Positions 1 to 64,000 of a stretch of 64,000 nt of DNA are shown here, in pieces. The position numbers and the translations under genes are program-made. The stretch spans positions 640,001 to 704,000 of the forward strand of contig CAVYNY010000010.1 in the NCBI GenBank assembly GCA_963769935.1. The letters run 5' to 3'. Origin of the DNA: an uncultured delta proteobacterium (GTDB lineage Bacteria > Desulfobacterota > Desulfobacteria > Desulfobacterales > JAFDCJ01). Below the pieces are notes generated by a model. The model did no database searches. It was given only the letters and a program-made list of their open reading frames with translations, and was not told where the DNA came from. The first letter of the stretch is position 1. The number at the start of each line of letters is the position of its first letter.

Positions 1-1
1 C

Positions 2-280
2 GAAAAAGACTCATTCTCCGATGGCCTGTTGGAACACGCCCACTATACGCGGCCGGGAATATTCGAGGACCGGGAGGTTCCTGAAGTCCTGTTGTCAGGA
101 CATCATCAGGAAATTGAACGATGGCGCCGCGAGTCCTCCTTGATGCGGACGCTTCTGAAAAGACCGGATCTATTGGAACAGCGGGAGTTGCCGAACGAAG
201 AAACCGAAGTACTGAGGCGCTGGGGCAGTCAAATCCGAAAGATATTAGATTGTCATCGGAGCCCAATAAAGGGATCTTGA
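2..280 (+). CDS. trmD: tRNA (guanine37-N1)-methyltransferase, C-terminal part (5' truncated by window edge)
   Basis: Frame open from base 2: [16 protein letters not shown]...[17 protein letters not shown]...RPDLL, the TrmD C-terminal signature; lies upstream of rplS. Confidence 0.95.
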
Positions 281-319
281 GCAGATCCGTGTCTCGAGGT
301 CTTATAATTTAACCAGGCA

Positions 320-401
320 GGGTTGGCCCGTTAGCCCGTTTATCCGTATGCCCGAATCTGCAAAACCGGCCGACCGGCGAACGGGTTAACCGGAAAACAG
401 G
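320..401. repeat. Intergenic palindrome of degenerate 8-mer repeats
   Basis: Left arm GGCCCGTT-AGCCCGTT-TATCCGTA-TGCCCG; right arm CCGGCGAACGGGTTAACCGGAAAACAGG is loosely its reverse complement. Confidence 0.6.
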
Positions 402-402
402 T

Positions 403-963
403 ATGCCCAGGCTTTACGTGGCGTTGACGCATTATCCGGTGGTGAACAAACGGGGCGACATCATCGCTTCATCGGTGACCAATCTGGATTTGCACGATAT
501 ATCGCGGGCGGCGAGGACCTTCGGGGCGAAGCGTTTCTATGTGGTAACGCCGCTTGTCGATCAGAAAATCCTGGTTGAAAAGATTATCTCACATTGGACA
601 AACGGCATCGGCGGTGTGTACAATCCGGCAAGGCGCAGCGCGCTGGAGCTGATCAAGACCAAAGATTCCATCGCTGATGCAGCTGAAGAAATTGAAGGCA
701 TTGAGAAAGTTTACCCGAAAACAGTTGTAACCTGTGCCCGCAGTTTTCCGTCAAGCATCAGCTTCAAAGAATTGCGTGATATTCTGCAGCTCGGCCGACC
801 GCACCTGCTGGTCTTCGGGACCGCCTGGGGCTTAGCCGAAACGTATATCAGCCAGGCGGATTACATTCTGGAACCGATTTCAGGCCAAACTGCCTATAAC
901 CATCTTTCGGTCCGATCCGCTGCCGGTATCATTCTTGATAGACTGTTGGGAACAAGAAAATAA
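403..963 (+). CDS. SPOUT-class SAM-dependent RNA methyltransferase (family often adjacent or fused to TrmD)
   Basis: LxHYPV, [10 protein letters not shown], FGTAWGL and [10 protein letters not shown] motifs; position between trmD and rplS. Confidence 0.85.
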
Positions 964-979
964 AGGTTTGGAGGAAAAA

Positions 980-1327
980 ATGAATAAGATTGAGCAACTC
1001 GAAAAGGAAAATATTCGCTTGGACATGCCCCGTTTTAAGCCCGGCGATACCGTTAAGGTCCATGTGAAAATAAAAGAAGGTGAAAAGGAGCGGATCCAGG
1101 CTTTTCAGGGCGTTGTGATCAGCAAGAAAAAGGGCTCGACGCATGGTACGTTTACCGTCCGTAAAGTATCTTACGGGATCGGCGTAGAACGTATTTTCCC
1201 GATGCATTCACCGGTCATCGACAGAATAGAGGTTATCACCAAAGGTCGGGTAAGACGCGCCAAAATCTACTATCTGCGCCAACTCAGGGGCAAAGCCGCC
1301 AGGATCAAGGAGAAGCGGTTCAATTAG
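980..1327 (+). CDS. rplS: 50S ribosomal protein L19
   Basis: [24 protein letters not shown]...[17 protein letters not shown]...[20 protein letters not shown] before ATG 980. Confidence 0.98.
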
Positions 1328-1333
1328 GTCAGG

Positions 1334-1936
1334 ATGGATTTGTGGCATTTTGAAAAAGAAGCCACCCGCAAGGGTTTCCGGGATATAGCGGGTATTGACG
1401 AGGCCGGCCGGGGTCCTCTGGCCGGCCCGGTTGTAGCAGCCGCGGTTATTCTGTCGGCCGCATTCGATGATTCCGAGGTTACCGACTCCAAAAAATTGAC
1501 GGCGTCCAAAAGGGCACGTCTGTATGAGCGGATTTATGCCCAGGCGGCGGCAGTGGGCATCGGCATAGTGGATCCGTCGGAAATAGATCGGATCAACATT
1601 TTGCAGGCTTCTTTGCTGGCCATGGCCATGGCGGTAAAAAACCTTGTCCCCCGTCCGGATTTTCTATTGATCGACGGCACCTTCCGAATCGCTTCCGACC
1701 TGCCCCAATTAGCCGTTATAAAAGGAGATGCTTTAAGCATCTCCATTGCTGCCGCTTCCATCATTGCCAAGGTCACCCGGGACCGTCTGATGCAGAACTA
1801 CCATCAATACTATCCGCAGTTTGATTTCCCGCAGCACAAAGGCTATCCGACCAAGGCCCATAAGGAGGCCATTCAAAAATTCGGCTGCTGCCCCATCCAC
1901 CGCAGGAGTTTTAGAGGCGTCAAGGAATACAGTTAA
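1334..1936 (+). CDS. rnhB: Ribonuclease HII
   Basis: GIDEAGRGPLAGPVVAAAV, DSKKL, IAAASIIAKVTRD, HKGYPT, HRRSF. Confidence 0.97.
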   Translation: MDLWHFEKEATRKGFRDIAGIDEAGRGPLAGPVVAAAVILSAAFDDSEVTDSKKLTASKRARLYERIYAQAAAVGIGIVDPSEIDRINILQASLLAMAMAVKNLVPRPDFLLIDGTFRIASDLPQLAVIKGDALSISIAAASIIAKVTRDRLMQNYHQYYPQFDFPQHKGYPTKAHKEAIQKFGCCPIHRRSFRGVKEYS

Positions 1937-2087
1937 ACCGGAAAATGCCTAAAATTGCGGTGTCGCTACACGCCATCTTTTTTATCAATTTAAAAAAGCT
2001 TGTTGCCTTTTAACTTAACGTGCTAAGGTTAATTAATTCGCCCTGCAATACAGCCTATTCAGGTTCTCATGGTTGGAACAATTTATT

Positions 2088-2459
2088 ATGCCGAGCAAAC
2101 CACAAAAATTTGGGGAACAGGGGGAATCTCTGGCCGCCTGGTACCTGAGAAAAAACGGCTATAAGATTATCGAACAGAATTACCGCAGCCGGTTGGGTGA
2201 GATTGATATCATCGCCAGAGACAAAAAGACAATCGTGTTTGTGGAAGTCAAGTCAAGGAGATCGGTTCGCTACGGCAGTCCCAAATGGGCGGTTACTCCC
2301 CAAAAACAGCGCAAGATATCAATGGTTGCACTTCACTATCTGAAGACTACCCGCCAAACGGACGCAAAAGCCAGGTTTGATGTGGTCGCCATCACTGCCA
2401 ACCGTGACGAGCCCCAGATTGAAATCGTAAAAAATGCCTTCGAACTCGCCTACCAATAA
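2088..2459 (+). CDS. yraN: YraN/UPF0102 family putative endonuclease
   Basis: GEQGE.LA..YL...GY.I...NYR...GEIDIIA...VFVEVKSR, RFDVV; start may be TTG 2073. Confidence 0.92.
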   Translation: MPSKPQKFGEQGESLAAWYLRKNGYKIIEQNYRSRLGEIDIIARDKKTIVFVEVKSRRSVRYGSPKWAVTPQKQRKISMVALHYLKTTRQTDAKARFDVVAITANRDEPQIEIVKNAFELAYQ

Positions 2460-3306
2460 TCCGGGTACGCTTTATGTTGTCGCCACACCGATCGGCCATC
2501 ACGACGACATTACCATCAGGGCTTTGAAAGTCCTGGGTGAGGTCGATCTGGTTGCAGCCGAAGATACCCGCAAGACGCGCCGGTTCTTAACGCGGCACGG
2601 CATCAGCAACCGCCTGGTTTCCTATCATGAGCACAATGAGGCCGAACGCACACCGCAGCTGATCGCCAAACTCGAGTCAGGTGTATCGGTAGCCCTGGTC
2701 TGCAACGCCGGCACGCCGACGGTATCGGATCCGGGTTATCGTTTGGTTGAAGCCGCGGCCGGCAACAACCTGAACATAATTCCCGTGCCGGGCGCGTGCG
2801 CCGCCACCGCGGTCTTGAGCGTCGCCGGGATGCCGACGGACGCGTTCATTTTTACAGGATTTTTGACCAAAAAGCAAATCAAGCGGCGGCGGCAGCTGAA
2901 CGAACTTGCAAGTCAACCCCAAACGCTTATCTTTTATGAGTCGCCCAAACGCATCCTGGCGCTGCTAAATGAAATCATCGATGTCATGGGCGATCGCCAG
3001 GGCGTGCTGGGCAGAGAAGTCACCAAACTGCACGAAGAAATAATCCGCGGCCGATTGTCCGATATCGCCGAACGGCTGAAAGACCGCAGTGAAATCAAAG
3101 GCGAATGCACCCTGCTGGTCGCAGGCAGCGGCGGTGAAAAGCACGCGTCCTGGCAAAGTGTCAGGCAGCAGATAAAAGACCGGATCCAACAACAAGACCA
3201 TTCCCTATCGGCAATTGCCAGAGAAATTGCCGCCGCATCCGGCATTGCGAAAAACCGAATCTATGCCGAGGTGTTAAAAATTTCCAAGGAGCTTGAGAGT
3301 GGATAA
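2434..3306 (+). CDS. rsmI: 16S rRNA C1402 2'-O-methyltransferase
   Basis: GTLYVVATPIG, AAEDTR, SYHEHNE, AGTP.VSDPG, FYESPKR, REVTKLHEE. Confidence 0.95.
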   Translation: MPSNSPTNNPGTLYVVATPIGHHDDITIRALKVLGEVDLVAAEDTRKTRRFLTRHGISNRLVSYHEHNEAERTPQLIAKLESGVSVALVCNAGTPTVSDPGYRLVEAAAGNNLNIIPVPGACAATAVLSVAGMPTDAFIFTGFLTKKQIKRRRQLNELASQPQTLIFYESPKRILALLNEIIDVMGDRQGVLGREVTKLHEEIIRGRLSDIAERLKDRSEIKGECTLLVAGSGGEKHASWQSVRQQIKDRIQQQDHSLSAIAREIAAASGIAKNRIYAEVLKISKELESG

Positions 3307-5473
3307 TCTCGACGCAATCTTTTCCCCTCAATCCCTGGCTGTCATTGGGGCCTCAAATACCGCCGGGAAAGTGGGACACGACATCTTCGTCAACATATTG
3401 AAAGGCGGCTATCGGGGCACTCTGTATCCGGTAAACCCGAATGCCCGATCGGTCTCCAGCGTGAGAGCCTATCCGACCATTGCCGATATTCCGGACGATG
3501 TCGATCTGGCCATGATTATTCTGCCGCCCAAACCGGCGCTGGCGGCGATTAAAGAAGCCGTTGACAAAGGGATTAAAGGCGTGGTCATCGTTTCCGCCGG
3601 CTTTCGCGAAGTCGGCGGCGAAGGCCTTGAAATTGAAAACAACATTGTTGCATTATGCCGCGAAGCGGGAGTGCGGGTGGTCGGCCCCAATTGTCTGGGA
3701 GTCATCAATCCGCTGTCAAATGTCAGATTGAATGCCAGTTTTTCGACCCGCATGCCCAAAGCCGGCAATATTTCTTTCATTTCCCAAAGCGGTGCCTTGT
3801 GCACGGCCGTGCTGGATTTTGCCGCCGACCGGGACTTCGGATTCTCCAAATTTATTTCAATCGGCAACAAGGCGGATGTTGATGAACTTGACCTTTTGCG
3901 GTATTTTCACAAGGATAAAGATACCGAAGTCATCATGGTTTACCTGGAGGAGTTGCGGCGCGGACCGGAATTTATCGAAGCCGTCAAAGTGATTACTTCC
4001 GGCGATTTCCGCCCGACCCCGGTGCTGGTGATTAAATCCGGGCGCACCAGTGCCGGCGCCCGGGCGGCCGCATCCCATACCGGTGCGCTGGCCGGAACCG
4101 AGGGTGTTTATGATGCCATCTTCCGGCAGTCCGGCATCATCCGGGTCGACTCCATTGATGAACTGTTCGACTTTGCCACGGCCTTTGCATATAAAAATGA
4201 AAGCGCCCTGGGAAAATTACGCCGCAAGGTGCCCTCCGGCAATCGGGTTGCCATTGTGACCAATGCAGGGGGGCCGGGTATAGTCGCCACAGACATGACC
4301 GTATCCTCCGGATTGCAGCTGGCCAAATTTAACGAGGAAACCATTGAAGCGCTCGCCAGTCATCTTCCCAAAACCGCCAATCTGCAGAACCCGGTCGATG
4401 TCATCGGTGATGCCCCCACGGACCGCTATGAAAATGCCCTGGCGGCGGTCGTCAGAGACGAAGGGGTCGACGGCGCCCTGGTGATTTTAACGCCCCAATC
4501 CATGACCGACGTACTTGGAACCGCTGAGGCCATTTTTCGCATCGCCCGACGTTCCAGCAAACCCATTCTGTGCTGCTTTATGGGAATCATCGATGTGTCT
4601 TCCGGCGTAAGATACCTGCAGGAACACGGAATCCCGGTATTTAAATTTCCCGAAAACGCCGCTAAAGCCTTCGGCGCGCTCTACCAGTACTCCCGCTGGC
4701 TGAACCGGCAGCACCTGGCCCCTTTCGATCTGCACCATGACCGGCAGCGGGCCTCCCGCATTGTTCAGGATTGGCTGGATGCCGGAAAAACCCACATCGG
4801 CGAACTGGAGGGAATTGAACTGCTCAAATGCTATGGATTTAATGTACTGTCCAATGCCCTGGCCAAAAACGAAGCTGAAGCGGCTGCCATTGCCCATGAG
4901 ACGGGATTTCCGGTGGCACTTAAAATCGTTTCAGCACAGATTTTGCACAAATCGGATGCCGGAGGTGTCGTTCTGGGGCTTGAAAATCAGGACGATGTCA
5001 AAAAAGCATTTGCTGATATTATTAAGCGGGCCGCTGAATACAATCCGGAGGCCGAGATCGAAGGTGTGCTGGTACAAAAGATGGCGCCTGCCGGCAGTGA
5101 AGTCATTCTGGGTCTGAACCGCTATCCGATCTTCGGACCGTTGCTCATGGTGGGCATCGGCGGCATTTATGTCGAGGTTTTCCAGGATGTGGTATTTCGC
5201 CTGGCGCCTATCGGACGTAATGAAGCCCGCCGCATGGTTCGTGAAATCAAGGGCTACCGGTTATTTCAGGGCTTCCGCGGCCGGCCGGCGGCTGATGTGG
5301 AAATCATCGAAAAATCGCTGGTGAGCCTGTCGGACATGGCCGCCAACCACCCCGAAATTATGGAGCTGGACATCAACCCCCTGCTGGTGCATGCCCGGTG
5401 CCAGGGGGCGACTGCGGCCGACTGCCGCATTATCCTGAAAAAACCGGAAGACAAACACCAGACCGACAGATAG
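3293..5473 (+). CDS. ADP-forming acetate/acyl-CoA ligase, fused alpha-beta type
   Basis: CoA-binding N-terminus (AVIGAS, GPNCLG, SQSGA), phospho-His motif ASHTG, NPVD, C-terminal ATP-grasp (HKSDAGGV, ELDINP); no GNAT domain. Confidence 0.9.
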   Translation: MRVDNLDAIFSPQSLAVIGASNTAGKVGHDIFVNILKGGYRGTLYPVNPNARSVSSVRAYPTIADIPDDVDLAMIILPPKPALAAIKEAVDKGIKGVVIVSAGFREVGGEGLEIENNIVALCREAGVRVVGPNCLGVINPLSNVRLNASFSTRMPKAGNISFISQSGALCTAVLDFAADRDFGFSKFISIGNKADVDELDLLRYFHKDKDTEVIMVYLEELRRGPEFIEAVKVITSGDFRPTPVLVIKSGRTSAGARAAASHTGALAGTEGVYDAIFRQSGIIRVDSIDELFDFATAFAYKNESALGKLRRKVPSGNRVAIVTNAGGPGIVATDMTVSSGLQLAKFNEETIEALASHLPKTANLQNPVDVIGDAPTDRYENALAAVVRDEGVDGALVILTPQSMTDVLGTAEAIFRIARRSSKPILCCFMGIIDVSSGVRYLQEHGIPVFKFPENAAKAFGALYQYSRWLNRQHLAPFDLHHDRQRASRIVQDWLDAGKTHIGELEGIELLKCYGFNVLSNALAKNEAEAAAIAHETGFPVALKIVSAQILHKSDAGGVVLGLENQDDVKKAFADIIKRAAEYNPEAEIEGVLVQKMAPAGSEVILGLNRYPIFGPLLMVGIGGIYVEVFQDVVFRLAPIGRNEARRMVREIKGYRLFQGFRGRPAADVEIIEKSLVSLSDMAANHPEIMELDINPLLVHARCQGATAADCRIILKKPEDKHQTDR

Positions 5474-5496
5474 TGCTGGGCAATGCCGCTGCGGAT

Positions 5497-5640
5497 TGAC
5501 GAATGACTAATGTCGAATGAAGGAATTCTATCTGTCTTAAAAAGTTATCAAAAGACCGAGCGGAGCGACTTCCACAATTAGCCAATATTCAATATTCAGT
5601 TTTCATTTGATTGAGCTATCAGCTATGAGCTATGAGCTTA
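5497..5640. repeat. Intergenic heptamer palindrome, copy 1 of a dispersed element (copy 2 at 23279-23455)
   Basis: ATGTCGAATGAAGGAATTCTATCTGT (5510-5535) is identical to 23303-23328; GAATGAC-like left arm and AATATTC-like right arm. Confidence 0.8.
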
Positions 5641-6236
5641 ACAATTACACATTCCGCAATCATACCCTTTGCCCTGTTATCCTAGCCGTGCCGCCGGAAG
5701 TGGCCGAGATTAAACCAAAAGACAGGGTCATATTTCTCAGCCGGCATGCCCGCAAGGCGCTGCAGCTATCCGCGGAAAAAAGCGGCGTCCGTCTCGATAA
5801 ATTGGTTAAAGATGAAAACGGCGTCCCCCAGCCATTCGACGGAACTTTCTGGTCCGTCACCCACAAAACACAGTATGTGGCCGGTGTGGCGGCACCGACC
5901 CCGACCGGTATTGATGTTGAGAGAATCCGCAGGTTTTCAGACGGCCTTTTTAAAAAGACCGCCGCCGACCGCGAATGGGCGCTGGCGGATATGGCCAAAG
6001 ACCCCGTGACGGCGTTTTTTCGCTACTGGACCGCCAAGGAAGCTGTGCTGAAAGCAACCGGAATCGGCATCAAAGATCTTCTAAAATGCCGGGTCCATCA
6101 AATCATCGATGATAATCATCTGCGCATCAGCTATGACGGACAGGATTGGCTGATCGAGCATTTCGTATTTGACCGGCACATGGCATCCATTGTGCAAAAT
6201 CGATATCGAATTGACTGGTCCGTGGAGAAGAGATGA
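5607..6236 (+). CDS. Sfp-type 4'-phosphopantetheinyl transferase
   Basis: G.P, SVTH, GIDVE and WTAKEAVLKATGIG motifs; start uncertain because the first codons lie in a repeat. Confidence 0.85.
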   Translation: MIELSAMSYELNNYTFRNHTLCPVILAVPPEVAEIKPKDRVIFLSRHARKALQLSAEKSGVRLDKLVKDENGVPQPFDGTFWSVTHKTQYVAGVAAPTPTGIDVERIRRFSDGLFKKTAADREWALADMAKDPVTAFFRYWTAKEAVLKATGIGIKDLLKCRVHQIIDDNHLRISYDGQDWLIEHFVFDRHMASIVQNRYRIDWSVEKR

Positions 6237-6256
6237 TAATACTGTCGTGCATGCAA

Positions 6257-6500
6257 AAAATCTCAAATCCCAAATCTCAAATTTCAAATAAATTACAATG
6301 ACCAAAATAAAAAATTCCAAACCGGATCCAATCTGTTTCAGTCACTGCTTCAGATAAATACGCGATCCTTATATGCGAAAACACGAACATTTTAAATCAC
6401 GAAAAAAACACAGCTGCATATTCGTGATTTAATCGGTTTCGGTCATTGATTATTGTAATTTGAGTTTTATTTGTAATTTGGTGCTTGGAATTTAGAATTT
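6257..6500. repeat. Nested palindrome between convergent genes; inner 12-bp perfect inverted repeat may act as terminator
   Basis: Left arm of CAAATCT/CAAATCC/CAAATTT heptamers, right arm of ATTTG-type heptamers; inner TTAAATCACGAA (6392-6403) and TTCGTGATTTAA (6421-6432). Confidence 0.75.
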
Positions 6501-7482
6501 ATACTTTTACCTCCAGGACCACTTTTCCGATATTGCGATTCTGCCGGACACAGGCGTGCGCCGCCTGCGCTTCTGCAATCGGAAAAACCTTGTCGATTAC
6601 CGGCCTGATCTTGCCCTCTTCCAGCAGCGGCCAGAAGCGTTCCTTAAATTTTTGGGTTATGAATATTTTTTGGGCCACCGGCCGTGCCCGCAGGCGGGTG
6701 CCGATAATTCGCAGGCTTTTTCCGAGTACAGCGCCCAGGTTTATTTCAGCCGTACTTCCGCCAAGCAAACCGATATTCACCAGCCGTCCATTAACCCTGA
6801 GAAGATTTAAATTTCGGGTAAGATACGCTGCTCCAACGGGGTCCAGGACGAGATCGACTCCCTGGCCATCGGTGACGCCCATGATTTCTTTTAAAAAGTC
6901 CTGCTCCTTGTAATTGACAGCCAGGCTGGCCCCCAGTTCGCGGCACTTATCCAATTTGGCAGCTGTACCTGCGGTAACATACACAGCCGCCCCGGCTTCG
7001 CGGGCCATTTGAATGCCGGCCGTACCGACCCCGCTGGCGCCGGCATGGAGCAACACCCTCTCGCCGGACTTGAGATCGCCTTCCAGGAAGAGATTGCTGA
7101 AGGCCGTCAGCCAGGCTTCCGGGATGGCGGCCCCTTCAGCGAACGACCAACTGTCCGGCAGTCTGACCAGCATTTGCGGGTGTACGGCCACCTGCTGGGC
7201 GTAGCCGCCGCCGGCCAGCAGCCCCAACACCCGATCACCGATCTGCCAGCCTTGTACCGCCTTGCCGACGGCTGCAACTACGCCGGCCATTTCCAGGCCT
7301 ATAATTTGCGACTCACCGGCCGGCGGCGGATATGATCCCATGGCCTGCAACAAATCTGCCCGGTTGACGGCGGTAGCCTTTATGTCAACCAGCACCTTTT
7401 CCTCACCATACGTAACATCCGGCACCGTCTCCCAGACCAGCGCCGGCTCTTTGTCCGATTTTTTTACCACGATGGCCTTCAT
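6499..7482 (-). CDS. NAD(P)H:quinone oxidoreductase, PIG3/zeta-crystallin (MDR) family
   Basis: VNRADLLQ..G.YPPP.G, GLEMAG, GGGYAQ, HAGASGVGTA.IQ, NIGKVVL. Confidence 0.92.
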   Translation of the reverse strand: MKAIVVKKSDKEPALVWETVPDVTYGEEKVLVDIKATAVNRADLLQAMGSYPPPAGESQIIGLEMAGVVAAVGKAVQGWQIGDRVLGLLAGGGYAQQVAVHPQMLVRLPDSWSFAEGAAIPEAWLTAFSNLFLEGDLKSGERVLLHAGASGVGTAGIQMAREAGAAVYVTAGTAAKLDKCRELGASLAVNYKEQDFLKEIMGVTDGQGVDLVLDPVGAAYLTRNLNLLRVNGRLVNIGLLGGSTAEINLGAVLGKSLRIIGTRLRARPVAQKIFITQKFKERFWPLLEEGKIRPVIDKVFPIAEAQAAHACVRQNRNIGKVVLEVKV

Positions 7483-7569
7483 AAACTGCCTCCCGTTCAA
7501 TTGAAATTAACTGCCGTTGAAACCTTTTTCAACTATGGTTTTATATAGTAATCAATTAAATTAAGACCT

Positions 7570-7830
7570 AAGCTACAGGGTGCAAGGTAGAAGACGGAAA
7601 GCAGAAGGTGAGAAGATAAGAAGCTAAGAGGCTGGGGGGCTGGAAGTCTAAAATGCTGGGAGTTTTGGGCTGTTCGCCTTCTTCCTTTTTCCTTAGGCCT
7701 TAAACCCCATACCTTTTTTTGTTATCCAGCATCCATCCAGCATCCAGTATCCAGTAACCCCTACCCCGCAACGCACAACCTGAAACTCGCAACCCGCACC
7801 CTGCAACGCGTAATCCGCAACCCGAATAAA
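7570..7830. repeat. Mosaic of 7-8-mer tandem repeats
   Basis: GAAGGTGA/GAAGATAA/GAAGCTAA octamers, ATCCAGC/ATCCAGT heptamers (7724-7756), CCGCAAC-type heptamers (7766-7825); the same modules recur at 26510-26738. Confidence 0.75.
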
Positions 7831-7843
7831 CTCGCTGTTTTTT

Positions 7844-7872
7844 TTGACTTTTTTTAAGTTAAGTTATAATAT
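7844..7872 (+). promoter_or_regulatory. Putative sigma70 promoter of the actin-like gene
   Basis: TTGACT (7844-7849) with TATAAT (7865-7870, 15-bp spacer) or overlapping TAATAT (7867-7872, 17-bp spacer); GGAGG RBS before ATG 7911. Confidence 0.6.
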
Positions 7873-7910
7873 GAACTTGTAATCAACGGTAATTTATATG
7901 GAGGGAAAGC

Positions 7911-9038
7911 ATGCACGTCCTCGGCATCGACATCGGTTTCGGTTTCACGAAGGCTACCAACGGGAAAGATACGATAATTTTCAAATCTCTTTTTGGAGAT
8001 GAGGCCGATATTCAATTCTGGGCAGATTTCGGCAAGGATACTCCCACGGACCACATTCATGTGACCATCGACGGCAAGTCATATTTCATCGGGGATCTGG
8101 CGGAGCAACAGTCAAGTGTTTTGCACTTTACGCTGGACCAGGAAAAATTGATTACTGAATTTGTTAAAATATTATCGTTGACGGTAGCCGGAATGTTTAT
8201 GAAAAAAGGCGCATCGATCAATGTCCCGCTCAATGTGGTTTCGGGCCTTCCCATCGGTTATTTCAAACAAAATCATGAGCGCTTCAATGAACTGCTGATG
8301 GGTCACCACACCATTACCTATCATTCCCAAGACGGCCGGGAAACCAATAAGGAAATTTATATCAACAAGGTCCGTATGCTGCCTCAACCCATGGGCAGCA
8401 TCTTGAATCTATTGATGGATGACGCAGGTAGGATAGTTGACAAAGATCTCGCCAACCAGAAAATCGGCGTGGTTGACATCGGATTTCGCACAACGGACTT
8501 TATCATATTGGATCGTCTGCGCTACATCGATCGCGGCAGCCGAACCATTGATTCCGGCATCTCGAAAGGTTTCAGCTTTATTGCAAACAAGCTGCGGGAA
8601 AAGGCCGGAGTCAGCGTGGAGCTTTACCGCCTGTATCGAGCGGCTGAGACAGGCTCTATCAAAATGCGAGGCCACGGATTTGGCTTTACGAAAGTCAGAG
8701 ATCAGGTTTACTCTCAGCTGGCTGCTACGATCGCCAACGAGATTGATCGTCTTTGGGCGGATGACTGGGATATAGATACCATCATTCTATCCGGCGGAGG
8801 ATGTAGAGAGCTTGCCCAATACCTGCAGCCTCTGATCACCGGCAATGTCTTGCCGGTCGACCTCAGCAAAGACCCGCGGCTCAACAATGTGCTGGGTTAT
8901 ATGAAGTACGGCCGTTACGTTTGGGGCGAAGCGGAGGAAGATTCCAAGCCCGAAGGGGCAGAATCCGAATCGCAATCTGAAGAAGCCAATCCGGAAGATA
9001 TCGAGTCCGTCCGCGAAGATGAACTGTCGGAGATGTGA
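7911..9038 (+). CDS. ParM/StbA-family actin-like ATPase (Mad28-like) with acidic C-terminal tail
   Basis: Phosphate-1 GIDIGFGFTK, VSGLP, connect-1 PQPMG, phosphate-2 VDIGFRTTD, adenosine LSGGG; the last ~38 aa are E/D/S-rich. Confidence 0.9.
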   Translation: MHVLGIDIGFGFTKATNGKDTIIFKSLFGDEADIQFWADFGKDTPTDHIHVTIDGKSYFIGDLAEQQSSVLHFTLDQEKLITEFVKILSLTVAGMFMKKGASINVPLNVVSGLPIGYFKQNHERFNELLMGHHTITYHSQDGRETNKEIYINKVRMLPQPMGSILNLLMDDAGRIVDKDLANQKIGVVDIGFRTTDFIILDRLRYIDRGSRTIDSGISKGFSFIANKLREKAGVSVELYRLYRAAETGSIKMRGHGFGFTKVRDQVYSQLAATIANEIDRLWADDWDIDTIILSGGGCRELAQYLQPLITGNVLPVDLSKDPRLNNVLGYMKYGRYVWGEAEEDSKPEGAESESQSEEANPEDIESVREDELSEM

Positions 9039-9115
9039 GTTGCGGGGTGAGACACTTTCAGTGCCAGCTGATAGTTCATAGCCGATAGCTGATAGTCCAA
9101 AAGAATAGATCTTTT

Positions 9116-9796
9116 TTACATCAGAATAATTTTGTCGCCCTGCCGGCGCACCCGGAGTCCGTAGCTTGGCAGGGTTTTGACCAACGGACGACCGAATAAA
9201 AAATCGAGCATTTCGGGGTCCATTCCGCCTTTAGAAACGACCAGTTCGCGAATTTCGGCATCATAGCGGATGATTTCAGATAGCCTGCGCCGGGCATGTT
9301 CACTGTTGCCGCTTTGAAGATCTTTGATCAGATTGCGAATCTCTTCATAGTCGCAGTGTGCCTGATGATCCTTTATTAAATCCCACAACCCTGCAACTCC
9401 GGATATGAGATCCTGGCGGGTCAGGAGTTCGCCGGCGTATATTTCTTCAAGTTCCCGCGTGTCCCAGCATTTAAGGGCCCGGCATTCCAGCGGACGGTGG
9501 TCATAAATGGTGCAGGATTTTTCGGCTTCATTAAAAAAAACACAGCTCCAGGTATCCTCCCGGCCCTTGATCTTGATAATATCCGAATCCACCGGCCCCA
9601 GGCACCCCTGAACGTTGTCCCGGGCGATCTCACCCCGGCGGATGGTATATAAATATTTGGAGGGTATCCCGCCTTTTTCGATTAAAGCACGATCATCCCG
9701 ATGAAAGCCGGGCCCGCCCTTTTCACAGCAGGTGCCGCAGCGGGCACAGACGTTGGCAGCAAAACCGGTTGACGATTGCGGAGAATTTTCTGTCAT
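9116..9796 (-). CDS. YkgJ-like cysteine-cluster (CxxCxxCC) protein
   Basis: CARCGTCC, CVFF...CTIY..RP.ECR motifs. Confidence 0.85.
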   Translation of the reverse strand: MTENSPQSSTGFAANVCARCGTCCEKGGPGFHRDDRALIEKGGIPSKYLYTIRRGEIARDNVQGCLGPVDSDIIKIKGREDTWSCVFFNEAEKSCTIYDHRPLECRALKCWDTRELEEIYAGELLTRQDLISGVAGLWDLIKDHQAHCDYEEIRNLIKDLQSGNSEHARRRLSEIIRYDAEIRELVVSKGGMDPEMLDFLFGRPLVKTLPSYGLRVRRQGDKIILM

Positions 9797-10008
9797 ACGA
9801 GATGCACTATTTTAATTTCCGGCCATTTTTTCATGAAATATTCAGCCACCAGGCGTCGGCGGCATTTTTGAGGCTTTTCCTCGCTGCACAGCAGACAGCC
9901 CCCATCCAGCATCTTCCTGGGAATCGTTTCTTCTGCGTCTCTTTCCGCCAGCAAAGCGAGAAATTTTTCGGCTGTCTTTTTAGTAAAGCCGATGGTAAAT
10001 AGGGTCAT
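9793..10008 (-). pseudogene. DUF488-family gene with large in-frame internal deletion
   Basis: N-terminal FTIGFTKKTAEKF joined directly to C-terminal GCLLCSEEKP..C.RRLVAEY; only 71 aa, the central DVR/LAP region is missing. Confidence 0.7.
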
Positions 10009-10047
10009 AATTCGTCCGTCCCACTGTTTTCTTCATTTTTTTGAGCG

Positions 10048-11976
10048 CTATCGGCGATCTTTGTTGAAAATACCGCCGACATGCACGTGTCTGGGCCGGC
10101 GGGGTTTTGCCGCCGATTTTGCCGCCGGGCTGCTGGATCGGAGCGGGCCGGATGATTTGGGCTGTTCTTCAATTTGATTTTCCAGGCAGTACTTTTTTAT
10201 GGCGTCAAGGAAGACCGGTCCGAATTTCCGGCATTTAACCGCGCCGACACCATGGATGGTCAGCAGGCTTTCGCGGGATTGAGGAAAAAAGGCCGCCATT
10301 TCCAGCAGGGTTTTATCCGAAAATATCACATAAGGCGGCACCCCGGAATTATCCGCCAGTTCCTTGCGTTTCCGCCGCAATTGTTCGAACAACGGTTGAT
10401 TTACGTCCGGGTCACCGGCCCGGCGCGGTGCGTCGACAAATTTTTCAAAAGACGGTTCTTCGTCCAGGCGGCCCCGGACGGTAATTTGGCCCCTGAGTAC
10501 CGCCCAACCCTTGTCGGTCAATCTGAATCCGCCGAATTCCATATCCTGCAGGACGAGCCCCTGATGGAGAAGCTGCCGGGACAACTGTTGCCACTGTCTC
10601 TTGGAATAGTCCGCGCCGATACCGTAAGTGGATAATCGGTGGTGTCCGAACTGCAGCACTCTTTGGGCCTTGGAACCCCGCAGGACATCGATGATATGCA
10701 CGCTGCCGAATCTTTCACCGGTCCGCTTGACACAGGAAAGAAATTTCTGGGCGGCGATGGTCAGATCCACCTGCTCTTTTTCGCCTGCCAGACAGTTGTC
10801 GCACATGTCACATTTTTCGATCGTGTAGTCTTCACCGAAATAATTGAGCAGCGGTATTCGGCGGCAGATTTCCGTTTCGGCAAATCGCAGCAGCGCACTG
10901 AGATGGATGTTGGCCGTCCGCTTTTCGGCGGGTGCTTTCTGCTCGATGAAGTACTTGATCTTTTGCACATCGGCATAGCTGAACAACAGCAGGCAGTGGG
11001 CTCTCAACCCGTCGCGACCGGCCCGCCCGATTTCCTGGTAGTAGCTTTCAATGCTTTGGGGCAGGTCAAAGTGCACCACGAAGCGCACGTTGGGTTTGTC
11101 GATTCCCATGCCGAAGGCAATGGTGGCGACAATAATCTGCACCTCATCCCGAATAAACGCTTCCTGGTTCAGATTCCGATCGGTGTCGCTTAGTCCGGCA
11201 TGGTAGGGCGCTGCCGAAAAACCGTTGTTAATCAAAATTTCATGAAGGTTTTCAACCTGTTTGCGGGAATGGCAGTAAATAATTCCGGATTGATTTTCAA
11301 ATTTCTGAAGGAACCGCAGCGTTTGCCTTGCGGGGTTATCTTTGGGAACGAACTGGATAAACAGATTTTCCCGGTTGAAGCTGGCCACATACTCCCGGCC
11401 GTCGTCAAGCTGCAGGCTGGCTTTTATATCTTCCCGCACTCTGGGGGTTGCCGTGGCTGTCAGCGCCGCACAGACGGCATCGGGAAAATGGGCGCGGGCT
11501 TTTAGCAACTGCCGGTATTCCGGTCGAAAATCATGCCCCCATTGTGAAATACAGTGCGCCTCATCAATGGCCAGGCAGTCCACCTTGACCGACGACAGCA
11601 GCTCGAGCATGCCGGCTTTCAGCAGGGCTTCAGGGGCCAGGTAGAGTAATTTAGCCTTCTTCTGCTTTATCTGTCCGACGTTGTTCCGATATTCGGACGG
11701 CGACAGCGAGCTGTTTAAAACGGCCGCGGCCACGCCGGATTGAGTTAATTGGGCCACCTGATCTTTCATCAAGGAAATCAGGGGGGAGATGACAATGGTC
11801 AATCCTTCGAAGATGAGGGCCGGGATTTGGTAGCACAGTGACTTGCCGCCTCCCGTCGGCATCACCACCAGTACATCCTTTTTGGCCAGAATATTTGCAA
11901 TAATTTTAGCCTGAAACGGCCTGAATTCATCGTATCCGAAGACTTTTTTAAGGATGGCTTGAGTTGGGTCGGTCAT
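10048..11976 (-). CDS. recQ: ATP-dependent DNA helicase RecQ
   Basis: MPTGGGKSLCYQ, DEAHCISQWGHDFRPEY, ATIAFGMGIDK, QEIGRAGRDG, Zn motif CRR..LL.YFGE...CDMCDNC, RQC and HRDC (VPPYVIFSD.TL.EMA). Confidence 0.97.
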   Translation of the reverse strand: MTDPTQAILKKVFGYDEFRPFQAKIIANILAKKDVLVVMPTGGGKSLCYQIPALIFEGLTIVISPLISLMKDQVAQLTQSGVAAAVLNSSLSPSEYRNNVGQIKQKKAKLLYLAPEALLKAGMLELLSSVKVDCLAIDEAHCISQWGHDFRPEYRQLLKARAHFPDAVCAALTATATPRVREDIKASLQLDDGREYVASFNRENLFIQFVPKDNPARQTLRFLQKFENQSGIIYCHSRKQVENLHEILINNGFSAAPYHAGLSDTDRNLNQEAFIRDEVQIIVATIAFGMGIDKPNVRFVVHFDLPQSIESYYQEIGRAGRDGLRAHCLLLFSYADVQKIKYFIEQKAPAEKRTANIHLSALLRFAETEICRRIPLLNYFGEDYTIEKCDMCDNCLAGEKEQVDLTIAAQKFLSCVKRTGERFGSVHIIDVLRGSKAQRVLQFGHHRLSTYGIGADYSKRQWQQLSRQLLHQGLVLQDMEFGGFRLTDKGWAVLRGQITVRGRLDEEPSFEKFVDAPRRAGDPDVNQPLFEQLRRKRKELADNSGVPPYVIFSDKTLLEMAAFFPQSRESLLTIHGVGAVKCRKFGPVFLDAIKKYCLENQIEEQPKSSGPLRSSSPAAKSAAKPRRPRHVHVGGIFNKDRR

Positions 11977-12252
11977 CAGCTATAGCCCATTTTTCTAACA
12001 ACGTGTTATCTGAAACCTATTCAAATGACTTTGCGCCAAGGTTGGCGCCTACGGCTCCATTCGCTGCAACCAGGGTCCTGTAAACGATCTGATACTTTTA
12101 TACAAAAATACGTCTTTTGCGCAACAGTTCTTTTGATAGTGATTCTGTTTTCTTTTTTGATAGGTTGCGTTATCATGGCGGATAGTTATATTGGTGACGA
12201 ACATTCGACAGGTTTGCCGAGGGCCGCTGCGGCAAAAATGGGAGGAATGAAA

Positions 12253-12807
12253 ATGATGCACATCCATGTCGAACAGATACCGGCGGATGGTCTTGACTTC
12301 CGGTTTGAAGAAAGCCCGCAGGAATTTCCGGTTCTGGCGGAAATGATCAACCGGGGCGAATGCGAATTTCTTGCACCAATAAAAACCTCCTTGCGAGCGG
12401 TGCGAATCGCTGATAGGGTTGAAGTCGAGGGCGACGTCCGGTCAGTTGTCGGGCTGCCCTGTGCACGCTGCCTGAAAGTGTTTGAAACTGCTTTAACTTC
12501 CCGTTTTGCCTTAACTTATACAAACCGCCTCGAGGAAATGGAAATGGCTGCCGATCAGGATGAGGTTGAACTTCGCCCCGAGGAGATAAACCGTATCTAC
12601 TTCCAGGGCGAAACGATCAACCTGCAGGATGCTATCCAGGAACAGGTCATTATGGCGTTTCCAATCAGAGCGCTTTGCAGTGAAGGCTGCCGGGGGCTCT
12701 GTCCGCAATGCGGTGCGGATCTGAATGAGGGCGACTGCGGCTGCTCCCGTCGGTTGTCCGATAGCCGGTTTGCAAGTCTTAAAAACTTCAGGCCAAGAAA
12801 AACGTGA
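12253..12807 (+). CDS. YceD/DUF177 family protein
   Basis: CARCL and P...LCSEGCRGLCPQCGADLN...CGC motifs; GGAGG RBS at 12241 favours a start at 12253 or 12256. Confidence 0.9.
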   Translation: MMHIHVEQIPADGLDFRFEESPQEFPVLAEMINRGECEFLAPIKTSLRAVRIADRVEVEGDVRSVVGLPCARCLKVFETALTSRFALTYTNRLEEMEMAADQDEVELRPEEINRIYFQGETINLQDAIQEQVIMAFPIRALCSEGCRGLCPQCGADLNEGDCGCSRRLSDSRFASLKNFRPRKT

Positions 12808-12808
12808 C

Positions 12809-13705
12809 ATGGAAAAGAAAACAACCCAGGCGCAATCATCGCTGAGACGGTTCGGAATTTTTTTTTGGCGGGTATTGGTCGGTTTTAAGCGTAATCAGGG
12901 CCTTCTGCTGGCAGGGGCCGTGGCCTATTATACACTTTTATCCATCATACCCATGCTGGCGCTGATCCTGGTGGGGTTTTCGCACTTCATAAAGAAGGAA
13001 CAGCTTTACAACACCATTTTATCAAATTTAGAGCTTGTCATCCCCTCCCATGCCGAAATGATCGCCGGGCAGGTGTGGGCATTTCTCGACCGGCGCCAAG
13101 TGGTGGGCGTTTTCGGGATTCTCTTTATGCTGTTTTTCAGCTCCATGGCCTTTACCGTTCTTGAAAATGCCATGGCCGTCATATTCTCGCACCGGGCCCG
13201 CCGGCATCGCCGGCATTTTCTGACCTCGGCCATCATCCCTTATGTCTATATTTTCTTGATGGGCGTCGGATTGTTTCTGGTAACCCTGATCTCCGGCGCC
13301 CTGGATGCCCTGGCAGACAAACACATTGTTATGTTCGGTTTCGATCTGAGCATGCAATATACTTCCCGGATTGCATTGTATTTTTCAGGTTTGTTCAGCA
13401 TGGTGGTCATGTTGACCTCGCTGTATCTGGTCATGCCTGTCGGCCGCATTTCAATTCGATATGCCCTGGCCGGCGGAATCACGGCCACGATTCTCTGGGA
13501 AATCATCCGCCACATACTGGTCTGGTACTATTCGACGCTATCGCTGGTCAATGTGATTTACGGCTCGCTGGCGACCGCGGTGGTGGCCCTGCTGAGCATC
13601 GAAATTGCGGTCATCGTCCTTCTGCTGGGAGCGCAGGTCATCGCGGAATTCGAGTCCAGGACCAGCGAAATCCCCAAAGTAGATCAAACAGACTTTGATA
13701 TTTGA
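12809..13705 (+). CDS. YihY/BrkB family inner membrane protein
   Basis: AGAVAYYTLLS.IP, about 6 hydrophobic helices, IYGSL and LLLGA motifs. Confidence 0.9.
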   Translation: MEKKTTQAQSSLRRFGIFFWRVLVGFKRNQGLLLAGAVAYYTLLSIIPMLALILVGFSHFIKKEQLYNTILSNLELVIPSHAEMIAGQVWAFLDRRQVVGVFGILFMLFFSSMAFTVLENAMAVIFSHRARRHRRHFLTSAIIPYVYIFLMGVGLFLVTLISGALDALADKHIVMFGFDLSMQYTSRIALYFSGLFSMVVMLTSLYLVMPVGRISIRYALAGGITATILWEIIRHILVWYYSTLSLVNVIYGSLATAVVALLSIEIAVIVLLLGAQVIAEFESRTSEIPKVDQTDFDI

Positions 13706-13903
13706 GACCCCTTCGAATTTGTTCTCATGGAAATGATGGTTGCCATTCCTTTATAGTTGCACTGGTGCAGAAGGACAGGCTTTGAGATTTGGGATTTAGA
13801 GTATTTCAAGGCTAATTAATTCATATCGACTAGTTTCAACCTCATGAACGGTTGCAACTTTTCTTAGCCTGACGGCTATGGGTTTGGGGGTATTAGATCT
13901 GAA

Positions 13904-16900
13904 ATGTCACGCTGGAAAAAAATTCTAATTGCCGCGGCCCTGTTGATCATTGTGCTCATGGTGGCGGTTTATGCGTTTCTCGCACTGTACGATTTTAACA
14001 ACTTAAAGCCCATGATCGCTAAGGCCGTCAAGGATGCCACCGGCCGCGAGCTCACCATTGCAGGCAATATCGAATTTGAACTTGGGCTCAGGCCGACGGT
14101 GGTCGTTGAAGGCGCAAGCTTTCAGAACGCCACCTGGAGCTCAACGCCGAACCTGGCCCAGGTCAAACGCCTGGAAGTCCGGATAGCCTTTTGGCCGTTG
14201 ATTTTCGGCAAATTTGATCTGGCCCGCCTGGTCCTTGTAGAACCGGATGTGATTGTAGAATTCGACGATAACGGGACATCCAACTTCTCATTTGAAACCT
14301 CCGGCAAACAAAAAAATGAATCAGCCCTGTCTCCCCCGCCGCTGATATTCAACGATGTCCTGATTGAAAATGGCCGTTTCACCTACCGGGACGCGCAATC
14401 GGACCTTAAATTTTCAATTCGCATCGACCGCCTGACGGCTGAGATTCCCGGCTTTGATAAATCCCTGCAGGTGGATTTCAAGGGGGCCTTTGATGACCTG
14501 CCTTTTATGCTCAGCGGTACGGTCGGGCCGATTTGGGCCTGGGTCGAACCGGGATACACCTTGCCGGCGAATATAACCGTCACGGCAGGCGGCGCAACCG
14601 CCGACCTCAAAGGCGTAATCCGCGATCCCACGCATTTCAAAGATCTGGGGTTCACCATCACCGCCCAGGGCACCTCAACTGCCGCCGTCGCCAAACTGGC
14701 CGGCGTGACGGATATGCCTGAATTCGGCGCTTTCAAGTTGACGGCCAACGTTGCCGACCCGCAAGGCAGCCTGGCGGTGGAAAAGCTTGATCTACAAATC
14801 GGCTCCGAGGCGCTGGTCGCCGTGTCCATTACCGGCGGCATCAAGAACGTTCCGGCCCTGCAAGGTATCAAACTGGATTTCACCGCTCAGGGGCGTGACT
14901 CCGCCAATCTGACCCAATTTGGCTTACCACCGCTTCCCAGGAAGGGTCCGTTTAAAGTTACAGCCGACATATCGGATCCGGAAGCAAACGTCTTTGCGGC
15001 CGGCAACCTGAGCATTGCCCTGGGAAATAGCGAAATCAACGGTCCGGTGACATTGAATATGGCCGAAAAAGTACCCTATTTGACGGCCGAACTGGCATCG
15101 CAAAAATCTGAATTGGGCCCGGGCAGTTTGGATCTCAACCTGATCGATCCGTTTGGCAAACCGGCAATCAAAAAACTCGATCTCAAACTCGGCACCCAGG
15201 CGCTGGCCCAGATTCGTTTAAAGGGTACGGTTGATGACCTGCGCGAACTTCAGGGCGTCGATATCGAATTTCAGGCAAGCGGCAATGATCTGGCCAACTT
15301 GAGGCAGCTGACCGGGCAACCGCTGCCGGTGCGGGGCGCCTTCAGCGCTGCCGGCAAGGTCTTGATTCCGGTCTCCAAGCACCTAGAGATTCCCGATCTG
15401 AAGGCTACCGTCGGAAAAAACAGCATCACGGGCTCTTTGGACCTTGATTTAAGGGGGGAAAAGCCTCAAGTAACGGCGGCACTGTCATCGCCGCAATTGG
15501 ACCTGCCAAGCGTGCTTTTGCCGGAGTTGGCCAAGCAAGGCTGGGCCGAAGGCCTGAGTCAGGTCCGTCCCCTCAAACTGGACGTCAAATTGGCCGGTTT
15601 TTTTCAGGAAATCGCCGTCAAAAAGATGGACTTGCAGGCCGGAACCCTGGATTCGGCCGAGGTGCGCTTGAACGGTTCGGTCGGAAATCTCGCAGCCCTG
15701 CGCGGCGTCGATCTTAATTTTTCCCTGCAAGGCAAAGAGCTGGCCAAGCTCAAAGAAATTCTTGCCCAACCCTATTTATTCGCGCCGGTGCCGGGTCAAG
15801 GGGCCTATGCCGTATCCGGCAACATCAGCGATCAGGCGGTCAACGTTTTTAATGTCGGCAATCTTAAATTTGTACTGGCGGAAAATGAACTGACCGGCCG
15901 ATTGAATTTTAACCTGGCCGCCCAACCGCCGAACTACGAGGTGGATTTATCCGGCCCTAAATTCAACATGAAGCCGTTTCCAATTCCCAAGGAGGCGGCC
16001 TATGCCAACCTCAACAAAATCGATGACCTGGGGCCGCTGAAAATACACTCGCAAGTAATCGTCGCGGGTGATCACTTGTCCCTGCAGCAATTCGAGCTGC
16101 AGGTCGGCAGGGAACAATTGGCCGTGCTGCAGGTGAAAGGATCGATCAAGGATCTCACAACTCAAAGCGGCATTAATCTTCAGTTTGATATCCGGGGCAA
16201 TGAGGTTGCCAACCTCGAGAAGATCACCGGTCGATCCATACCCCTTCAGGGTGCCTATGCCCTATCGGGCAAGGTGACGGATCCCGCTCAAAAAGATTTC
16301 AAAATCAGCGATTTGGAGCTCAAGTTGGGGCCAAACGACATCTCCGGCTGGCTAGATCTGAATCTGAGCGGCAAAGAGCCCCAGTTATCGACCGAGCTGG
16401 CGTCGCCCAAATTTAGCCTGCAGCCCGTCACCCTGCCGGCAATCGTGAAAGCCTCCCGGCTCGAAGATCTGGGACCGTTAAAGCTGACGCTCAATTTAGC
16501 CGGCGCCGGTGACAAACTGGCCCTGGACAATCTGGATTTAATGGTTGGAAGCGAAGAAATCATTAAACTTTTGCTGAAGGGGACGATCAAAGATCTGTCG
16601 GCCATGCAGGGACTGAACCTGGAATTCACCGTCAACGGCCGGGATATTTCAAAATTGATAGCGGCGGGAGGACCGGAAATACCTTCAAAAGCCGCCTTTC
16701 GTATTTCCGCCCGGCTTGTCGACCCGGCGCCGCAAATCTACAAGCTTTCCGATATCGATGCCGCTTTGGGAGACAGCCAAAGCACCGGCTGGCTGGAGCT
16801 GGACCAATCCGGACAACGTCCGCAGTTGAAGGCTGAGCTGTCCTCCGACAAGCTGGACCTGCGTCAGCTTTCAAGGCAGGCGCAAAGCAGTGGGGAAGCT

Positions 16901-18001
16901 GAGGCCCGACCCGCGAACGGGGGTTCCCCGCAAGAAAAGAAAACGGAATCAGAAGGACCATCTTCAAAATCCGGAGCCAAAGAGGACAAGATTTTTCCCG
17001 CCGATCCATTGCCGCTGGCAGACCTTCAGAGGATTGACGCCGACTTAAAATACCGGGGCAAACAGGTTCTTTTCAGAAGTATGGCCTTCAATGACCTGGT
17101 CGTCGATATCTTGCTGCGGGACGGCAACCTCGACATCAAGCCGTTAAAATTTACAATTGGCGGCGGCAACGCCGATGGGTGGATCAATCTGCATTCCGGT
17201 AAAAAGCCCGCCGAAGTGGCGACGACCCTGACGATCAATCAGATGGGGATAGGTCCGATGCTCGATCAGCTGGGATACTCGCGCAGCATCGAGGGCAATC
17301 TGGATGCGATGATAGATTTGGACGGCACCGGTGACTCCATCGCCGCTTTGATGGCGGGGCTCAACGGCAAAATTCGTATCGCCTTAAAAGACGGCAAAAC
17401 CGAAAGCAAGTATCTCGATCTGCTGGCAAAGTATCTTGGCAGCGGTATCCTGCAAATGATCAATCCCTTTCAACAAAAAAGAGAGTACACCCCGATCAAC
17501 TGCTTCGTCGACACCGTCGCAATTGATGATGGCAAGGCCGATATCAAGCTGCTGCTGGACACCGACCAAACGAGCATTTTCGGTGCCGGTACGATCAACC
17601 TGAAAACCGAAAGCATCGACCTGGGAATCAAGCCGACTCCCAAAAAGACCGCCCTGCCCGCGGATATCAGCTTCAACCTGAACCAATTTTCCCAGCCGTT
17701 TCGCTTGGGAGGCACCCTCGCCGATCCCCATCTGGCCATCGATCCCGGGCGGGCGGCGTTTATCCTGGCCAAACTGGCCGGCGCCCTGGCGCTGGGTCCG
17801 ATCGGCATTGCCGCTTTTTTTGCGGATATATCGCTAGGCAAAAAAGACGCGTGCGCCGTAGCGTTGGAAAAAGCGATGAAAAAAATTCAGGCCGTAGAAA
17901 CGAAAAATTCGGGAGAAACCCCTCCAGAAACCGGTACGAACGACGAAAAACAAAAAGATAAAAAAAAGCCCGGTTTTTTTAAAAGGCTTTTTGGGAAGTA
18001 A
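13904..18001 (+). CDS. AsmA-family (repeating beta-groove) protein with internal repeats
   Basis: N-terminal TM anchor plus KP.I...V..ATGREL.I.G; AsmA-like C-terminus (G.GTINL..E.ID..I.P, PF.LGGTL.DP); 5-6 internal ~130-155 aa repeats. Confidence 0.88.
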   Translation: MSRWKKILIAAALLIIVLMVAVYAFLALYDFNNLKPMIAKAVKDATGRELTIAGNIEFELGLRPTVVVEGASFQNATWSSTPNLAQVKRLEVRIAFWPLIFGKFDLARLVLVEPDVIVEFDDNGTSNFSFETSGKQKNESALSPPPLIFNDVLIENGRFTYRDAQSDLKFSIRIDRLTAEIPGFDKSLQVDFKGAFDDLPFMLSGTVGPIWAWVEPGYTLPANITVTAGGATADLKGVIRDPTHFKDLGFTITAQGTSTAAVAKLAGVTDMPEFGAFKLTANVADPQGSLAVEKLDLQIGSEALVAVSITGGIKNVPALQGIKLDFTAQGRDSANLTQFGLPPLPRKGPFKVTADISDPEANVFAAGNLSIALGNSEINGPVTLNMAEKVPYLTAELASQKSELGPGSLDLNLIDPFGKPAIKKLDLKLGTQALAQIRLKGTVDDLRELQGVDIEFQASGNDLANLRQLTGQPLPVRGAFSAAGKVLIPVSKHLEIPDLKATVGKNSITGSLDLDLRGEKPQVTAALSSPQLDLPSVLLPELAKQGWAEGLSQVRPLKLDVKLAGFFQEIAVKKMDLQAGTLDSAEVRLNGSVGNLAALRGVDLNFSLQGKELAKLKEILAQPYLFAPVPGQGAYAVSGNISDQAVNVFNVGNLKFVLAENELTGRLNFNLAAQPPNYEVDLSGPKFNMKPFPIPKEAAYANLNKIDDLGPLKIHSQVIVAGDHLSLQQFELQVGREQLAVLQVKGSIKDLTTQSGINLQFDIRGNEVANLEKITGRSIPLQGAYALSGKVTDPAQKDFKISDLELKLGPNDISGWLDLNLSGKEPQLSTELASPKFSLQPVTLPAIVKASRLEDLGPLKLTLNLAGAGDKLALDNLDLMVGSEEIIKLLLKGTIKDLSAMQGLNLEFTVNGRDISKLIAAGGPEIPSKAAFRISARLVDPAPQIYKLSDIDAALGDSQSTGWLELDQSGQRPQLKAELSSDKLDLRQLSRQAQSSGEAEARPANGGSPQEKKTESEGPSSKSGAKEDKIFPADPLPLADLQRIDADLKYRGKQVLFRSMAFNDLVVDILLRDGNLDIKPLKFTIGGGNADGWINLHSGKKPAEVATTLTINQMGIGPMLDQLGYSRSIEGNLDAMIDLDGTGDSIAALMAGLNGKIRIALKDGKTESKYLDLLAKYLGSGILQMINPFQQKREYTPINCFVDTVAIDDGKADIKLLLDTDQTSIFGAGTINLKTESIDLGIKPTPKKTALPADISFNLNQFSQPFRLGGTLADPHLAIDPGRAAFILAKLAGALALGPIGIAAFFADISLGKKDACAVALEKAMKKIQAVETKNSGETPPETGTNDEKQKDKKKPGFFKRLFGK

Positions 18002-18171
18002 CCAATTGCGTTGAGACGCAATTGGTTCGTTGTGAATTGTCTGTTGTCAGTTGTGTAAATGGAATTGCTCAACGTTTGCATCGGCGGGTTGCTGCTGTAA
18101 ATCTGCTTCTTGACACATCCGGCCACTATCAGCGAAAACAGAGCGACACTTCAAAGAATACTTCTAAACAT
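18002..18171 (-). pseudogene. Remnant of a lipoprotein gene with in-frame TGA in the signal peptide
   Basis: GAGGAG RBS, ATG 18171, MFRSIL*SVALFSLIVAGC (lipobox VAGC); the frame then runs into heptamer repeats and overlaps the asmA 3' end. Confidence 0.45.
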
Positions 18172-18793
18172 ATTTGCTCCTCGCCGAATTAGCCGGCCTT
18201 TGATTCCGCCGGACGTTCTAGTGCTGGATGAACGGGTTGGCTATGGGTAGAAACTACTGCCCAAAATTTTGCGGTAGTTAAAATTAAAATAAACCAAGTC
18301 GGGCTGGGGCGGAAGTCAACAGATTAATTATTGATTCATCTCTCTTAACTGTTTATAAAGCGCATAAGCTTCCATTCCCCGCGGATTCCCCAGTGAGGCT
18401 TTGGAATCAACCCGCAGAAGTTCCAACAGCAGCGGGAATCGGTCATCCGCTGCCTGAGCAGTACTTCGATCTTTTGATAAGGCTTCACCATATGTTGCAA
18501 TCCGGCTTATCCATTTTGGGTAAGAGTTAGGCCGGATTATACACCATTAATTTCGAAATTGCCGGAATAATTTCGTCTCATGAAGGCGACTGACTTGACG
18601 CGGTTAAAACTATTCATCAGCTTTGGGCACCCGTCATAATATCGCTCTGCACTTTTTAGAAAATGTGTTATAGACGGCAGTGCTTGGGCTGAATCAATTC
18701 AACACCAAAATGACCTTGCCCGCGACCGGCTGCTTGGGGGGGGCGGTATCTCTGGTGCATCCGAAACTGAGTGGAAAATTGTAGCAGGCGGGT

Positions 18794-19333
18794 ATGGTGC
18801 GAACCTTATTCTGGACACTCATAGTGGCGCTGCTGCTCGATTGGGCTGTCTCCCCTTCAGCCGTTCCGGCCTTGGACCGGCAAATGCTTGGCCTGCGCGG
18901 CGGAGTTTCAGATAATCGCAATGATGAAGATTTTAAGCAGTACGAGGGTTTTGCGGCCTGGAATCTACCCTGGTCATGGGGCCTGGGTTCAGAGTGGACC
19001 CTGACCCCATACCTTGAAGCCAATGCCGGCCTGCTGAACGGCGGCGGAGAATCCGCCTGCGTCGGCTCAATCGGACCCGGTCTTTATTTCACCGGACTGC
19101 AGGATAGAATCGGCATTTATCTGGGTGTCAATCCGACCATTATCAGCAAGCATAAATTCGGCGATGATGATCTCGGAGGACCCTTTCAGTTTACCTCCCA
19201 TATCGCTATCGATTTTAATATCGCCCGGCACTTTGCCGTCGGATACCGCCTCCAGCACATGTCCAACTTCGTTTTCTATGATTCCAACCCGGGCTTGAAT
19301 CTGCACATGATCGAGGGGGCCTACCGTTTCTGA
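18794..19333 (+). CDS. pagL: Lipid A 3-O-deacylase PagL / acyloxyacyl hydrolase family OM beta-barrel
   Basis: Signal peptide, LGG.FQF, catalytic H.SN followed by NPGLN, terminal YRF. Confidence 0.85.
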   Translation: MVRTLFWTLIVALLLDWAVSPSAVPALDRQMLGLRGGVSDNRNDEDFKQYEGFAAWNLPWSWGLGSEWTLTPYLEANAGLLNGGGESACVGSIGPGLYFTGLQDRIGIYLGVNPTIISKHKFGDDDLGGPFQFTSHIAIDFNIARHFAVGYRLQHMSNFVFYDSNPGLNLHMIEGAYRF

Positions 19334-19374
19334 CTGATATGGGGGATCACATCTTAATAAAAGGAGTAAAAGCT

Positions 19375-21426
19375 ATGGCTTCATCCATCCCGATCGTGTG
19401 TCCTTTCTGCGGGGTTGGCTGCAACCTGGAACTCATACTGGATGAAAACGGCCGGCCGATCAAGAGCGGCGCGGCCGGACGCAACCCCGAATTGAACGGC
19501 AAATATGCCTGTATAAAAGGCTTTTCGGTCTATGAGCTTTTAAATCATCCCGAGCGCCTGAGGCAGCCCTATATTCGCAGCGCCGACAAGCTGGAATTGG
19601 TTTCATGGGAAGATGCCGTCGCCGCGGCCTCGCAGGCCTTGATGGCAGCCATCAAAAAATACGGCCCGGAAAGCGTCGGGCTGCTGTGCAGCGGTAAAAT
19701 TCTTAATGAAGAAGCTTACCTGTCGCAAAAGTTCCAGCGGGCCGTTATCGGCAACAACCATATCGACAATTGCGCCCGGTTGTGCCACGGACCCTCCGAG
19801 GCGGCTTTGAGGCAGCAATTGGGCTATGGTGCCGTCAGCACGTTCCTGGAAGACTATGATGCCACTGAAACGGTATTCGTGGTCGGCGCCCACACCACCT
19901 TCACCCATCCGGTGATTTGGATGAGCGTCAAACGGCGTGCCAAAAAAGGCGGCCTGAACCTGATTCTGGCCGACCCCCGTGAAACTGATCTCGTTAAAAA
20001 CGCGGCAGTCCACCTCAAGGTCAAACCCGGTACGGACATTTTCTGGCTCAAGGCCCTGATGAAGATTATAATCGATAAAGGCTGGCATGACCGTGCATTC
20101 TGCGAAAAGCAGACGATCGGTTTCAAGGCTGTGTGCCGGTCGGTCGAAGATTTTGATATTGCGGCAGCCTGCAAACGCGCAGGCGTCAAGCGCGAGGAAC
20201 TGGAAAAAGCCGCCGAGCTGATCCACAATAAAAAGACGATATTCATCTGGGGCATGGGCCTCACCCAGCATGCTCACGGAACGGATAACGTCACGGCCCT
20301 GGTAGACCTGGCCCTGCTGACCGGCAACATCGGAAAACCCGGCTGCGGGCTGTCGCCGCTGCGCGGTCAGAACAACGTGCAGGGCGTCGGGGATATGGGT
20401 GCTCTGCCCAATCTGCTGGCCGGGCATATGGAGGTTGACGACGAAGCCGCCCGTATTCATGTGGGCGCCATATGGGGCGCCGAGGTACCCTCCCAAAGAG
20501 GATTGGCGGCGCCTGAAATGATCCATGATATTGCTTCACGTAAAATCAGGGCGCTATACGTCATCGGCGAAAACCCGGCCGTATCCGAACCCCAGTCAAA
20601 TTTTGTCGCCTGGATGCTCCAGCAACTCGACCTGTTGATTGTACAGGACATCTTCCCCAACGAGACGTCCAAATACGCCCATATTGTCCTGCCGGCGGCA
20701 ATGGTAGGCGAAAAAGACGGCACCTTCACCAATGCTGCGCGGCGGGTTCAATACACGGCCGCCGGCCTTAAACCTCCGGGGGAGGCCAAGCCGGACTGGC
20801 AGATACTCCAGGAGATGGCCAACGCCATGGGGGCGAATTGGCACTATGCATCGACCTCCGACATCTGGGAGGAGATTCGCGCAGCGGCGCCGGTTTTCAG
20901 CGGCATCAGCCACAACCGGCTCAGAAAATCCAACGGCATCTTCTGGCCCTGTTACGATGAATCCCATCCGGGAACCCCGCGCCTTTATGAAGACGGATTT
21001 GGATTCCGGGATCGACGCGCCCGATTTCTGCCGGTTGAATTGCCGGAAACACTTATGGAACCCACGGAAGCGTATCCCTATATCCTGATCACCGGTCGTC
21101 TGCTGGAGCATTTCAACACCGGCGAAATGTCGCGTCGATCGACCAAACTTGCCCGACTCAAGCCGTCGTCGTATCTGGATATGAATCCCCTTGACGCCGC
21201 GGAGGCCGGTCTGGCCGAAAATGATATCGTGCGCATGACCAGTCCTCACGGAACGGTCCTTTTGCCGCTGAAGCTGGAAGCCAGTATGCAGCGCGGGTAT
21301 CTGTTTGCACCGATTCATTACAGCGAACCCAACTTTAATTCGTTGATGAGTGCGGTCCCCATTGACACCAAAGCGAGGATGCCGGCGCTGAAGGTCGTGC
21401 CGGTTAAGGTGGAGTTGTCTAGGTAG
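19375..21426 (+). CDS. Molybdopterin oxidoreductase, formate dehydrogenase alpha (FdhF)-like, cytoplasmic
   Basis: CPFCGVGC...C [4Fe-4S] motif, DNCARLCH (Cys ligand plus His), LRGQNNVQG..DMG, C-terminal LITGR...HFNTG; no Tat signal; AAGGAG RBS. Confidence 0.9.
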   Translation: MASSIPIVCPFCGVGCNLELILDENGRPIKSGAAGRNPELNGKYACIKGFSVYELLNHPERLRQPYIRSADKLELVSWEDAVAAASQALMAAIKKYGPESVGLLCSGKILNEEAYLSQKFQRAVIGNNHIDNCARLCHGPSEAALRQQLGYGAVSTFLEDYDATETVFVVGAHTTFTHPVIWMSVKRRAKKGGLNLILADPRETDLVKNAAVHLKVKPGTDIFWLKALMKIIIDKGWHDRAFCEKQTIGFKAVCRSVEDFDIAAACKRAGVKREELEKAAELIHNKKTIFIWGMGLTQHAHGTDNVTALVDLALLTGNIGKPGCGLSPLRGQNNVQGVGDMGALPNLLAGHMEVDDEAARIHVGAIWGAEVPSQRGLAAPEMIHDIASRKIRALYVIGENPAVSEPQSNFVAWMLQQLDLLIVQDIFPNETSKYAHIVLPAAMVGEKDGTFTNAARRVQYTAAGLKPPGEAKPDWQILQEMANAMGANWHYASTSDIWEEIRAAAPVFSGISHNRLRKSNGIFWPCYDESHPGTPRLYEDGFGFRDRRARFLPVELPETLMEPTEAYPYILITGRLLEHFNTGEMSRRSTKLARLKPSSYLDMNPLDAAEAGLAENDIVRMTSPHGTVLLPLKLEASMQRGYLFAPIHYSEPNFNSLMSAVPIDTKARMPALKVVPVKVELSR

Positions 21427-21611
21427 TAAATTGCTAAAAAGCGCCCTTCAATCCAAATAATTATTGCAATCTCCAACTTCTTGAACTAATGAATGAACCG
21501 ATCTGGCAATGTTTGCCGGTTATCCGTCCGGTTATGGGATGAAAAGGAAATTTGGCAATACGTGCTATTTTGCCGACATTTCGATACCGTTCGAGCTGTC
21601 AGGAGTTGTCT

Positions 21612-23258
21612 ATGCTTGCGACATCAATAGTGAAAAGCCCTTGTTTGGTGAAATCTTGTCGAAATCTGCAGATAAATCCAACATCCGCCTTGTTGAGACT
21701 CATCGCTTCGGTACTGATTTTGAGCGGCTGCACGATGGTGGGACCGGATTATGTTAAGCCAACGGCACCGGAACCGGAGAAATGGCTTGAGTCCGGGAGC
21801 CCGAAGATCAAAAGCCAGCAGGGAAAATTCGGCGATTGGTGGACCGTATTCAATGATCCGGCGCTCGATGAATTGATCCAGGCCGCCAATCAGCAGAATT
21901 TGACGCTGCAAATTGCCGGCTTACGGATCTATGAGGCCCGGGCGCAACTGGGGATTGCCTTCGGTTTTCAATTTCCCCAGACCCAGCAGGGCCTGGGCTC
22001 GGCCTCCCTCAACCAGGTCAGTAAAAATGCGCCCAATGCAGTGAGCGCCGACAGGTATTATTCCAATTTCGATATTGGATTGGATGCGGCCTGGGAGTTG
22101 GATGTCTGGGGCAAATTTCGCCGCGCGGTGCAAACCGGCGTGGCCAACCTGGAGGCATCCATCGCGAATTACGACGATATTCTGGTGTCGCTGACCGCCG
22201 AGGTCGCGCGCACGTATATCTTCATGCGTACCGCCGAAGAACGCCTGGGGGTGTCCCGCCAAAATGTCGAAATACAGCAGAAATCCCTGAATATCGCCGA
22301 GGTCCGGTTTAACGCCGGAGCAGTGACCGAACTCGATGTCAGCCAGGCCAAAGCCCTTTTGCGCTCCACCCAGGCAACCATCCCCGGCTTTGAGACGGAT
22401 ATTCGCCAGGCCAAAAACGCCCTGGCCACTTTACTGGGCAAACTTCCCGGTGAAATCGATGCGATGCTGGGCGGTCCCGGGCTCATTCCGAAAGTCCCGG
22501 TCGAGGTGGCAGTGGGCATCCCGGCGGAACTGCTCCGCAGACGACCGGACATCCGGTTTGCCGAACGCCAGCTGGCGGCGCAAAGTGCCCAGATCGGCTT
22601 TGCCAAAGCCGATCTTTACCCGCATTTTTCCCTGTTCGGCTCCCTGGGATTTCAAACCAGCGGCAATACGGATTTTCGCTCCAACAATGCTCAATTCAGC
22701 GACCTGTTTAAAACCGACAGCTTCACGTATTCCACCGGCGGCGGCTTTAACTGGGATCTTTTCAACTATGGGCGCATCACCAACCGGGTGCGTGTGGAAG
22801 ACGCCCGATTTCAGGAACTGGCGGTCAATTATGAGGACACCGTCATCCGGGCCGCCCAGGAAGTCGAAGACGCCATGGTGGGCTTCCTGAATTCCCAGGA
22901 ATCCGTCTTTTACCTGGCGGACGCCGTCAAGGCCTCGAAACGTTCGGTGGATTTATCCTTGATCCAGTACCGTGAGGGACTGGTCGACTACCAGCGGGTG
23001 TTGGACACCCAGCGCGATTTAACCACCCAACAGGACAACCTTGTCGCTACCGCCGGATCGGTGGGGACAAATTTAGTCGCGCTTTACAGGTCCCTGGGCG
23101 GAGGCTGGGAGATTCGCGAGGGCCAGGATTTTATACCGGCAAGCCTCAAAGAAGAAATGGAGAACAGGACCGACTGGGGCGGCATGCTGACGCCGAAAAA
23201 AACAGAATATCCGCCGTCACAGGATGTCAGATCAATCGTCCATAGGCCGGATTGGTAG
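21612..23258 (+). CDS. Efflux transporter outer membrane lipoprotein (NodT/OprM/TolC family)
   Basis: Lipobox LSGC, VGPDY, WW..FNDP.L..LI, WELDVWG..RR, LLRRRPDI..AER, LYRSLGGGW; start codon uncertain. Confidence 0.92.
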   Translation: MLATSIVKSPCLVKSCRNLQINPTSALLRLIASVLILSGCTMVGPDYVKPTAPEPEKWLESGSPKIKSQQGKFGDWWTVFNDPALDELIQAANQQNLTLQIAGLRIYEARAQLGIAFGFQFPQTQQGLGSASLNQVSKNAPNAVSADRYYSNFDIGLDAAWELDVWGKFRRAVQTGVANLEASIANYDDILVSLTAEVARTYIFMRTAEERLGVSRQNVEIQQKSLNIAEVRFNAGAVTELDVSQAKALLRSTQATIPGFETDIRQAKNALATLLGKLPGEIDAMLGGPGLIPKVPVEVAVGIPAELLRRRPDIRFAERQLAAQSAQIGFAKADLYPHFSLFGSLGFQTSGNTDFRSNNAQFSDLFKTDSFTYSTGGGFNWDLFNYGRITNRVRVEDARFQELAVNYEDTVIRAAQEVEDAMVGFLNSQESVFYLADAVKASKRSVDLSLIQYREGLVDYQRVLDTQRDLTTQQDNLVATAGSVGTNLVALYRSLGGGWEIREGQDFIPASLKEEMENRTDWGGMLTPKKTEYPPSQDVRSIVHRPDW

Positions 23259-23278
23259 ATCGGGTTGCGGGGGCTAAC

Positions 23279-23455
23279 GGAATGACAAACGACGATTGTC
23301 GAATGTCGAATGAAGGAATTCTATCTGTTTTAAAATGTTTTCAAGCCGCAGCGACACGCGGCGCAAGCGACCCCGCAGCGTCAGGGCTTGCGCGACGTGT
23401 GCGCTGCGCAAGCGGCTTTCATAATTAGTCATTAGTCAATATTCAATTGTCATTT
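23279..23455. repeat. Copy 2 of the dispersed heptamer palindrome, carrying an extra 60-bp GC-rich hairpin
   Basis: 26-nt identity to 5510-5535; extra GCAGCGACACGCGGCGCAAGC...GCTTGCGCGACGTGTGCGCTGC at 23348-23407. Confidence 0.8.
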
Positions 23456-23494
23456 AATTAGGGTACCAACGGAGGGACTCATCGGAAAACTGCC

Positions 23495-24045
23495 ATGACC
23501 CAGGAATTTGATCCCAGAAAAAGCTACCTGGCTGTTAAAGCCAACGAAAAGATGATTGCCTATGCCGGCTTTGCCGTGGTCTTCGAAGAAGACGGTAAAC
23601 GCAAGGAAGGCGTCGTTAAAATTTCATCTTTTCATCGCCCCTACGGCGGCGGATATCTGACGCTGACTTTTATTGTCGACAAAGGTCGGGACGACGCACT
23701 AAAACTCAACTTGAGAAGTTAGGCAAAAAAATTACGGAAGATTCACTCAGACCCATGCTGGGTAAAAACTTCGAAAGAATCGTCAAAGTCGACCTGGATG
23801 TGCTCGACGAAATCAAGGGATGGTACATAGAGGAAATTAATGTCTATTTTCGTACTCTCGCCGAACGGGAAAAGGTGCTGATTGAAGAAAAACTGCTGCC
23901 GGCTCTGGAATGCATCCTGCCCTTTAAGTTCGAAACGGTGGAATGGTGGCCGGCGGGCAAAGGAACCGAACCGCCGGCCGGCAAGGAAATCGCAGAGCAA
24001 AAATCGGTCAAGGGATTCTTTAGAAAGTGGTTTAGATCAGGATAG
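23495..24045 (+). pseudogene. Hypothetical protein split by an apparent one-base deletion near 23700
   Basis: The frame of ORF 23755-24045 is open upstream to at least 23701 (KTQLEKLGKKITEDSLRP); one more A in the AAAA run at 23701-23704 fuses both ORFs. Confidence 0.6.
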
Positions 24046-24250
24046 TAAGAAGTTGATTGTTGATAGTGAGTAGTTCATAGTTGATGGTAGGAGGAATGTA
24101 TTGTCATTATTTTATTTATCTAATAGAATTGAATCAACCAATGAATCTAATCAACCGCTAAATATACTTTCGGCTCATCTAATTTTAAAACTTTCGATTA
24201 TGTGCCGGCAACTATACACTATGAACTTTGTACTATGAACTATCAGCTTC
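24041..24250. repeat. Intergenic heptamer palindrome
   Basis: Left arm GTTGATA/GTTCATA-type units, right arm ACTATGA/ACTATCA-type units (reverse complement). Confidence 0.75.
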
Positions 24251-24262
24251 TCAGGAGACCGC

Positions 24263-24637
24263 ATGGCGTTAAAAATTAAATCAAACACAAGAGGGCCGGG
24301 AATTTTCGTCGTGTCCCCCATCGGCTCCATTGATGCGAGTACGTTTGACCTTTTTGACGAGAAGATGGATGATATCCTGGGGCAAAAACCGGATGTCATC
24401 ATTTTCGACATGGAGTTTGCCGATTACATCAGCAGCTCAGGCATCCGTGTGCTTTTAAAAACCAAAAAGGCCCTCAAACAAACAGATGGCCGGATGGTTT
24501 TCATGAAACTTCAGCCTCAGATCCAAAAAGTCTTTGATATCCTCAGGGCCATCCCGACGCTTAAAGTTTTTGCCAGCATCGAGGAATTGGACAATTATCT
24601 GGACAAAATGCAGAAAGCTGTCAAGCAGCATAATTGA
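24263..24637 (+). CDS. STAS domain protein (anti-sigma factor antagonist)
   Basis: G.ID, YISSSGIRVLL (phospho-Ser motif), LQPQIQKVFDI. Confidence 0.9.
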   Translation: MALKIKSNTRGPGIFVVSPIGSIDASTFDLFDEKMDDILGQKPDVIIFDMEFADYISSSGIRVLLKTKKALKQTDGRMVFMKLQPQIQKVFDILRAIPTLKVFASIEELDNYLDKMQKAVKQHN

Positions 24638-24658
24638 GAGGGTCACCGGTTTTCAAAT

Positions 24659-25057
24659 ATGAAGAAATTACTGATCTTTCCGCTGTTGATGATATCGTTG
24701 CTTTCCTGTGCCCACGGCAAAACAGCCAATTTCCCCACCCTCGACGATCCAGCCGCCAACGCGCAGGTGTATGTCATTCGGGACAACAATTTTATGGGCT
24801 GGGGCTTTTCTTTGAAGGTGGCTTTGGACGATTCGATTATCGCCCGTCTTCGGTCGGGTGAATACGTTTCTTTTTATGTCAAGCCCGGATTCCATTCCCT
24901 GGGAATATCCGAACCGACCCTCACCGTTCCCCTTGAGAAGAGCAAAAAGTATTATTTCCTGATCAGTGCGGATTATACCAGTTTCGGATTCGAGCTCGAT
25001 CGCATCAGCGACCACCAGGGCGAGTACTGGCTTGAAAGGACAAAGCCGGTAGAATGA
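24659..25057 (+). CDS. Small lipoprotein, DUF2846-like
   Basis: MKK signal with lipobox LSC; A.VYVIR, L..GEY..F.V.PG.H.L pattern. Confidence 0.65.
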   Translation: MKKLLIFPLLMISLLSCAHGKTANFPTLDDPAANAQVYVIRDNNFMGWGFSLKVALDDSIIARLRSGEYVSFYVKPGFHSLGISEPTLTVPLEKSKKYYFLISADYTSFGFELDRISDHQGEYWLERTKPVE

Positions 25058-25058
25058 A

Positions 25059-25146
25059 AAGCAAAGCGCATAGCGCAAAGGGTTATCAATAAAATGAAAG
25101 CTTCATTTAAGTTTCCTCTTTGCCCTCTGCTCTCTGCGCTTTGCTT
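25059..25146. repeat. Heptamer palindrome between convergent genes
   Basis: GCAAAGC-GCATAGC-GCAAAGG facing TTTGCCC-TCTGCTC-TCTGCGC-TTTGC. Confidence 0.75.
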
Positions 25147-26490
25147 TTAAGCAACCAGCACCATATACACATCCGATACATTCGTCCGGGTAGGCCCGGT
25201 GATAATCAGATCTCCCAGCGGTTGAAAGAAGTGATAGGAGTCGTTGCGTCTGAGAAAGTCCAAGGCATCAAGGTCGTTGGCACGGGCCCTGGTTATCGTG
25301 CTGCCATCGGCGATAGCCCCTGCGGCATCGGTCGGACCATCCGTCCCGTCCGTGCCCCCGCTTAAAACGACGATATTTTCCATGCCGTCGATGATGATGG
25401 CCGACGCCAATGCGAATTCCTGGTTGCGGCCGCCTTTACCCTGCCCCTGAATCGTTACCGTGGTTTCTCCGCCGCACAAAATACAGGCGGGCGCTGGAAT
25501 CGGGTTCGCTGAATTGCGAACTTCTTTGGCAAAAGCCGCAAACATTTTGACCACCTCCCTTGCTTCTCCTTCCACGGTGGAAGAAAGAATCAATGACTGA
25601 TAGCCCTTCAACTGAGCCTCTTTACTCGCGGCGATCAAGGCCTGGATGTTGGTTCCCACCAGCTCGGAGTAACAGCGCCGGAAAACGGCATCACCCGCCT
25701 TGGGGGTATCTTCGATGTCGCCGGACAAACCCTGCCGAATGCGATGTTGTATGGATTCGGGAACCTGATTCCAGATGTCATACTTTTGAAACACGCCCCT
25801 GGCATCGGCAAATGTACTGGTATCCGGCACCGCGGGCCCGGATGCAATCACATTCAAATCATCTCCGATAACATCCGAGAGAATCAGGCTCACCACCGTT
25901 GCCGGATAGGCCAAGCGGGCCAACCCGCCCCCTTTGGCCCGGGAGAGATGCTTTCTGACGGTGTTGATTTCATGAATATCCGCGCCGCAGGCCAAAAGCA
26001 AACGCGTCACTTCCTGTTTGTCCTCGAGGGTGACCCCTTCGGCCGGAGCCACCAGCAAGGCGGATCCGCCGCCGGAAATGACGCAGATTACCAGATCCCG
26101 CTCGCCGGCCGCATTTACCAGCGATAGAACATCCTCGGCACCTCGAATTCCGCGATCATCGGGGACCGGGTGCCCGGCCTCATGAATGCGCACGTGCTGC
26201 AGCGGCAGACCGTGGCCTTCCTTGACCACGATCACACCATCTGATATCCGATCACCCAGCAGGCCTTCCAGGGCTTTGGCCATGGGCGCCCCGGCTTTGC
26301 CGGTTCCTGCCACCAGGATACGATCATAATCCGCAAATTTAAAACGGTGCTCGCCAATTTGTAAACCGTCCTCTACCGGTTTGACATAGCGCAGAATTGC
26401 TTCCACCGGATCTACAGCCCTGAGAGCCGCCTGAAAAATCTCCCTCGCATGCTGCCGCATTGTTTTAACCTGATCAGACCGTGTCGACAT
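25147..26490 (-). CDS. Glycerate 2-kinase (MOFRL/TtuD/GckA family)
   Basis: GKAG..MA, HPVPD, ISGGGSALL, INTVRKHLS..KGG.LA, SDV.GD, IASGP, GGETTV...G.G.GGRNQE, TDG.DG, TG.T.TNV.D. Confidence 0.92.
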   Translation of the reverse strand: MSTRSDQVKTMRQHAREIFQAALRAVDPVEAILRYVKPVEDGLQIGEHRFKFADYDRILVAGTGKAGAPMAKALEGLLGDRISDGVIVVKEGHGLPLQHVRIHEAGHPVPDDRGIRGAEDVLSLVNAAGERDLVICVISGGGSALLVAPAEGVTLEDKQEVTRLLLACGADIHEINTVRKHLSRAKGGGLARLAYPATVVSLILSDVIGDDLNVIASGPAVPDTSTFADARGVFQKYDIWNQVPESIQHRIRQGLSGDIEDTPKAGDAVFRRCYSELVGTNIQALIAASKEAQLKGYQSLILSSTVEGEAREVVKMFAAFAKEVRNSANPIPAPACILCGGETTVTIQGQGKGGRNQEFALASAIIIDGMENIVVLSGGTDGTDGPTDAAGAIADGSTITRARANDLDALDFLRRNDSYHFFQPLGDLIITGPTRTNVSDVYMVLVA

Positions 26491-26509
26491 GCCTTTCCTT
26501 TCGTGTTTG

Positions 26510-26738
26510 TATTAGAAGACAGGGGACAGAAGGTGAGAAGCTGGGAGGCTGGGAAGCAAAACCAAAGCCGGCATCCAGTATCTAAAATTCTCGGGTCGGC
26601 CGTTTCTGGTAAAATTTTTGCCTTAAACCTTGCGCCTACAGCCTTTCACCTTTAGCCTTTTGATTTTTGCCTCATCCCCCATCCAGTATCCAGTATCCAG
26701 TATCAAGTATCCAGTATCAAGTATCCAGCATCGAGCCC
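26510..26738. repeat. Mosaic of 7-8-mer tandem repeats
   Basis: (ATCCAGT/ATCAAGT)n, 7-8 units at 26681-26736; GAAGGTGA-GAAGCTGG-GAGGCTGG octamers as at ~7604. Confidence 0.8.
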
Positions 26739-26742
26739 CAAA

Positions 26743-27744
26743 TTAAAGCGCTGCCATTCTATCAATCAAATCCACCACGCGATTCGAATAGCCCCACTCG
26801 TTGTCGTACCATGAGACAATCCTGACAAAGCCGTCCTGCAGGGATATGGTGGACAGCGCATCAAAAATACTGGAATGAGGATTGCCGATGATGTCGCTTG
26901 AGACCAGTGGTGCCTCACTGTATTCGACGACCTTTCGCATCGGACCTTCGGCAGCTTCCCGCACCGCCGCATTTACTTCTTCGACGGATGGCTTGCTCCC
27001 CAGGCGGGCCACCAGGTCCACGATGGAACCGTCCGGCACCGGAACGCGCATGGCCAGTCCGTCCAATTTGCCCTTCAATTGCGGCAGCACCTTGCCGACC
27101 GCCCGGGCCGCACCGGTGGTCGTGGGGATAATATTCTCACCTGCAGCGCGGCTGCGCCGGAAATCTTTGTGGGGGACATCGGCCAGACGCTGGTCGTTGG
27201 TATAGGCGTGGACCGTGGTGATGAACCCTTCCTCGATGCCGAAAGATTCGTCCAGAATTTTGGCAATCGGTGCCAGGCAGTTCGTGGTGCAGGACGCATT
27301 GGAAACGATGCGGTGTTCCGGCTTGAGCTGATCGTCGTTGACGCCAAGTACGATGGTGGCATCGATTTCATCTTTGGCAGGTACCGTGAGAATCACTTTG
27401 CCGGCGCCGGCCGCTAAATGCTTTTCCAGAGCCTTTCTTTCGCGAAACACGCCGGTTGATTCGATGACAAAGTCAACCCCTAAATCCTTCCAGGGTGTTT
27501 CAGCCGGGTCCCGCTCGTCGGTCATGACAACTTTTCGATCGTCCACATACATGGCATCGGCAGTGGCCCGCACCTCCTTTGGAAAGATACCCATCACCGT
27601 ATCGTATTTCAGCAGGTAGGCGAGTTGCTCGTTATCAAACAGGTCGTTGATGCATACGACGTTCACATCACCGCGATCACTTAAAATGCGAAAGACGCTG
27701 CGGCCGATGCGGCCGAAGCCGTTTATTCCGATGTTTATAGCCAT
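26743..27744 (-). CDS. gap: Glyceraldehyde-3-phosphate dehydrogenase, type I (canonical)
   Basis: INGFGRIGR, ESTG, SNASCTTNC, HAYTNDQ, IIPTTTGAA, MRVP, WYDNEWGYS. Confidence 0.97.
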   Translation of the reverse strand: MAINIGINGFGRIGRSVFRILSDRGDVNVVCINDLFDNEQLAYLLKYDTVMGIFPKEVRATADAMYVDDRKVVMTDERDPAETPWKDLGVDFVIESTGVFRERKALEKHLAAGAGKVILTVPAKDEIDATIVLGVNDDQLKPEHRIVSNASCTTNCLAPIAKILDESFGIEEGFITTVHAYTNDQRLADVPHKDFRRSRAAGENIIPTTTGAARAVGKVLPQLKGKLDGLAMRVPVPDGSIVDLVARLGSKPSVEEVNAAVREAAEGPMRKVVEYSEAPLVSSDIIGNPHSSIFDALSTISLQDGFVRIVSWYDNEWGYSNRVVDLIDRMAAL

Positions 27745-28766
27745 TATGCCGCCTCCTTTTCAAATTCAGCGAAAGTATTGATGAGGTCTACCACCCGGTG
27801 GGCATAGCCCCAGCCATTGTCGTACCAGGAAAGAGTTTTGGAGACGCGCTCGCCCATCACCATGGTGGCCAGGGAATCGAAGGTAGTCGAGTAGGGGCTG
27901 CGAATGATGTCGCTGGAAACAATGGGGTCGTCCTCATACTCGATGATATCGTGCCATTTATCGGTTGAGGCGGCTGTTCGCACCACCTCGTTGATTGCGG
28001 TTACGGTTACCGGTTTTTCATGCCAGCAGACCAGATCCACCACCGAACCGTTGGGAACGGGAACATTCATAGACCCGCCGCTGAGGCGTCCTTGCATCGC
28101 GGGTATCAGACTGGAAACCATCAGAGCGGCATCGGTTGTCTGGGGAATGATGTTTTCGGCAGCCGCGCGGCCGCGGCGCTTATCTTCGGAGGGAACATCC
28201 GCCAGGCGCTGCTGGTTGGTATAGGCATGCACGGTACTCAAAAACGCCCGTTGGATCCCGAAGGCTTCGTGCAGGATCTTGACGATCGGCGCCGCACAGT
28301 GGGCCGTGCACGAACCGTTGGAGACAATGCGGTGCTGCGGTGTCAGCTGATCGTCGTTGACGCCCATCACCACCGTGATATCCGGCGGATCCTGGGCCGG
28401 AGCGCACAGAATTACCCGTTTGGCGCCGCGTTCGAGATGCCGTTCAAGCTGCCGGCGCGACCATTTGCGGGCGGTAGCCTCGATAACCACATCGACCCCA
28501 AGGTCTCCCCAGGGCACGTCACCGGGTTCTTTTTCCGAAAGCATCGGAATCTGGCGTCCGGCCACGTAGAGATGTTCTTCCTTGACGCTGACTTCATCCG
28601 GAAAGGGTCCCAAAATCGTGTCGAAACGCAGCAGATACTCAAGTGCCTTGTGATCGGCAATATCGCTGATCGCCCGCAACCGGATAGCCTGGCTCTGGTA
28701 GAGAATGCGGAAGAGGTTTCTGCCGATCCTGCCAAACCCCATTAAGCCTATACCTATGGTTGACAT
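27744..28766 (-). CDS. Divergent GAPDH paralog
   Basis: MGFGRIGR, SNGSCTAHC, HAYTNQQ, IIPQTTDAA, MNVP, WYDNGWGYA; stop overlaps the gap start (TAATG); AGGAGG RBS. Confidence 0.9.
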   Translation of the reverse strand: MSTIGIGLMGFGRIGRNLFRILYQSQAIRLRAISDIADHKALEYLLRFDTILGPFPDEVSVKEEHLYVAGRQIPMLSEKEPGDVPWGDLGVDVVIEATARKWSRRQLERHLERGAKRVILCAPAQDPPDITVVMGVNDDQLTPQHRIVSNGSCTAHCAAPIVKILHEAFGIQRAFLSTVHAYTNQQRLADVPSEDKRRGRAAAENIIPQTTDAALMVSSLIPAMQGRLSGGSMNVPVPNGSVVDLVCWHEKPVTVTAINEVVRTAASTDKWHDIIEYEDDPIVSSDIIRSPYSTTFDSLATMVMGERVSKTLSWYDNGWGYAHRVVDLINTFAEFEKEAA

Positions 28767-29226
28767 GCGCCACCTCCTTTTTGAGAGTATTCAAGTGTTT
28801 GGATGAGTTCTTAAATAGTTAAAACTGCTTGAGCGTTGCGCTGAAGAATCTGCTGAGGAATAAATCTGACAAGGTTCGAACGGCACTGCTGACAAATGGT
28901 TATTGGTTGCCGGCAATACATACAGACACAAGGCACGGGAGGCAGAACGCAAGAAAAGGCCGAAGGAGCGTTTCACTCGAAGAGCGCTGCATTTAATGAG
29001 CGTTTCTCTTGAGGAGCACTGCGCAAATTTCATTTGCTCCGTTTGAGGAGCGCTTCGCTCTATGCAAAAGCAGACGGCTGAGGGGCCTTAGTATCAACAG
29101 TAACAGCGCACGCGGCACTTTGCACTTCAAGTCCTGACAAGGCGCTCCTTTAGTCTATCGCTAATCGAGCTCTTCCCCTGCTGTCCTCTGCCTTCTGTCT
29201 CCGGTCCCCCGTCCTCTTTTATTTTG

Positions 29227-30069
29227 CTACTCCGCAATCAATTTGTTGCGGTTTTGGACCCAGGCGTTGCGGATCATGATATAGGGATCCAGCGCCGCCT
29301 CTTTCAGGGCCTCGTATTCCCCGATCCGCAGCGATGTGTCGTTGACGGCCTCGCCGGCTCGAATGCCGACTGCCAGCCAGATGTCGTCTCTAAAAAACCA
29401 ATAGAGGGGATCCATGACTGTGTCGCCCAAGCGTCCGATGCCATCCCGCAGGCTGGAAGGTCCGAAAAACGGCAGCATGATATAGGCGCCGGAGCCGACC
29501 CCCCAGACCGCGAAGGTCTGACCCAGATCCTCCGGGCTGGGCTGCAGCCGCGGATAGTTGGCCGCCGGATTTAAAAGCCCCAGACAGCCGACCGTCGTAT
29601 TGATGAAAAACTGGCCGAATTCATCACCCGACTTGCTAATTTTGCCCTGCAGCAGGCAGTTGATAAAGCGCACCGGAAACCTGACGTTGTAAAAGGCATT
29701 GCGGATGGCCTGGCGCAGCTCCTTCGGGATAATAAAGCCGTATCCCCGGGAAACCGGCTTGAGCACCCAGAAATACAACCTGTCGTTAAAGGTATACAAG
29801 CCCCGGTTCATCTCGATCCAGGGATCCGGGATCAGTTGAGCCTCTCCTTCATCGGCATATTCATCTTCCTCGTCGTTATCATCTTTTTCATCTTCCGATG
29901 CCTGCTCCTGCGATTGGTCTCCGGCAGTGTCGGACGGTTTGGCGGATACTTTCTGTGCTGCCTGGGCTAAATAAAGGGTGGCTTCATCATTGAACGCTTC
30001 TGCAGGATCATTGCTAAAAATCAAAATAAAGAAAAATATCACTACGGCGACCGGCCATGACTTTTTCAC
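29227..30069 (-). CDS. mlaA: MlaA/VacJ family protein
   Basis: DPW..MNR....FND, FFINTTVG.LGL, EDLGQT...WGV.SG.Y.MLPFFGPSSLRD, DPY...R.AW.Q.R; GTG start after AAGGAG. Confidence 0.92.
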   Translation of the reverse strand: MKKSWPVAVVIFFFILIFSNDPAEAFNDEATLYLAQAAQKVSAKPSDTAGDQSQEQASEDEKDDNDEEDEYADEGEAQLIPDPWIEMNRGLYTFNDRLYFWVLKPVSRGYGFIIPKELRQAIRNAFYNVRFPVRFINCLLQGKISKSGDEFGQFFINTTVGCLGLLNPAANYPRLQPSPEDLGQTFAVWGVGSGAYIMLPFFGPSSLRDGIGRLGDTVMDPLYWFFRDDIWLAVGIRAGEAVNDTSLRIGEYEALKEAALDPYIMIRNAWVQNRNKLIAE

Positions 30070-30151
30070 GGGAATGACACTCCTTTCTCCGCCTGAAACC
30101 AGTTTAAATATTGCAGCAACCAACAATTGCCGGAATGGCACTGGGTATAGA

Positions 30152-30751
30152 TCAACCTTTGCCGACTTTACTGCGCAGGATTTCCAGCAATTTTTCCGGT
30201 GAATCCTTGGCCAGTATCTCTCTGAACTGGGTGCGGTAGTTTTTCACCATGCTGACCCCTTCTATGATGACGTCGTAAACCTTCCAAGAGCCGCTTTTGT
30301 CCGTGAGCCGGTAAAAAAGCGGTATCTTCTTACCGTCCGACGTCTGCAGATAACTCTGAACCTCGGCAATTCCCTTTTTAAGCGTGTCTTCCTTGTCAAA
30401 TAGAATTTTCTGATCCGAGTACGCCAGCAGCCGGTCCGCATAGACTCCCTGCAACAGTTCCGTGAACAACTGCACAAATTCTTTTTGCTGCGCGTCGTTC
30501 ATATTTTTCCATCCCTTGCCCAGGGTTCTTTTGGACAGTTCTTCAAAATCGAATATCGTATTGATGGCATCCGTCAGTTGGGCAACCTGCTGATCTTTGG
30601 GTTTGGCTTTGAAGCCCGGATCGGTCAGCGTCGCCAGCACTTTGTCGACGCCGGTCTTCACGCTTTCCATCGGCGTTGCCGCGTATCCAGCCAGTGGAAT
30701 CACCAACACCACTGTCAGTATCAATATAACTGCGGTAAATAGTTTGTTCAT
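30152..30751 (-). CDS. mlaC: MlaC/Ttg2D periplasmic phospholipid-binding protein
   Basis: FDF..LS..TLG..W, WKVYDVIIEGVSMVKNYR.QF; signal peptide; GGAGG RBS. Confidence 0.92.
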   Translation of the reverse strand: MNKLFTAVILILTVVLVIPLAGYAATPMESVKTGVDKVLATLTDPGFKAKPKDQQVAQLTDAINTIFDFEELSKRTLGKGWKNMNDAQQKEFVQLFTELLQGVYADRLLAYSDQKILFDKEDTLKKGIAEVQSYLQTSDGKKIPLFYRLTDKSGSWKVYDVIIEGVSMVKNYRTQFREILAKDSPEKLLEILRSKVGKG

Positions 30752-30769
30752 ACTTGCCTCCCTCCGGGA

Positions 30770-30990
30770 TTCGTATTTATCGTATTTATTGTTTGGATCG
30801 TTGAGAACGTTATGTCCGTTTTGATCGTAAGAACGTTTAGCCTTATTTCCTCTCTGACACCTGAGACCGCGAGTCTTTTCACTGGCATATGCTGTCAGCT
30901 CTCTGCGCTTTGCCCTCTGCGCTTTGCCAAGTCCAATCCGCAACCCGCATATTTCCAGCTTCGCCATTCCGCATTCAGAATTCAATTCAC
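30770..30990. repeat. Mosaic of 7-9-mer repeats inside the mla operon
   Basis: GATCGTT-type nonamers, TCTGCGC/TTTGCCC heptamers and CCGCAAC/CCGCATT heptamers between mlaD and mlaC. Confidence 0.7.
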
Positions 30991-31478
30991 TCTTTCTTTT
31001 CTTCCTTGCCGGTTTCCTGCTTGCCGCCGCCGCCGACATCGCCGAAGGCATACTTGCTGACCAGATCCATGATATCGGTGGGGGCGTTGGTATCGGTGAT
31101 GGAATCGCCGTCGGCCAGCAGATCCCCGCCGCCGCCCGGATCGATCGAAACGTATTTATCCCCGATCAGACCCTCGGTCTTAATCGAAGCGATGGCATCG
31201 TCATAGACCTCGATGCCCTTGTTGATTCTAAACTGCACCTTGACCACCTGCTTCTCCTGATCCATGTTAAAACTCTCTACCCGTCCGATTTCCAGCCCCA
31301 GCATGTCCACCGGGTTTCCCACCCGCAGCCCGGTCACTGTGGTAAAATCGCCATACAGCGAGTAAGTGTTGTCACCGAAAAACCCCACGTTGCCCAGTTT
31401 AACGGTCATATAGCCGATACACGCCAGCCCGATCACTACAAAAATACCCACTACGGTCTCTTTGGAATATTTTTTCAT
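30987..31478 (-). CDS. mlaD: MlaD (MCE domain) protein
   Basis: E..VG.FV..G anchor, F..V.GL.VG.PV...G..IG.V, ASIKT.GLIGDKYV.I.PGG. Confidence 0.95.
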   Translation of the reverse strand: MKKYSKETVVGIFVVIGLACIGYMTVKLGNVGFFGDNTYSLYGDFTTVTGLRVGNPVDMLGLEIGRVESFNMDQEKQVVKVQFRINKGIEVYDDAIASIKTEGLIGDKYVSIDPGGGGDLLADGDSITDTNAPTDIMDLVSKYAFGDVGGGGKQETGKEEKKE

Positions 31479-32737
31479 TCTGATTTTCCTCCGGGTGTAC
31501 ACTTGAATTTGGCAATTTCTTTCTGATTAAACCGTGCAAATTCCATCACGGACTCGATCTCAATCTGCGGTTTACCCTGCGCCAGTCCGGCAAGGACTGA
31601 GAATTCGGTACATTCTTTATCCGAACCCGCCTCCCCGCGCTGCAGCTCGATGCCGCGGATTCCATGCTCCTGAAAATCCCTGGTAAAGTCCTCCATGATG
31701 CGATTGGCTTCCTCGAGATCCGAATAGGGCAGCACGGTGGCATATTCGTTTATTGTCTGACGGGAGGAAAACCCCCCCACCGCGCCAAAATGCTTGTTGA
31801 TATAGGAGCCTAAAGACCGAATGATCTGCTGGGTCGCATCGTGCCCTAAATGCTCGCTGATGGCATCGATATTATCCAGCGTGAAGACGGCCGCCGCATA
31901 GGTGGCATCCTCCTGCCGCTGGCTCAAATCGGTTTGATAGCGAACTTTGAAATGCCGCTTGGAATACAGCCCGGTCAGCTCTTGGCCCAGGCTCTCCAGG
32001 CTGCTGATCAGCTCCTGGCGGAAGGGATGGTCCAGCGATTCAAACGCTTCCGGGTCCCCCTGAAATACGATTTTACGGTCATACAGAGCCAGAATCCGAT
32101 TGGAAATAAAGTAAACATCCGGAATTTCGTGGCTGATTAAAAGGGCCGTAAACCCGAACCGCTTCTGGTATTCAGCCACCATCCCCAGAATGGCATTTTT
32201 ACGGATCGGATCCTGGCCGGTGGTGGGCTCGTCAAACAGCACAATACTCGGGTTGGTGACCAGCGCACGCGCTAAAGCCGCCCGCTTCTGCATGCCGCCG
32301 GAGATCTCCGAGGGGTACTTGTCGGCCACCTCGGTCAGCTCGGTCTGATCGATGCGCGCCATGGCCTTTTCCTCGATTTCCTTTTTCTTTAATTTGGTCG
32401 TGTACTTCAGCGGCATGGCCACGTTTTCAAAGACCGTCATCGAATCAAACAGGGCATTGCTTTGAAACATGTAGCTGATCTGACCGATGTAATCGTTCCA
32501 TTCCTTCTTGCTCATCTGATCGATGGGTTTGCCCCGGTACAGAATCTGTCCCTCATCGGGTTTGAGCATCCCGATGATGTGTTTAAGCGTCACGCTCTTG
32601 CCCGTGCCGGAAAGACCGATCAGCGTCGTCACCTCACCTTCGTAGATTGAAAAATCGATGCGGTTTAAAATATTGCGCGTGCCGAAAGTTTTGCTGACCC
32701 CTTTAAACTCGATGATTGGTTCTCTTTGGGTGTCCAT
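31475..32737 (-). CDS. mlaF: MlaF ABC ATPase fused to a C-terminal degenerate GGDEF-like domain
   Basis: Walker A GLSGTGKS, ISGGMQKR, FDEPTTG.DP, SH; after residue ~250: ELTGLYSKR, LDNIDAISEHLGH, SRQTINEYA. Confidence 0.9.
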   Translation of the reverse strand: MDTQREPIIEFKGVSKTFGTRNILNRIDFSIYEGEVTTLIGLSGTGKSVTLKHIIGMLKPDEGQILYRGKPIDQMSKKEWNDYIGQISYMFQSNALFDSMTVFENVAMPLKYTTKLKKKEIEEKAMARIDQTELTEVADKYPSEISGGMQKRAALARALVTNPSIVLFDEPTTGQDPIRKNAILGMVAEYQKRFGFTALLISHEIPDVYFISNRILALYDRKIVFQGDPEAFESLDHPFRQELISSLESLGQELTGLYSKRHFKVRYQTDLSQRQEDATYAAAVFTLDNIDAISEHLGHDATQQIIRSLGSYINKHFGAVGGFSSRQTINEYATVLPYSDLEEANRIMEDFTRDFQEHGIRGIELQRGEAGSDKECTEFSVLAGLAQGKPQIEIESVMEFARFNQKEIAKFKCTPGGKSE

Positions 32738-32774
32738 GGCGTTTCCCGGAAAAAAAGTTATTGATTATTTGCTA

Positions 32775-33623
32775 TTAGACTATGAAGGAGGTAACCACGT
32801 AATCTGAAATCAGGATCATCACGCACGAAATCACCACCGCCGAGGTGGTCGACAGGCTGACACTCTTGGCGCCGTAGCTGTCGGTGCGCATGTGGGTGAA
32901 ATATCCCTGAAAACAGCAGATGGTCACCACCAGCAGGCCGAAGACGATGGACTTGGTAAAGCCCCCCGTAATGTCTTTTAACTCGGTGCTGGACATGACC
33001 CGGTAATAGTAGGTGCCCGAATTGACCCCCAGCAGCAGACAGCCGCTGACCCAGGCCCCGATAATCCCGATCAGGTCGAAAAACGCGGTTAAAATCGGAA
33101 AACTGATGACCGCCGCCGCAATCCGCGGGCTGATCAAATACCCCAGCGGATCGATGCGCATCGTGGAAAGCGCGTCGATCTGCTCGCTGATGCGCTGGAT
33201 GCCGATCTCCGCGGTCATCGCCGAGCCCGCCCGGGCCGTGATCATGATAGCCGCCAGCACCGGTCCCATCTCACGGATCAGCGTCAGCGCAATGGCGGTG
33301 CCCAGCACCCCCACCGAACCAAATTTGACCAGCACGAAATACAGCTGCAGCCCCAGCACCATGCCGGTGAAAAAGCCCACCAGCATCACGATCTGCGCCG
33401 ACTTGGCCCCGATAAAGTACACCTGCTGAATGATGTCCGGTATGGCCTTGACCCGGAAAATCATGAAAAAGGACCGAAAGAAAAATATGGCCATCGCCCC
33501 CAGATCGTTGTTCAACCGGAATGTCTTGAACCCGAAAAAATCGAAAAACGATATCAGCAGTCCCTTTTTGGGACTCGGGGCTGCGCCTCCAGCGGTATCT
33601 TCAACCGTTGCATTGTCTGCCAT
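32775..33623 (-). CDS. mlaE: MlaE ABC permease
   Basis: G.FTGMVLGLQ, REMGPVL.A....RAGSA.TAEIG....EQIDAL, TT.AVV. Confidence 0.95.
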   Translation of the reverse strand: MADNATVEDTAGGAAPSPKKGLLISFFDFFGFKTFRLNNDLGAMAIFFFRSFFMIFRVKAIPDIIQQVYFIGAKSAQIVMLVGFFTGMVLGLQLYFVLVKFGSVGVLGTAIALTLIREMGPVLAAIMITARAGSAMTAEIGIQRISEQIDALSTMRIDPLGYLISPRIAAAVISFPILTAFFDLIGIIGAWVSGCLLLGVNSGTYYYRVMSSTELKDITGGFTKSIVFGLLVVTICCFQGYFTHMRTDSYGAKSVSLSTTSAVVISCVMILISDYVVTSFIV

Positions 33624-34006
33624 TTTGTGATTTTCCTTTCCTCGAATGACGGATCCGCCCCGTGGTATTGCGATCTAAGAGTTGATTTCCGGCGTCTGAG
33701 GGTTTTACGGATCTGAAAATTACAACGTTTATATATGTAATATCACCATAATGCAAGGGGCTGAAACGTTCAGCGGCCTATTTTTCCGTCGGAAGGGTAG
33801 ACTTCAACAATCAGCTTGAATTGTATTCTTGTTTTAAATATAAAGAACGTTCTAGATTAGAATAGCCCAGTGATCGCAACTAAATCGGAGATATTATCAC
33901 TGGAACTACATATCACATTTAGTATGAATTTCAACCTAATTTTTTAATCCTTTTCAATCCTGGAAACGCTGTTTTACATGGTGCATAAATTGGGGAAGCT
34001 TCCAAA

Positions 34007-36109
34007 ATGTCTAAAAACCTATACATTGCAACCATGGAACCGAGAGGCGGCAAATCGGTAGTGGCACTCGGCATCATGGAATTGCTGTCGCGGCGTTTGA
34101 CTAAGATCGGATTCTTTCGTCCGGTTATTCCCGATGTTGAGCGGGACAATAACATTCAACTGATTCTGAGCAGGTATAATTTAAAATTACCATATGAAAA
34201 GATGTACGCCTACCATCACGAGGATGCTCAGCATATGGTAGCCGTCGGGCAGTACGATGCGCTTTTAAAGAATATTCTAAGCAAGTATAAGGCGCTGGAG
34301 AGTCAATGTGATTTCGTTTTATGCGAAGGCACGGATTACACCGGAGTTTCCTCGGCCTTCGAATTCGACTTCAATGCCGACGTCGCCAATAATCTGGGGT
34401 GCCCGATTCTCACGGTGCTCAACGGACGCGGAAAATCACCGCCGGAAATCATGGAGGGGATACGGTTTGCCCGTGAATCTTTTGACAGCTGCGGATGCAC
34501 GATCCTGGCGACGATCGTCAATCGCATAGCGCCGCAAAGCCTGGAGGCCATCAATGCGCATCTTGCGCAAGAAGCAGTTGCCGGGGTACCGGTATATATT
34601 CTGCCTGAAGCGCCTTTGCTCGGCAGGCCATCGGTCGGCGAAATCGCAACTGCCCTTGACGGCCGGCTTCTCCAGGGTGATCTCCATCGCATGCACCGCG
34701 AGGTCCTGGATATAAAAATAGCCGCTATGACCCTGCCGCATTTTCTGGATTATATCACGGAAGGCACCCTTGTAATTGCGCCGGGCGACCGCTCTGATGT
34801 CATTCTGGGCAGTTTGGCGGCCGCGGCCTCGGAAACCTATCCAAATATCTCCGGCATACTGCTAACCGGAGGCTTGACGCCCGAGCCGCCGGTTCAAAAA
34901 CTAATGGAAGGTTTCAAGAAATCGGCGCCGATACCCATCTTTAGTGTCGGCACCGACACTTACACAACGGCGGTGAATGCCGGTTCGGTGAGAGCCGCTC
35001 TCACCCCTCAAAACCATCGCAAGATTGCTGCCGCTTTGGGAGTCTTCGAATCCCATGTAAACATTCCGGAGCTCGAAGATCGGATCGCGGTGGTTCGTTC
35101 CAAGCGAGTGACCCCGATCATGTTTGAATACGAACTCATCGAACGGGCCAAGGTTCACCGCCGGCACATCGTGCTGCCTGAAGGCTGTGAAGAGAGAATT
35201 CTGCGGGCGGTAGAAATACTTTTGCGGCGCCGGGTGGCAGATATTACCATATTAGGAAATTCGGAGGAAATTAAATATAAAATCAATTCCCTGGGGCTAA
35301 ATTTGGAAGGAGCCCAGATGATTGATCCCCTGCGGTCGGAACAGTTCAACGATTATGCAGACACCTACTACGAGATGCGCAAGCATAAGCGCATATCCCG
35401 TGAAATGGCCCGAGATACCATGACGGATGTCAGCTTTTTCGGAACCATGATGGTTCACAAAGGCGCCGCCGGCGGCATGGTATCGGGAGCCGTCCATACT
35501 ACCAGCGAAACCATCCGCCCGGCCTTTCAGATAATTCGCACCCGGCGCGGAGTTTCCATCGTTTCCAGCGTGTTTCTCATGTGCCTGGCCGACCGGGTTC
35601 TGGTGTACGGCGACTGTGCGGTGAATCCGGATCCGGACGCCGGGCAGCTGGCCGACATTGCCATCAGCTCGGCTGAAACCGCCGAAATGTATGGTATCGA
35701 GCCCCGTATCGCCATGTGCTCATATTCCACCGGACAATCCGCTAAGGGAAAGGATGTCGACAAGGTGCGTGAAGCCACCCGGCTGGTCAGGGAACGTCGT
35801 CCTGATTTGAAAATCGAAGGGCCCATCCAGTATGATGCCGCCGTGGATGCCGGGGTTGCCAAAACCAAATTGCCCGCAAGTGAGGTGGCCGGCCAGGCAA
35901 CGGTATTCATTTTCCCCGATCTTAATACCGGCAATAACCTTTATAAGGCGGTTCAACGATCCGCCAATGCCGTTGCCATCGGGCCGGTCCTGCAGGGTCT
36001 GAACAAACCGGTCAACGACCTGAGCCGCGGATGCACGGTAACCGACATCGTCAACACGGTGGCCATCACGGCGATACAGGCGCAGGCAGTTGTGTCGGAA
36101 GGCAGATGA
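34007..36109 (+). CDS. pta: Phosphate acetyltransferase (long form with AAA/DRTGG N-terminus)
   Basis: GKS, EGTD, PGDRSD, IVLPEG...RIL, SGA.HT, GDCAVNP.P, EGP.QYDAA, FPDLNTGN, QGL.KPVNDLSRG. Confidence 0.97.
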   Translation: MSKNLYIATMEPRGGKSVVALGIMELLSRRLTKIGFFRPVIPDVERDNNIQLILSRYNLKLPYEKMYAYHHEDAQHMVAVGQYDALLKNILSKYKALESQCDFVLCEGTDYTGVSSAFEFDFNADVANNLGCPILTVLNGRGKSPPEIMEGIRFARESFDSCGCTILATIVNRIAPQSLEAINAHLAQEAVAGVPVYILPEAPLLGRPSVGEIATALDGRLLQGDLHRMHREVLDIKIAAMTLPHFLDYITEGTLVIAPGDRSDVILGSLAAAASETYPNISGILLTGGLTPEPPVQKLMEGFKKSAPIPIFSVGTDTYTTAVNAGSVRAALTPQNHRKIAAALGVFESHVNIPELEDRIAVVRSKRVTPIMFEYELIERAKVHRRHIVLPEGCEERILRAVEILLRRRVADITILGNSEEIKYKINSLGLNLEGAQMIDPLRSEQFNDYADTYYEMRKHKRISREMARDTMTDVSFFGTMMVHKGAAGGMVSGAVHTTSETIRPAFQIIRTRRGVSIVSSVFLMCLADRVLVYGDCAVNPDPDAGQLADIAISSAETAEMYGIEPRIAMCSYSTGQSAKGKDVDKVREATRLVRERRPDLKIEGPIQYDAAVDAGVAKTKLPASEVAGQATVFIFPDLNTGNNLYKAVQRSANAVAIGPVLQGLNKPVNDLSRGCTVTDIVNTVAITAIQAQAVVSEGR

Positions 36110-36591
36110 CAGATGATAAACTCCAGGTTTCAGGTGTCGGGTGTCAGGTGTCAGCCCCGCCGCCGGCCAAAACAACGGCCGGTCTGATCATAAAAGAAAC
36201 TTTTGGAAATCGGACACAGTTGGATTTAATATCACGCCCACTTCGTTAGAGCTCACAGAGACCGCAGAGAACATTTTCCTTTCGCCGCAGGCGCCTGTAA
36301 ACCCAGACCTCTGTGATCTCTGAGCGCTCTGTGTGAGATGTAGTTTCATATGAGGTGTCAGCGCTGCCGTTGTCCATCGGGGCAGCCGGTTGGATTGAAT
36401 AAACAACTTGTCGTATGAAATTTAATGAGATCAAACGTCATTTTGGGGCTAGAGTTAATGGCTGGCGGGAGTGGTTATTAACCACGGTTGCAAATGTCGA
36501 TCAGACCGGCATTTGCTTTGGCCGGCGGTGGGGCTGACACCTGAAACCCGAGAACTATAATCTATCATCTGACATCTGTTCTCTGTCATCT
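36103..36591. mobile_element. Composite nested palindromic element (MITE/BIME-like), copy A
   Basis: 45-bp inverted arms at 36145-36189 and 36499-36543 (4 mismatches), outer CAGATGA/TCATCTG arms, inner CTCACAGAG...CTGTGTGAG palindrome. Confidence 0.7.
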
Positions 36592-36610
36592 AACAAATCA
36601 GAGGTACCAC

Positions 36611-37819
36611 ATGAAAACACTGGTCATTAACTCCGGCAGCTCCTCCATCAAATACCGGCTTTTCGACATGCAGGATAAAAGTGTCTTGGCCACCGGTCTG
36701 CTGGAACAAATCGGCGAGGCCGAAAGCCGTTTAACGCATCGGTCCCGCAATGCACAGGGCGAAATGGAAGAAATCGTCCGAACCCGGCCGGTCGAAAATC
36801 ATCAGGCGGGCTTTCAGCTCATCGAAAGCGTTTTGAATGAAACCGGGGCCGTCGGCGATACGCAGGAATTATGCGGCATCGGCCACCGCGTGGTTCACGG
36901 CGGTGAAAAATTTCGCGAGGCCACGATCATAAATTCGGAAGTGATCGAAACCATCCGGCGGCTGATCCCGCTGGCCCCCCTGCACAACCCTCATAACCTT
37001 CTCGGCATCGAAGTTGCTATGGAGGTCGCCCCGCAAGTACCCCAGGTAGCCGTATTCGATACGGCCTTTCATCACAGTATACCGCCCCCGGCCTTTCACT
37101 ATGCGCTCCCACAGGAACTTTATGTAAATCATCATGTGCGCCGCTATGGGTTTCACGGCACATCCCACTTTTATGTCGCCAAACAGGCGGCCCGATATCT
37201 GAACAGATCCCTGGAATCCATGAATCTGATCACCCTTCACCTGGGAAACGGCGCCAGCGTTACGGCAATCAAAAACGGCAAAAGCGTCGACACCTCCATG
37301 GGCATGACACCGCTGGAAGGGCTGATCATGGGAACCCGTTCGGGCGACATCGATCCGGCCATTATTTTTTACCTAGGCCGTCAGGCTGGTTATGCACCGC
37401 AGGAAATTGAATCGATGCTGAACGAGCAAAGCGGCCTGAAAGGGATCTGCGGGGCCAACGACATGCGTGACATCGGCCGGTTGGCCGCAAACGGGGATAA
37501 GGCAGCCGGGCTGGCCATCGAAATGTACTGCTACCGCATTAAAAAATACATCGGTGCCTATAGCGCGGCCCTGGGCCGGATCGAGGCGCTGGTCTTTACC
37601 GGCGGCATTGGAGAAAACGCCGCCGACATCCGGCGGCGCGCATGCGCGGGGCTGGCGCAACTCGGTATCGAGGTGGATCATCCGAAAAACAATGCCGGAA
37701 AAAACGGAATATTTGAGATTCAAAGCGCAAAAAGTTCGGTCGCCATACTCGTTGTACCAACGGATGAAGAACTGGAAATCGCCGAGCAGACGGTCCACTG
37801 TATAAAAGCGTTGTCTTGA
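36611..37819 (+). CDS. ackA: Acetate kinase
   Basis: LVINSGSSSIKY, GHRVVHGG, APLHNP, FDTAFH, RRYGFHGTSH, HLGNGAS, TSMG.TPLEG..MGTRSGD, FTGGIGEN, TDEE. Confidence 0.98.
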   Translation: MKTLVINSGSSSIKYRLFDMQDKSVLATGLLEQIGEAESRLTHRSRNAQGEMEEIVRTRPVENHQAGFQLIESVLNETGAVGDTQELCGIGHRVVHGGEKFREATIINSEVIETIRRLIPLAPLHNPHNLLGIEVAMEVAPQVPQVAVFDTAFHHSIPPPAFHYALPQELYVNHHVRRYGFHGTSHFYVAKQAARYLNRSLESMNLITLHLGNGASVTAIKNGKSVDTSMGMTPLEGLIMGTRSGDIDPAIIFYLGRQAGYAPQEIESMLNEQSGLKGICGANDMRDIGRLAANGDKAAGLAIEMYCYRIKKYIGAYSAALGRIEALVFTGGIGENAADIRRRACAGLAQLGIEVDHPKNNAGKNGIFEIQSAKSSVAILVVPTDEELEIAEQTVHCIKALS

Positions 37820-37834
37820 TGCAGGAATAGATGG

Positions 37835-38207
37835 GGATGTTCGTTAAGATCGTCCCAGTTAAACAAAAGACGAAAAGGTTTAACGGGATAAATTTTGACC
37901 GTTAGGATCGTTGAGATCGGTTGAATCGGTTGGATCGTTAAGAACGGAGGCATCGTTGGCTTGGTTGATGATGTTGATTAAATTGATTTTCAAATTCCCG
38001 CTTCCAACTTCCCACTTCAAAAGTGGCACTGCTCTCTGTCTTTTGTCATCTGGTTTCTGTCTTCTGCTATCGAACTATTGAAAGCCACAGACAAGTTCTT
38101 ATGTTAACGATAAAGATGCGGCAATGAAGTATAGCAGCGATGGAATAATGGCCTAGGGATAAATTCTTTTTCAAAACGCCAATACTCCATCACTCCAGTA
38201 CTCCAGG
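37835..38207. repeat. Nonamer/octamer repeat mosaic with REP-like hairpin CCCAGTTAAAC...GTTTAACGGG
   Basis: 37841-37884 matches 46027-46070 at 43/44 nt; GATCGTT nonamers; TACTCCA octamers at 38183-38205. Confidence 0.8.
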
Positions 38208-38251
38208 GCCGATACTTTTAAGACCCTTTTTGTAGTAATTGAAGAAATGCA

Positions 38252-39949
38252 ATGGCAGACTTGCAAAAGGTAAAGTCGCTGCTCAACGGGATATACGGCC
38301 CGCAAACCGGTAAGGCAGCCTTTGAGCGGATTCAGCCGATAATAGAAAAATTCCCGGTCCCAAAAAGAAAAAAACAGGAATTCTTCTCGCAGGAAGACAT
38401 CGTGCTGATCACCTACGGCGACTCGCTGAAAACAGCAGGACAAGCTCCGTTGGCCACGCTGCGCGAATTTGCCGGCAGTTACCTGAAGGGGGCTGTTACC
38501 ACGATTCACTTTTTGCCGTTTTTCCCCTATTCTTCCGATGATGGATTCTCGGTCATGGATTTTTTCGCAATTGACCCGGAACTGGGTTCCTGGGAGAATG
38601 TCCATGACATCGGGCGCGACTTTCAGCTCATGTTTGATTATGTGGTCAATCACTTCTCCTCCAAAAGCCGGTGGTTTGCCGACTATCTGGCGGATAAGGA
38701 GGGATTTGAAGACTTTGCGATTGAAGTTGATCCGTCATTAGATTTGTCCCTGGTAACCCGCCCGCGCTCTTTGCCCCTGCTGTCTGAATATAAAAAACAT
38801 GACGGACGCCGGGTTCATCTATGGACCACATTCAGCGCCGATCAGATTGATTTTAATTTTAAAAGCTTGAATGTGCTGGCAAAAATGATAGAAGTGCTGC
38901 TCTTTTATGTCCAACAGGGCGCAGCGATTTTAAGACAGGACGCCATCGCGTATCTATGGAAGGAAATCGGCACCACCTGCATCCATCTGCCGCAGACCCA
39001 CGCCATGGTCAAACTATTTCGCGCCATCCTGGACATTATCGCTCCGGATGTCATGATCCTGACGGAAACCAATGTTCCCCATCCAGAGAATATCCGCTAT
39101 TTCGGCAACGGTCGCGATGAGGCCCAGATGGTTTACAACTTTACCCTGCCGCCGCTGCTTTTCTATTCTTTTGTCAAAGAAGACGCCACCGCCCTGTCCG
39201 AGTGGGCCAAAGGACTTCAATTGCCATCCTCCAGCAACACGTTTTTCAACTTCACGGCCTCCCACGACGGCATCGGCGTCCGCCCCCTGGAGGGTATTCT
39301 GCCGCCACAGGAACTGGAGGCGCTGATCGGGGTCGTCAACACCAATGGCGGGCAAGTGTCTTATAAGAGAAATCCGGACGGCAGCGACAGCCCCTATGAA
39401 CTGAACATCACTTATGTGGATGCGGTTTTAGCCGACCAAAAATCCGACCGGGCGAATAAGTTTCTGGCATCCCAGGCCATTCAGTATGCCCTGCCCGGTG
39501 TGCCGGCCACCTATATCCACAGTCTGCTGGGCTCCCGCAACTGGACGGCAGGCGTTCAACAGACCGGCCGCGCCCGAACCGTAAACCGGGAAAAGCTGCA
39601 GGTGGAAGAAGTTATAAAAGAGTTGAACGATCCCCAATCATTCCGATCGCGAATTTTTTTCCCGTATATCAATTTAATCAAAACCCGCACAAAGCAGCCG
39701 GCTTTTCATCCGAATGCGGAGTTTGAAATACTGGAAATTGATCCCAGGGTATTTGCCATCCGGCGTTCTTCGAGTGAACAGACGGTCTTTGCGCTGACCA
39801 ATATATCTCCGGCGGAGGTCTGTCTGTCATTGTCGCAAAGCGGTGCATCCGGCCGCATGCAGGATCTCATTTCCGGCGCGGCGCTCAGATCGGCTTCATT
39901 TTCCTTAAAACCTTTCCAGTATGCCTGGTTGACGCCGGCAACTTCATAA
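38252..39949 (+). CDS. GH13_18 glycoside phosphorylase, probably glucosylglycerate phosphorylase (YcjM-like)
   Basis: LITYGD, HFLPFFPYSSDDGFSV, WTTFS.DQ.D, R.DA nucleophile, TETNVPH acid/base, SHDGIG, PYELN loop. Confidence 0.85.
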   Translation: MADLQKVKSLLNGIYGPQTGKAAFERIQPIIEKFPVPKRKKQEFFSQEDIVLITYGDSLKTAGQAPLATLREFAGSYLKGAVTTIHFLPFFPYSSDDGFSVMDFFAIDPELGSWENVHDIGRDFQLMFDYVVNHFSSKSRWFADYLADKEGFEDFAIEVDPSLDLSLVTRPRSLPLLSEYKKHDGRRVHLWTTFSADQIDFNFKSLNVLAKMIEVLLFYVQQGAAILRQDAIAYLWKEIGTTCIHLPQTHAMVKLFRAILDIIAPDVMILTETNVPHPENIRYFGNGRDEAQMVYNFTLPPLLFYSFVKEDATALSEWAKGLQLPSSSNTFFNFTASHDGIGVRPLEGILPPQELEALIGVVNTNGGQVSYKRNPDGSDSPYELNITYVDAVLADQKSDRANKFLASQAIQYALPGVPATYIHSLLGSRNWTAGVQQTGRARTVNREKLQVEEVIKELNDPQSFRSRIFFPYINLIKTRTKQPAFHPNAEFEILEIDPRVFAIRRSSSEQTVFALTNISPAEVCLSLSQSGASGRMQDLISGAALRSASFSLKPFQYAWLTPATS

Positions 39950-40007
39950 TATACTATTCAATTTTGATATTACACCCTGGCTTACATTTCAGGCAAAGAG
40001 GTAAGAA

Positions 40008-42134
40008 ATGACTGATTCCGCTGCATTACTGAAGAAAACCGGAGATGGATTCGGCACCTTAAGTGTATCGAGGAAATACATCGATTCGGCTTTAAAGTGG
40101 CTTGAGGTCTGGCTGACGGATCGTATATTCGAAGACTATGGTCCGCAAATCAGATATTTAATCGAGTCTGAAAAATGGGACTTCTTATTGGATTCCTTCT
40201 ATCAGGTCATTCCCTTCGGCACCGGCGGCCGCCGCGGATTGGTCGGCATCGGACCCAACCGCATCAATCCCTGGACCATCCAGGCATCGGCCCAGGGCCA
40301 TTCCCAGTATTTAATCAAGCAATTCGGTGAAGCGGCCAAAACAAGAGGCGTCGTCCTGGCCTTTGACGTGCGCCGATACACCCAGCGAGGGATATACGAT
40401 GACACCCGCCCGAATCCCGTCATGAATCTTGACGGTATTCACCTGGCCGAAGCCGCCGCCGCGGTGTATGCCGCCAATGCCATCCGGGTTTACATGTTTG
40501 CGAGCCCCCGCACTACGCCCGAACTCTCCTTTGCCATTCGCCATCTGAATGCTGTCTCCGGCGATATGTTCAGTGCCAGTCATAACCTGCCGACGGACAA
40601 CGGCAAAAAGGTTTACGATCATTTCGGCGGACAGCTGATCCCGCCCGATGATCAGAGTCTGGTCGATGAGGTTACGCAAAACGTTAAAGAGATTAAAATC
40701 ATTTCCATTGATGAAGCCAAGAACAAAGGGCTGCTGGAACTTATCGGTGAAGACGTTGACAACGCTTATTACGCGGCGGTTTGTCCGGTGTCCCTTTCGG
40801 AAGCCCGCGATGTGAAAATCGTTTATTCGCCATTGCACGGAACCGGCCGTACATCCGTGTATCCGGTTTTAAAGCAATTGGGTTTCGACGTCAGCCTTGA
40901 TCCGCAGACTTCCAATTTAAGCGGTGCCTTTGAAAATGTAACCTTTAATATACCGAACCCCGAGGTGGCCGAATCCTTCGACAAGTCACTGCCTTATGCG
41001 AAAAAAGTGGCTGCGGACATTTTAATCAGCACGGATCCGGACGCGGATAGAATCGGCGTCATGTTAAAGCATAAGGGTGCCTGGCAGTTTCTGACCGGCA
41101 ACGAAATCGGCATCATTCTGACGAACTATGCCATTTCAAAATATGCAGCAAAAAAACGTTTGAACCAAAACAGCGTGATTATAAAAACAGATGTCACGAC
41201 CTCCTTGATCGAAAAAATCGCCCGGGCACATGGGGTTCAATGCATCGGCGATTTATTGGTGGGTTTCAAATACATTGCCGATGTGATGAATAAAATTGAA
41301 GCAGAAGGCCGAATCGACGATTTTATCTTTGGCACCGAAGAAAGCCATGGATATCTGACCGGCAACTATGCCCGGGATAAAGATGCTGCCCCCCCTGCTG
41401 TCTGGCTGGCTGAACATGCCGCTGAGTTAAAAGAGCAGTCCAAGACCTTGCTGGATGATCTCAATGGCATTTACGCCCAATACGGCTACTGTCACAACTA
41501 TCTTACTGAAATCCGTTTATTGGGTGCCAAAGGCATGGAACAGATCAGCCGGATCATGGATCATATGAGAAATACGTCAATCGCTGCATTCGGCGGCTTC
41601 AGTGTCATTGAACGGTTTGATCGCTTTCAGGGGCAACCCCAACCGCATCTTTCCGAAACCGATACCTCGGCCAGAAATATGCTGGTATATTACTTCGCCA
41701 ACCTGCCGGCGACCTCCAGCATCCGGGTGACGGTAAGACCCTCAGGTACCGAGCCGAAAATAAAAATGTATTTCGAAGTCGTCGGAAAGCCCTGCAGCCT
41801 CCAAAGCCTGGGGGATGAGAAAAAGAGAATAAGCGATATCCGGCTCAAGCTGGAAAAGACGTTTATGCAATATTGCTATAAGCTGTTGAACGTGGAATTT
41901 CCGGACAGAGGATTTTTGCTATTCTGGCAGTTGCCCCTTGGTGCCAAGCTGAAGTATTTTGAAATCGAAGACAAAATCGCAAATTTAAAAAATATTTCCG
42001 ACCGGAAAGGCCGCCGGGAGCAGTTGGAGGAACTGGTGGGATTTCTGGGAGCAAATCCCGTTGAAAAAATCGACAAAGCATTCCAGGCCAAATATCAAAC
42101 AGGCGTTTTGAAATATCTGGATTTAGCAGGTTAA
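40008..42134 (+). CDS. Phosphoglucomutase/phosphomannomutase family protein with C-terminal extension
   Basis: FGTGG.RG, SASHN phospho-Ser, DPDADR, GFK, EESHG, RPSGTEPKIK.Y. Confidence 0.93.
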   Translation: MTDSAALLKKTGDGFGTLSVSRKYIDSALKWLEVWLTDRIFEDYGPQIRYLIESEKWDFLLDSFYQVIPFGTGGRRGLVGIGPNRINPWTIQASAQGHSQYLIKQFGEAAKTRGVVLAFDVRRYTQRGIYDDTRPNPVMNLDGIHLAEAAAAVYAANAIRVYMFASPRTTPELSFAIRHLNAVSGDMFSASHNLPTDNGKKVYDHFGGQLIPPDDQSLVDEVTQNVKEIKIISIDEAKNKGLLELIGEDVDNAYYAAVCPVSLSEARDVKIVYSPLHGTGRTSVYPVLKQLGFDVSLDPQTSNLSGAFENVTFNIPNPEVAESFDKSLPYAKKVAADILISTDPDADRIGVMLKHKGAWQFLTGNEIGIILTNYAISKYAAKKRLNQNSVIIKTDVTTSLIEKIARAHGVQCIGDLLVGFKYIADVMNKIEAEGRIDDFIFGTEESHGYLTGNYARDKDAAPPAVWLAEHAAELKEQSKTLLDDLNGIYAQYGYCHNYLTEIRLLGAKGMEQISRIMDHMRNTSIAAFGGFSVIERFDRFQGQPQPHLSETDTSARNMLVYYFANLPATSSIRVTVRPSGTEPKIKMYFEVVGKPCSLQSLGDEKKRISDIRLKLEKTFMQYCYKLLNVEFPDRGFLLFWQLPLGAKLKYFEIEDKIANLKNISDRKGRREQLEELVGFLGANPVEKIDKAFQAKYQTGVLKYLDLAG

Positions 42135-42425
42135 AATCGTTGGGATCGTTTTGTTCGTTGGATCGTTTGGATCGTTTTGATGGTTTGAGTCGTTTTGATG
42201 AGTTTGAGTCGTTTTAGGTTCCGGAAAAGATTTTTTTAGTCTAAATCAAATATTGATGGTTTCATAAAAAGTTCCGAACTCGTGGCCTTGGTGAAATATT
42301 GACAGAAAAGTGGAAAAACTGACCTTTTACATGACTATTAAAATCCGATAGAATCCCTTGTCAACGATCCCAACGATCCTAACTACCCAAACGATCTAAA
42401 CCATCTAAACCATCTAAACGAATTC
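42135..42425. repeat. Nonamer palindrome with a weak inner terminal-inverted-repeat element
   Basis: Left arm of GATCGTTTG-like units (42136-42216), right arm of AACGATCCC/AACCATCTA units (42362-42422); inner imperfect IR at 42253-42272 and 42322-42341. Confidence 0.8.
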
Positions 42426-42450
42426 TGTCATCTGAATACAAGGAGCACCC

Positions 42451-43884
42451 ATGGCCTTTCCCCCCAACAAGACCAAAATCGTCTGCACCATCGGACCGGC
42501 TTCGGATTCGCCGGCAACCCTGCAGGAAATGATTCAAGCCGGCATGAATGTGGCGCGGCTGAACTTTTCCCATGGTGATTTTCAAAGCCACCGGGAAACG
42601 ATTAAAAAAATACGGACCGCATCTGAAGCTGTCGGAAAACGGATCGCCATCATGGCGGACCTGCCGGGTCCCAAAATGAGAATCGGCGAGTTGGCGGAAG
42701 AACCCGTCGAATTAAAGGCCGGCGATCCTTTTACCCTCACAACCGAAGATATCGCCGGTGATGCCGCGCGCGTTTCGGTGAGCTTCGCCCGGCTTCCCAA
42801 AGCAGTGAAGCCGGGCGATCGATTGTTTCTGAATGACGGCTATATTCAGATAGAAGTAACGGAAGTAGAAGGTGCCGAGGTGCGCTGCAAGGTGATTGTG
42901 GGCGGACAGCTGCGTTCCCGCAAGGGCCTTAATCTGCCCGGCATCGATTTGGGGATCAGCGCTTTTACGGATCACGACCGTGAGTGCCTCAAATTTGCCC
43001 TGGAAAACGGGGTGGACGCCGTCAGCCAATCTTTTGTGGAAACCGCCGCAGACATCACCGCCGTGCGGCAAGCGGCGGCCGAGACGGGACAGTGACCCGT
43101 TTATTATCGCCAAAATCGAACGCGCCGGCGCTCGCAGTCATCTGAAAGCGATTCTGGAAGCCGCCGACGGCATCATGATCGCGCGCGGCGATTTGGGCGT
43201 GGAAATACCGATAGAGCAGATTGCAGTCGCCCAAAAGGATATTATGCGTGCAGGCCAATATGTGCGGCAAGCCCGTCATCACCGCCACCCAGATGCTGGA
43301 ATCCATGACCGGCAACCGTCGCCCCACCCGCGCGGAGGCCACCGACGTGGCCAACGCCATCCTGGACGGCACGGACTGCGTGATGCTCTCCGGCGAATCC
43401 GCCATGGGCCAGTACCCCGTGGAATCCGTATCCATGCTGTCACGAATTGCCGCCGCCATCGAGCCCTATCGCACGTCGATGTCGGTCAGAGAAGCACTTG
43501 CATTCCGATAGAGAAGAAGACAAAGTCAGGATGAAAGATCTGATTGCCATGAGCGTTGAAACCACCTTAAAGCGGATCACGCCGCCGACCGTCATTGTGC
43601 CCACTCACAGCGGTGCCACCGCCCGAAGCATAACCCGCTTCCGCCTGCCCGTCTGGATCACGGCCGTCAGCTCGCAAGCCAAGACCTGCCAGGATCTCAT
43701 GTTTTCCTACGGGGTCTTTCCTGTTTGTGAAAAGGAACATCCGGAGAACTGGAGAACCTGGACTAAAAACTGGCTCGCCAGCCAGGGCCTTGCCGGGGAT
43801 CTGGTGGTCCTGACCGAAGGACCGTCAGCCAGGCGTCCCGACCGCAATAATCGGATGGAAATTATCGATCTTACCAGGCAGTAA
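42451..43884 (+). pseudogene. pyk: Pyruvate kinase interrupted by three apparent +1 frameshifts (possibly sequencing errors)
   Basis: TKIVCTIGPAS, ARLNFSHG, DLPGPK in the first frame; IIAKIE and [13 protein letters not shown] in the second; [35 protein letters not shown] in the third; C-terminus back in the first frame. Confidence 0.9.
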
Positions 43885-43937
43885 TTTTTAAGCGTTGTTG
43901 AACGGATAAGGAAAAAAATAAATAGGAGATACCGGAC

Positions 43938-44333
43938 ATGACAAAACCAATGAAACTAAAGCAGCTGAGCTTTACGCTGCCCGACAGGATAGGCTTGCTT
44001 TCGGAGGTATCCGCATTTATCACGGCGGCCAAGATCAATATCGAAGCCATCTGCGCCTTCGGCATGGGTGAAGAAGGTTATTTCATGATCATCACCGACA
44101 ACAATGCCAAGGCCAAAAAGGTGCTTTCTCATATGGGGGTTGAGGTGAAAACCGAAGATGTCATTGCCGTGGAAGTGCCCAATAAAGTAGGGCAGCTGCA
44201 GCAGGCGGCCAGGAAAATTTCCGATGCCGGAGTCGCCATTGCCTATGTGTACGGAAGCCCCGTGAGACAGAAAATGACCCTTATCTTCAAGACGGCAGAT
44301 GACAAAAAAGCTTTGAAGGCGCTTGCCGGGTGA
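43938..44333 (+). CDS. Tandem ACT-domain protein
   Basis: QLS...PDR.G.L, INIEAI, V.NKVG.L, V.I.YVY; AGGAG RBS. Confidence 0.85.
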   Translation: MTKPMKLKQLSFTLPDRIGLLSEVSAFITAAKINIEAICAFGMGEEGYFMIITDNNAKAKKVLSHMGVEVKTEDVIAVEVPNKVGQLQQAARKISDAGVAIAYVYGSPVRQKMTLIFKTADDKKALKALAG

Positions 44334-44420
44334 GGGCGTTGCAATGTTTCGAATTGCCTTGGCGTTTGGCGCCAGCGTACCGGCAATTTATTGTCGATGC
44401 TGCCGAGTGCTTGGATTGTT

Positions 44421-44730
44421 ATTTCAGGTGTCAGCTGCTGTACGCAGCGGTTTGCCTGCCTTGGGAAGGTGATCAGTTTGATCGACATTGACCCATGCCT
44501 CATACTTTCAACCGTAGGTCATCCTCAGGAGCTTTGCACCGGATGTCTCATATGAAACTTCCTTAAATTCGATGCCATTTTTACGAAGTGTCTCACCGCT
44601 GAGAGCGCAGAGAGTGAAATTATTTAACTTTTCTTTCTCGGCGTTCTCCCACCGGGGCGTAGGCCCTATGGGCCAGAGGCGGCGGGCTCTGCGGTGAACT
44701 ATTATGTTTCTTTTTCGATCAGACCGGCCT
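44421..44730. mobile_element. Composite palindromic element, copy B (inverted relative to 36103-36591)
   Basis: TTTCAGGTGTCAGC (44422), GATCGACATT (44480), CTCATATGAAACT (44547), CACCGC...GCGGTG palindrome (44594-44696) and GTTTCTTTTTCGATCAGACCGGCC (44706) are reverse complements of copy A modules in the same order. Confidence 0.7.
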
Positions 44731-44734
44731 CACA

Positions 44735-45060
44735 CGCAAAGGCCTCTTTGATCCGCTCCGGAAACACGGCCCGGATAATACACCCCCCGCGCCACAGCCT
44801 GGTATATCGTTTTGAAGGCCGACCTTGGCGGCGATCCCCTGGAAGATGGACTTGACGTGGAGCCAGGCAGCGGCGGCACCACGGGCATGATGCTCGGACC
44901 ATGCCGCGCGCCTTCCTCCCCGCGGAAATGCCCGTGCCCATATAAAGGACGGCGCGCGAGGCGAGTTCCTTGAGCCTGCTTTCAGTTTCCAGATAATAGG
45001 AATTGCCGCCATCGATGATGATATCGCCTGCCTCCAGCAGAGGAGCGAACTGCCGGATCG
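44735..45060 (-). pseudogene. gnd: Degraded 6-phosphogluconate dehydrogenase fragment
   Basis: PLLEAGDIIIDGGNS...GTGIS, frameshifted AW.HVKSIFQGIAAKV, then a jump to WRGGCIIRA.F..RIKEAF; N-terminus, middle and C-terminus missing. Confidence 0.85.
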
Positions 45061-45191
45061 TCAAAAAAGAGCCGCATTCGACTTTACAATTAAGATATGA
45101 TGAATACATTGGCAGCATTATGAACCGGCGAGGCCGGAACCGAAATGTAATCTAACCGCCAAAAACACGAAGAAAAAAAGGGAGTGTAAAA

Positions 45192-46019
45192 ATGAAGTTT
45201 GCAAAAATTATTCTGGCTTCGATTCTGGTCCTCATCTTCTTTGCCGGCTGCGCCCAAATGCAGTCGGGATCATCCGGTAAATCCGTATCCCCCGTGCTCG
45301 ACCGCATCCAGCAAAGAGGAGAGTTGATCGTCGGCACCATGGGCAACATGCCGCCCCTGAACATGACATCCAAAGACGGAGAAATCTTCGGTCTCGAACC
45401 CGATCTGGCAGGAATGCTGGCCGGTGCGATGAAAGTCAAGGTGAAATTTGTCACCAAACCATTTTACGAATTGCTGCCGGCGCTGCAAAACGGTGAAGTC
45501 GACATGGTTATGTCCGGCATGACCATCACGCCCGAGCGCAACCTGAAGGCGGCGTTTGTCGGCCCCTACTTTATCTCGGGTAAAGCGTTTCTCACCAAAG
45601 TTAAAAACATTGCCTATGCCGAAGACGCCGAGGATGTCAACACTCCGAACACAAAAATAGTCGCTCTCAGAGACTCGACCAGCGAGGCCTTTGCCAAGAA
45701 ATTTCTGGACAAAACGACGCTGTTTACCACCGGAACTTATGATGAAGCCGTCGACATGGTTCTGAAGGACAAGGTCCAAGCCATGATAGCTGATTATCCC
45801 ATTTGCGTGGTCTCGGTCTTTCGTTACCCGGATGCCGGCCTGCTCTCGGTGGTCACCCAGCTGACCTATGAGCCCATCGGCATTGCACTTCCGCCCAATG
45901 ATCCGCTGCTGATCAACTGGGCCCAGAATGCACTGAATAATATTGAGGGCAGCGGGCAATTGGATGATCTGAAGCTTAAATGGTTTGCCGAAGGTGACTG
46001 GTTGAATAAATTGAAATAG
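45192..46019 (+). CDS. Polar amino-acid ABC transporter substrate-binding lipoprotein (family 3)
   Basis: Lipobox FAGC, LDRI..RGEL.VG, L.PAL..G.VD...SGMTITPERN, PY. Confidence 0.9.
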   Translation: MKFAKIILASILVLIFFAGCAQMQSGSSGKSVSPVLDRIQQRGELIVGTMGNMPPLNMTSKDGEIFGLEPDLAGMLAGAMKVKVKFVTKPFYELLPALQNGEVDMVMSGMTITPERNLKAAFVGPYFISGKAFLTKVKNIAYAEDAEDVNTPNTKIVALRDSTSEAFAKKFLDKTTLFTTGTYDEAVDMVLKDKVQAMIADYPICVVSVFRYPDAGLLSVVTQLTYEPIGIALPPNDPLLINWAQNALNNIEGSGQLDDLKLKWFAEGDWLNKLK

Positions 46020-46160
46020 GTTTGGATCGTTAAGATCGTCCCAGTTAAACAAAAGACAAAAAGGTTTAACCCCGATGAAATAAGGGCAACAGAGATTTCA
46101 TTGGGCAAGCGGGATAAATTTTGATGGTTTAGATGGTTAGAACGCTTAAGATCGTTTGGT
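46020..46160. repeat. REP-like hairpin containing a nested 40-bp hairpin insertion
   Basis: Same sequence as 37841-37898 but with CCCGATGAAATAAGGGCAACAGAGATTTCATTGGGCAAGC (46071-46110) inserted. Confidence 0.85.
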
Positions 46161-46290
46161 AAAGTAGTTGCAATAAATAATTGATATGACTTTATACAGC
46201 TCACATTTTGACATTTAAGATCAAACGTCAGCTTTTATAATTCAGGCCTGGCAGTTTATAGTTAGCGGATTAGTTAATCCGCAATCAAAT

Positions 46291-46872
46291 CTATTTCCCC
46301 ACAAACTCCCCGTTTTTAAACGTGCCTTCCTGTTTCCTGCCGTCAGGATAAATTAAAGTGCCCTGCCCGTTTTTTTCGCCGTCCTTAAATTCCCCGATGT
46401 ACTCGCGGCCATCGGGATAGGTCAGGGTGCCTTGACCGTTTCTTTCGCCATATTGAAATTGGCCGACATATTTGCGGCCGTCGGGATAGATCATGGTCCC
46501 CTGACCGTGGCGCTGGTCGCTTTTAAATTCTCCGATATACTTTCTGCCATCAGGATAGGTCATTGTCCCCTGCCCGTTTCGTTCGCGGAACATCCAGTGA
46601 CCCTCGTAAGTGGTGCCGTCGGACTGGGTAGAGGTGCCCTCTCGGATCTCGCCATCTTCCCAGACACCGACGATTTTTCGGCCGCCGGGCATCAGCAAAA
46701 CGCCCTCCCCGTTTCGGAAGCCATCTTTGAACCCTCCCGTATACGTGTGGCCGGTGGAATAGACCATGGTTCCCTTGCCGTTGACGCAATTCCCGGCGGT
46801 ACATTTGTCCTCGGCCGCAGCCAGCGGAACCAGGCAATAAATAAGCAGTATAACGATCAAAAATTTTTTCAT
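46291..46872 (-). CDS. Secreted MORN-repeat protein
   Basis: Signal peptide, C..GNC.NG.G, 6-7 repeats of G.GT..YPDG.KY.G.FK.G. Confidence 0.92.
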   Translation of the reverse strand: MKKFLIVILLIYCLVPLAAAEDKCTAGNCVNGKGTMVYSTGHTYTGGFKDGFRNGEGVLLMPGGRKIVGVWEDGEIREGTSTQSDGTTYEGHWMFRERNGQGTMTYPDGRKYIGEFKSDQRHGQGTMIYPDGRKYVGQFQYGERNGQGTLTYPDGREYIGEFKDGEKNGQGTLIYPDGRKQEGTFKNGEFVGK

Positions 46873-46899
46873 ATTATTCACCCCGCGAAAATTACAAAT

Positions 46900-47571
46900 T
46901 CAACGTGATCGGCGGGAAACATGCATTCCCACCAGCCAGGCCACAACGATCACCAGATACATCTGCCCGGTGATCGCTTCAAGAATTGCCAGGGAGCCGG
47001 CTTCTTGGGTCAGCGGCAGAACATCACCATAGCCCAGGGTGGTGATCGTAACACAACTGAAGTAAAGGAAATGAAAATAATCCGGCGTCTGACCCGCCGG
47101 ATATGAAAAAGAACCCCGATAAAAATACTCCAGAATCAGATATGCGAAGGCCCACGTTATCGCCATCAGCAAATAAACGACCACGGCGGCATAAATGACG
47201 TCTTTGGTGACCTCTTTCTCATTGAATATGAATCTTATCAGACAATTGATAGTAAAGCCGACGAACAGGATTCCGCAAATTTCACCGGCCGCCAGGATGT
47301 TGGCGTTTGCAAACCAATGATAAGACCAGATGCCGCCGAACATCGGAACAGCCAGCGCCAGCGAAATAAAAATATGCTTCCGTTTTTGACTGATGGCATG
47401 GATCGCCGCAATAAAAATAATCGTCAACAACATATCCGGGATATATCGGTAGTTGAAGATTCCGGTTAAGAGCGGCTTTCCGATTATCAAACATAGAATG
47501 GCGCCCAGCAAAAATATGAACCGGTTTTTTGAAAAAAATCCGGCCAAAGAAGCAAATCTCTTTTCACCCAT
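46900..47571 (-). CDS. Potassium-channel-family (Ion_trans_2) membrane protein
   Basis: Several TM helices, YFS.VT.TTLGYGD..P pore motif, EA..GQ.Y. Confidence 0.88.
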   Translation of the reverse strand: MGEKRFASLAGFFSKNRFIFLLGAILCLIIGKPLLTGIFNYRYIPDMLLTIIFIAAIHAISQKRKHIFISLALAVPMFGGIWSYHWFANANILAAGEICGILFVGFTINCLIRFIFNEKEVTKDVIYAAVVVYLLMAITWAFAYLILEYFYRGSFSYPAGQTPDYFHFLYFSCVTITTLGYGDVLPLTQEAGSLAILEAITGQMYLVIVVAWLVGMHVSRRSR

Positions 47572-47847
47572 CAGATTATCTTCGTAAAAAAAGTTCCGGC
47601 TCCGTAAGTTAAGGATCTGAAATGTCCCATTTAATGGCACCGTTATCGGTCAAAGGAATGTTATCGAACAACCGCAGCAAAAATCAAGAACAACCTGAAC
47701 GAGAGCCGCAAACTTAAAATTAATATAGCATCCCGGCACTTGTACCTCGTACCTCGCAACACATATCTCTTCGTCTCAGCTCCTTTACGCTCTGCTTTAT
47801 GGCGCAATGCCCTATGTTCATCCACCGCAACCTGCAACACGCCTCCG

Positions 47848-48453
47848 CTATGATTTCTCGTCCAGCTCCGTGATCTTTTCCTTGATTCGGCCGATGATTT
47901 GTTGCGGCGATTCCCGGCTGAGAATCCATTGGAACTGAGCGCGGTAATTGCTTATCGCGTCAATCCCCATAACACTCAGATCGTACACTTTCCATTTCCC
48001 GCTGCGGTTTGTCATCCGCAGCTTTACCGGAACTTTCAAGTTTCGCCAGAGGACTTCGATTTCAACCAGGGCTTGGGAGTCACTGATCAGATGTTGCCCC
48101 AGATAGATCACCCTTTCATTGTTATATCGATGCTGCAGCTTTCCAAGGTAGAATTTACCGAGGAACTCGCCGAATACCCTCACAAATTCATCTCTCTGCT
48201 GCGGGCTGAATTTTTTCCAATAGGGCCCCAGTACTTTTCTGGAAAATTCCTTAAAATCATAGAATTCCAGCATAATTTTCCAGAGTTTTTGCTGCTGTTC
48301 CTTTTTACGGTCGGCATTCTGGAACCGGGGGTCCTCCAAAACGCGAATCGCCTGATCGATACCCTGCTGCAATGCTGCCAGGGGCTGCTGCCCGAAAGAC
48401 GGGGAAGGTGCTCCGGCAATTATCAGTAGGAGAATGAGCGCGGTCGTACGCAT
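47848..48453 (-). CDS. Second MlaC/Ttg2D family protein
   Basis: YDF.EFS..VLG..W, WKVYDL.V.G.....NYR.QF; signal peptide. Confidence 0.85.
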   Translation of the reverse strand: MRTTALILLLIIAGAPSPSFGQQPLAALQQGIDQAIRVLEDPRFQNADRKKEQQQKLWKIMLEFYDFKEFSRKVLGPYWKKFSPQQRDEFVRVFGEFLGKFYLGKLQHRYNNERVIYLGQHLISDSQALVEIEVLWRNLKVPVKLRMTNRSGKWKVYDLSVMGIDAISNYRAQFQWILSRESPQQIIGRIKEKITELDEKS

Positions 48454-48587
48454 TATCCAATCCAAGGAAAAGCTATTTCACTCGATTGATGATCTACGAC
48501 AGTAACATAGGATTGAATTGCAGCTCTAGCAAGATCGGAATAACTAATTGAAAACGGTTTTTACTCTGAACCTTTGAATCCCCTATT

Positions 48588-48622
48588 AAAAAAAGGCCGT
48601 CCGGTTTCCCGGGCGGCCTTTT
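48588..48622 (-). terminator. Rho-independent terminator after PFOR
   Basis: Minus strand GGCCGCCCGGGAAACCGGACGGCC followed by T7, about 30 nt past the stop. Confidence 0.85.
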
Positions 48623-48654
48623 CCCATTTCTGATTTTACTTTTTTAAAAAGACT

Positions 48655-52302
<3,648 letters not shown>

Positions 52303-53913
52303 CTATGTCAACAAATTTTCAAAAAAATCGTTGCCCTTGTCATCCACAATAATAAAAGCGGGAAAATCTTTGACGGTTATCATATAGATGGCTTCCATTC
52401 CCAGCTCGGGGAACTCGATTATTTCAACGCCGGTGATACATTCCCGGCCGAGCCGGGCCGCCGGACCGCCGATGGATCCCAGATAAAAACCGCCGTACGT
52501 CTTGCATGCATCCGTCACCAGTTTCGACCGGTTGCCTTTGGCCAGCATGACCAGGGAGCCTCCCCGGGCCTGAAAAACAGGCACATAGGGATCCATGCGG
52601 CCGGCTGTTGTCGGGCCGAAGGACCCGGACGGATAGCCGGCCGGGGTCTTGGCCGGACCGGCATAGTAGATGATGTGGTTTTTGAAATAATCCGGCAGCG
52701 CGTGGCCGGCATCCAGGCGCTCTTTCACCCTGGCATGGGCAATATCGCGGGCAACCACGATTTTCCCGGTTAAAAGCAGCGGCGTTGCAACCGGGTATTG
52801 GCCGAGCTGCTGCCGTATTTCACTCATCGGTCGGTTCAGATCGACACGCGCCGCCTGCCGGCCGGAAAGCTCAACCTGGGGAAGGTACCTGGCCGGATCG
52901 GTTTCCAGTTGTTCCAGGAAAATACCATCCCGGGTTATCTTGGCCTTGACATTGCGGTCGGCACTGCAGCTGACCCCCAGGCCGATGGGGCATGACGCGC
53001 CGTGACGCGGCAGTCGAATCACCCGGGTGTCCAGGCAAAAATATTTCCCGCCGAATTGCGCGCCGATGCCAAGCTCACGGGAAATTTTAAGGAGTTGGTC
53101 CTCCAGTTCCACATCCCGGAAGGCAGATCCGGATTCGCTGCCCTTGATCGGCAGATCGTCCAGGTATTTGGCGGTGGCCAGCTTCACAGTCTTCAGGTTG
53201 AATTCGGCCGAAGTTCCGCCGACGACAAAGGCCAGATGATAGGGCGGACAAGCGGCCGTCCCCAGGGTTTTCATCTTGTCTTTCATGAAATTCAGCAGCT
53301 TGGTCGGACTCAAAACGGCTTTGGTTTCCTGATAAAGGTAGGTCTTGTTGGCAGAACCGCCGCCTTTGGCGATGAATAAAAAGCGGTAGGCATCGCCGCC
53401 GGCGGCATAAAGTTCGATCTGGGCCGGCAGATTGCAGCCGGTATTTTGCTCCTCATACATGCTCAGCGGGGCATTCTGGGAATAGCGCAGATTACCCTTG
53501 GTGTAGGCATTATACACCCCTCTGGCAAGCGCTTCTTCATCCGAGAAATCGGTCCAGACCCGCTGGCCTTTTTTGCCGATGACAATGGCGGTACCCGTAT
53601 CCTGGCACATTGGGAAAACACGCTCGGCTGAAATGACGGCGTTTTTTATAAGCTCAAGCGCCACATAGCGGTCATTGGCAGAGCTGTCCGGATCATCGAA
53701 TATCCCGGCCAGCTGCTTCAGGTGCCCGGGCCTCAGCAAATGGGCAATATCGCCAAAAGCCTGTTCGGCCAGAGATGTCAAACCCCCCGCCGACACTTTA
53801 AGGATGTCCCGGCCCTCAAAAGTGGCGCCGGCTATATGATTTTTCGTGAGCAGACGATACGGAGCGGCATCGTCCGCCATGGGAAACATGTCCTGGTATG
53901 AAAAGTCAGTCAT
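52303..53913 (-). CDS. Class I (Fe-S) fumarate hydratase
   Basis: [60 protein letters not shown]. Confidence 0.95.
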
Positions 53914-54062
53914 TATCCAATCTTCAGATGACGGGTGTTAATTTATCTCAAAAAGGTTGTAGATTAGCAACCAGCATCGGGAGTGTCAAGGAATTTTGGC
54001 GGCATCGTGGGTATTTCCGGCTAACGCTTAGCCTTGCATATATTCGTAACATTTTCAGAAAC

Positions 54063-54097
54063 AAAAAAGGCAGCGCGCTTGTGGCGCCCTGCCTTTT
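54063..54097 (-). terminator. Rho-independent terminator after the sHSP gene
   Basis: Plus strand AAAAAAGGCAGCGCGC-TTGTG-GCGCCCTGCCTTTT; hairpin followed by a T-run on the minus strand. Confidence 0.7.
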
Positions 54098-54122
54098 CGA
54101 TCTTACCCATCGGAGCGTAAGG

Positions 54123-54425
54123 CTACCCGATGCTGACCTGATGCGCATTCTCCATGGGATCTTTTAAGGGGACCGAGACCTTGAGAACGCCGTCATCATA
54201 TTTTGCTGAAGCAGCTTTGGCGTTCACCGGACAACAAAACGCAGCGGTGGTCACATAATCAAAGTCACTTCTGGGGGCAGTCAAACTGAAACTGTCATCG
54301 CGTATCTTCAGGTTGATATCTTCTTTTTTAACGCCCGGGATGCAAATTTCGAGATTCAAATTGTTGTTATCTTCATCCACGTAGGAGCACACCTCCGCGG
54401 CCATTTTGAATTTTTCGTCTGCCAT
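54123..54425 (-). CDS. Small heat shock protein (Hsp20), minimal alpha-crystallin domain
   Basis: [19 protein letters not shown], terminal V.I motif; GGAGG RBS. Confidence 0.88.
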
Positions 54426-54701
54426 TTTATCATCACCTCCTGTGATTCGTCGGCTAATAATAACGTGAAATCATCCTCGCACAACCCTGTTTACCATTTT
54501 CAGGATTCACGGATTAATTTTTCCCTTCATTATGTTATGTTAATGCAAGATAGCAAAATGGCAAGCGGGACCATGGCACCATCCGAACAATAGACTATTG
54601 ACAAGCAGACCGAGGGTTTATTATGCAAATATTAAATATTTGAATACGGATACCAAGTGGTTTCCGGGCGCTTGATTTCCCGACCATGAAACGAGGCACC
54701 C

Positions 54702-56438
54702 ATGTCTTCATCTCCGAGCGAAAGGGCGCTTGCCAAACGAGGCGCAAGTGCAATTTACGAGGCCTTCAATACCTACCGTTTCCGGTTCAAAGAAATTACC
54801 CGGCGGGCGCAAATGCGGTTTAATAACCGTGACTGGCACGGCATGCGGTTGGATGCGGTTCAACGTCTGGATTTGTATCCCACCGCAGTGAACCGCATCG
54901 AAACAGAAATGCGCCGACTTCTTGCCGGTCGGGTCCAGGAAATTCAGATATGGACGGATATAAAAACGGCCTTCTCCGGCATGCTCGTTGGAAACGACGA
55001 CTGGGAACTGGCCGAAACATTCTTTAATTCAATTACGCGCCGCATCTTCGCAACCGTGGGGGTAGACGCCAAGATCGAGTTTGTCAACACTGACTTTGAA
55101 ACGCCCCCCAATCATACCGCCACAGAGGTTTATAACACCTGCCAGGATTCGAATTCGACCGCCGATTTAATCCGCCGGATTTTAAGCGGCTATCCATTGA
55201 CGGCGCCCTTTCAAAATGTTGCCTATGATGCAAACCAGGTGGCCGCCAGAATCGAAGATCATTTGAAACATATGGGGTCATCGGGACTCATCGACCGGAT
55301 CGAAATGGCCCGCAGCGTTTTTTTCCGGGGCATGGGAGCCTACCTCGTCGGTCGCATTTATGCCGGACCGCACCTGGTACCGCTGGCGATTGCACTGCTG
55401 AATTTGGCGGATGGCATTGCGGTCGATGCGGTGCTTTTTAATGAAGCAGATGTCAGCATTTTGTTTAGCTTCACCCGGTCTTACTTCCATGTTGAGGTTG
55501 AAAGGCCATACGATTTAATCCAATTTATCAGAACTATTTTGCCACATAAACGCATCGCCGAGCTTTATATCTCGATGGGATTCAACAAGCACGGCAAAAC
55601 CGAGTTGTACCGTGAACTGCTGAACCACCTTTCGGTTTGCTATGAAGACCGCTTCGAAATTTCCCCGGGCCGACCCGGCATGGTCATGATTGTATTCAAC
55701 ATGCCCAACGATGACCTCGTGTTTAAAGTGATACGGGACCGGTTCGACACGCCGAAAAGTACCAGTCGCCGGGAGGTGATGGAGAAATATGAAATGGTTT
55801 TCAGGCATGATCGGGCGGGTCGGCTGGTGGATGCCCAGGCATTCGAGCATTTAAAATTCGAGGCCTGCTGCTTTTCCGAGCAACTGTTGACGGAATTAAT
55901 GCAGACCGCAGGCAAAACGGTCCGCATCGAAAATGATCAAATTATCGTCAACCATGCATACGTTGAACGCCGGGTCGCCCCGCTGGATATTTACCTGGCT
56001 CGCGCTGAAACTGCGGAAGCCCAAAAAATCGTTGTCGAGTGGGGGTATGCCATCAAAGATTTGGCGGTCAGCAATATTTTTCCCGGCGATATTCTCCTTA
56101 AAAATTTTGGCGTAACCCGCCACGGCCGCGTGGTGTTCTACGACTACGATGAACTTTGTCCCTTGACAAGCTGTCATATCAGAAAATTACCGTTATCTTC
56201 CGGCTATGACGATGAGATGGCCTCGGAGCCGTGGTTTTATGTGGATGAAAACGATGTTTTCCCGGAAGAATTCCGCAAGTTTCTCGGGCTGCCCGAGCCA
56301 TTGCGGAAAGTGTTCCTGCAGCACCATGCCGATCTGCTGGAGGTTGATTTCTGGTTGCACGCTCAGCAGGCCATTCGGGCCGGCGAGTTGCCCCATATAT
56401 ATCCGTATGCCGCCGCTTGTCGGATAAAGCGGAGCTGA
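54702..56438 (+). CDS. aceK: Isocitrate dehydrogenase kinase/phosphatase
   Basis: ELAETFFNS..RRIF, LFSFTRSYF, KHGKTELYR, PG..GMVM.VF, HDRAGRL.D, NIFPGD.LLKNFGVTRHGRVVFYDYDE. Confidence 0.96.
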   Translation: MSSSPSERALAKRGASAIYEAFNTYRFRFKEITRRAQMRFNNRDWHGMRLDAVQRLDLYPTAVNRIETEMRRLLAGRVQEIQIWTDIKTAFSGMLVGNDDWELAETFFNSITRRIFATVGVDAKIEFVNTDFETPPNHTATEVYNTCQDSNSTADLIRRILSGYPLTAPFQNVAYDANQVAARIEDHLKHMGSSGLIDRIEMARSVFFRGMGAYLVGRIYAGPHLVPLAIALLNLADGIAVDAVLFNEADVSILFSFTRSYFHVEVERPYDLIQFIRTILPHKRIAELYISMGFNKHGKTELYRELLNHLSVCYEDRFEISPGRPGMVMIVFNMPNDDLVFKVIRDRFDTPKSTSRREVMEKYEMVFRHDRAGRLVDAQAFEHLKFEACCFSEQLLTELMQTAGKTVRIENDQIIVNHAYVERRVAPLDIYLARAETAEAQKIVVEWGYAIKDLAVSNIFPGDILLKNFGVTRHGRVVFYDYDELCPLTSCHIRKLPLSSGYDDEMASEPWFYVDENDVFPEEFRKFLGLPEPLRKVFLQHHADLLEVDFWLHAQQAIRAGELPHIYPYAAACRIKRS

Positions 56439-56464
56439 TTTTTCCGGACCCGGCGGCGGCCGCA

Positions 56465-56493
56465 TTGACTCGGCAGTAAATCGGTCTTAGTTT
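56465..56493 (+). promoter_or_regulatory. Possible sigma70 promoter for aceA
   Basis: TTGACT-N17-TAGTTT in the aceK-aceA spacer. Confidence 0.35.
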
Positions 56494-56563
56494 GTCAGAA
56501 ATTTAATTAATGCATCCTGCCTTTTTTAATTTAACAATTTCGATTGAATAAGGATGGAGTAAA

Positions 56564-57904
56564 ATGACCGCAACCATCGAAGATAAAGCCAAGGAACTGT
56601 GTGAAAAACTTTCGTGCCACGAAATCCGGCAGGACGAGGCCGCCTGCCTGAAGCAGGAATGGGATTGCGATCCCCGCTGGAAGGGAATCGAGCGCCCCTA
56701 CACGGCCGAAGATGTCCTGAAACTGCGCGGAACGTTGAAAATAGAATATACTTTCGCGGAGGCCGGCGCCCAGCGCCTGTGGCATCTGCTTAAAACCGAG
56801 GACTACATACCGGCCCTGGGTGCGATGACCGGCAACCAGGCCGTCCAGCAGGTGGAAGCCGGTCTCAAAGCTATTTATTTAAGCGGATGGCAGGTAGCAG
56901 CCGACGCGAATCTGGCCGGCGAGATGTATCCCGATCAGAGTCTTTATCCGGCCAACAGCGTTCCGGAGGTGGTCCGCAGAATCAACAAGGCCCTGCGCCG
57001 CGCGGATCAAATCCAGGTGCTGGACAGCCGGAAACAAGGCCCCTACTGGTTCGCACCGATTGTAGCCGATGCCGAAGCCGGTTTCGGCGGACCGCTGAAT
57101 GCCTTTGAGTTGATGAAACAGATGATAGATGCCGGTGCCGCCGGGGTTCATTTTGAAGATCAGCTGGCGTCGGCCAAAAAATGCGGCCATCTGGGGGGCA
57201 AAGTCCTTGTGCCCACCCGGGAGTTTATTACCAAACTGGTTTCCGCCCGCCTGGCGGCCGATATCTGCGGAGTTCCCACGGTACTGGTTGCGCGCACGGA
57301 CGCCGAGGCGGCCAGACTGATCACCAGTGACATCGACGAACGCGACCAACCGTTTCTGACCGGAGACGAGCGAACTTCCGAAGGATTCTTTTATATTAAA
57401 AATGGTGTCGAGACGGCCATCGCCCGCGGATTGGCTTACGCGCCGTATGCGGATCTGGTGTGGTGCGAATCATCCCGTCCCGATATGGCGCAGGCCAAAA
57501 AATTCGCCGAAGGCATCAAATCTCACTATCCGGATAAAATGCTGGCCTACAACTGCTCGCCGTCCTTTAACTGGAAAGGCAACCTGAGCGACGCCGATAT
57601 TGCAAAGTTTCAAAGAGAACTGGGAGCCATGGGATATAAATTCCAATTTGTCACCCTGGCAGGCTTCCATGCGCTCAATCTTGGCATGTTCGACCTTGCG
57701 CTCAGCTATAGAAAAGAGGGCATGCTGGCTTATTCCAAGTTTCAGCAGGAAGAGTTTGCCTTCGGCAAAGAGGACGGCTACATGGCCATCACCCATCAAA
57801 AGTTCGTCGGAACCGGCTACTTTGACCGCGTAATGAATTGTGTCACCGAAGGCGAAAGCTCGGTGGAGGCGCTGGAAGGCAGCACGGAAAAGGCTCAGTT
57901 CTAG
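56564..57904 (+). CDS. aceA: Isocitrate lyase
   Basis: [29 protein letters not shown], signature [34 protein letters not shown]. Confidence 0.98.
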
Positions 57905-57964
57905 GAATGACGAACGGCGGACGAATTAAGGCCTTCCAGCATTCATTTATGCGGTTATCAGACT

Positions 57965-58045
57965 GTCCTGACCATAAATAATCTCAACAATCATAACGAT
58001 CATAACCATCTAAACGCCCATAACCTTCAACACCATCTTAACCCG
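57965..58045. repeat. Nonamer tandem repeats
   Basis: AACAATCAT-AACGATCAT-AACCATCTA-AACGCCCAT-AACCTTCAA. Confidence 0.7.
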
Positions 58046-58078
58046 CTGGTGCCATATGATAGAAAAGGAAAGTAAACC

Positions 58079-59230
58079 ATGAACATCGCCGTGCCGAGAG
58101 AAGTTCATGCGGATGAAAATCGGGTTGCTCTGATCCCCGAACACGTCGCCAAACTGGCAAAGGCCGGTGCGGATGTTTCAGTTGAAGCCGGACTGGGGCA
58201 AACGCTGCGGTGTGCGGACGAAGAATACGTCAAGGCCGGCGCCGGTGTAACTGCAGACCGCGATGCGCTCTTGCGCAATGCCGATATGGTGCTGCGGATT
58301 CGCAAACCTGGTGCGGATGAAGTCGAACTGATGAAACAGGGCTGTGTTTACATCAGCCTGCTGGACCCCTTTAACGAACGTGATCTCATTGAAAGGTTCG
58401 TAGCCCGGGGGATTACTGCCATCAGCATGGAGATGATTCCGCGCATAACCCGCGCGCAGAAAATGGATGTTTTAAGTTCGCAGGCCAATCTGGCCGGCTA
58501 TGCAGCCGTCGTTTTGGCGGCCGAGCGCCTGGATAAAATCTTACCCATGATGATGACCCCGGCCGGTACGATTGCGCCGGCCCGCGTTTTTGTTATCGGC
58601 GTCGGGGTGGCCGGATTGCAGGCGATTGCCACCGCCAAACGCCTGGGTGCCAGAGTTGAAGCTTTTGACACCCGGCCGGTGGTGGAAGAGCAGGTAAAAT
58701 CTTTGGGAGCACGGTTTGTAAAAATCGACCTGGGTGAAACCGGCCAGACCAAAGACGGCTATGCCAAAGCCCTCACCGATGAACAGCTTCAGAAACAGCG
58801 TGCCGGCATGGCCAAGGTCTGTGCCTCCTCGGATATCGTTATCACGACGGCGCAGTTATTTGGCCGCAAGGCTCCGCTGATAGTCACCGGGGATATGGTC
58901 GCCGGCATGCAGAAAGGTTCCGTGATCGTCGATCTGGCCGTGGAAAGCGGCGGCAATGTAGCCGGATCTCAGGTCGGCCGGGAAGTTGAAGTCAGACGGT
59001 GTGCGCATCATCGGTCTGGCGAATCTGCCGGGAAGAGTCGCGGTCAACGCCAGTCAAATGTTTTCTTCGAATATGTACAATCTGGTGCAGGAATTCTGGA
59101 ATCACTGACGCAAAAGCGGTTCGAATTGAAATTCGAAGATGAAATTGCAAAAGGCTGCGTAATTACGCATCAGGGTGAAATTGTCAATGAAATGATTCGA
59201 AATCACTATACTGACAAGCAAGGGACTTAA
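58079..59230 (+). CDS. pntA: NAD(P) transhydrogenase alpha subunit part 1 (domain I), with a scrambled segment from compensating frameshifts
   Basis: E.RVAL.P, PRITRAQ.MDVLSSQANLAGY, G.GVAGLQAI.TA.RLGA, VDLA...GGN; the conserved DGVRIIGLANLPGRVAVNASQMFS is in the +1 frame from 58995. Confidence 0.92.
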   Translation: MNIAVPREVHADENRVALIPEHVAKLAKAGADVSVEAGLGQTLRCADEEYVKAGAGVTADRDALLRNADMVLRIRKPGADEVELMKQGCVYISLLDPFNERDLIERFVARGITAISMEMIPRITRAQKMDVLSSQANLAGYAAVVLAAERLDKILPMMMTPAGTIAPARVFVIGVGVAGLQAIATAKRLGARVEAFDTRPVVEEQVKSLGARFVKIDLGETGQTKDGYAKALTDEQLQKQRAGMAKVCASSDIVITTAQLFGRKAPLIVTGDMVAGMQKGSVIVDLAVESGGNVAGSQVGREVEVRRCAHHRSGESAGKSRGQRQSNVFFEYVQSGAGILESLTQKRFELKFEDEIAKGCVITHQGEIVNEMIRNHYTDKQGT

Positions 59231-59270
59231 AACTTTGAAGCGGCGTGCTATAAAAAAAGTAACCAACACG

Positions 59271-59406
59271 TTAAATGCCTAAAGTGCACTAAATTGCCTA
59301 AAATGCCTAAAATTAAACTGTCGTTTCACTCCATGGTGGAATAATTAAAACTGATCCGCCGCAGGCGAACCATCATTTTAGGCACTTTAGACATTTTAGG
59401 CATTTC
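59271..59406. repeat. Nonamer palindrome between the two pntA parts
   Basis: AAATGCCTA-type units (59273-59314) facing TTTTAGGCA-type units (59376-59405); AAAATGCCTAAAATT also occurs at ~1942. Confidence 0.85.
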
Positions 59407-59428
59407 ATAAAATAAAGGAGCAAAAGAT

Positions 59429-59719
59429 ATGTCAATCGGACTACTATTTTTCGTTTTTGTTCTGGCCATCTTTCTGGGGGTCGAGCTCATCAGCAAAGTG
59501 CCGTCCCAGTTGCACACGCCCTTGATGTCGGGCACCAATGCCATATCCGGTATTACCATTGTGGGTGCGCTGACCGCCACCGGCAGCAGCACTGACCTGC
59601 TGGGCACCATCCTGGGAACCATCGCTGTGATTTTCGCCACCATCAACGTGGTCGGCGGATATATGGTCACCAATCGCATGCTGGCAATGTTCAAGCGCAA
59701 AGACGGAGAAAGCAAATGA
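59429..59719 (+). CDS. pntA: NAD(P) transhydrogenase alpha subunit part 2 (membrane)
   Basis: KVP..LHTPLMSGTNAISG, INVVGG..VT.RML.MF. Confidence 0.95.
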   Translation: MSIGLLFFVFVLAIFLGVELISKVPSQLHTPLMSGTNAISGITIVGALTATGSSTDLLGTILGTIAVIFATINVVGGYMVTNRMLAMFKRKDGESK

Positions 59720-61104
59720 CGGATTACACCCCAGGCCTGGTAGACTTTGGCTACATTGTGGCGTCGATTCTCTTTATCCTCGGTATTAAGATGCTCGGCA
59801 AGCCGCAACGCGCCCGCATGGGAAACATGGTTTCAGCGCTGGGCATGCTGATTGCGGTGGTGGCCGTAATGTTTGAATGTTGCCTTTCTTTTGAATGGGT
59901 CGTTGTCGGCCTGATAATCGGCTCCCTGATCGGGGTGATAGCCGCCCGCAAGGTCCAAATGACGGGCATGCCCCAGATGGTAGCTGTCTTAAACGGCTTC
60001 GGCGGGATCGCGAGCTTGCTGGTCGGCTGGCAGAACTATCACAGTCAACCGGACAGCACCCTGTTTGTCAAGGTCGCGGTAATGCTTGCGGTGTTGATCG
60101 GCGGGGTCGCTTTTTCCGGCAGCATGGTGGCTTATGCCAAACTGGCGGGCCGAATCTCCGGTCGGCCTGTCCTGTTCAAAGGACTGCAATGGATCAACGC
60201 CGCGATTATCGTCATAATAATAGTCTGCGGTGTCTTCCTGGGCTATCATCCGACCGGGGTTAACTCTTACGTGGCGTTTGTCGTGATCATGGTCCTGTCG
60301 CTGACCCTGGGCGTATTCGGCGTTATTCCGATCGGCGGCGCAGACATGCCGGTGGTGATCGCCCTTTTAAACAGTTATTCCGGTATGGCGGCCTGTGCCG
60401 CTGGATTTATCATCTTAAACAACGTGCTGATCGTCGCCGGCTCCCTGGTGGGCGCCAGCGGCGTGATACTGACCGGCATTATGTGCAAGGCCATGAATCG
60501 TTCCCTGACCAACGTCCTGTTCGGCGGTCTGCATTCCGGCGGCGCCAAAGCAGGCCAGACCCAGGTCCAGGGTGAACCCAAACCCATCACCCCCGAAGAT
60601 GCCTATTACATTCTGGAGGCAGCCCGATCGGTGGTGATTGTGCCCGGATACGGCATGGCCGTAGCCCAGGCTCAGCACGCAGTACGTGAACTGGGAGAAA
60701 TCCTCGAAAAAAACGGAGCGGAGGTGCGCTATGCGATCCACCCCGTTGCCGGCCGCATGCCCGGCCACATGAACGTACTGCTGGCGGAAGCCAACGTACT
60801 CTATGAGCAGCTGGCTGAAATGGACGACGTCAATCCCATCATGGAAACGGTTGATGTCTGCATGGTCATCGGCGCCAACGATGTGGTCAATCCGGCTGCC
60901 CGCGAGATCGAGTCCAGCCCGATTTACGGCATGCCGATCATCAACGCGGACAAGGCCAAAACCGTCATGGTGCTCAAACGATCCATGGCGGCGGGTTTTG
61001 CCGGCGTTGACAACCCGCTCTTTGTCAAGGAAAATACGCGCATGCTGTTCGGCGATGCCAAAGCTACCGTGCAGCAGCTGGTATCCGAATTTAAGGAAAC
61101 CTAG
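59716..61104 (+). CDS. pntB: NAD(P) transhydrogenase beta subunit
   Basis: MT.MPQMVA, PIGGADMPVVI.LLNSYSG, VPGYGMAVAQAQH, HPVAGRMPGHMNVLLAEA, GANDVVNP. Confidence 0.97.
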   Translation: MTDYTPGLVDFGYIVASILFILGIKMLGKPQRARMGNMVSALGMLIAVVAVMFECCLSFEWVVVGLIIGSLIGVIAARKVQMTGMPQMVAVLNGFGGIASLLVGWQNYHSQPDSTLFVKVAVMLAVLIGGVAFSGSMVAYAKLAGRISGRPVLFKGLQWINAAIIVIIIVCGVFLGYHPTGVNSYVAFVVIMVLSLTLGVFGVIPIGGADMPVVIALLNSYSGMAACAAGFIILNNVLIVAGSLVGASGVILTGIMCKAMNRSLTNVLFGGLHSGGAKAGQTQVQGEPKPITPEDAYYILEAARSVVIVPGYGMAVAQAQHAVRELGEILEKNGAEVRYAIHPVAGRMPGHMNVLLAEANVLYEQLAEMDDVNPIMETVDVCMVIGANDVVNPAAREIESSPIYGMPIINADKAKTVMVLKRSMAAGFAGVDNPLFVKENTRMLFGDAKATVQQLVSEFKET

Positions 61105-61520
61105 TTTAAGCTGATAGCTCATAGCTTATAGCTCATAGTCGATAGTTGATAGCCGATAGCCGATAGCGAAAAGTAGAAGATATAAGGTTTCGCGAACTCG
61201 GAATTCGGTATCTATCGATTGCGGATTGGACGAAGCAGAGCGCATAGGGCAAAGCACAGAGCATAAAGATAGATGTTGATTAAGTTGATTGGGTCTATTG
61301 AGTTGATCAGGTTGACCGGGGTGAATAAGTTAACGGGATTAAATGGATATAACCCATTAAACTTAGTCATCCAATCAACCTAAACAGATAATCGACCAAG
61401 TAGAAGATCTCAACGATCCTAACGATCCAAACCAACACAACGATTAAAACGATCTCAACGATCCAGACGATCTAAACCATCTGACATCTAAACCACCAAA
61501 ACGATCTCAACAAACCAACC
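61105..61520. repeat. Large mosaic of heptamer and nonamer repeats with inverted arms
   Basis: GCTGATA/GCTCATA/GCCGATA heptamers x8 (61110-61167), GCAGAGC heptamers, GTTGAT units facing ATCAAC units, AACGATC.. nonamers (61411-61515). Confidence 0.85.
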
Positions 61521-61525
61521 CGGCT

Positions 61526-62287
61526 ATGCAAGAAAAAATTGCACAAATAGCGGCCAAAATTAAGGAAGGCGGCAAGAATGTTGTTTTCACCGGTGCCGGG
61601 ATATCGACCGAAAGCGGCATTCCGGATTTCCGCAGCCAGGGCGGGATCTGGGACAAATTCCGCCCGGTCTATTTTGAGGAATTCATGTCTTCGCGGGATG
61701 CCCGCCGGGAGTACTGGCGGCGCTGGGTGGCGCTTTACCAGGGTATCGTCCGGGCCAAACCGAACCCGGCCCACCGGGCACTGGCCGAATTGCACAACAT
61801 GGGCCTGCTGCAGGCGGTCGTCACTCAGAACGTCGACGGTCTGCATCAGCAATCGGGACTGCCTGACGAAAAAATTATCGAACTGCACGGCAACACCCGT
61901 CGCATTCGCTGCATGACCTGCCGGGAGATTTTCCCCGTCGCTGATATCCGGCAGCGATTAGAGGCGGGGGATACGGCACCGGAGTGTGATTGCGGCGGTT
62001 TTTTAAAGCCGGACACCATCTCCTTCGGCCAGGCTATGCCCGCCGCGGAAGTTGAAAAAGCTGCCGTCCTTTCCCGGGAAAGCGACTTTTTCATGGTGGT
62101 GGGCTCAACCCTGGTGGTCCAGCCGGCTGCCCACATGCCTTTTTTTGCCAAAAATAACGGCGCCTTTCTGGCCATCATCAATCTGTCGGAAACCCCGTGC
62201 GATGAAATGTGCGATGTGCTTATCCGGGAAAAAGCCGGGCAGGTGCTGCAGGAAATAATCGCCGCAGTGGCAGGCGCGGTTGATTGA
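61526..62287 (+). CDS. cobB: NAD-dependent protein deacylase (Sir2 family)
   Basis: FTGAGISTESGIPDFR, PN.AH, TQNVDGLH, ELHG, CxxC...CxC zinc site, VGSTL.V.PA. Confidence 0.93.
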   Translation: MQEKIAQIAAKIKEGGKNVVFTGAGISTESGIPDFRSQGGIWDKFRPVYFEEFMSSRDARREYWRRWVALYQGIVRAKPNPAHRALAELHNMGLLQAVVTQNVDGLHQQSGLPDEKIIELHGNTRRIRCMTCREIFPVADIRQRLEAGDTAPECDCGGFLKPDTISFGQAMPAAEVEKAAVLSRESDFFMVVGSTLVVQPAAHMPFFAKNNGAFLAIINLSETPCDEMCDVLIREKAGQVLQEIIAAVAGAVD

Positions 62288-62389
62288 GTTGATTGCGTTT
62301 GTTGCGTTTGTTGGGTTGATGGAGTATATTGAGTTCATTAGGTTGCTTGGGCCCTCATCGGGTTTATTCCGACAACAATTTTATGATTC

Positions 62390-62617
62390 TCAAATGTACG
62401 TCCTGATCCACCTCCTGAAAAACAGGACGATCTGGATTAGCGAAGAGACCATGAAAAAGATGTCTTTTGCTGTCTGCAAACTGGTGATATCGGTTTTTCT
62501 CTCATCGGTGGCAACGGCATAACCGCCGCCGGCTGCCCCCCCCTCGATCAATGCTGCTGTGCATCCGGTAGCTAAAAGCATTACAAAAACCATTAATAAC
62601 CCGAAATTCTTTTTCAT
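62390..62617 (-). CDS. Small lipoprotein resembling the N-terminus of BON-domain (DolP/YraP-like) proteins, probably truncated
   Basis: MKK signal, lipobox ATGC, GGAAGGGYAVATDER; no BON domain follows. Confidence 0.5.
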   Translation of the reverse strand: MKKNFGLLMVFVMLLATGCTAALIEGGAAGGGYAVATDERKTDITSLQTAKDIFFMVSSLIQIVLFFRRWIRTYI

Positions 62618-62925
62618 GGTTCCCAATGCCTTTCTTAAAAGTTAGTTGTTTAATCTTAAATTTGAATGCTTATTATTTATTCCGACATTGAATACCTGGT
62701 CCTGTGGACCAGGTAAGAGGAGATTGGCTTTGCCGTGAATCCAGGCCGTGGAATGATGGAATATTGGAATGTTGGCCCGCCCTGGCGCGACTCTTTTCTA
62801 AGTTGTTGGATCTAGTGCAATGATTAAATATTTTAGCCGGGCAGACTTTCTATGAAATCGGTCTGGGCCAGGGAATACTGGGTTGGGCGGAATGAGATCT
62901 GTTTTTATATGGAAGGATAGCCGTT

Positions 62926-63591
62926 ATGAAGCTGACCGACAATCTGCATGCCTTTATCTGGCAATCCATGACAACCAACAACTGCAATGCCTATCTTATT
63001 GACGGTCCCCAACGGATACTGATCGATCCCGGTCATCGGGCCCTGTTTGAGCATGTTCAAATAGGTCTCAAACAGCTTCAATTGACGATCGACGACATTG
63101 ATCTGATCATTTGCACGCACGCCCACCCGGATCACATAGAAGCGGTCCCGTTGTTTAGGTACAAACCTGCCTTATTCACCTTACACGAAGAGGAATGGCA
63201 CTGGGTGGCCACCATCGGGAAGCAGATGAGCGCTGCCTTTGGCATCGATATCGATGATTTTCGCCCTGATTTCTTTTTGAAGGAAGGGACCCTCTCGCTG
63301 GACGGGCTCGAGCTGGATATCATCCACACGCCCGGTCATTCGCCCGGCTCAGTAACTCTGTACTGGCCTCTGCAAAAAGTGCTGTTCACCGGCGATCTCG
63401 TGTTCAAGGAAGGAGTCGGACGCACGGATCTTCCCGGCGGTGACGGAGCCAAGCTCAAGGAAAGCATCAAAAGGCTGATGAATCTGGATGTGGAGTGGCT
63501 GCTGCCGGGGCACGGCGATATTATTTCCGGCGCCGAAAACGTAAAAAAGAATTTCGAAGGAATCGAGTCTTTTTATTTTACGTACGTATAG
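62926..63591 (+). CDS. Metallo-beta-lactamase fold hydrolase (glyoxalase II-like)
   Basis: ILIDPG, THAHPDH, HTPGHSPG, LFTGD, GRTDLPGG, PGHG. Confidence 0.93.
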   Translation: MKLTDNLHAFIWQSMTTNNCNAYLIDGPQRILIDPGHRALFEHVQIGLKQLQLTIDDIDLIICTHAHPDHIEAVPLFRYKPALFTLHEEEWHWVATIGKQMSAAFGIDIDDFRPDFFLKEGTLSLDGLELDIIHTPGHSPGSVTLYWPLQKVLFTGDLVFKEGVGRTDLPGGDGAKLKESIKRLMNLDVEWLLPGHGDIISGAENVKKNFEGIESFYFTYV

Positions 63592-63786
63592 GGCTGAGGG
63601 CATAGAGGACGGATAACCGAAGACAGAAGCTGGCAAGACTGGGAATATTGAAAGGCCGGTTCGGACTTCGACTTGGATTTAAATTGCTTAGAAGCAGCTT
63701 TAAAACCTCATTTCATACCGGATACGATATTAAGCTGGTAATCATCAAGTTGCTTTAAGACATGACATCAACTGAAATCTGCTATT

Positions 63787-64000
63787 ATGCTATCCACCAA
63801 GCTAAGAAAAGAGACAAAGGAATTTTTAATCGAAAATTTAGAGTCGGCATTATCTGATTTATTACCGAATAGAAAACGCGTCGATGTTGAAATTATCGAA
63901 CATCTCCTGGCGACTGTGGAATCAGCGAAACTCTTACAAGAGTCAATGCCGGTGGCTCAAAACTTAAAGTCGCGATTCAATTTGTTGGATTATTCCATTA
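63787..64000 (+). CDS. Hypothetical protein, 3' truncated by window edge
   Basis: ATG 63787 opens an AT-rich frame (MLSTKLRKETKEFLIENLESALSDLLPNRK...) with no stop before the window end. Confidence 0.5.
   Translation, partial: MLSTKLRKETKEFLIENLESALSDLLPNRKRVDVEIIEHLLATVESAKLLQESMPVAQNLKSRFNLLDYSI

Follow-up and report, generated by a model that had tools for sequence, protein, structure and literature searches.

The window, i.e. the whole 64-kb stretch of DNA that was analysed, carries arrays of short tandem units in its spacers. All the sites lie between protein genes and none in an rRNA gene, the location of 23S rRNA intervening sequences (IVS). Genes were called with our own simple caller; the gene names of the original prediction (pta-ackA, pntA/pntB and the mlaA/mlaE/mlaF context) were consistent with NCBIfam. 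Of the 22 spacers listed there as 7-9-nt tandem arrays, 21 were periodic, the observed run being reached by at most 3.5% of 200 dinucleotide shuffles. With the array at 44421, the 7-, 8- or 9-nt periodicity was not significant (P 0.135, 200 dinucleotide shuffles). The arms of the window were compared by blastn (E<=1e-4) with those flanking small genes in relatives (loci L###, see below). Matches were obtained in 14 of the 23 spacers queried, with identities of 84-94% over 32-69 nt (Table 1). No four-helix-bundle gene or gene remnant was found within the window.

Table 1. Arrays, arms and elements of the window; percentages are identities to arms of relatives.
Position	Strand	Feature	Match or test
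322..396	+	8-mer GTTGGCCC-type left arm 322-340, right arm 363-396; unit of L037/L038 four-helix-bundle clade	85% over 34 nt to L037 arm
5494..5638	+	three families: left GAATGAC/GAATGTC with GAAGGAATTC tail 5494-5532; right CAATATT 5583-5608; right AGCTATG 5614-5638	
6255..6498	.	empty cassette, L144/L160 clade: left arm 6255-6323, right arm 6436-6498	87% over 69 nt, 86% over 63 nt; fold z -3.5
~6380-6432		inner CACGAAA-type hairpin in the 6255..6498 cassette; like GxxExxY arms	by eye
7603..7824	+	8-mer AGAAGGTG left arm 7603-7643; right-type ATCCAG 7723-7759 and CCGCAAC 7753-7824; unpaired	
9066..9095	+	single GCTGATA left-type arm	
18029..18054	+	weak single 7-mer arm past stop at 18001	P 0.01
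23293..23455	+	left CGAATGT arm with tail 23293-23335 (L127 clade); right arm 23424-23455	84% over 43 nt
24041..24251	+	paired 7-mer arms 24041-24089 and 24211-24251; stop at 24045 inside left arm	
25057..25148	.	GCAAAGC/GCTTTGC paired arms amid convergent stops; L120/L128 clade	
26528..26736	+	unpaired: 8-mer left arm 26528-26557; long ATCCAGT right arm to 26736 (C20/L125 clade)	86% over 64 nt to L125 3' arm
28955..29214	+	L109-clade arm 28955-29017; right-type CTGTCCT arm 29181-29214	
30771..30928	+	mlaD-mlaC spacer: 9-mer arm 30771-30811, GCTCTCT arm 30891-30928; congeners carry other families	
36098..36595	+	pta-ackA nested set: outer CAGATGA arms (pta stop inside; right 36555-36595), inner CAGGTGT arms (36124-36154; ~36536-36555)	
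36145..36354	+	gene-less ~210-nt dispersed element, direct AGGTGTCAG units at bounds; GxxExxY-type 9-mers in core	
37897..38206	+	unpaired: 9-mer GATCGTTTG left arm 37897-37959; right-type TTCCCAC 37986-38022 and CAATACTC 38172-38206	
42136..42421	+	paired 9-mer arms 42136-42215 and 42361-42421; L043 clade	
44545..44720	-	dispersed module akin to the 36145 element	24 near-full copies
46020..46138	+	9-mer left arms past stop at 46019	P 0.035
47739..47756	+	short single 7-mer array	
57977..58010	+	single 9-mer right arm	
59273..59405	+	pntA1-pntA2 empty cassette, AAATGCCTA clade: arms 59273-59316 and 59374-59405	93% over 45 nt, 94% over 32 nt to L129 arms; fold z -4.0
61109..61519	+	pntB-cobB spacer: AGCTGAT left arm 61109-61167; 9-mer arms 61275-61315 and 61406-61519	
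62279..62339	+	9-mer GTTGATTGA left arm, cobB stop inside; unit of the genome's own C16 four-helix-bundle cassette	

Genome-wide, 2091 arrays were located in 1264 of 5229 spacers, i.e. array remains occupy about one quarter of all spacers, including those within core operons. Intergenic arrays with periods of 7, 8 and 9 nt numbered 1154, 559 and 322, respectively, compared with 19, 24 and 20 in locally shuffled spacers. Their densities were 668, 324 and 186 per Mb of intergenic DNA versus 16, 10 and 30 per Mb of coding DNA. Intergenic tandem 7-mers are far above chance in this genome, as is characteristic of bacterial heptamer SSRs/STRRs. The arm copy number had its mode at 4-5 units (range 1 to 27), unit positions 1, 2, 4 and 6 being almost invariant and 3 and 7 free. 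The predicted strand bias was observed genome-wide in the form of a polarity: in each unit family, left-hand arrays carry one strand version and right-hand arrays the reverse complement of it (AATATTG, 47 left and 7 right; AATATTC, 3 left and 46 right). The G/T-rich arm often comes first and the C/A-rich arm second, as had been noted, but not always, the AAAATGCCT and AAATTCC families opening with an A/C-rich arm. Enrichment of stop codons was ruled out as the cause of the polarity (stop triplets in units 0.533, shuffled 0.527). At 30.7% of the 1323 stop ends the nearest array was no more than 10 nt away, compared with 5.6% of the 1205 start ends, in agreement with the claim that arrays abut stop codons, and arrays between divergent genes were rarer (125/845 vs 1139/4384). 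Arrays occur inside core operons and are able to replace stop codons and C-terminal residues, and in this way operon junctions are shaped by them. Between congeners the spacers show complete turnover and no conservation.

The palindromes of the original prediction were present in only a part of the listed spacers. Inverted arms were significant in nine of the 22 (6257, 23279, 24041, 25059, 29175, 36103, 42135, 59271 and 61105), a level reached by 0/100 shuffles; the spacer at 320 was marginal (P 0.04), and the remaining 12 hold single arms or arms from different families. Over the whole genome, arm complementarity exceeded the shuffled controls: the first and last array were an inverted match in 134 of 528 multi-array spacers, compared with 19 (maximum 32) in 200 permutations. 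Self-nesting holds as a tendency. At least two long-range stems were found in 52 of 1027 spacers, and 39 of the pairs were nested, 10 crossed and 7 side by side; nesting was scored on long-range stems, as strict arrays had given no usable pairs.

Complete cassettes consist of a 5' arm, a four-helix-bundle gene (TIGR02436) or a GxxExxY gene, and an inverted 3' arm, a layout common to these two unrelated gene families. Both had been guessed as the cargo, correctly, the arrays matching the arms that flank such genes. The TIGR02436 cut-off was passed by 7/7 cargo genes in the source genome, and in 23/23 genomes of the genus. All seven TIGR02436 genes of the source genome adjoin 7-9-mer arrays, with inverted arms at five. 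Among the 88 four-helix-bundle loci whose flanks were complete, 78 had inverted arms (6% in the swap control), and inverted periodic arms were detected at 70 of 77 loci of a second set from one clade. Arms are absent at L048, L112, L151 and L154, which share a clade, and at some further loci. The gene was co-oriented with the upstream host gene in 84/84 mapped cases. Array units were identical to an arm unit of relatives in 871 of 2091 arrays, compared with 116-126 using shuffled units, and the left/right polarity of matching arrays agreed with that of the relatives' arms in 663 of 820; 1145 of the 2091 arrays had no exact match to any sampled arm unit. When the source genome was searched for other armed cargo, the candidates were four-helix-bundle genes again, host genes without a match, or spurious ORFs. 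Y1/RAYT transposases, also suggested as cargo, failed in this respect: read by eye, 0/8 Y1 loci (of 11) showed the flanking repeats typical of REP/RAYT. About eight gene remnants were located in spacers, one of them an internal deletion within cognate arms; several further matches, artefacts from over-long query ORFs, were left out of this count. The 6-nt spacer C9, empty at first sight, is a remnant whose arm is absorbed into the upstream ORF.

According to the protein tree (a quick IQ-TREE run), each four-helix-bundle protein clade has its own repeat unit. In one clade (77 loci, 12 phylum labels), 59 loci had a unit that differs from GCTGGAT by at most one mismatch, compared with 0/83 loci of other clades. 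The unit of this clade, CTnGATR, is maintained across the 12 phylum labels at a silent-site identity of 0.282 (0.259 expected), i.e. at saturation. The GCTGGAT/CTnGATR repeat was detected in 19/117 genomes with the four-helix-bundle family versus 1/83 without it, and the cognate gene, among 201 genomes, only in the three with most copies; these genome counts include kin and are not independent. In G168, G041, G196, G226 and G130 the repeat was present and the cognate gene was not found. Since a protein clade keeps its own unit, the arrays probably represent binding sites and remnants left by a mobile cassette.

The presence/absence variation foreseen among relatives was observed at the pta-ackA spacer and at other junctions. 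Between pta and ackA, L013 and L014 carry a four-helix-bundle gene flanked by arms, L003 and L007 have the arm family of L013 but no gene, and L015, L016 and L020 have short spacers without arms. A single clade can occupy several junctions, and a single junction can carry different clades. The suggestion of non-autonomous elements holds for the gene-less element of this spacer (Table 1), which is bounded by arm units and has recently spread (28 near-full core copies, median identity 90%), but most arrays are best read as decayed cassettes, and most arms have no near-identical dispersed copies. A direct 10-nt repeat flanks 36146-36352. The two RNA runs provided contigs of related strains only; a contig of run X9 (about 95% alike) skips 36146-36352 and 36439-36609, gaps which may represent an empty genomic allele and are uninformative on RNA processing.

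The arrays match cassette arms, from which they most likely derive by decay, and an arm is probably a row of binding sites for the cassette's own protein. One shared origin instead of independent slippage, as originally proposed, is supported by the fixed polarity, the inverted cognate partners and the clade-tied units. A promoterless cassette would insert directly behind a stop codon and be read from the host transcript. At each end, every subunit of a five-subunit ring would contact one unit, most likely on duplex DNA, and a helper enzyme acting in trans may move the cassette. The gene could be lost via deletion between short repeats while the arms remain, and later cassettes would insert into the old arms, which would produce the nesting. 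The relatives 2RLD and 2GSC have five chains each; they were the top fold matches of the predicted monomer, all at E >0.001 and with a model of low confidence (pLDDT 63). No mobilising enzyme was linked to the cassettes, and among 76 longer homologues (7995 candidates scored) the fusions were sporadic, none recurring with a nuclease, recombinase or RT. Against the model also stand the about 2000 arrays for 7 genes and the many families that lack a cognate gene in the assembly.

The same cassettes might act as RNA: the arms would pair in the host transcript, RNase III would cut the stem, the ring would bind the freed RNA like Avd, and an RT in trans would reinsert it. This is considered rather unlikely. 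The ORF-bearing 23S rRNA IVS of Coxiella burnetii, which is cut by RNase III, has a four-helix-bundle gene between complementary ends, 2-3 GACAGAT heptamers ahead of the ORF, and ORF decay by deletion (PMC4990558). The GACAGAT unit also makes up the 36103 arm of the window. However, the Coxiella IVS sits in rRNA, whereas the sites of the source genome are operon junctions. The co-orientation of the genes and the scarcity of arrays between divergent genes fit an RNA, although co-orientation is also expected from the need for a host promoter. The source genome has the RNase III gene rnc and 10 RT matches; both kinds of enzyme are commonplace. The paired arms fold well (z values in Table 1), and the arm duplex was stabler on the sense strand in 57/88 and 50/77 loci (an uncontrolled comparison), which leans toward RNA. 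In contrast, G-U over A-C pairs were in no excess in host spacers (372 vs 343) or around intact genes (145 vs 140, 129 vs 147 and 40 vs 51), and the variable positions of paired units barely covaried (match 0.645 vs 0.624 with unit order shuffled). The lack of G-U bias weighs against a selected RNA-structure layer, and with the scant covariation and the full spacer turnover between congeners the host function of this kind that had been put forward was not supported. Avd of diversity-generating retroelements is a pentameric four-helix-bundle barrel akin to S23 proteins, all five protomers of which contact RNA (10.1101/2023.10.23.563531, PMC10053308), binding flipped-out bases between protomers (10.1101/2023.10.23.563531). 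Avd was matched by neither profile nor fold search, and it works with linked RT, TR and VR; no RT is linked to the source-genome cassettes, the RT matches lying away from the seven genes.

It is improbable that polymerase slippage of the STRR kind makes the arrays, kept as a host RNA/DNA structure layer into which four-helix-bundle genes merely insert. In its favour, arrays outnumber genes by roughly 300 to 1, copy number is variable, and slippage was proposed earlier for heptamers (cited in PMC4692102). Nevertheless, slippage independent of other genes does not predict the fixed polarity, inverted cognate partners and fixed unit positions, nor a unit tied to one protein clade across phyla and nearly absent from genomes without the family; the spacers are, moreover, not conserved among congeners. 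We also give little chance to a MITE-like nature, in which an ordinary transposase (Y1/RAYT, IS110 or other) moves elements that end in the arms and carry the small genes as passengers. MITEs and REP/RAYT systems have inverted ends, intergenic sites near stops, nesting and gene-less copies; the gene-less element with arm units at its bounds and the one layout of two unrelated gene families agree with this. The ends described here differ in being degenerate arrays with a regular period, no catalytic site is known in the cargo, and the two arm-free, diverged junctions read showed no visible target duplication. The eight Y1 loci read are unarmed, most arms lack near-identical dispersed copies, and a passenger would not retain a clade-specific unit over saturated distances.

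To our knowledge, no mechanism has been given for the excess of heptamers between bacterial genes in the decades since it was noted, and no function has been assigned to the four-helix-bundle family, which has two solved five-chain structures. Cyanobacterial STRRs, too, are oriented heptamer arrays between genes; they comprise 2-6 units and are patchily distributed. The decayed-cassette reading, if true, would account for these long-unexplained repeats. Tentatively, with somewhat less than even confidence, a widespread new class of mobile cassettes is proposed, in which the five-subunit ring reads 4-5 units per end by a protein-to-unit code (dozens of clades, 7-, 8- and 9-mers), GxxExxY genes follow the same design, and the remains are the source of most bacterial intergenic heptamers, including Xanthomonas GGGAATC, and of the 23S rRNA IVS arms. 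The clade-specific unit provides matched protein-sequence pairs, testable by a simple binding assay. In the titles and abstract beginnings searched, most subscription papers and bioRxiv supplements lying outside, no paper linked the arrays to intergenic four-helix-bundle genes. The TAACTGA repeats of Beggiatoaceae, Cyanobacteria and Bacteroidetes are similar oriented intergenic heptamer arrays (2-6 units, patchy distribution), presented by their authors as direct repeats that might play a part in translation; the accessible text contains no link to four-helix-bundle genes and no word 'intervening' (PMC4679880). Rehm et al. 2015 described GGGAATC heptamers in Xanthomonas and GGGGA(C/T)T in Nostoc, read by the authors as G-quadruplexes (PMC4692102). 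Those of Xanthomonas resemble the present arrays in being degenerate and intergenic, mostly of four units, with the G-rich arm right behind stops and few between divergent genes; the paired-arm architecture was already published there, with 70 inverted pairs in Xcc (PMC4692102). Xanthomonas and Nostoc have one unit family per genome, whereas the source genome has dozens, plus 8- and 9-mers. XCC0516 is unnamed in the main text of PMC4692102, and the supplement shows no 3' arm for it. Row 15 of that supplement lists a 4-unit array 6 nt past XCC0517, overlapping the annotated start of XCC0516, which is the four-helix-bundle gene of PDB 2GSC.

Arrays of repeat units with periods of 7, 8 and 9 nt numbered 1154, 559 and 322 in the intergenic DNA of the studied genome, compared with 19, 24 and 20 in shuffled spacers, and the counts in coding DNA were low. 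The spacers were delimited by a purpose-made gene caller, which AT-rich small genes escape. After merging, 2091 arrays occupied 1264 of the 5229 spacers genome-wide. The 7–9-nt periodicity originally described for 22 window spacers exceeded that of shuffles at 21. Throughout the genome, each unit family placed one strand version at the left and its reverse complement at the right. Paired arrays were detected in 134 of 528 multi-array spacers genome-wide, against 19 under permutation, and arm pairing by alignment in 18.9% of spacers (3.4% in the control). The array pairs were oriented inward in 89 cases, 84 with a loop shorter than 400 nt, and outward in 5; among double stems, 39 of 56 pairs were nested. 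The 22 spacers had also been described as nested palindromes. Since pairing was far above permutation and tended to nesting genome-wide, yet under half of these spacers (9) had clearly paired arms, the palindromic architecture is real but partial at the majority of them.

The arrays are a real genome-wide feature and belong among already known intergenic heptamer repeats. The Xanthomonas family described by Rehm et al. in the accessible part of their paper (PMC4692102), with inverted pairs, four units and a G-rich arm following stops, has the same layout as the arms here. The GACAGAT heptamers reported to precede the ORF of the Coxiella IVS (PMC4990558, partial text) are the unit of the window arm at 36103. 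The TAACTGA repeats of MacGregor (PMC4679880) are similar to the present arrays and have no explanation in the accessible part of that source.

The genome contained seven four-helix-bundle genes (TIGR02436), none inside the window; all seven were adjoined by arrays, five of them with inverted arms. The loci read (n = 96) comprised 5 from the studied genome, 2 others and the 89 better-scoring of 171 genus matches. Inverted arms were present at 78 of the 88 loci with full flanks, compared with 6% when flanks were swapped. GxxExxY genes (TIGR04256) carried 8- and 9-mer arms of their own; two of the gene families suggested as lying between the arms were found flanked by them. The units of the relatives' arms were identical to those of 871 of the 2091 arrays (116–126 with shuffled units), with agreeing polarity in 663 of 820, and some window arms aligned with relatives' arms past the unit (see table). 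GxxExxY arm units explained 75 further arrays exactly (6 when shuffled), and 1145 had no exact sampled unit, many of the commonest differing by one letter. The origin of the arrays from cassette arms is well supported. For the cassette protein of one congener, the best matches bearing a name came mostly from Desulfobacterales.

In a quick tree, each four-helix-bundle clade had its own unit. Because such a match inside a single genus could reflect shared descent, 80 relatives of one clade were fetched from other taxa, 77 with full flanks. The unit was within one mismatch of GCTGGAT at 59 of these 77 loci and within two at 74, across 12 phylum labels; among 83 loci of other clades, these limits were reached at 0 and 11. 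In the GCTGGAT clade, genes compared across phyla had a protein identity of 66% and a fourfold-degenerate-site identity of 0.282 (0.259 expected), which indicates that silent sites were saturated while the unit was retained. Among 200 genomes of the phylum, in which kin are non-independent, the clade's repeat was present in 19 of the 117 genomes that carry the family and in 1 of the 83 that lack it. The control, the same pattern reversed, is another arm family in its own right and was present in 20 and 0, respectively. The cognate gene (at least 68%) was found only in the studied genome and two other sampled genomes (G067 and G135), the three with most repeat copies, and was not found in the assemblies of five genomes having 12–51 repeat matches. 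The original proposal of a single mechanism behind the arrays stands. A search of published literature by title or abstract start yielded no account of an intergenic cassette or a clade-specific unit.

Orthologous spacers of relatives varied between filled and empty, as the original prediction had anticipated. At the pta-ackA junction, the gene lay between arms in loci L013 and L014, the L013 arm family occurred without the gene in L003 and L007, and L015, L016 and L020 had short plain spacers. At pntA1-pntA2, pntB-cobB and mlaD-mlaC the arm family differed among congeners or the spacer was nearly empty. Single clades were detected at differing junctions (L014/L129/L139; L145/L156/L158), and single junctions with differing clades (L127 and L144; L132 and L160; L013 and L014). 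The cassette gene had the orientation of the upstream host gene in all 84 mapped cases. Arm-free junctions, orthologous to L129 and L039, displayed no visible target duplication. About eight four-helix-bundle gene fragments were present in the genome's spacers, most adjoining arrays of the cognate type; one fused the gene's first codons to its last within its cognate arms. The remnant search (E 0.01) matched 19 spacers, known genes and some artefacts included, and 0 reversed controls. The ackA downstream of the filled cassette in L013/L014 was 52% identical to the window ackA and pta 76–80%, suggesting that ackA was replaced there. At G000:C9:226254 (studied genome) and L039, the host gene upstream had taken arms into its C-terminal codons, altering the gene end.

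The unit consensus of the GCTGGAT clade was CTnGATR with positions 1, 2, 4 and 6 nearly fixed, and the copy number in arms of intact cassettes peaked at 4–5. The structures solved for two relatives each contain five chains; the XCC0516 structure has five bundles according to the title of its paper (cited in PMC10053308), and the similar Avd pentamer is described as holding flipped-out RNA bases between protomers (10.1101/2023.10.23.563531, partial text). An array at XCC0516 was sought as a prior prediction in the supplement of Rehm et al., where a 4-unit array stands at the start of this gene, unnamed in the main text (PMC4692102). A five-subunit ring would probably recognise one unit per subunit; arm binding, cassette mobility and a helper enzyme are predicted. 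No enzyme linked to the cassette was found when longer homologues were checked for fusions. The four-helix-bundle domain was recurrently fused with a NUDIX domain (PF00293) in the longer homologues P0003, P0004, P0005 and P0009. The model in which a protein clade reads its own unit is testable.

The cassette may instead act by an RNA route: arm duplexes were more often stabler on the sense strand in an uncontrolled comparison, the Coxiella element is reported to be cut by RNase III (PMC4990558, partial text), and RNase III and RTs are present in the genome. However, no sense-strand G-U excess was detected, though both arms keep the motif, and covariation at free unit positions was slight (0.645 vs 0.624). 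The suggested RNA-structure layer under selection is not supported by these values, and the arms are more readily explained as sites bound at two DNA ends than as a stem under selection to pair.

Coordinates of arms, dispersed repeats and other features (window positions unless a contig is named)
Position	Feature	Observation
6255-6323	Arm	87% to relatives' arms past the unit
59273-59316	Arm	93% to relatives' arms past the unit
36145-36354; 44545-44720	Dispersed gene-less element	Begins with CAGGTGT units, ends GTTTCATATGAG
62676-62909	Separate dispersed repeat, ~230 nt	5 near-full, 48 total matches in genome
44702-45118	6-phosphogluconate dehydrogenase gene fragment	Adjoins dispersed module
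42451-43884	Pyruvate kinase gene	Broken into pieces
Near 43091-43093	One base	Absent from contigs of all four runs
23495-24045	Two adjoining short ORFs	Resemble single gene split by stop at 23722
46361-46586	69-nt tandem repeat, 3.3 copies	Within unannotated ORF 46291-46872
26743-28742	Type I GAPDH	Two tandem paralogues
G000:C8:188559	Genome's intact GxxExxY gene	Amid long direct repeats, not simple inverted arms

The assembly holding the window comprises 8.0 Mb with 51% GC, and the gene content of the window is ordinary metabolism. The missing base makes an assembly error or a recent frameshift possible in pyruvate kinase. The CAGGTGT-starting element had at least three interchangeable cores, and its copies also formed chains. 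Its 63-nt left part was present in 68 near-full copies (median 93%) and was matched in 21 of 23 genus genomes.

What the first reader, a model, noticed from the sequence alone, without database searches (positions are those of the whole stretch)
31475..32000. MlaF ATPase carries a degenerate GGDEF-like domain; the operon has no mlaB
Seen: about 170 extra C-terminal residues. ELTGLYSKR matches D.LTGL.NRR, FTLDNIDAISEHLGHDATQQII matches D.D.FK.IND.yGH..GD..L, and SRQTINEYATVLP replaces R.GGDEF..LLP. The operon is mlaE-F-D-C-A with no STAS-type mlaB. Established: degenerate GGDEF domains lack cyclase activity but can bind nucleotides or proteins, and MlaB regulates MlaF in E. coli. Inference: a built-in regulatory domain replaces MlaB and may couple phospholipid trafficking to GTP or c-di-GMP status.
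Basis: partly seen in the sequence, partly recalled or inferred. Interest (0 to 1): 0.7.

Follow-up and report, generated by a model that had tools for sequence, protein, structure and literature searches.

The report
Lipid-pump ATPase with dead cyclase domain
The motor ATPase of this bacterium's outer-membrane lipid transporter (Mla) ends in a conserved, catalytically dead copy of a c-di-GMP-synthase domain that likely clamps or tunes the ATPase pair; this copy lacks the known nucleotide-binding sites and shows no sign of replacing the helper protein MlaB, while a sister subfamily often keeps a predicted c-di-GMP site.

Summary
Observation confirmed. 31475-32737(-) encodes a 420-aa MlaF: an intact ABC domain plus a GGDEF-fold tail (Pfam above cut-off; model Z 15.6 to PleD), in a tight mlaE-F-D-C-A operon without mlaB. 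The fusion occurs in about a third of sampled genomes of this class, is under purifying selection and probably arose once.

Unfused relatives also lack mlaB (no stand-alone STAS gene in 60 unfused or 20 fused loci), so replacement of MlaB is unsupported. This protein has lost the GTP site and the RxxD c-di-GMP site.

Best reading: an accessory clamp or regulatory module where E. coli MlaF has its dimerising tail (0.5).

This scan reported the fusion before on other genomes. Not in the earlier notes I saw:
- A sister subfamily keeps RxxD in 39 of 61 members (window subfamily 0 of 260).
- A co-varying cysteine pair absent from true cyclases.
- A conserved stand-alone paralogue clade with DEP changed to DEL; this genome has four fused copies.

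New variant; interest 0.5.

The parts
32775..33623 (-). mlaE, permease, 282 aa; no STAS domain detected at its N-terminus
   Evidence: Pfam PF02405 235 bits, residues 64-279, only family at E<=1; TIGR00056 over cut-off
31475..32737 (-). mlaF fusion, 420 aa: ABC ATPase plus degenerate GGDEF domain
   Evidence: best NCBIfam hit PRK11831 MlaF, 190 bits, below its 441 cut-off; best fold match E. coli MlaF 6xgy
32003..32737 (-). ABC nucleotide-binding domain, residues 1-245; Walker A, Q-loop, signature, Walker B, D-loop and H-switch intact
   Evidence: 37% identical to E. coli MlaF over 231 residues
31499..31990 (-). degenerate GGDEF domain, residues 250-413, starting where the E. coli C-terminal extension starts (residue 247 there)
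   Evidence: PMC7367683 section 8
31742..31762 (-). remnant active site: near-invariant R326, then Q, then TINEY in place of GG[DE]EF
31772..31783 (-). position of the RxxD inhibitory site, here AVGG (residues 319-322); no c-di-GMP site
   Evidence: aligned with three intact GGDEF domains of the same genome
31610..31612 (-). C376, first of a co-varying cysteine pair
31499..31501 (-). C413, second cysteine of the pair
30987..31478 (-). mlaD, MCE protein, 163 aa; its start overlaps the mlaF stop (ATGA)
   Evidence: Pfam PF02470 73 bits
30152..30751 (-). mlaC, periplasmic shuttle, 199 aa
   Evidence: Pfam PF05494 160 bits
29227..30141 (-). mlaA (VacJ) lipoprotein; start codon uncertain
   Evidence: Pfam PF04333 220 bits

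Best explanation
The gene encodes the ATPase of an MlaEFD-C-A envelope-lipid transporter whose C-terminus is a catalytically dead GGDEF domain that likely works as a nucleotide-blind clamp and regulatory module on the ATPase dimer, at the place where E. coli MlaF has its dimerising tail. Shown: fold, position, loss of the GTP and c-di-GMP sites in this protein, purifying selection, absence of mlaB in fused and unfused relatives, and dispensability in some lineages. Inferred: two such domains meet under the ATPase pair, as the C-terminal domains of MetN and ModC do, hold MlaF on MlaE and set how freely the ATPase domains open and close. The fusion probably began as a cyclase domain with an RxxD site, which the branch holding this protein later lost.
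For: [quoted passage not shown] That extension's job is dimerisation, and a fused GCN4 dimer replaced it (PMC7367683 section 8). Conservation is of fold residues, not ligand residues: in 165 non-redundant members R326 161, G384 160, A401 154, G256 152, P337 152, against GG 0, metal Asp 2, K332-equivalent 3, D344-equivalent 4. E331-R402, the remnants of E371 and K442, rank 6th in covariation and are charge-swapped in type B (K/R 55 of 61; E next to the conserved Ala in 75%), which fits an internal salt bridge rather than phosphate binding. Domain dN/dS is 0.12-0.13 against three same-genus copies (ATPase part 0.04-0.05). Precedent: MetN and ModC C-terminal domains dimerise across the ATPase pair (PMC10710835), and MetN aligns over about 360 columns of the full model, though at rmsd 6.5-10. 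Two of seven degenerate E. coli GGDEF domains homodimerise alone (PMC5635695).
Against: No direct evidence of a dimer was obtained. Relatives that lost the domain, and outgroups that never had it, end within about 10-25 residues of the last helix, so a clamp is not required in this clade. Only 2 of 7 degenerate E. coli domains self-dimerise. The full-length model has pTM 0.62 against 0.83 for the domain alone, so the domain's position on the ATPase is unresolved. Degenerate GGDEF domains can bind nucleotides in unexpected ways (YybT, CC3396; PMC7288161).
Confidence: 0.5

Rival explanations
1. The domain is a docking site for a partner (a cyclase, a cyclic-nucleotide-binding protein or a paralogous ATPase) that brings the signal to the transporter.
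For: A subtype has a small cNMP-binding gene directly upstream in 4 GTDB genomes (G376, G534, G642, G736) and 8 of 12 metagenome loci, two of them identical to G376. Some operons hold two fused ATPases with one mlaE (L163, L210, L212, L213). Stand-alone paralogues form a conserved clade. The former RxxD loop became a conserved Gly-rich hydrophobic loop in type A. Degenerate GGDEF domains form heteromers in E. coli. The genome has 10 ORFs with intact-looking GGDEF motifs.
Against: None of the four copies in this genome lies near a cNMP gene (30 matches listed for two genomes). The cNMP subtype is one narrow clade, so its members are not independent. No conserved partner gene was seen among 129 short flanking ORFs.
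Confidence: 0.2
2. The domain carries a thiol switch or metal site: C376 and C413 form a disulfide or bind a metal and so link transport to redox or metal status.
For: C376-C413 ranks 12th of 14028 pairs by mean-field coupling (443 rows, effective 155); both present in 97 of 165, neither in 25; 48 and 50 of 55 in a third subfamily, absent from the three true cyclases aligned. L382-Q405 coupling fits antiparallel strands that would bring them together.
Against: Independent-pair test is only suggestive: 5.2 pairs same way, 0.1 opposite, median p 0.06. 43 of 165 members keep only one cysteine. The protein is predicted cytoplasmic in anaerobes. The pair may simply be buried small residues. No model coordinates were available to measure the distance.
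Confidence: 0.12
3. The domain replaces MlaB, stabilising MlaF by covering the MlaB site.
For: No mlaB in the operon or over cut-off in the genome. MlaB's essential role is MlaF stability (PMC7367683), which a fused domain could supply.
Against: No anticorrelation: 60 unfused loci also have no stand-alone STAS gene (E. coli MlaB control found at E 1.9e-8); one distant unfused locus has a weak STAS-like region on MlaE (L107). Lineages that lost the domain did not gain mlaB. One fused operon has a STAS gene right after mlaC, typed as anti-sigma antagonist (L219). MlaB binds the helical subdomain, not the C-terminus.
Confidence: 0.1
4. This protein's domain senses GTP or c-di-GMP directly.
For: Type B relatives keep RxxD (39 of 61) and R/K at the R390 position (31 of 61 all three), close to true cyclases of this genome (7 of 10). 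Dead GGDEF domains with an intact I-site are receptors (PopA, SgmT; PMC3509222).
Against: The window protein has AVGG and D350 at these places, and type A has RxxD in 0 of 260 rows. All guanine- and metal-binding side chains are replaced. Even in type B the Arg is lost repeatedly (13 changes on the tree, at least 4 forced by strong branches), and the genome's own type B copy lacks it.
Confidence: 0.07
5. The domain is a functionless relic.
For: Lost cleanly at least twice; identity between subfamilies falls to about 25%.
Against: dN/dS 0.06-0.34 in pairs whose ATPase dN is 0.13 or less; full length kept in hundreds of genomes. Deep pairs give ratios up to 1.5 but are saturated and uninformative.
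Confidence: 0.03

Closest known systems
E. coli MlaF in MlaFEDB, with its C-terminal 'handshake' extension and MlaB (PMC7367683; PDB 6xgy, 6xbd)
   Same: Best fold match of the ATPase part (E 4e-28, 36% identity); same partners MlaE, D, C, A; appendage starts at the same position
   Different: A 165-residue GGDEF-fold domain instead of a 23-residue tail; no MlaB; gene order E-F-D-C-A with mlaA inside the operon; below the MlaF equivalog cut-off
ABC importers with C-terminal regulatory domains: MetN (C2), ModC (PMC10710835)
   Same: ATPase with a folded C-terminal domain; those domains dimerise across the ATPase pair and gate it
   Different: Different domain family; lipid (MCE) transporter; no ligand or dimer shown here
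Degenerate-GGDEF c-di-GMP receptors PopA, SgmT, CdgI (PMC3509222, PMC5635695)
   Same: Dead active site; fused to an unrelated output domain; type B relatives keep RxxD
   Different: The window protein lacks RxxD and R390; the output is a transport ATPase
Active diguanylate cyclases (PleD, DgcB, SadC)
   Same: Same fold (Z 15-15.6); N-terminal turn motif and the Arg before the signature are kept
   Different: No catalytic or guanine-binding residues; some database entries of this family are labelled 'diguanylate cyclase' in error
Desulfovibrio alaskensis G20 operon Dde_2297-2301 (PMC5193443)
   Same: Five-gene mla operon with F, D, C, A homologues in the same order; mutants have fitness defects in SDS and phosphate limitation
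   Different: I could not determine whether Dde_2298 carries the domain

Membership tests
MlaF / Mla system | Intact ABC ATPase motifs, closest to MlaF | tested here: met
   (best NCBIfam family is MlaF, though under its equivalog cut-off)
MlaF / Mla system | Encoded with MlaE, MlaD, MlaC, MlaA | tested here: met
   same order in most relatives
MlaF / Mla system | MlaB subunit (E. coli-type complex) | tested here: not met
   MlaEFD without MlaB is the common state (PMC10665443)
MlaF / Mla system | Transports glycerophospholipids | not testable with these tools
   Inferred from homology; no squalene-hopene cyclase found in the genome (96.7% complete), so hopanoid cargo is unlikely
Active diguanylate cyclase | GGDEF fold | tested here: met
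Active diguanylate cyclase | GG[DE]EF, D327, N335, D344 (PleD numbering; PMC7288161) | tested here: not met
   Window: TINEY, T, S, Q; family GG 0 of 165, metal Asp 2, Asn 23, D344 4
Degenerate-GGDEF c-di-GMP receptor (PopA/SgmT type) | Intact RxxD plus R390, window protein and type A | tested here: not met
   AVGG and D350; 0 of 260 type A rows
Degenerate-GGDEF c-di-GMP receptor (PopA/SgmT type) | Intact RxxD plus R390, type B relatives | tested here: inconclusive
   RxxD 39 of 61, with R/K390 31 of 61; Arg lost repeatedly
Degenerate-GGDEF c-di-GMP receptor (PopA/SgmT type) | Binds c-di-GMP | not testable with these tools
   needs a binding assay
ABC ATPase with C-terminal regulatory domain (MetN/ModC type) | Folded domain C-terminal to the ATPase | tested here: met
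ABC ATPase with C-terminal regulatory domain (MetN/ModC type) | The domains dimerise across the ATPase pair | not tested
Functional substitute of MlaB | Present where MlaB is absent and absent where MlaB is present | tested here: not met
   unfused relatives lack MlaB too

The most novel reading that the evidence does not exclude
Deltaproteobacterial Mla transporters are switched through their ATPase tail. The ancestral fusion was a c-di-GMP receptor, still so in type B members with RxxD. Descendants rewired the dead domain as a cysteine-pair switch or as a dock for a cNMP-binding protein, and genomes such as this one swap several tail-variant ATPases (including a DEP-to-DEL paralogue) onto one MlaE. 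This would be direct second-messenger or redox control of outer-membrane lipid traffic.
Probability: 0.22. Interest if true: 0.8.

Novelty: new variant of a known kind. Interest (0 to 1): 0.5.

Why it matters
How Mla activity is regulated after translation is open even in E. coli, and most bacteria have Mla without MlaB. A GGDEF-fold domain on MlaF is a ready handle on that question in sulfate reducers and syntrophs, and a cultured carrier exists (Desulfocurvibacter africanus, Desaf_0216). The split between RxxD-bearing and RxxD-less subfamilies gives a natural comparison for whether c-di-GMP can gate a lipid transporter. It also flags a group of proteins mislabelled as diguanylate cyclases. 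The architecture itself is visible in public domain annotation, so the novelty lies in function, which is still inferred.

Tried and rejected
- Complex prediction of the domain dimer was not available; no result either way.
- My first column count of the RxxD site gave no RxxD because an alignment gap shifted type B rows; searches corrected this.
- The local STAS profile (16 sequences, one in a wrong frame) found E. coli MlaB but missed the weak STAS-like N-terminus of L107 MlaE, so STAS fused to MlaE can escape it. Compact operons have MlaE of about 255-285 aa, with no room for one. Flanks of several loci are cut by contig ends.
- Hopanoid transport (MlaC hit HpnM at 97 bits, cut-off 160) was rejected: no hopene cyclase found.
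- The nearby STAS gene (24263-24637) was rejected as mlaB: opposite strand, 4.6 kb away, anti-sigma antagonist family.
- Promoter and terminator scans were at chance level (7 against 4.7, 8 against 6.7).
- dN/dS of deep pairs was rejected as saturated.
- A word search for type B relatives found only 4 fusions; they were collected from genomes instead (58 of 60 fetched stretches were fusions, 2 true cyclases).
- The careful tree did not finish; quick IQ-TREE and FastTree trees were used. They differ on whether Verrucomicrobia and L053 short forms lie inside the fused clade, so the number of losses is 2 to 4.
- Whether D. alaskensis Dde_2298 is fused could not be settled.
- The Asp-Arg salt bridge between the DxLT turn and the Arg before the signature is recalled, not confirmed by the passages read.
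- Literature searches for the fusion showed no describing paper in the listings; most listed papers were not opened, no supplements were read, and subscription journals are not covered.

Full report
1. Observation. The minus strand at 31475-32737 encodes a 420-aa protein. Pfam finds ABC_tran at 24-173 and GGDEF at 253-357 with 34.1 bits against a cut-off of 23.8; the best NCBIfam family is MlaF, 190 bits, below its equivalog cut-off of 441. The model of the tail is confident (pLDDT 85.4, pTM 0.83) and matches GGDEF domains by Foldseek, by profile search of solved chains (46 hits, GGDEF proteins) and by VIA-align (Z 15.6, rmsd 2.9, 155 residues to PleD; adenylyl cyclases Z 9.2 or less). The full-length model matches E. 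coli MlaF best. The neighbours are MlaE, MlaD, MlaC and MlaA, with gaps of 37, -4, 235 and 10 bp.

2. Spread and history. The tail matches 1116 protein clusters, of which I saw the best 120. A profile matched 104 of 251 genomes of the class at E<=1e-16; by my hand count 82 have a near-full-length match, and 58 of 60 weaker matches that I fetched were fusions next to mlaE or mlaD, 2 being true cyclases. A single-protein search hit 25 of 301 phylum genomes, one a true GGDEF protein. Named carriers are mostly Thermodesulfobacteriota (13 of 19 fused loci; 3 unassigned) and include the cultured Desulfocurvibacter africanus. On a tree of 95 ATPase domains all 38 fused rows fall in one clade (SH-aLRT 100) with 12 short forms; holding the fused rows together is rejected (AU p 3.35e-5 on 67 rows, 28 dropped for speed or branch length). 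A 162-row FastTree needs only two losses. One gain and 2 to 4 losses is the simplest reading. Domain dN/dS is 0.12-0.13 against three same-genus copies and 0.10-0.32 in other close pairs; deep pairs are saturated.

3. MlaB. I scanned 80 loci, 20 fused (18 complete, one cut by a contig end, one decayed) and 60 unfused. Pfam found no STAS among 129 short flanking ORFs. A local STAS profile found none in six frames of the 80 loci while detecting E. coli MlaB at E 1.9e-8; it missed a weak STAS-like region on the MlaE of one distant unfused locus. The MlaB model passed its cut-off in 0 of 30 genomes, 25 with the fusion and 5 without a match. One fused operon has a STAS gene after mlaC, typed as anti-sigma antagonist. 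PMC10665443 (passages) reports MlaABC as sparse and mostly proteobacterial. So the absence of mlaB is the background state of this lineage and does not track the domain.

4. What the domain keeps. PleD's GTP site uses E370, D327, N335, D344, K442 and R446, and its inhibitory site R359, D362 and R390 (PMC7288161, passages). The window protein has T, S, Q and TINEY at the active-site positions, AVGG at RxxD and D at R390. In 165 non-redundant members GG occurs 0 times, the metal Asp twice and the D344 equivalent 4 times, while R326, G384, A401, G256 and P337 are kept in 152-161. E331 and R402 co-vary (6th rank) and are charge-swapped in type B, which fits an internal salt bridge. Against my first count (mis-registered), the type B subfamily keeps RxxD in 39 of 61 non-redundant members, 31 with R/K at 390, close to the 7 of 10 in intact cyclase motifs of this genome; type A has it in 0 of 260 rows. 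Type B lies outside the clade of RxxD-less proteins that holds the window protein (support 96-98) and loses the Arg repeatedly. Dead GGDEF domains with an intact site are c-di-GMP receptors (PMC3509222, passages). A cysteine pair, C376-C413, ranks 12th of 14028 couplings and both are present in 97 of 165; it is absent from the cyclases aligned; the phylogenetically independent test is suggestive only (median p 0.06).

5. Paralogues and partners. This genome has four fused MlaF genes, three without mla neighbours, and one compact mlaE. One orphan belongs to a conserved stand-alone clade whose seven members read DEL for DEP. A separate narrow subtype sits beside a cNMP-binding gene, sometimes with two fused ATPases per operon; this lead came from earlier finding e1-4570659. 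No cNMP gene lies near any copy here.

6. Mechanism. Shown: fold, position, dead sites, selection, dispensability. Established: the E. coli tail (residues 247-269) holds the ATPase dimer on MlaE and can be replaced by GCN4, while MlaB binds the helical subdomain and mainly stabilises MlaF (PMC7367683; passages and sections 8 and 9); MetN and ModC C-terminal domains dimerise and gate their ATPases (PMC10710835, passages); some degenerate GGDEF domains homo- or heterodimerise (PMC5635695, passages); GGDEF domains start with a DxLT turn joined to the preceding helix (PMC13725321, PMC10396304, passages). Inferred: the domain clamps or tunes the ATPase pair without binding a guanine nucleotide in this subfamily (0.5). 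Rivals: partner dock 0.2, cysteine switch 0.12, MlaB substitute 0.1, direct nucleotide sensor in this protein 0.07, relic 0.03; the first three can coexist.

7. Known and new. It is an Mla-system ATPase by motifs, fold and neighbours; it is not an active cyclase, and this copy is not a PopA/SgmT-type receptor. Five searches listed no paper describing the fusion; I saw listings only for most hits, read no supplements, and subscription journals are missing. The architecture is visible in public annotation, sometimes mislabelled as diguanylate cyclase. PMC5193443 (passages) gives a phenotype for a five-gene mla operon in D. alaskensis, whose fusion status I could not check; bioRxiv 10.1101/2025.07.29.667474 (passages) raised hopanoid cargo, which the missing cyclase argues against. 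This scan noted the same fusion in 13 other windows, 8 of which were shown; my reading was set before I saw them. The retained RxxD site in type B, the cysteine pair and the DEL paralogue clade were not in the short notes shown. Verdict: real, conserved, apparently undescribed variant of a known transporter; the MlaB-replacement and nucleotide-sensing claims do not hold for this copy; interest 0.5.

Noticed in passing
G000:C10:373844-375118(-), C38:4206-5489(+), C13:387616-388851(+): Three more MlaF-GGDEF genes in this genome with intact Walker motifs and no mla gene beside them. The genome has only one compact mlaE. Contig composition matches the main genome (r 0.988-1.0).
   Followed up: yes
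G000:C10:373844; L223, L228, L224, L225, L158, L192: Stand-alone paralogues form one clade (FastTree 98) across two families; all seven read DEL instead of DEP after Walker B, with dN/dS 0.04-0.18 where measurable. DEL was seen in 8 orphan rows and in no correctly parsed operon row of 139 (13 rows mis-parsed).
   Followed up: partly
L163 3781-4419, L155, L221, L222, L209-L213, L215: A subtype of the fusion has a small cNMP-binding gene directly upstream; some of these operons hold two fused ATPases. Lead taken from earlier finding e1-4570659.
   Followed up: partly
L219 5704-6036(-): A fused operon E-F-D-C followed directly by a 110-aa STAS gene of the anti-sigma antagonist family.
   Followed up: partly
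L290 (G000:C10:545000-552000): A second MCE operon: long MlaE with a faint STAS-like N-terminus (E 0.012), short ATPase, long MlaD, auxiliary lipoprotein, then mlaD and mlaC copies 92% and 94% identical to the window's.
   Followed up: partly
window 24263-24637(+): Anti-sigma factor antagonist (TIGR00377 over cut-off).
   Followed up: yes
window 26743-28766(-): Two GAPDH-family genes in tandem directly downstream of mlaA; the first passes the GAPDH-I cut-off, the second falls just short (357.9 against 367.2).
   Followed up: no
window 34007-37819(+): pta and ackA transcribed divergently from the mla operon; the same pta-mla-GAPDH layout appears in same-genus L227.
   Followed up: no
L230-L287 (type B fusions): Type B domains carry further conserved cysteines (92% and 90% of 61 rows) beside the pair discussed.
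   Followed up: no
L050 5521-6678: An Opitutales MlaF with a decayed, possibly frameshifted GGDEF-like tail, perhaps a loss in progress.
   Followed up: no
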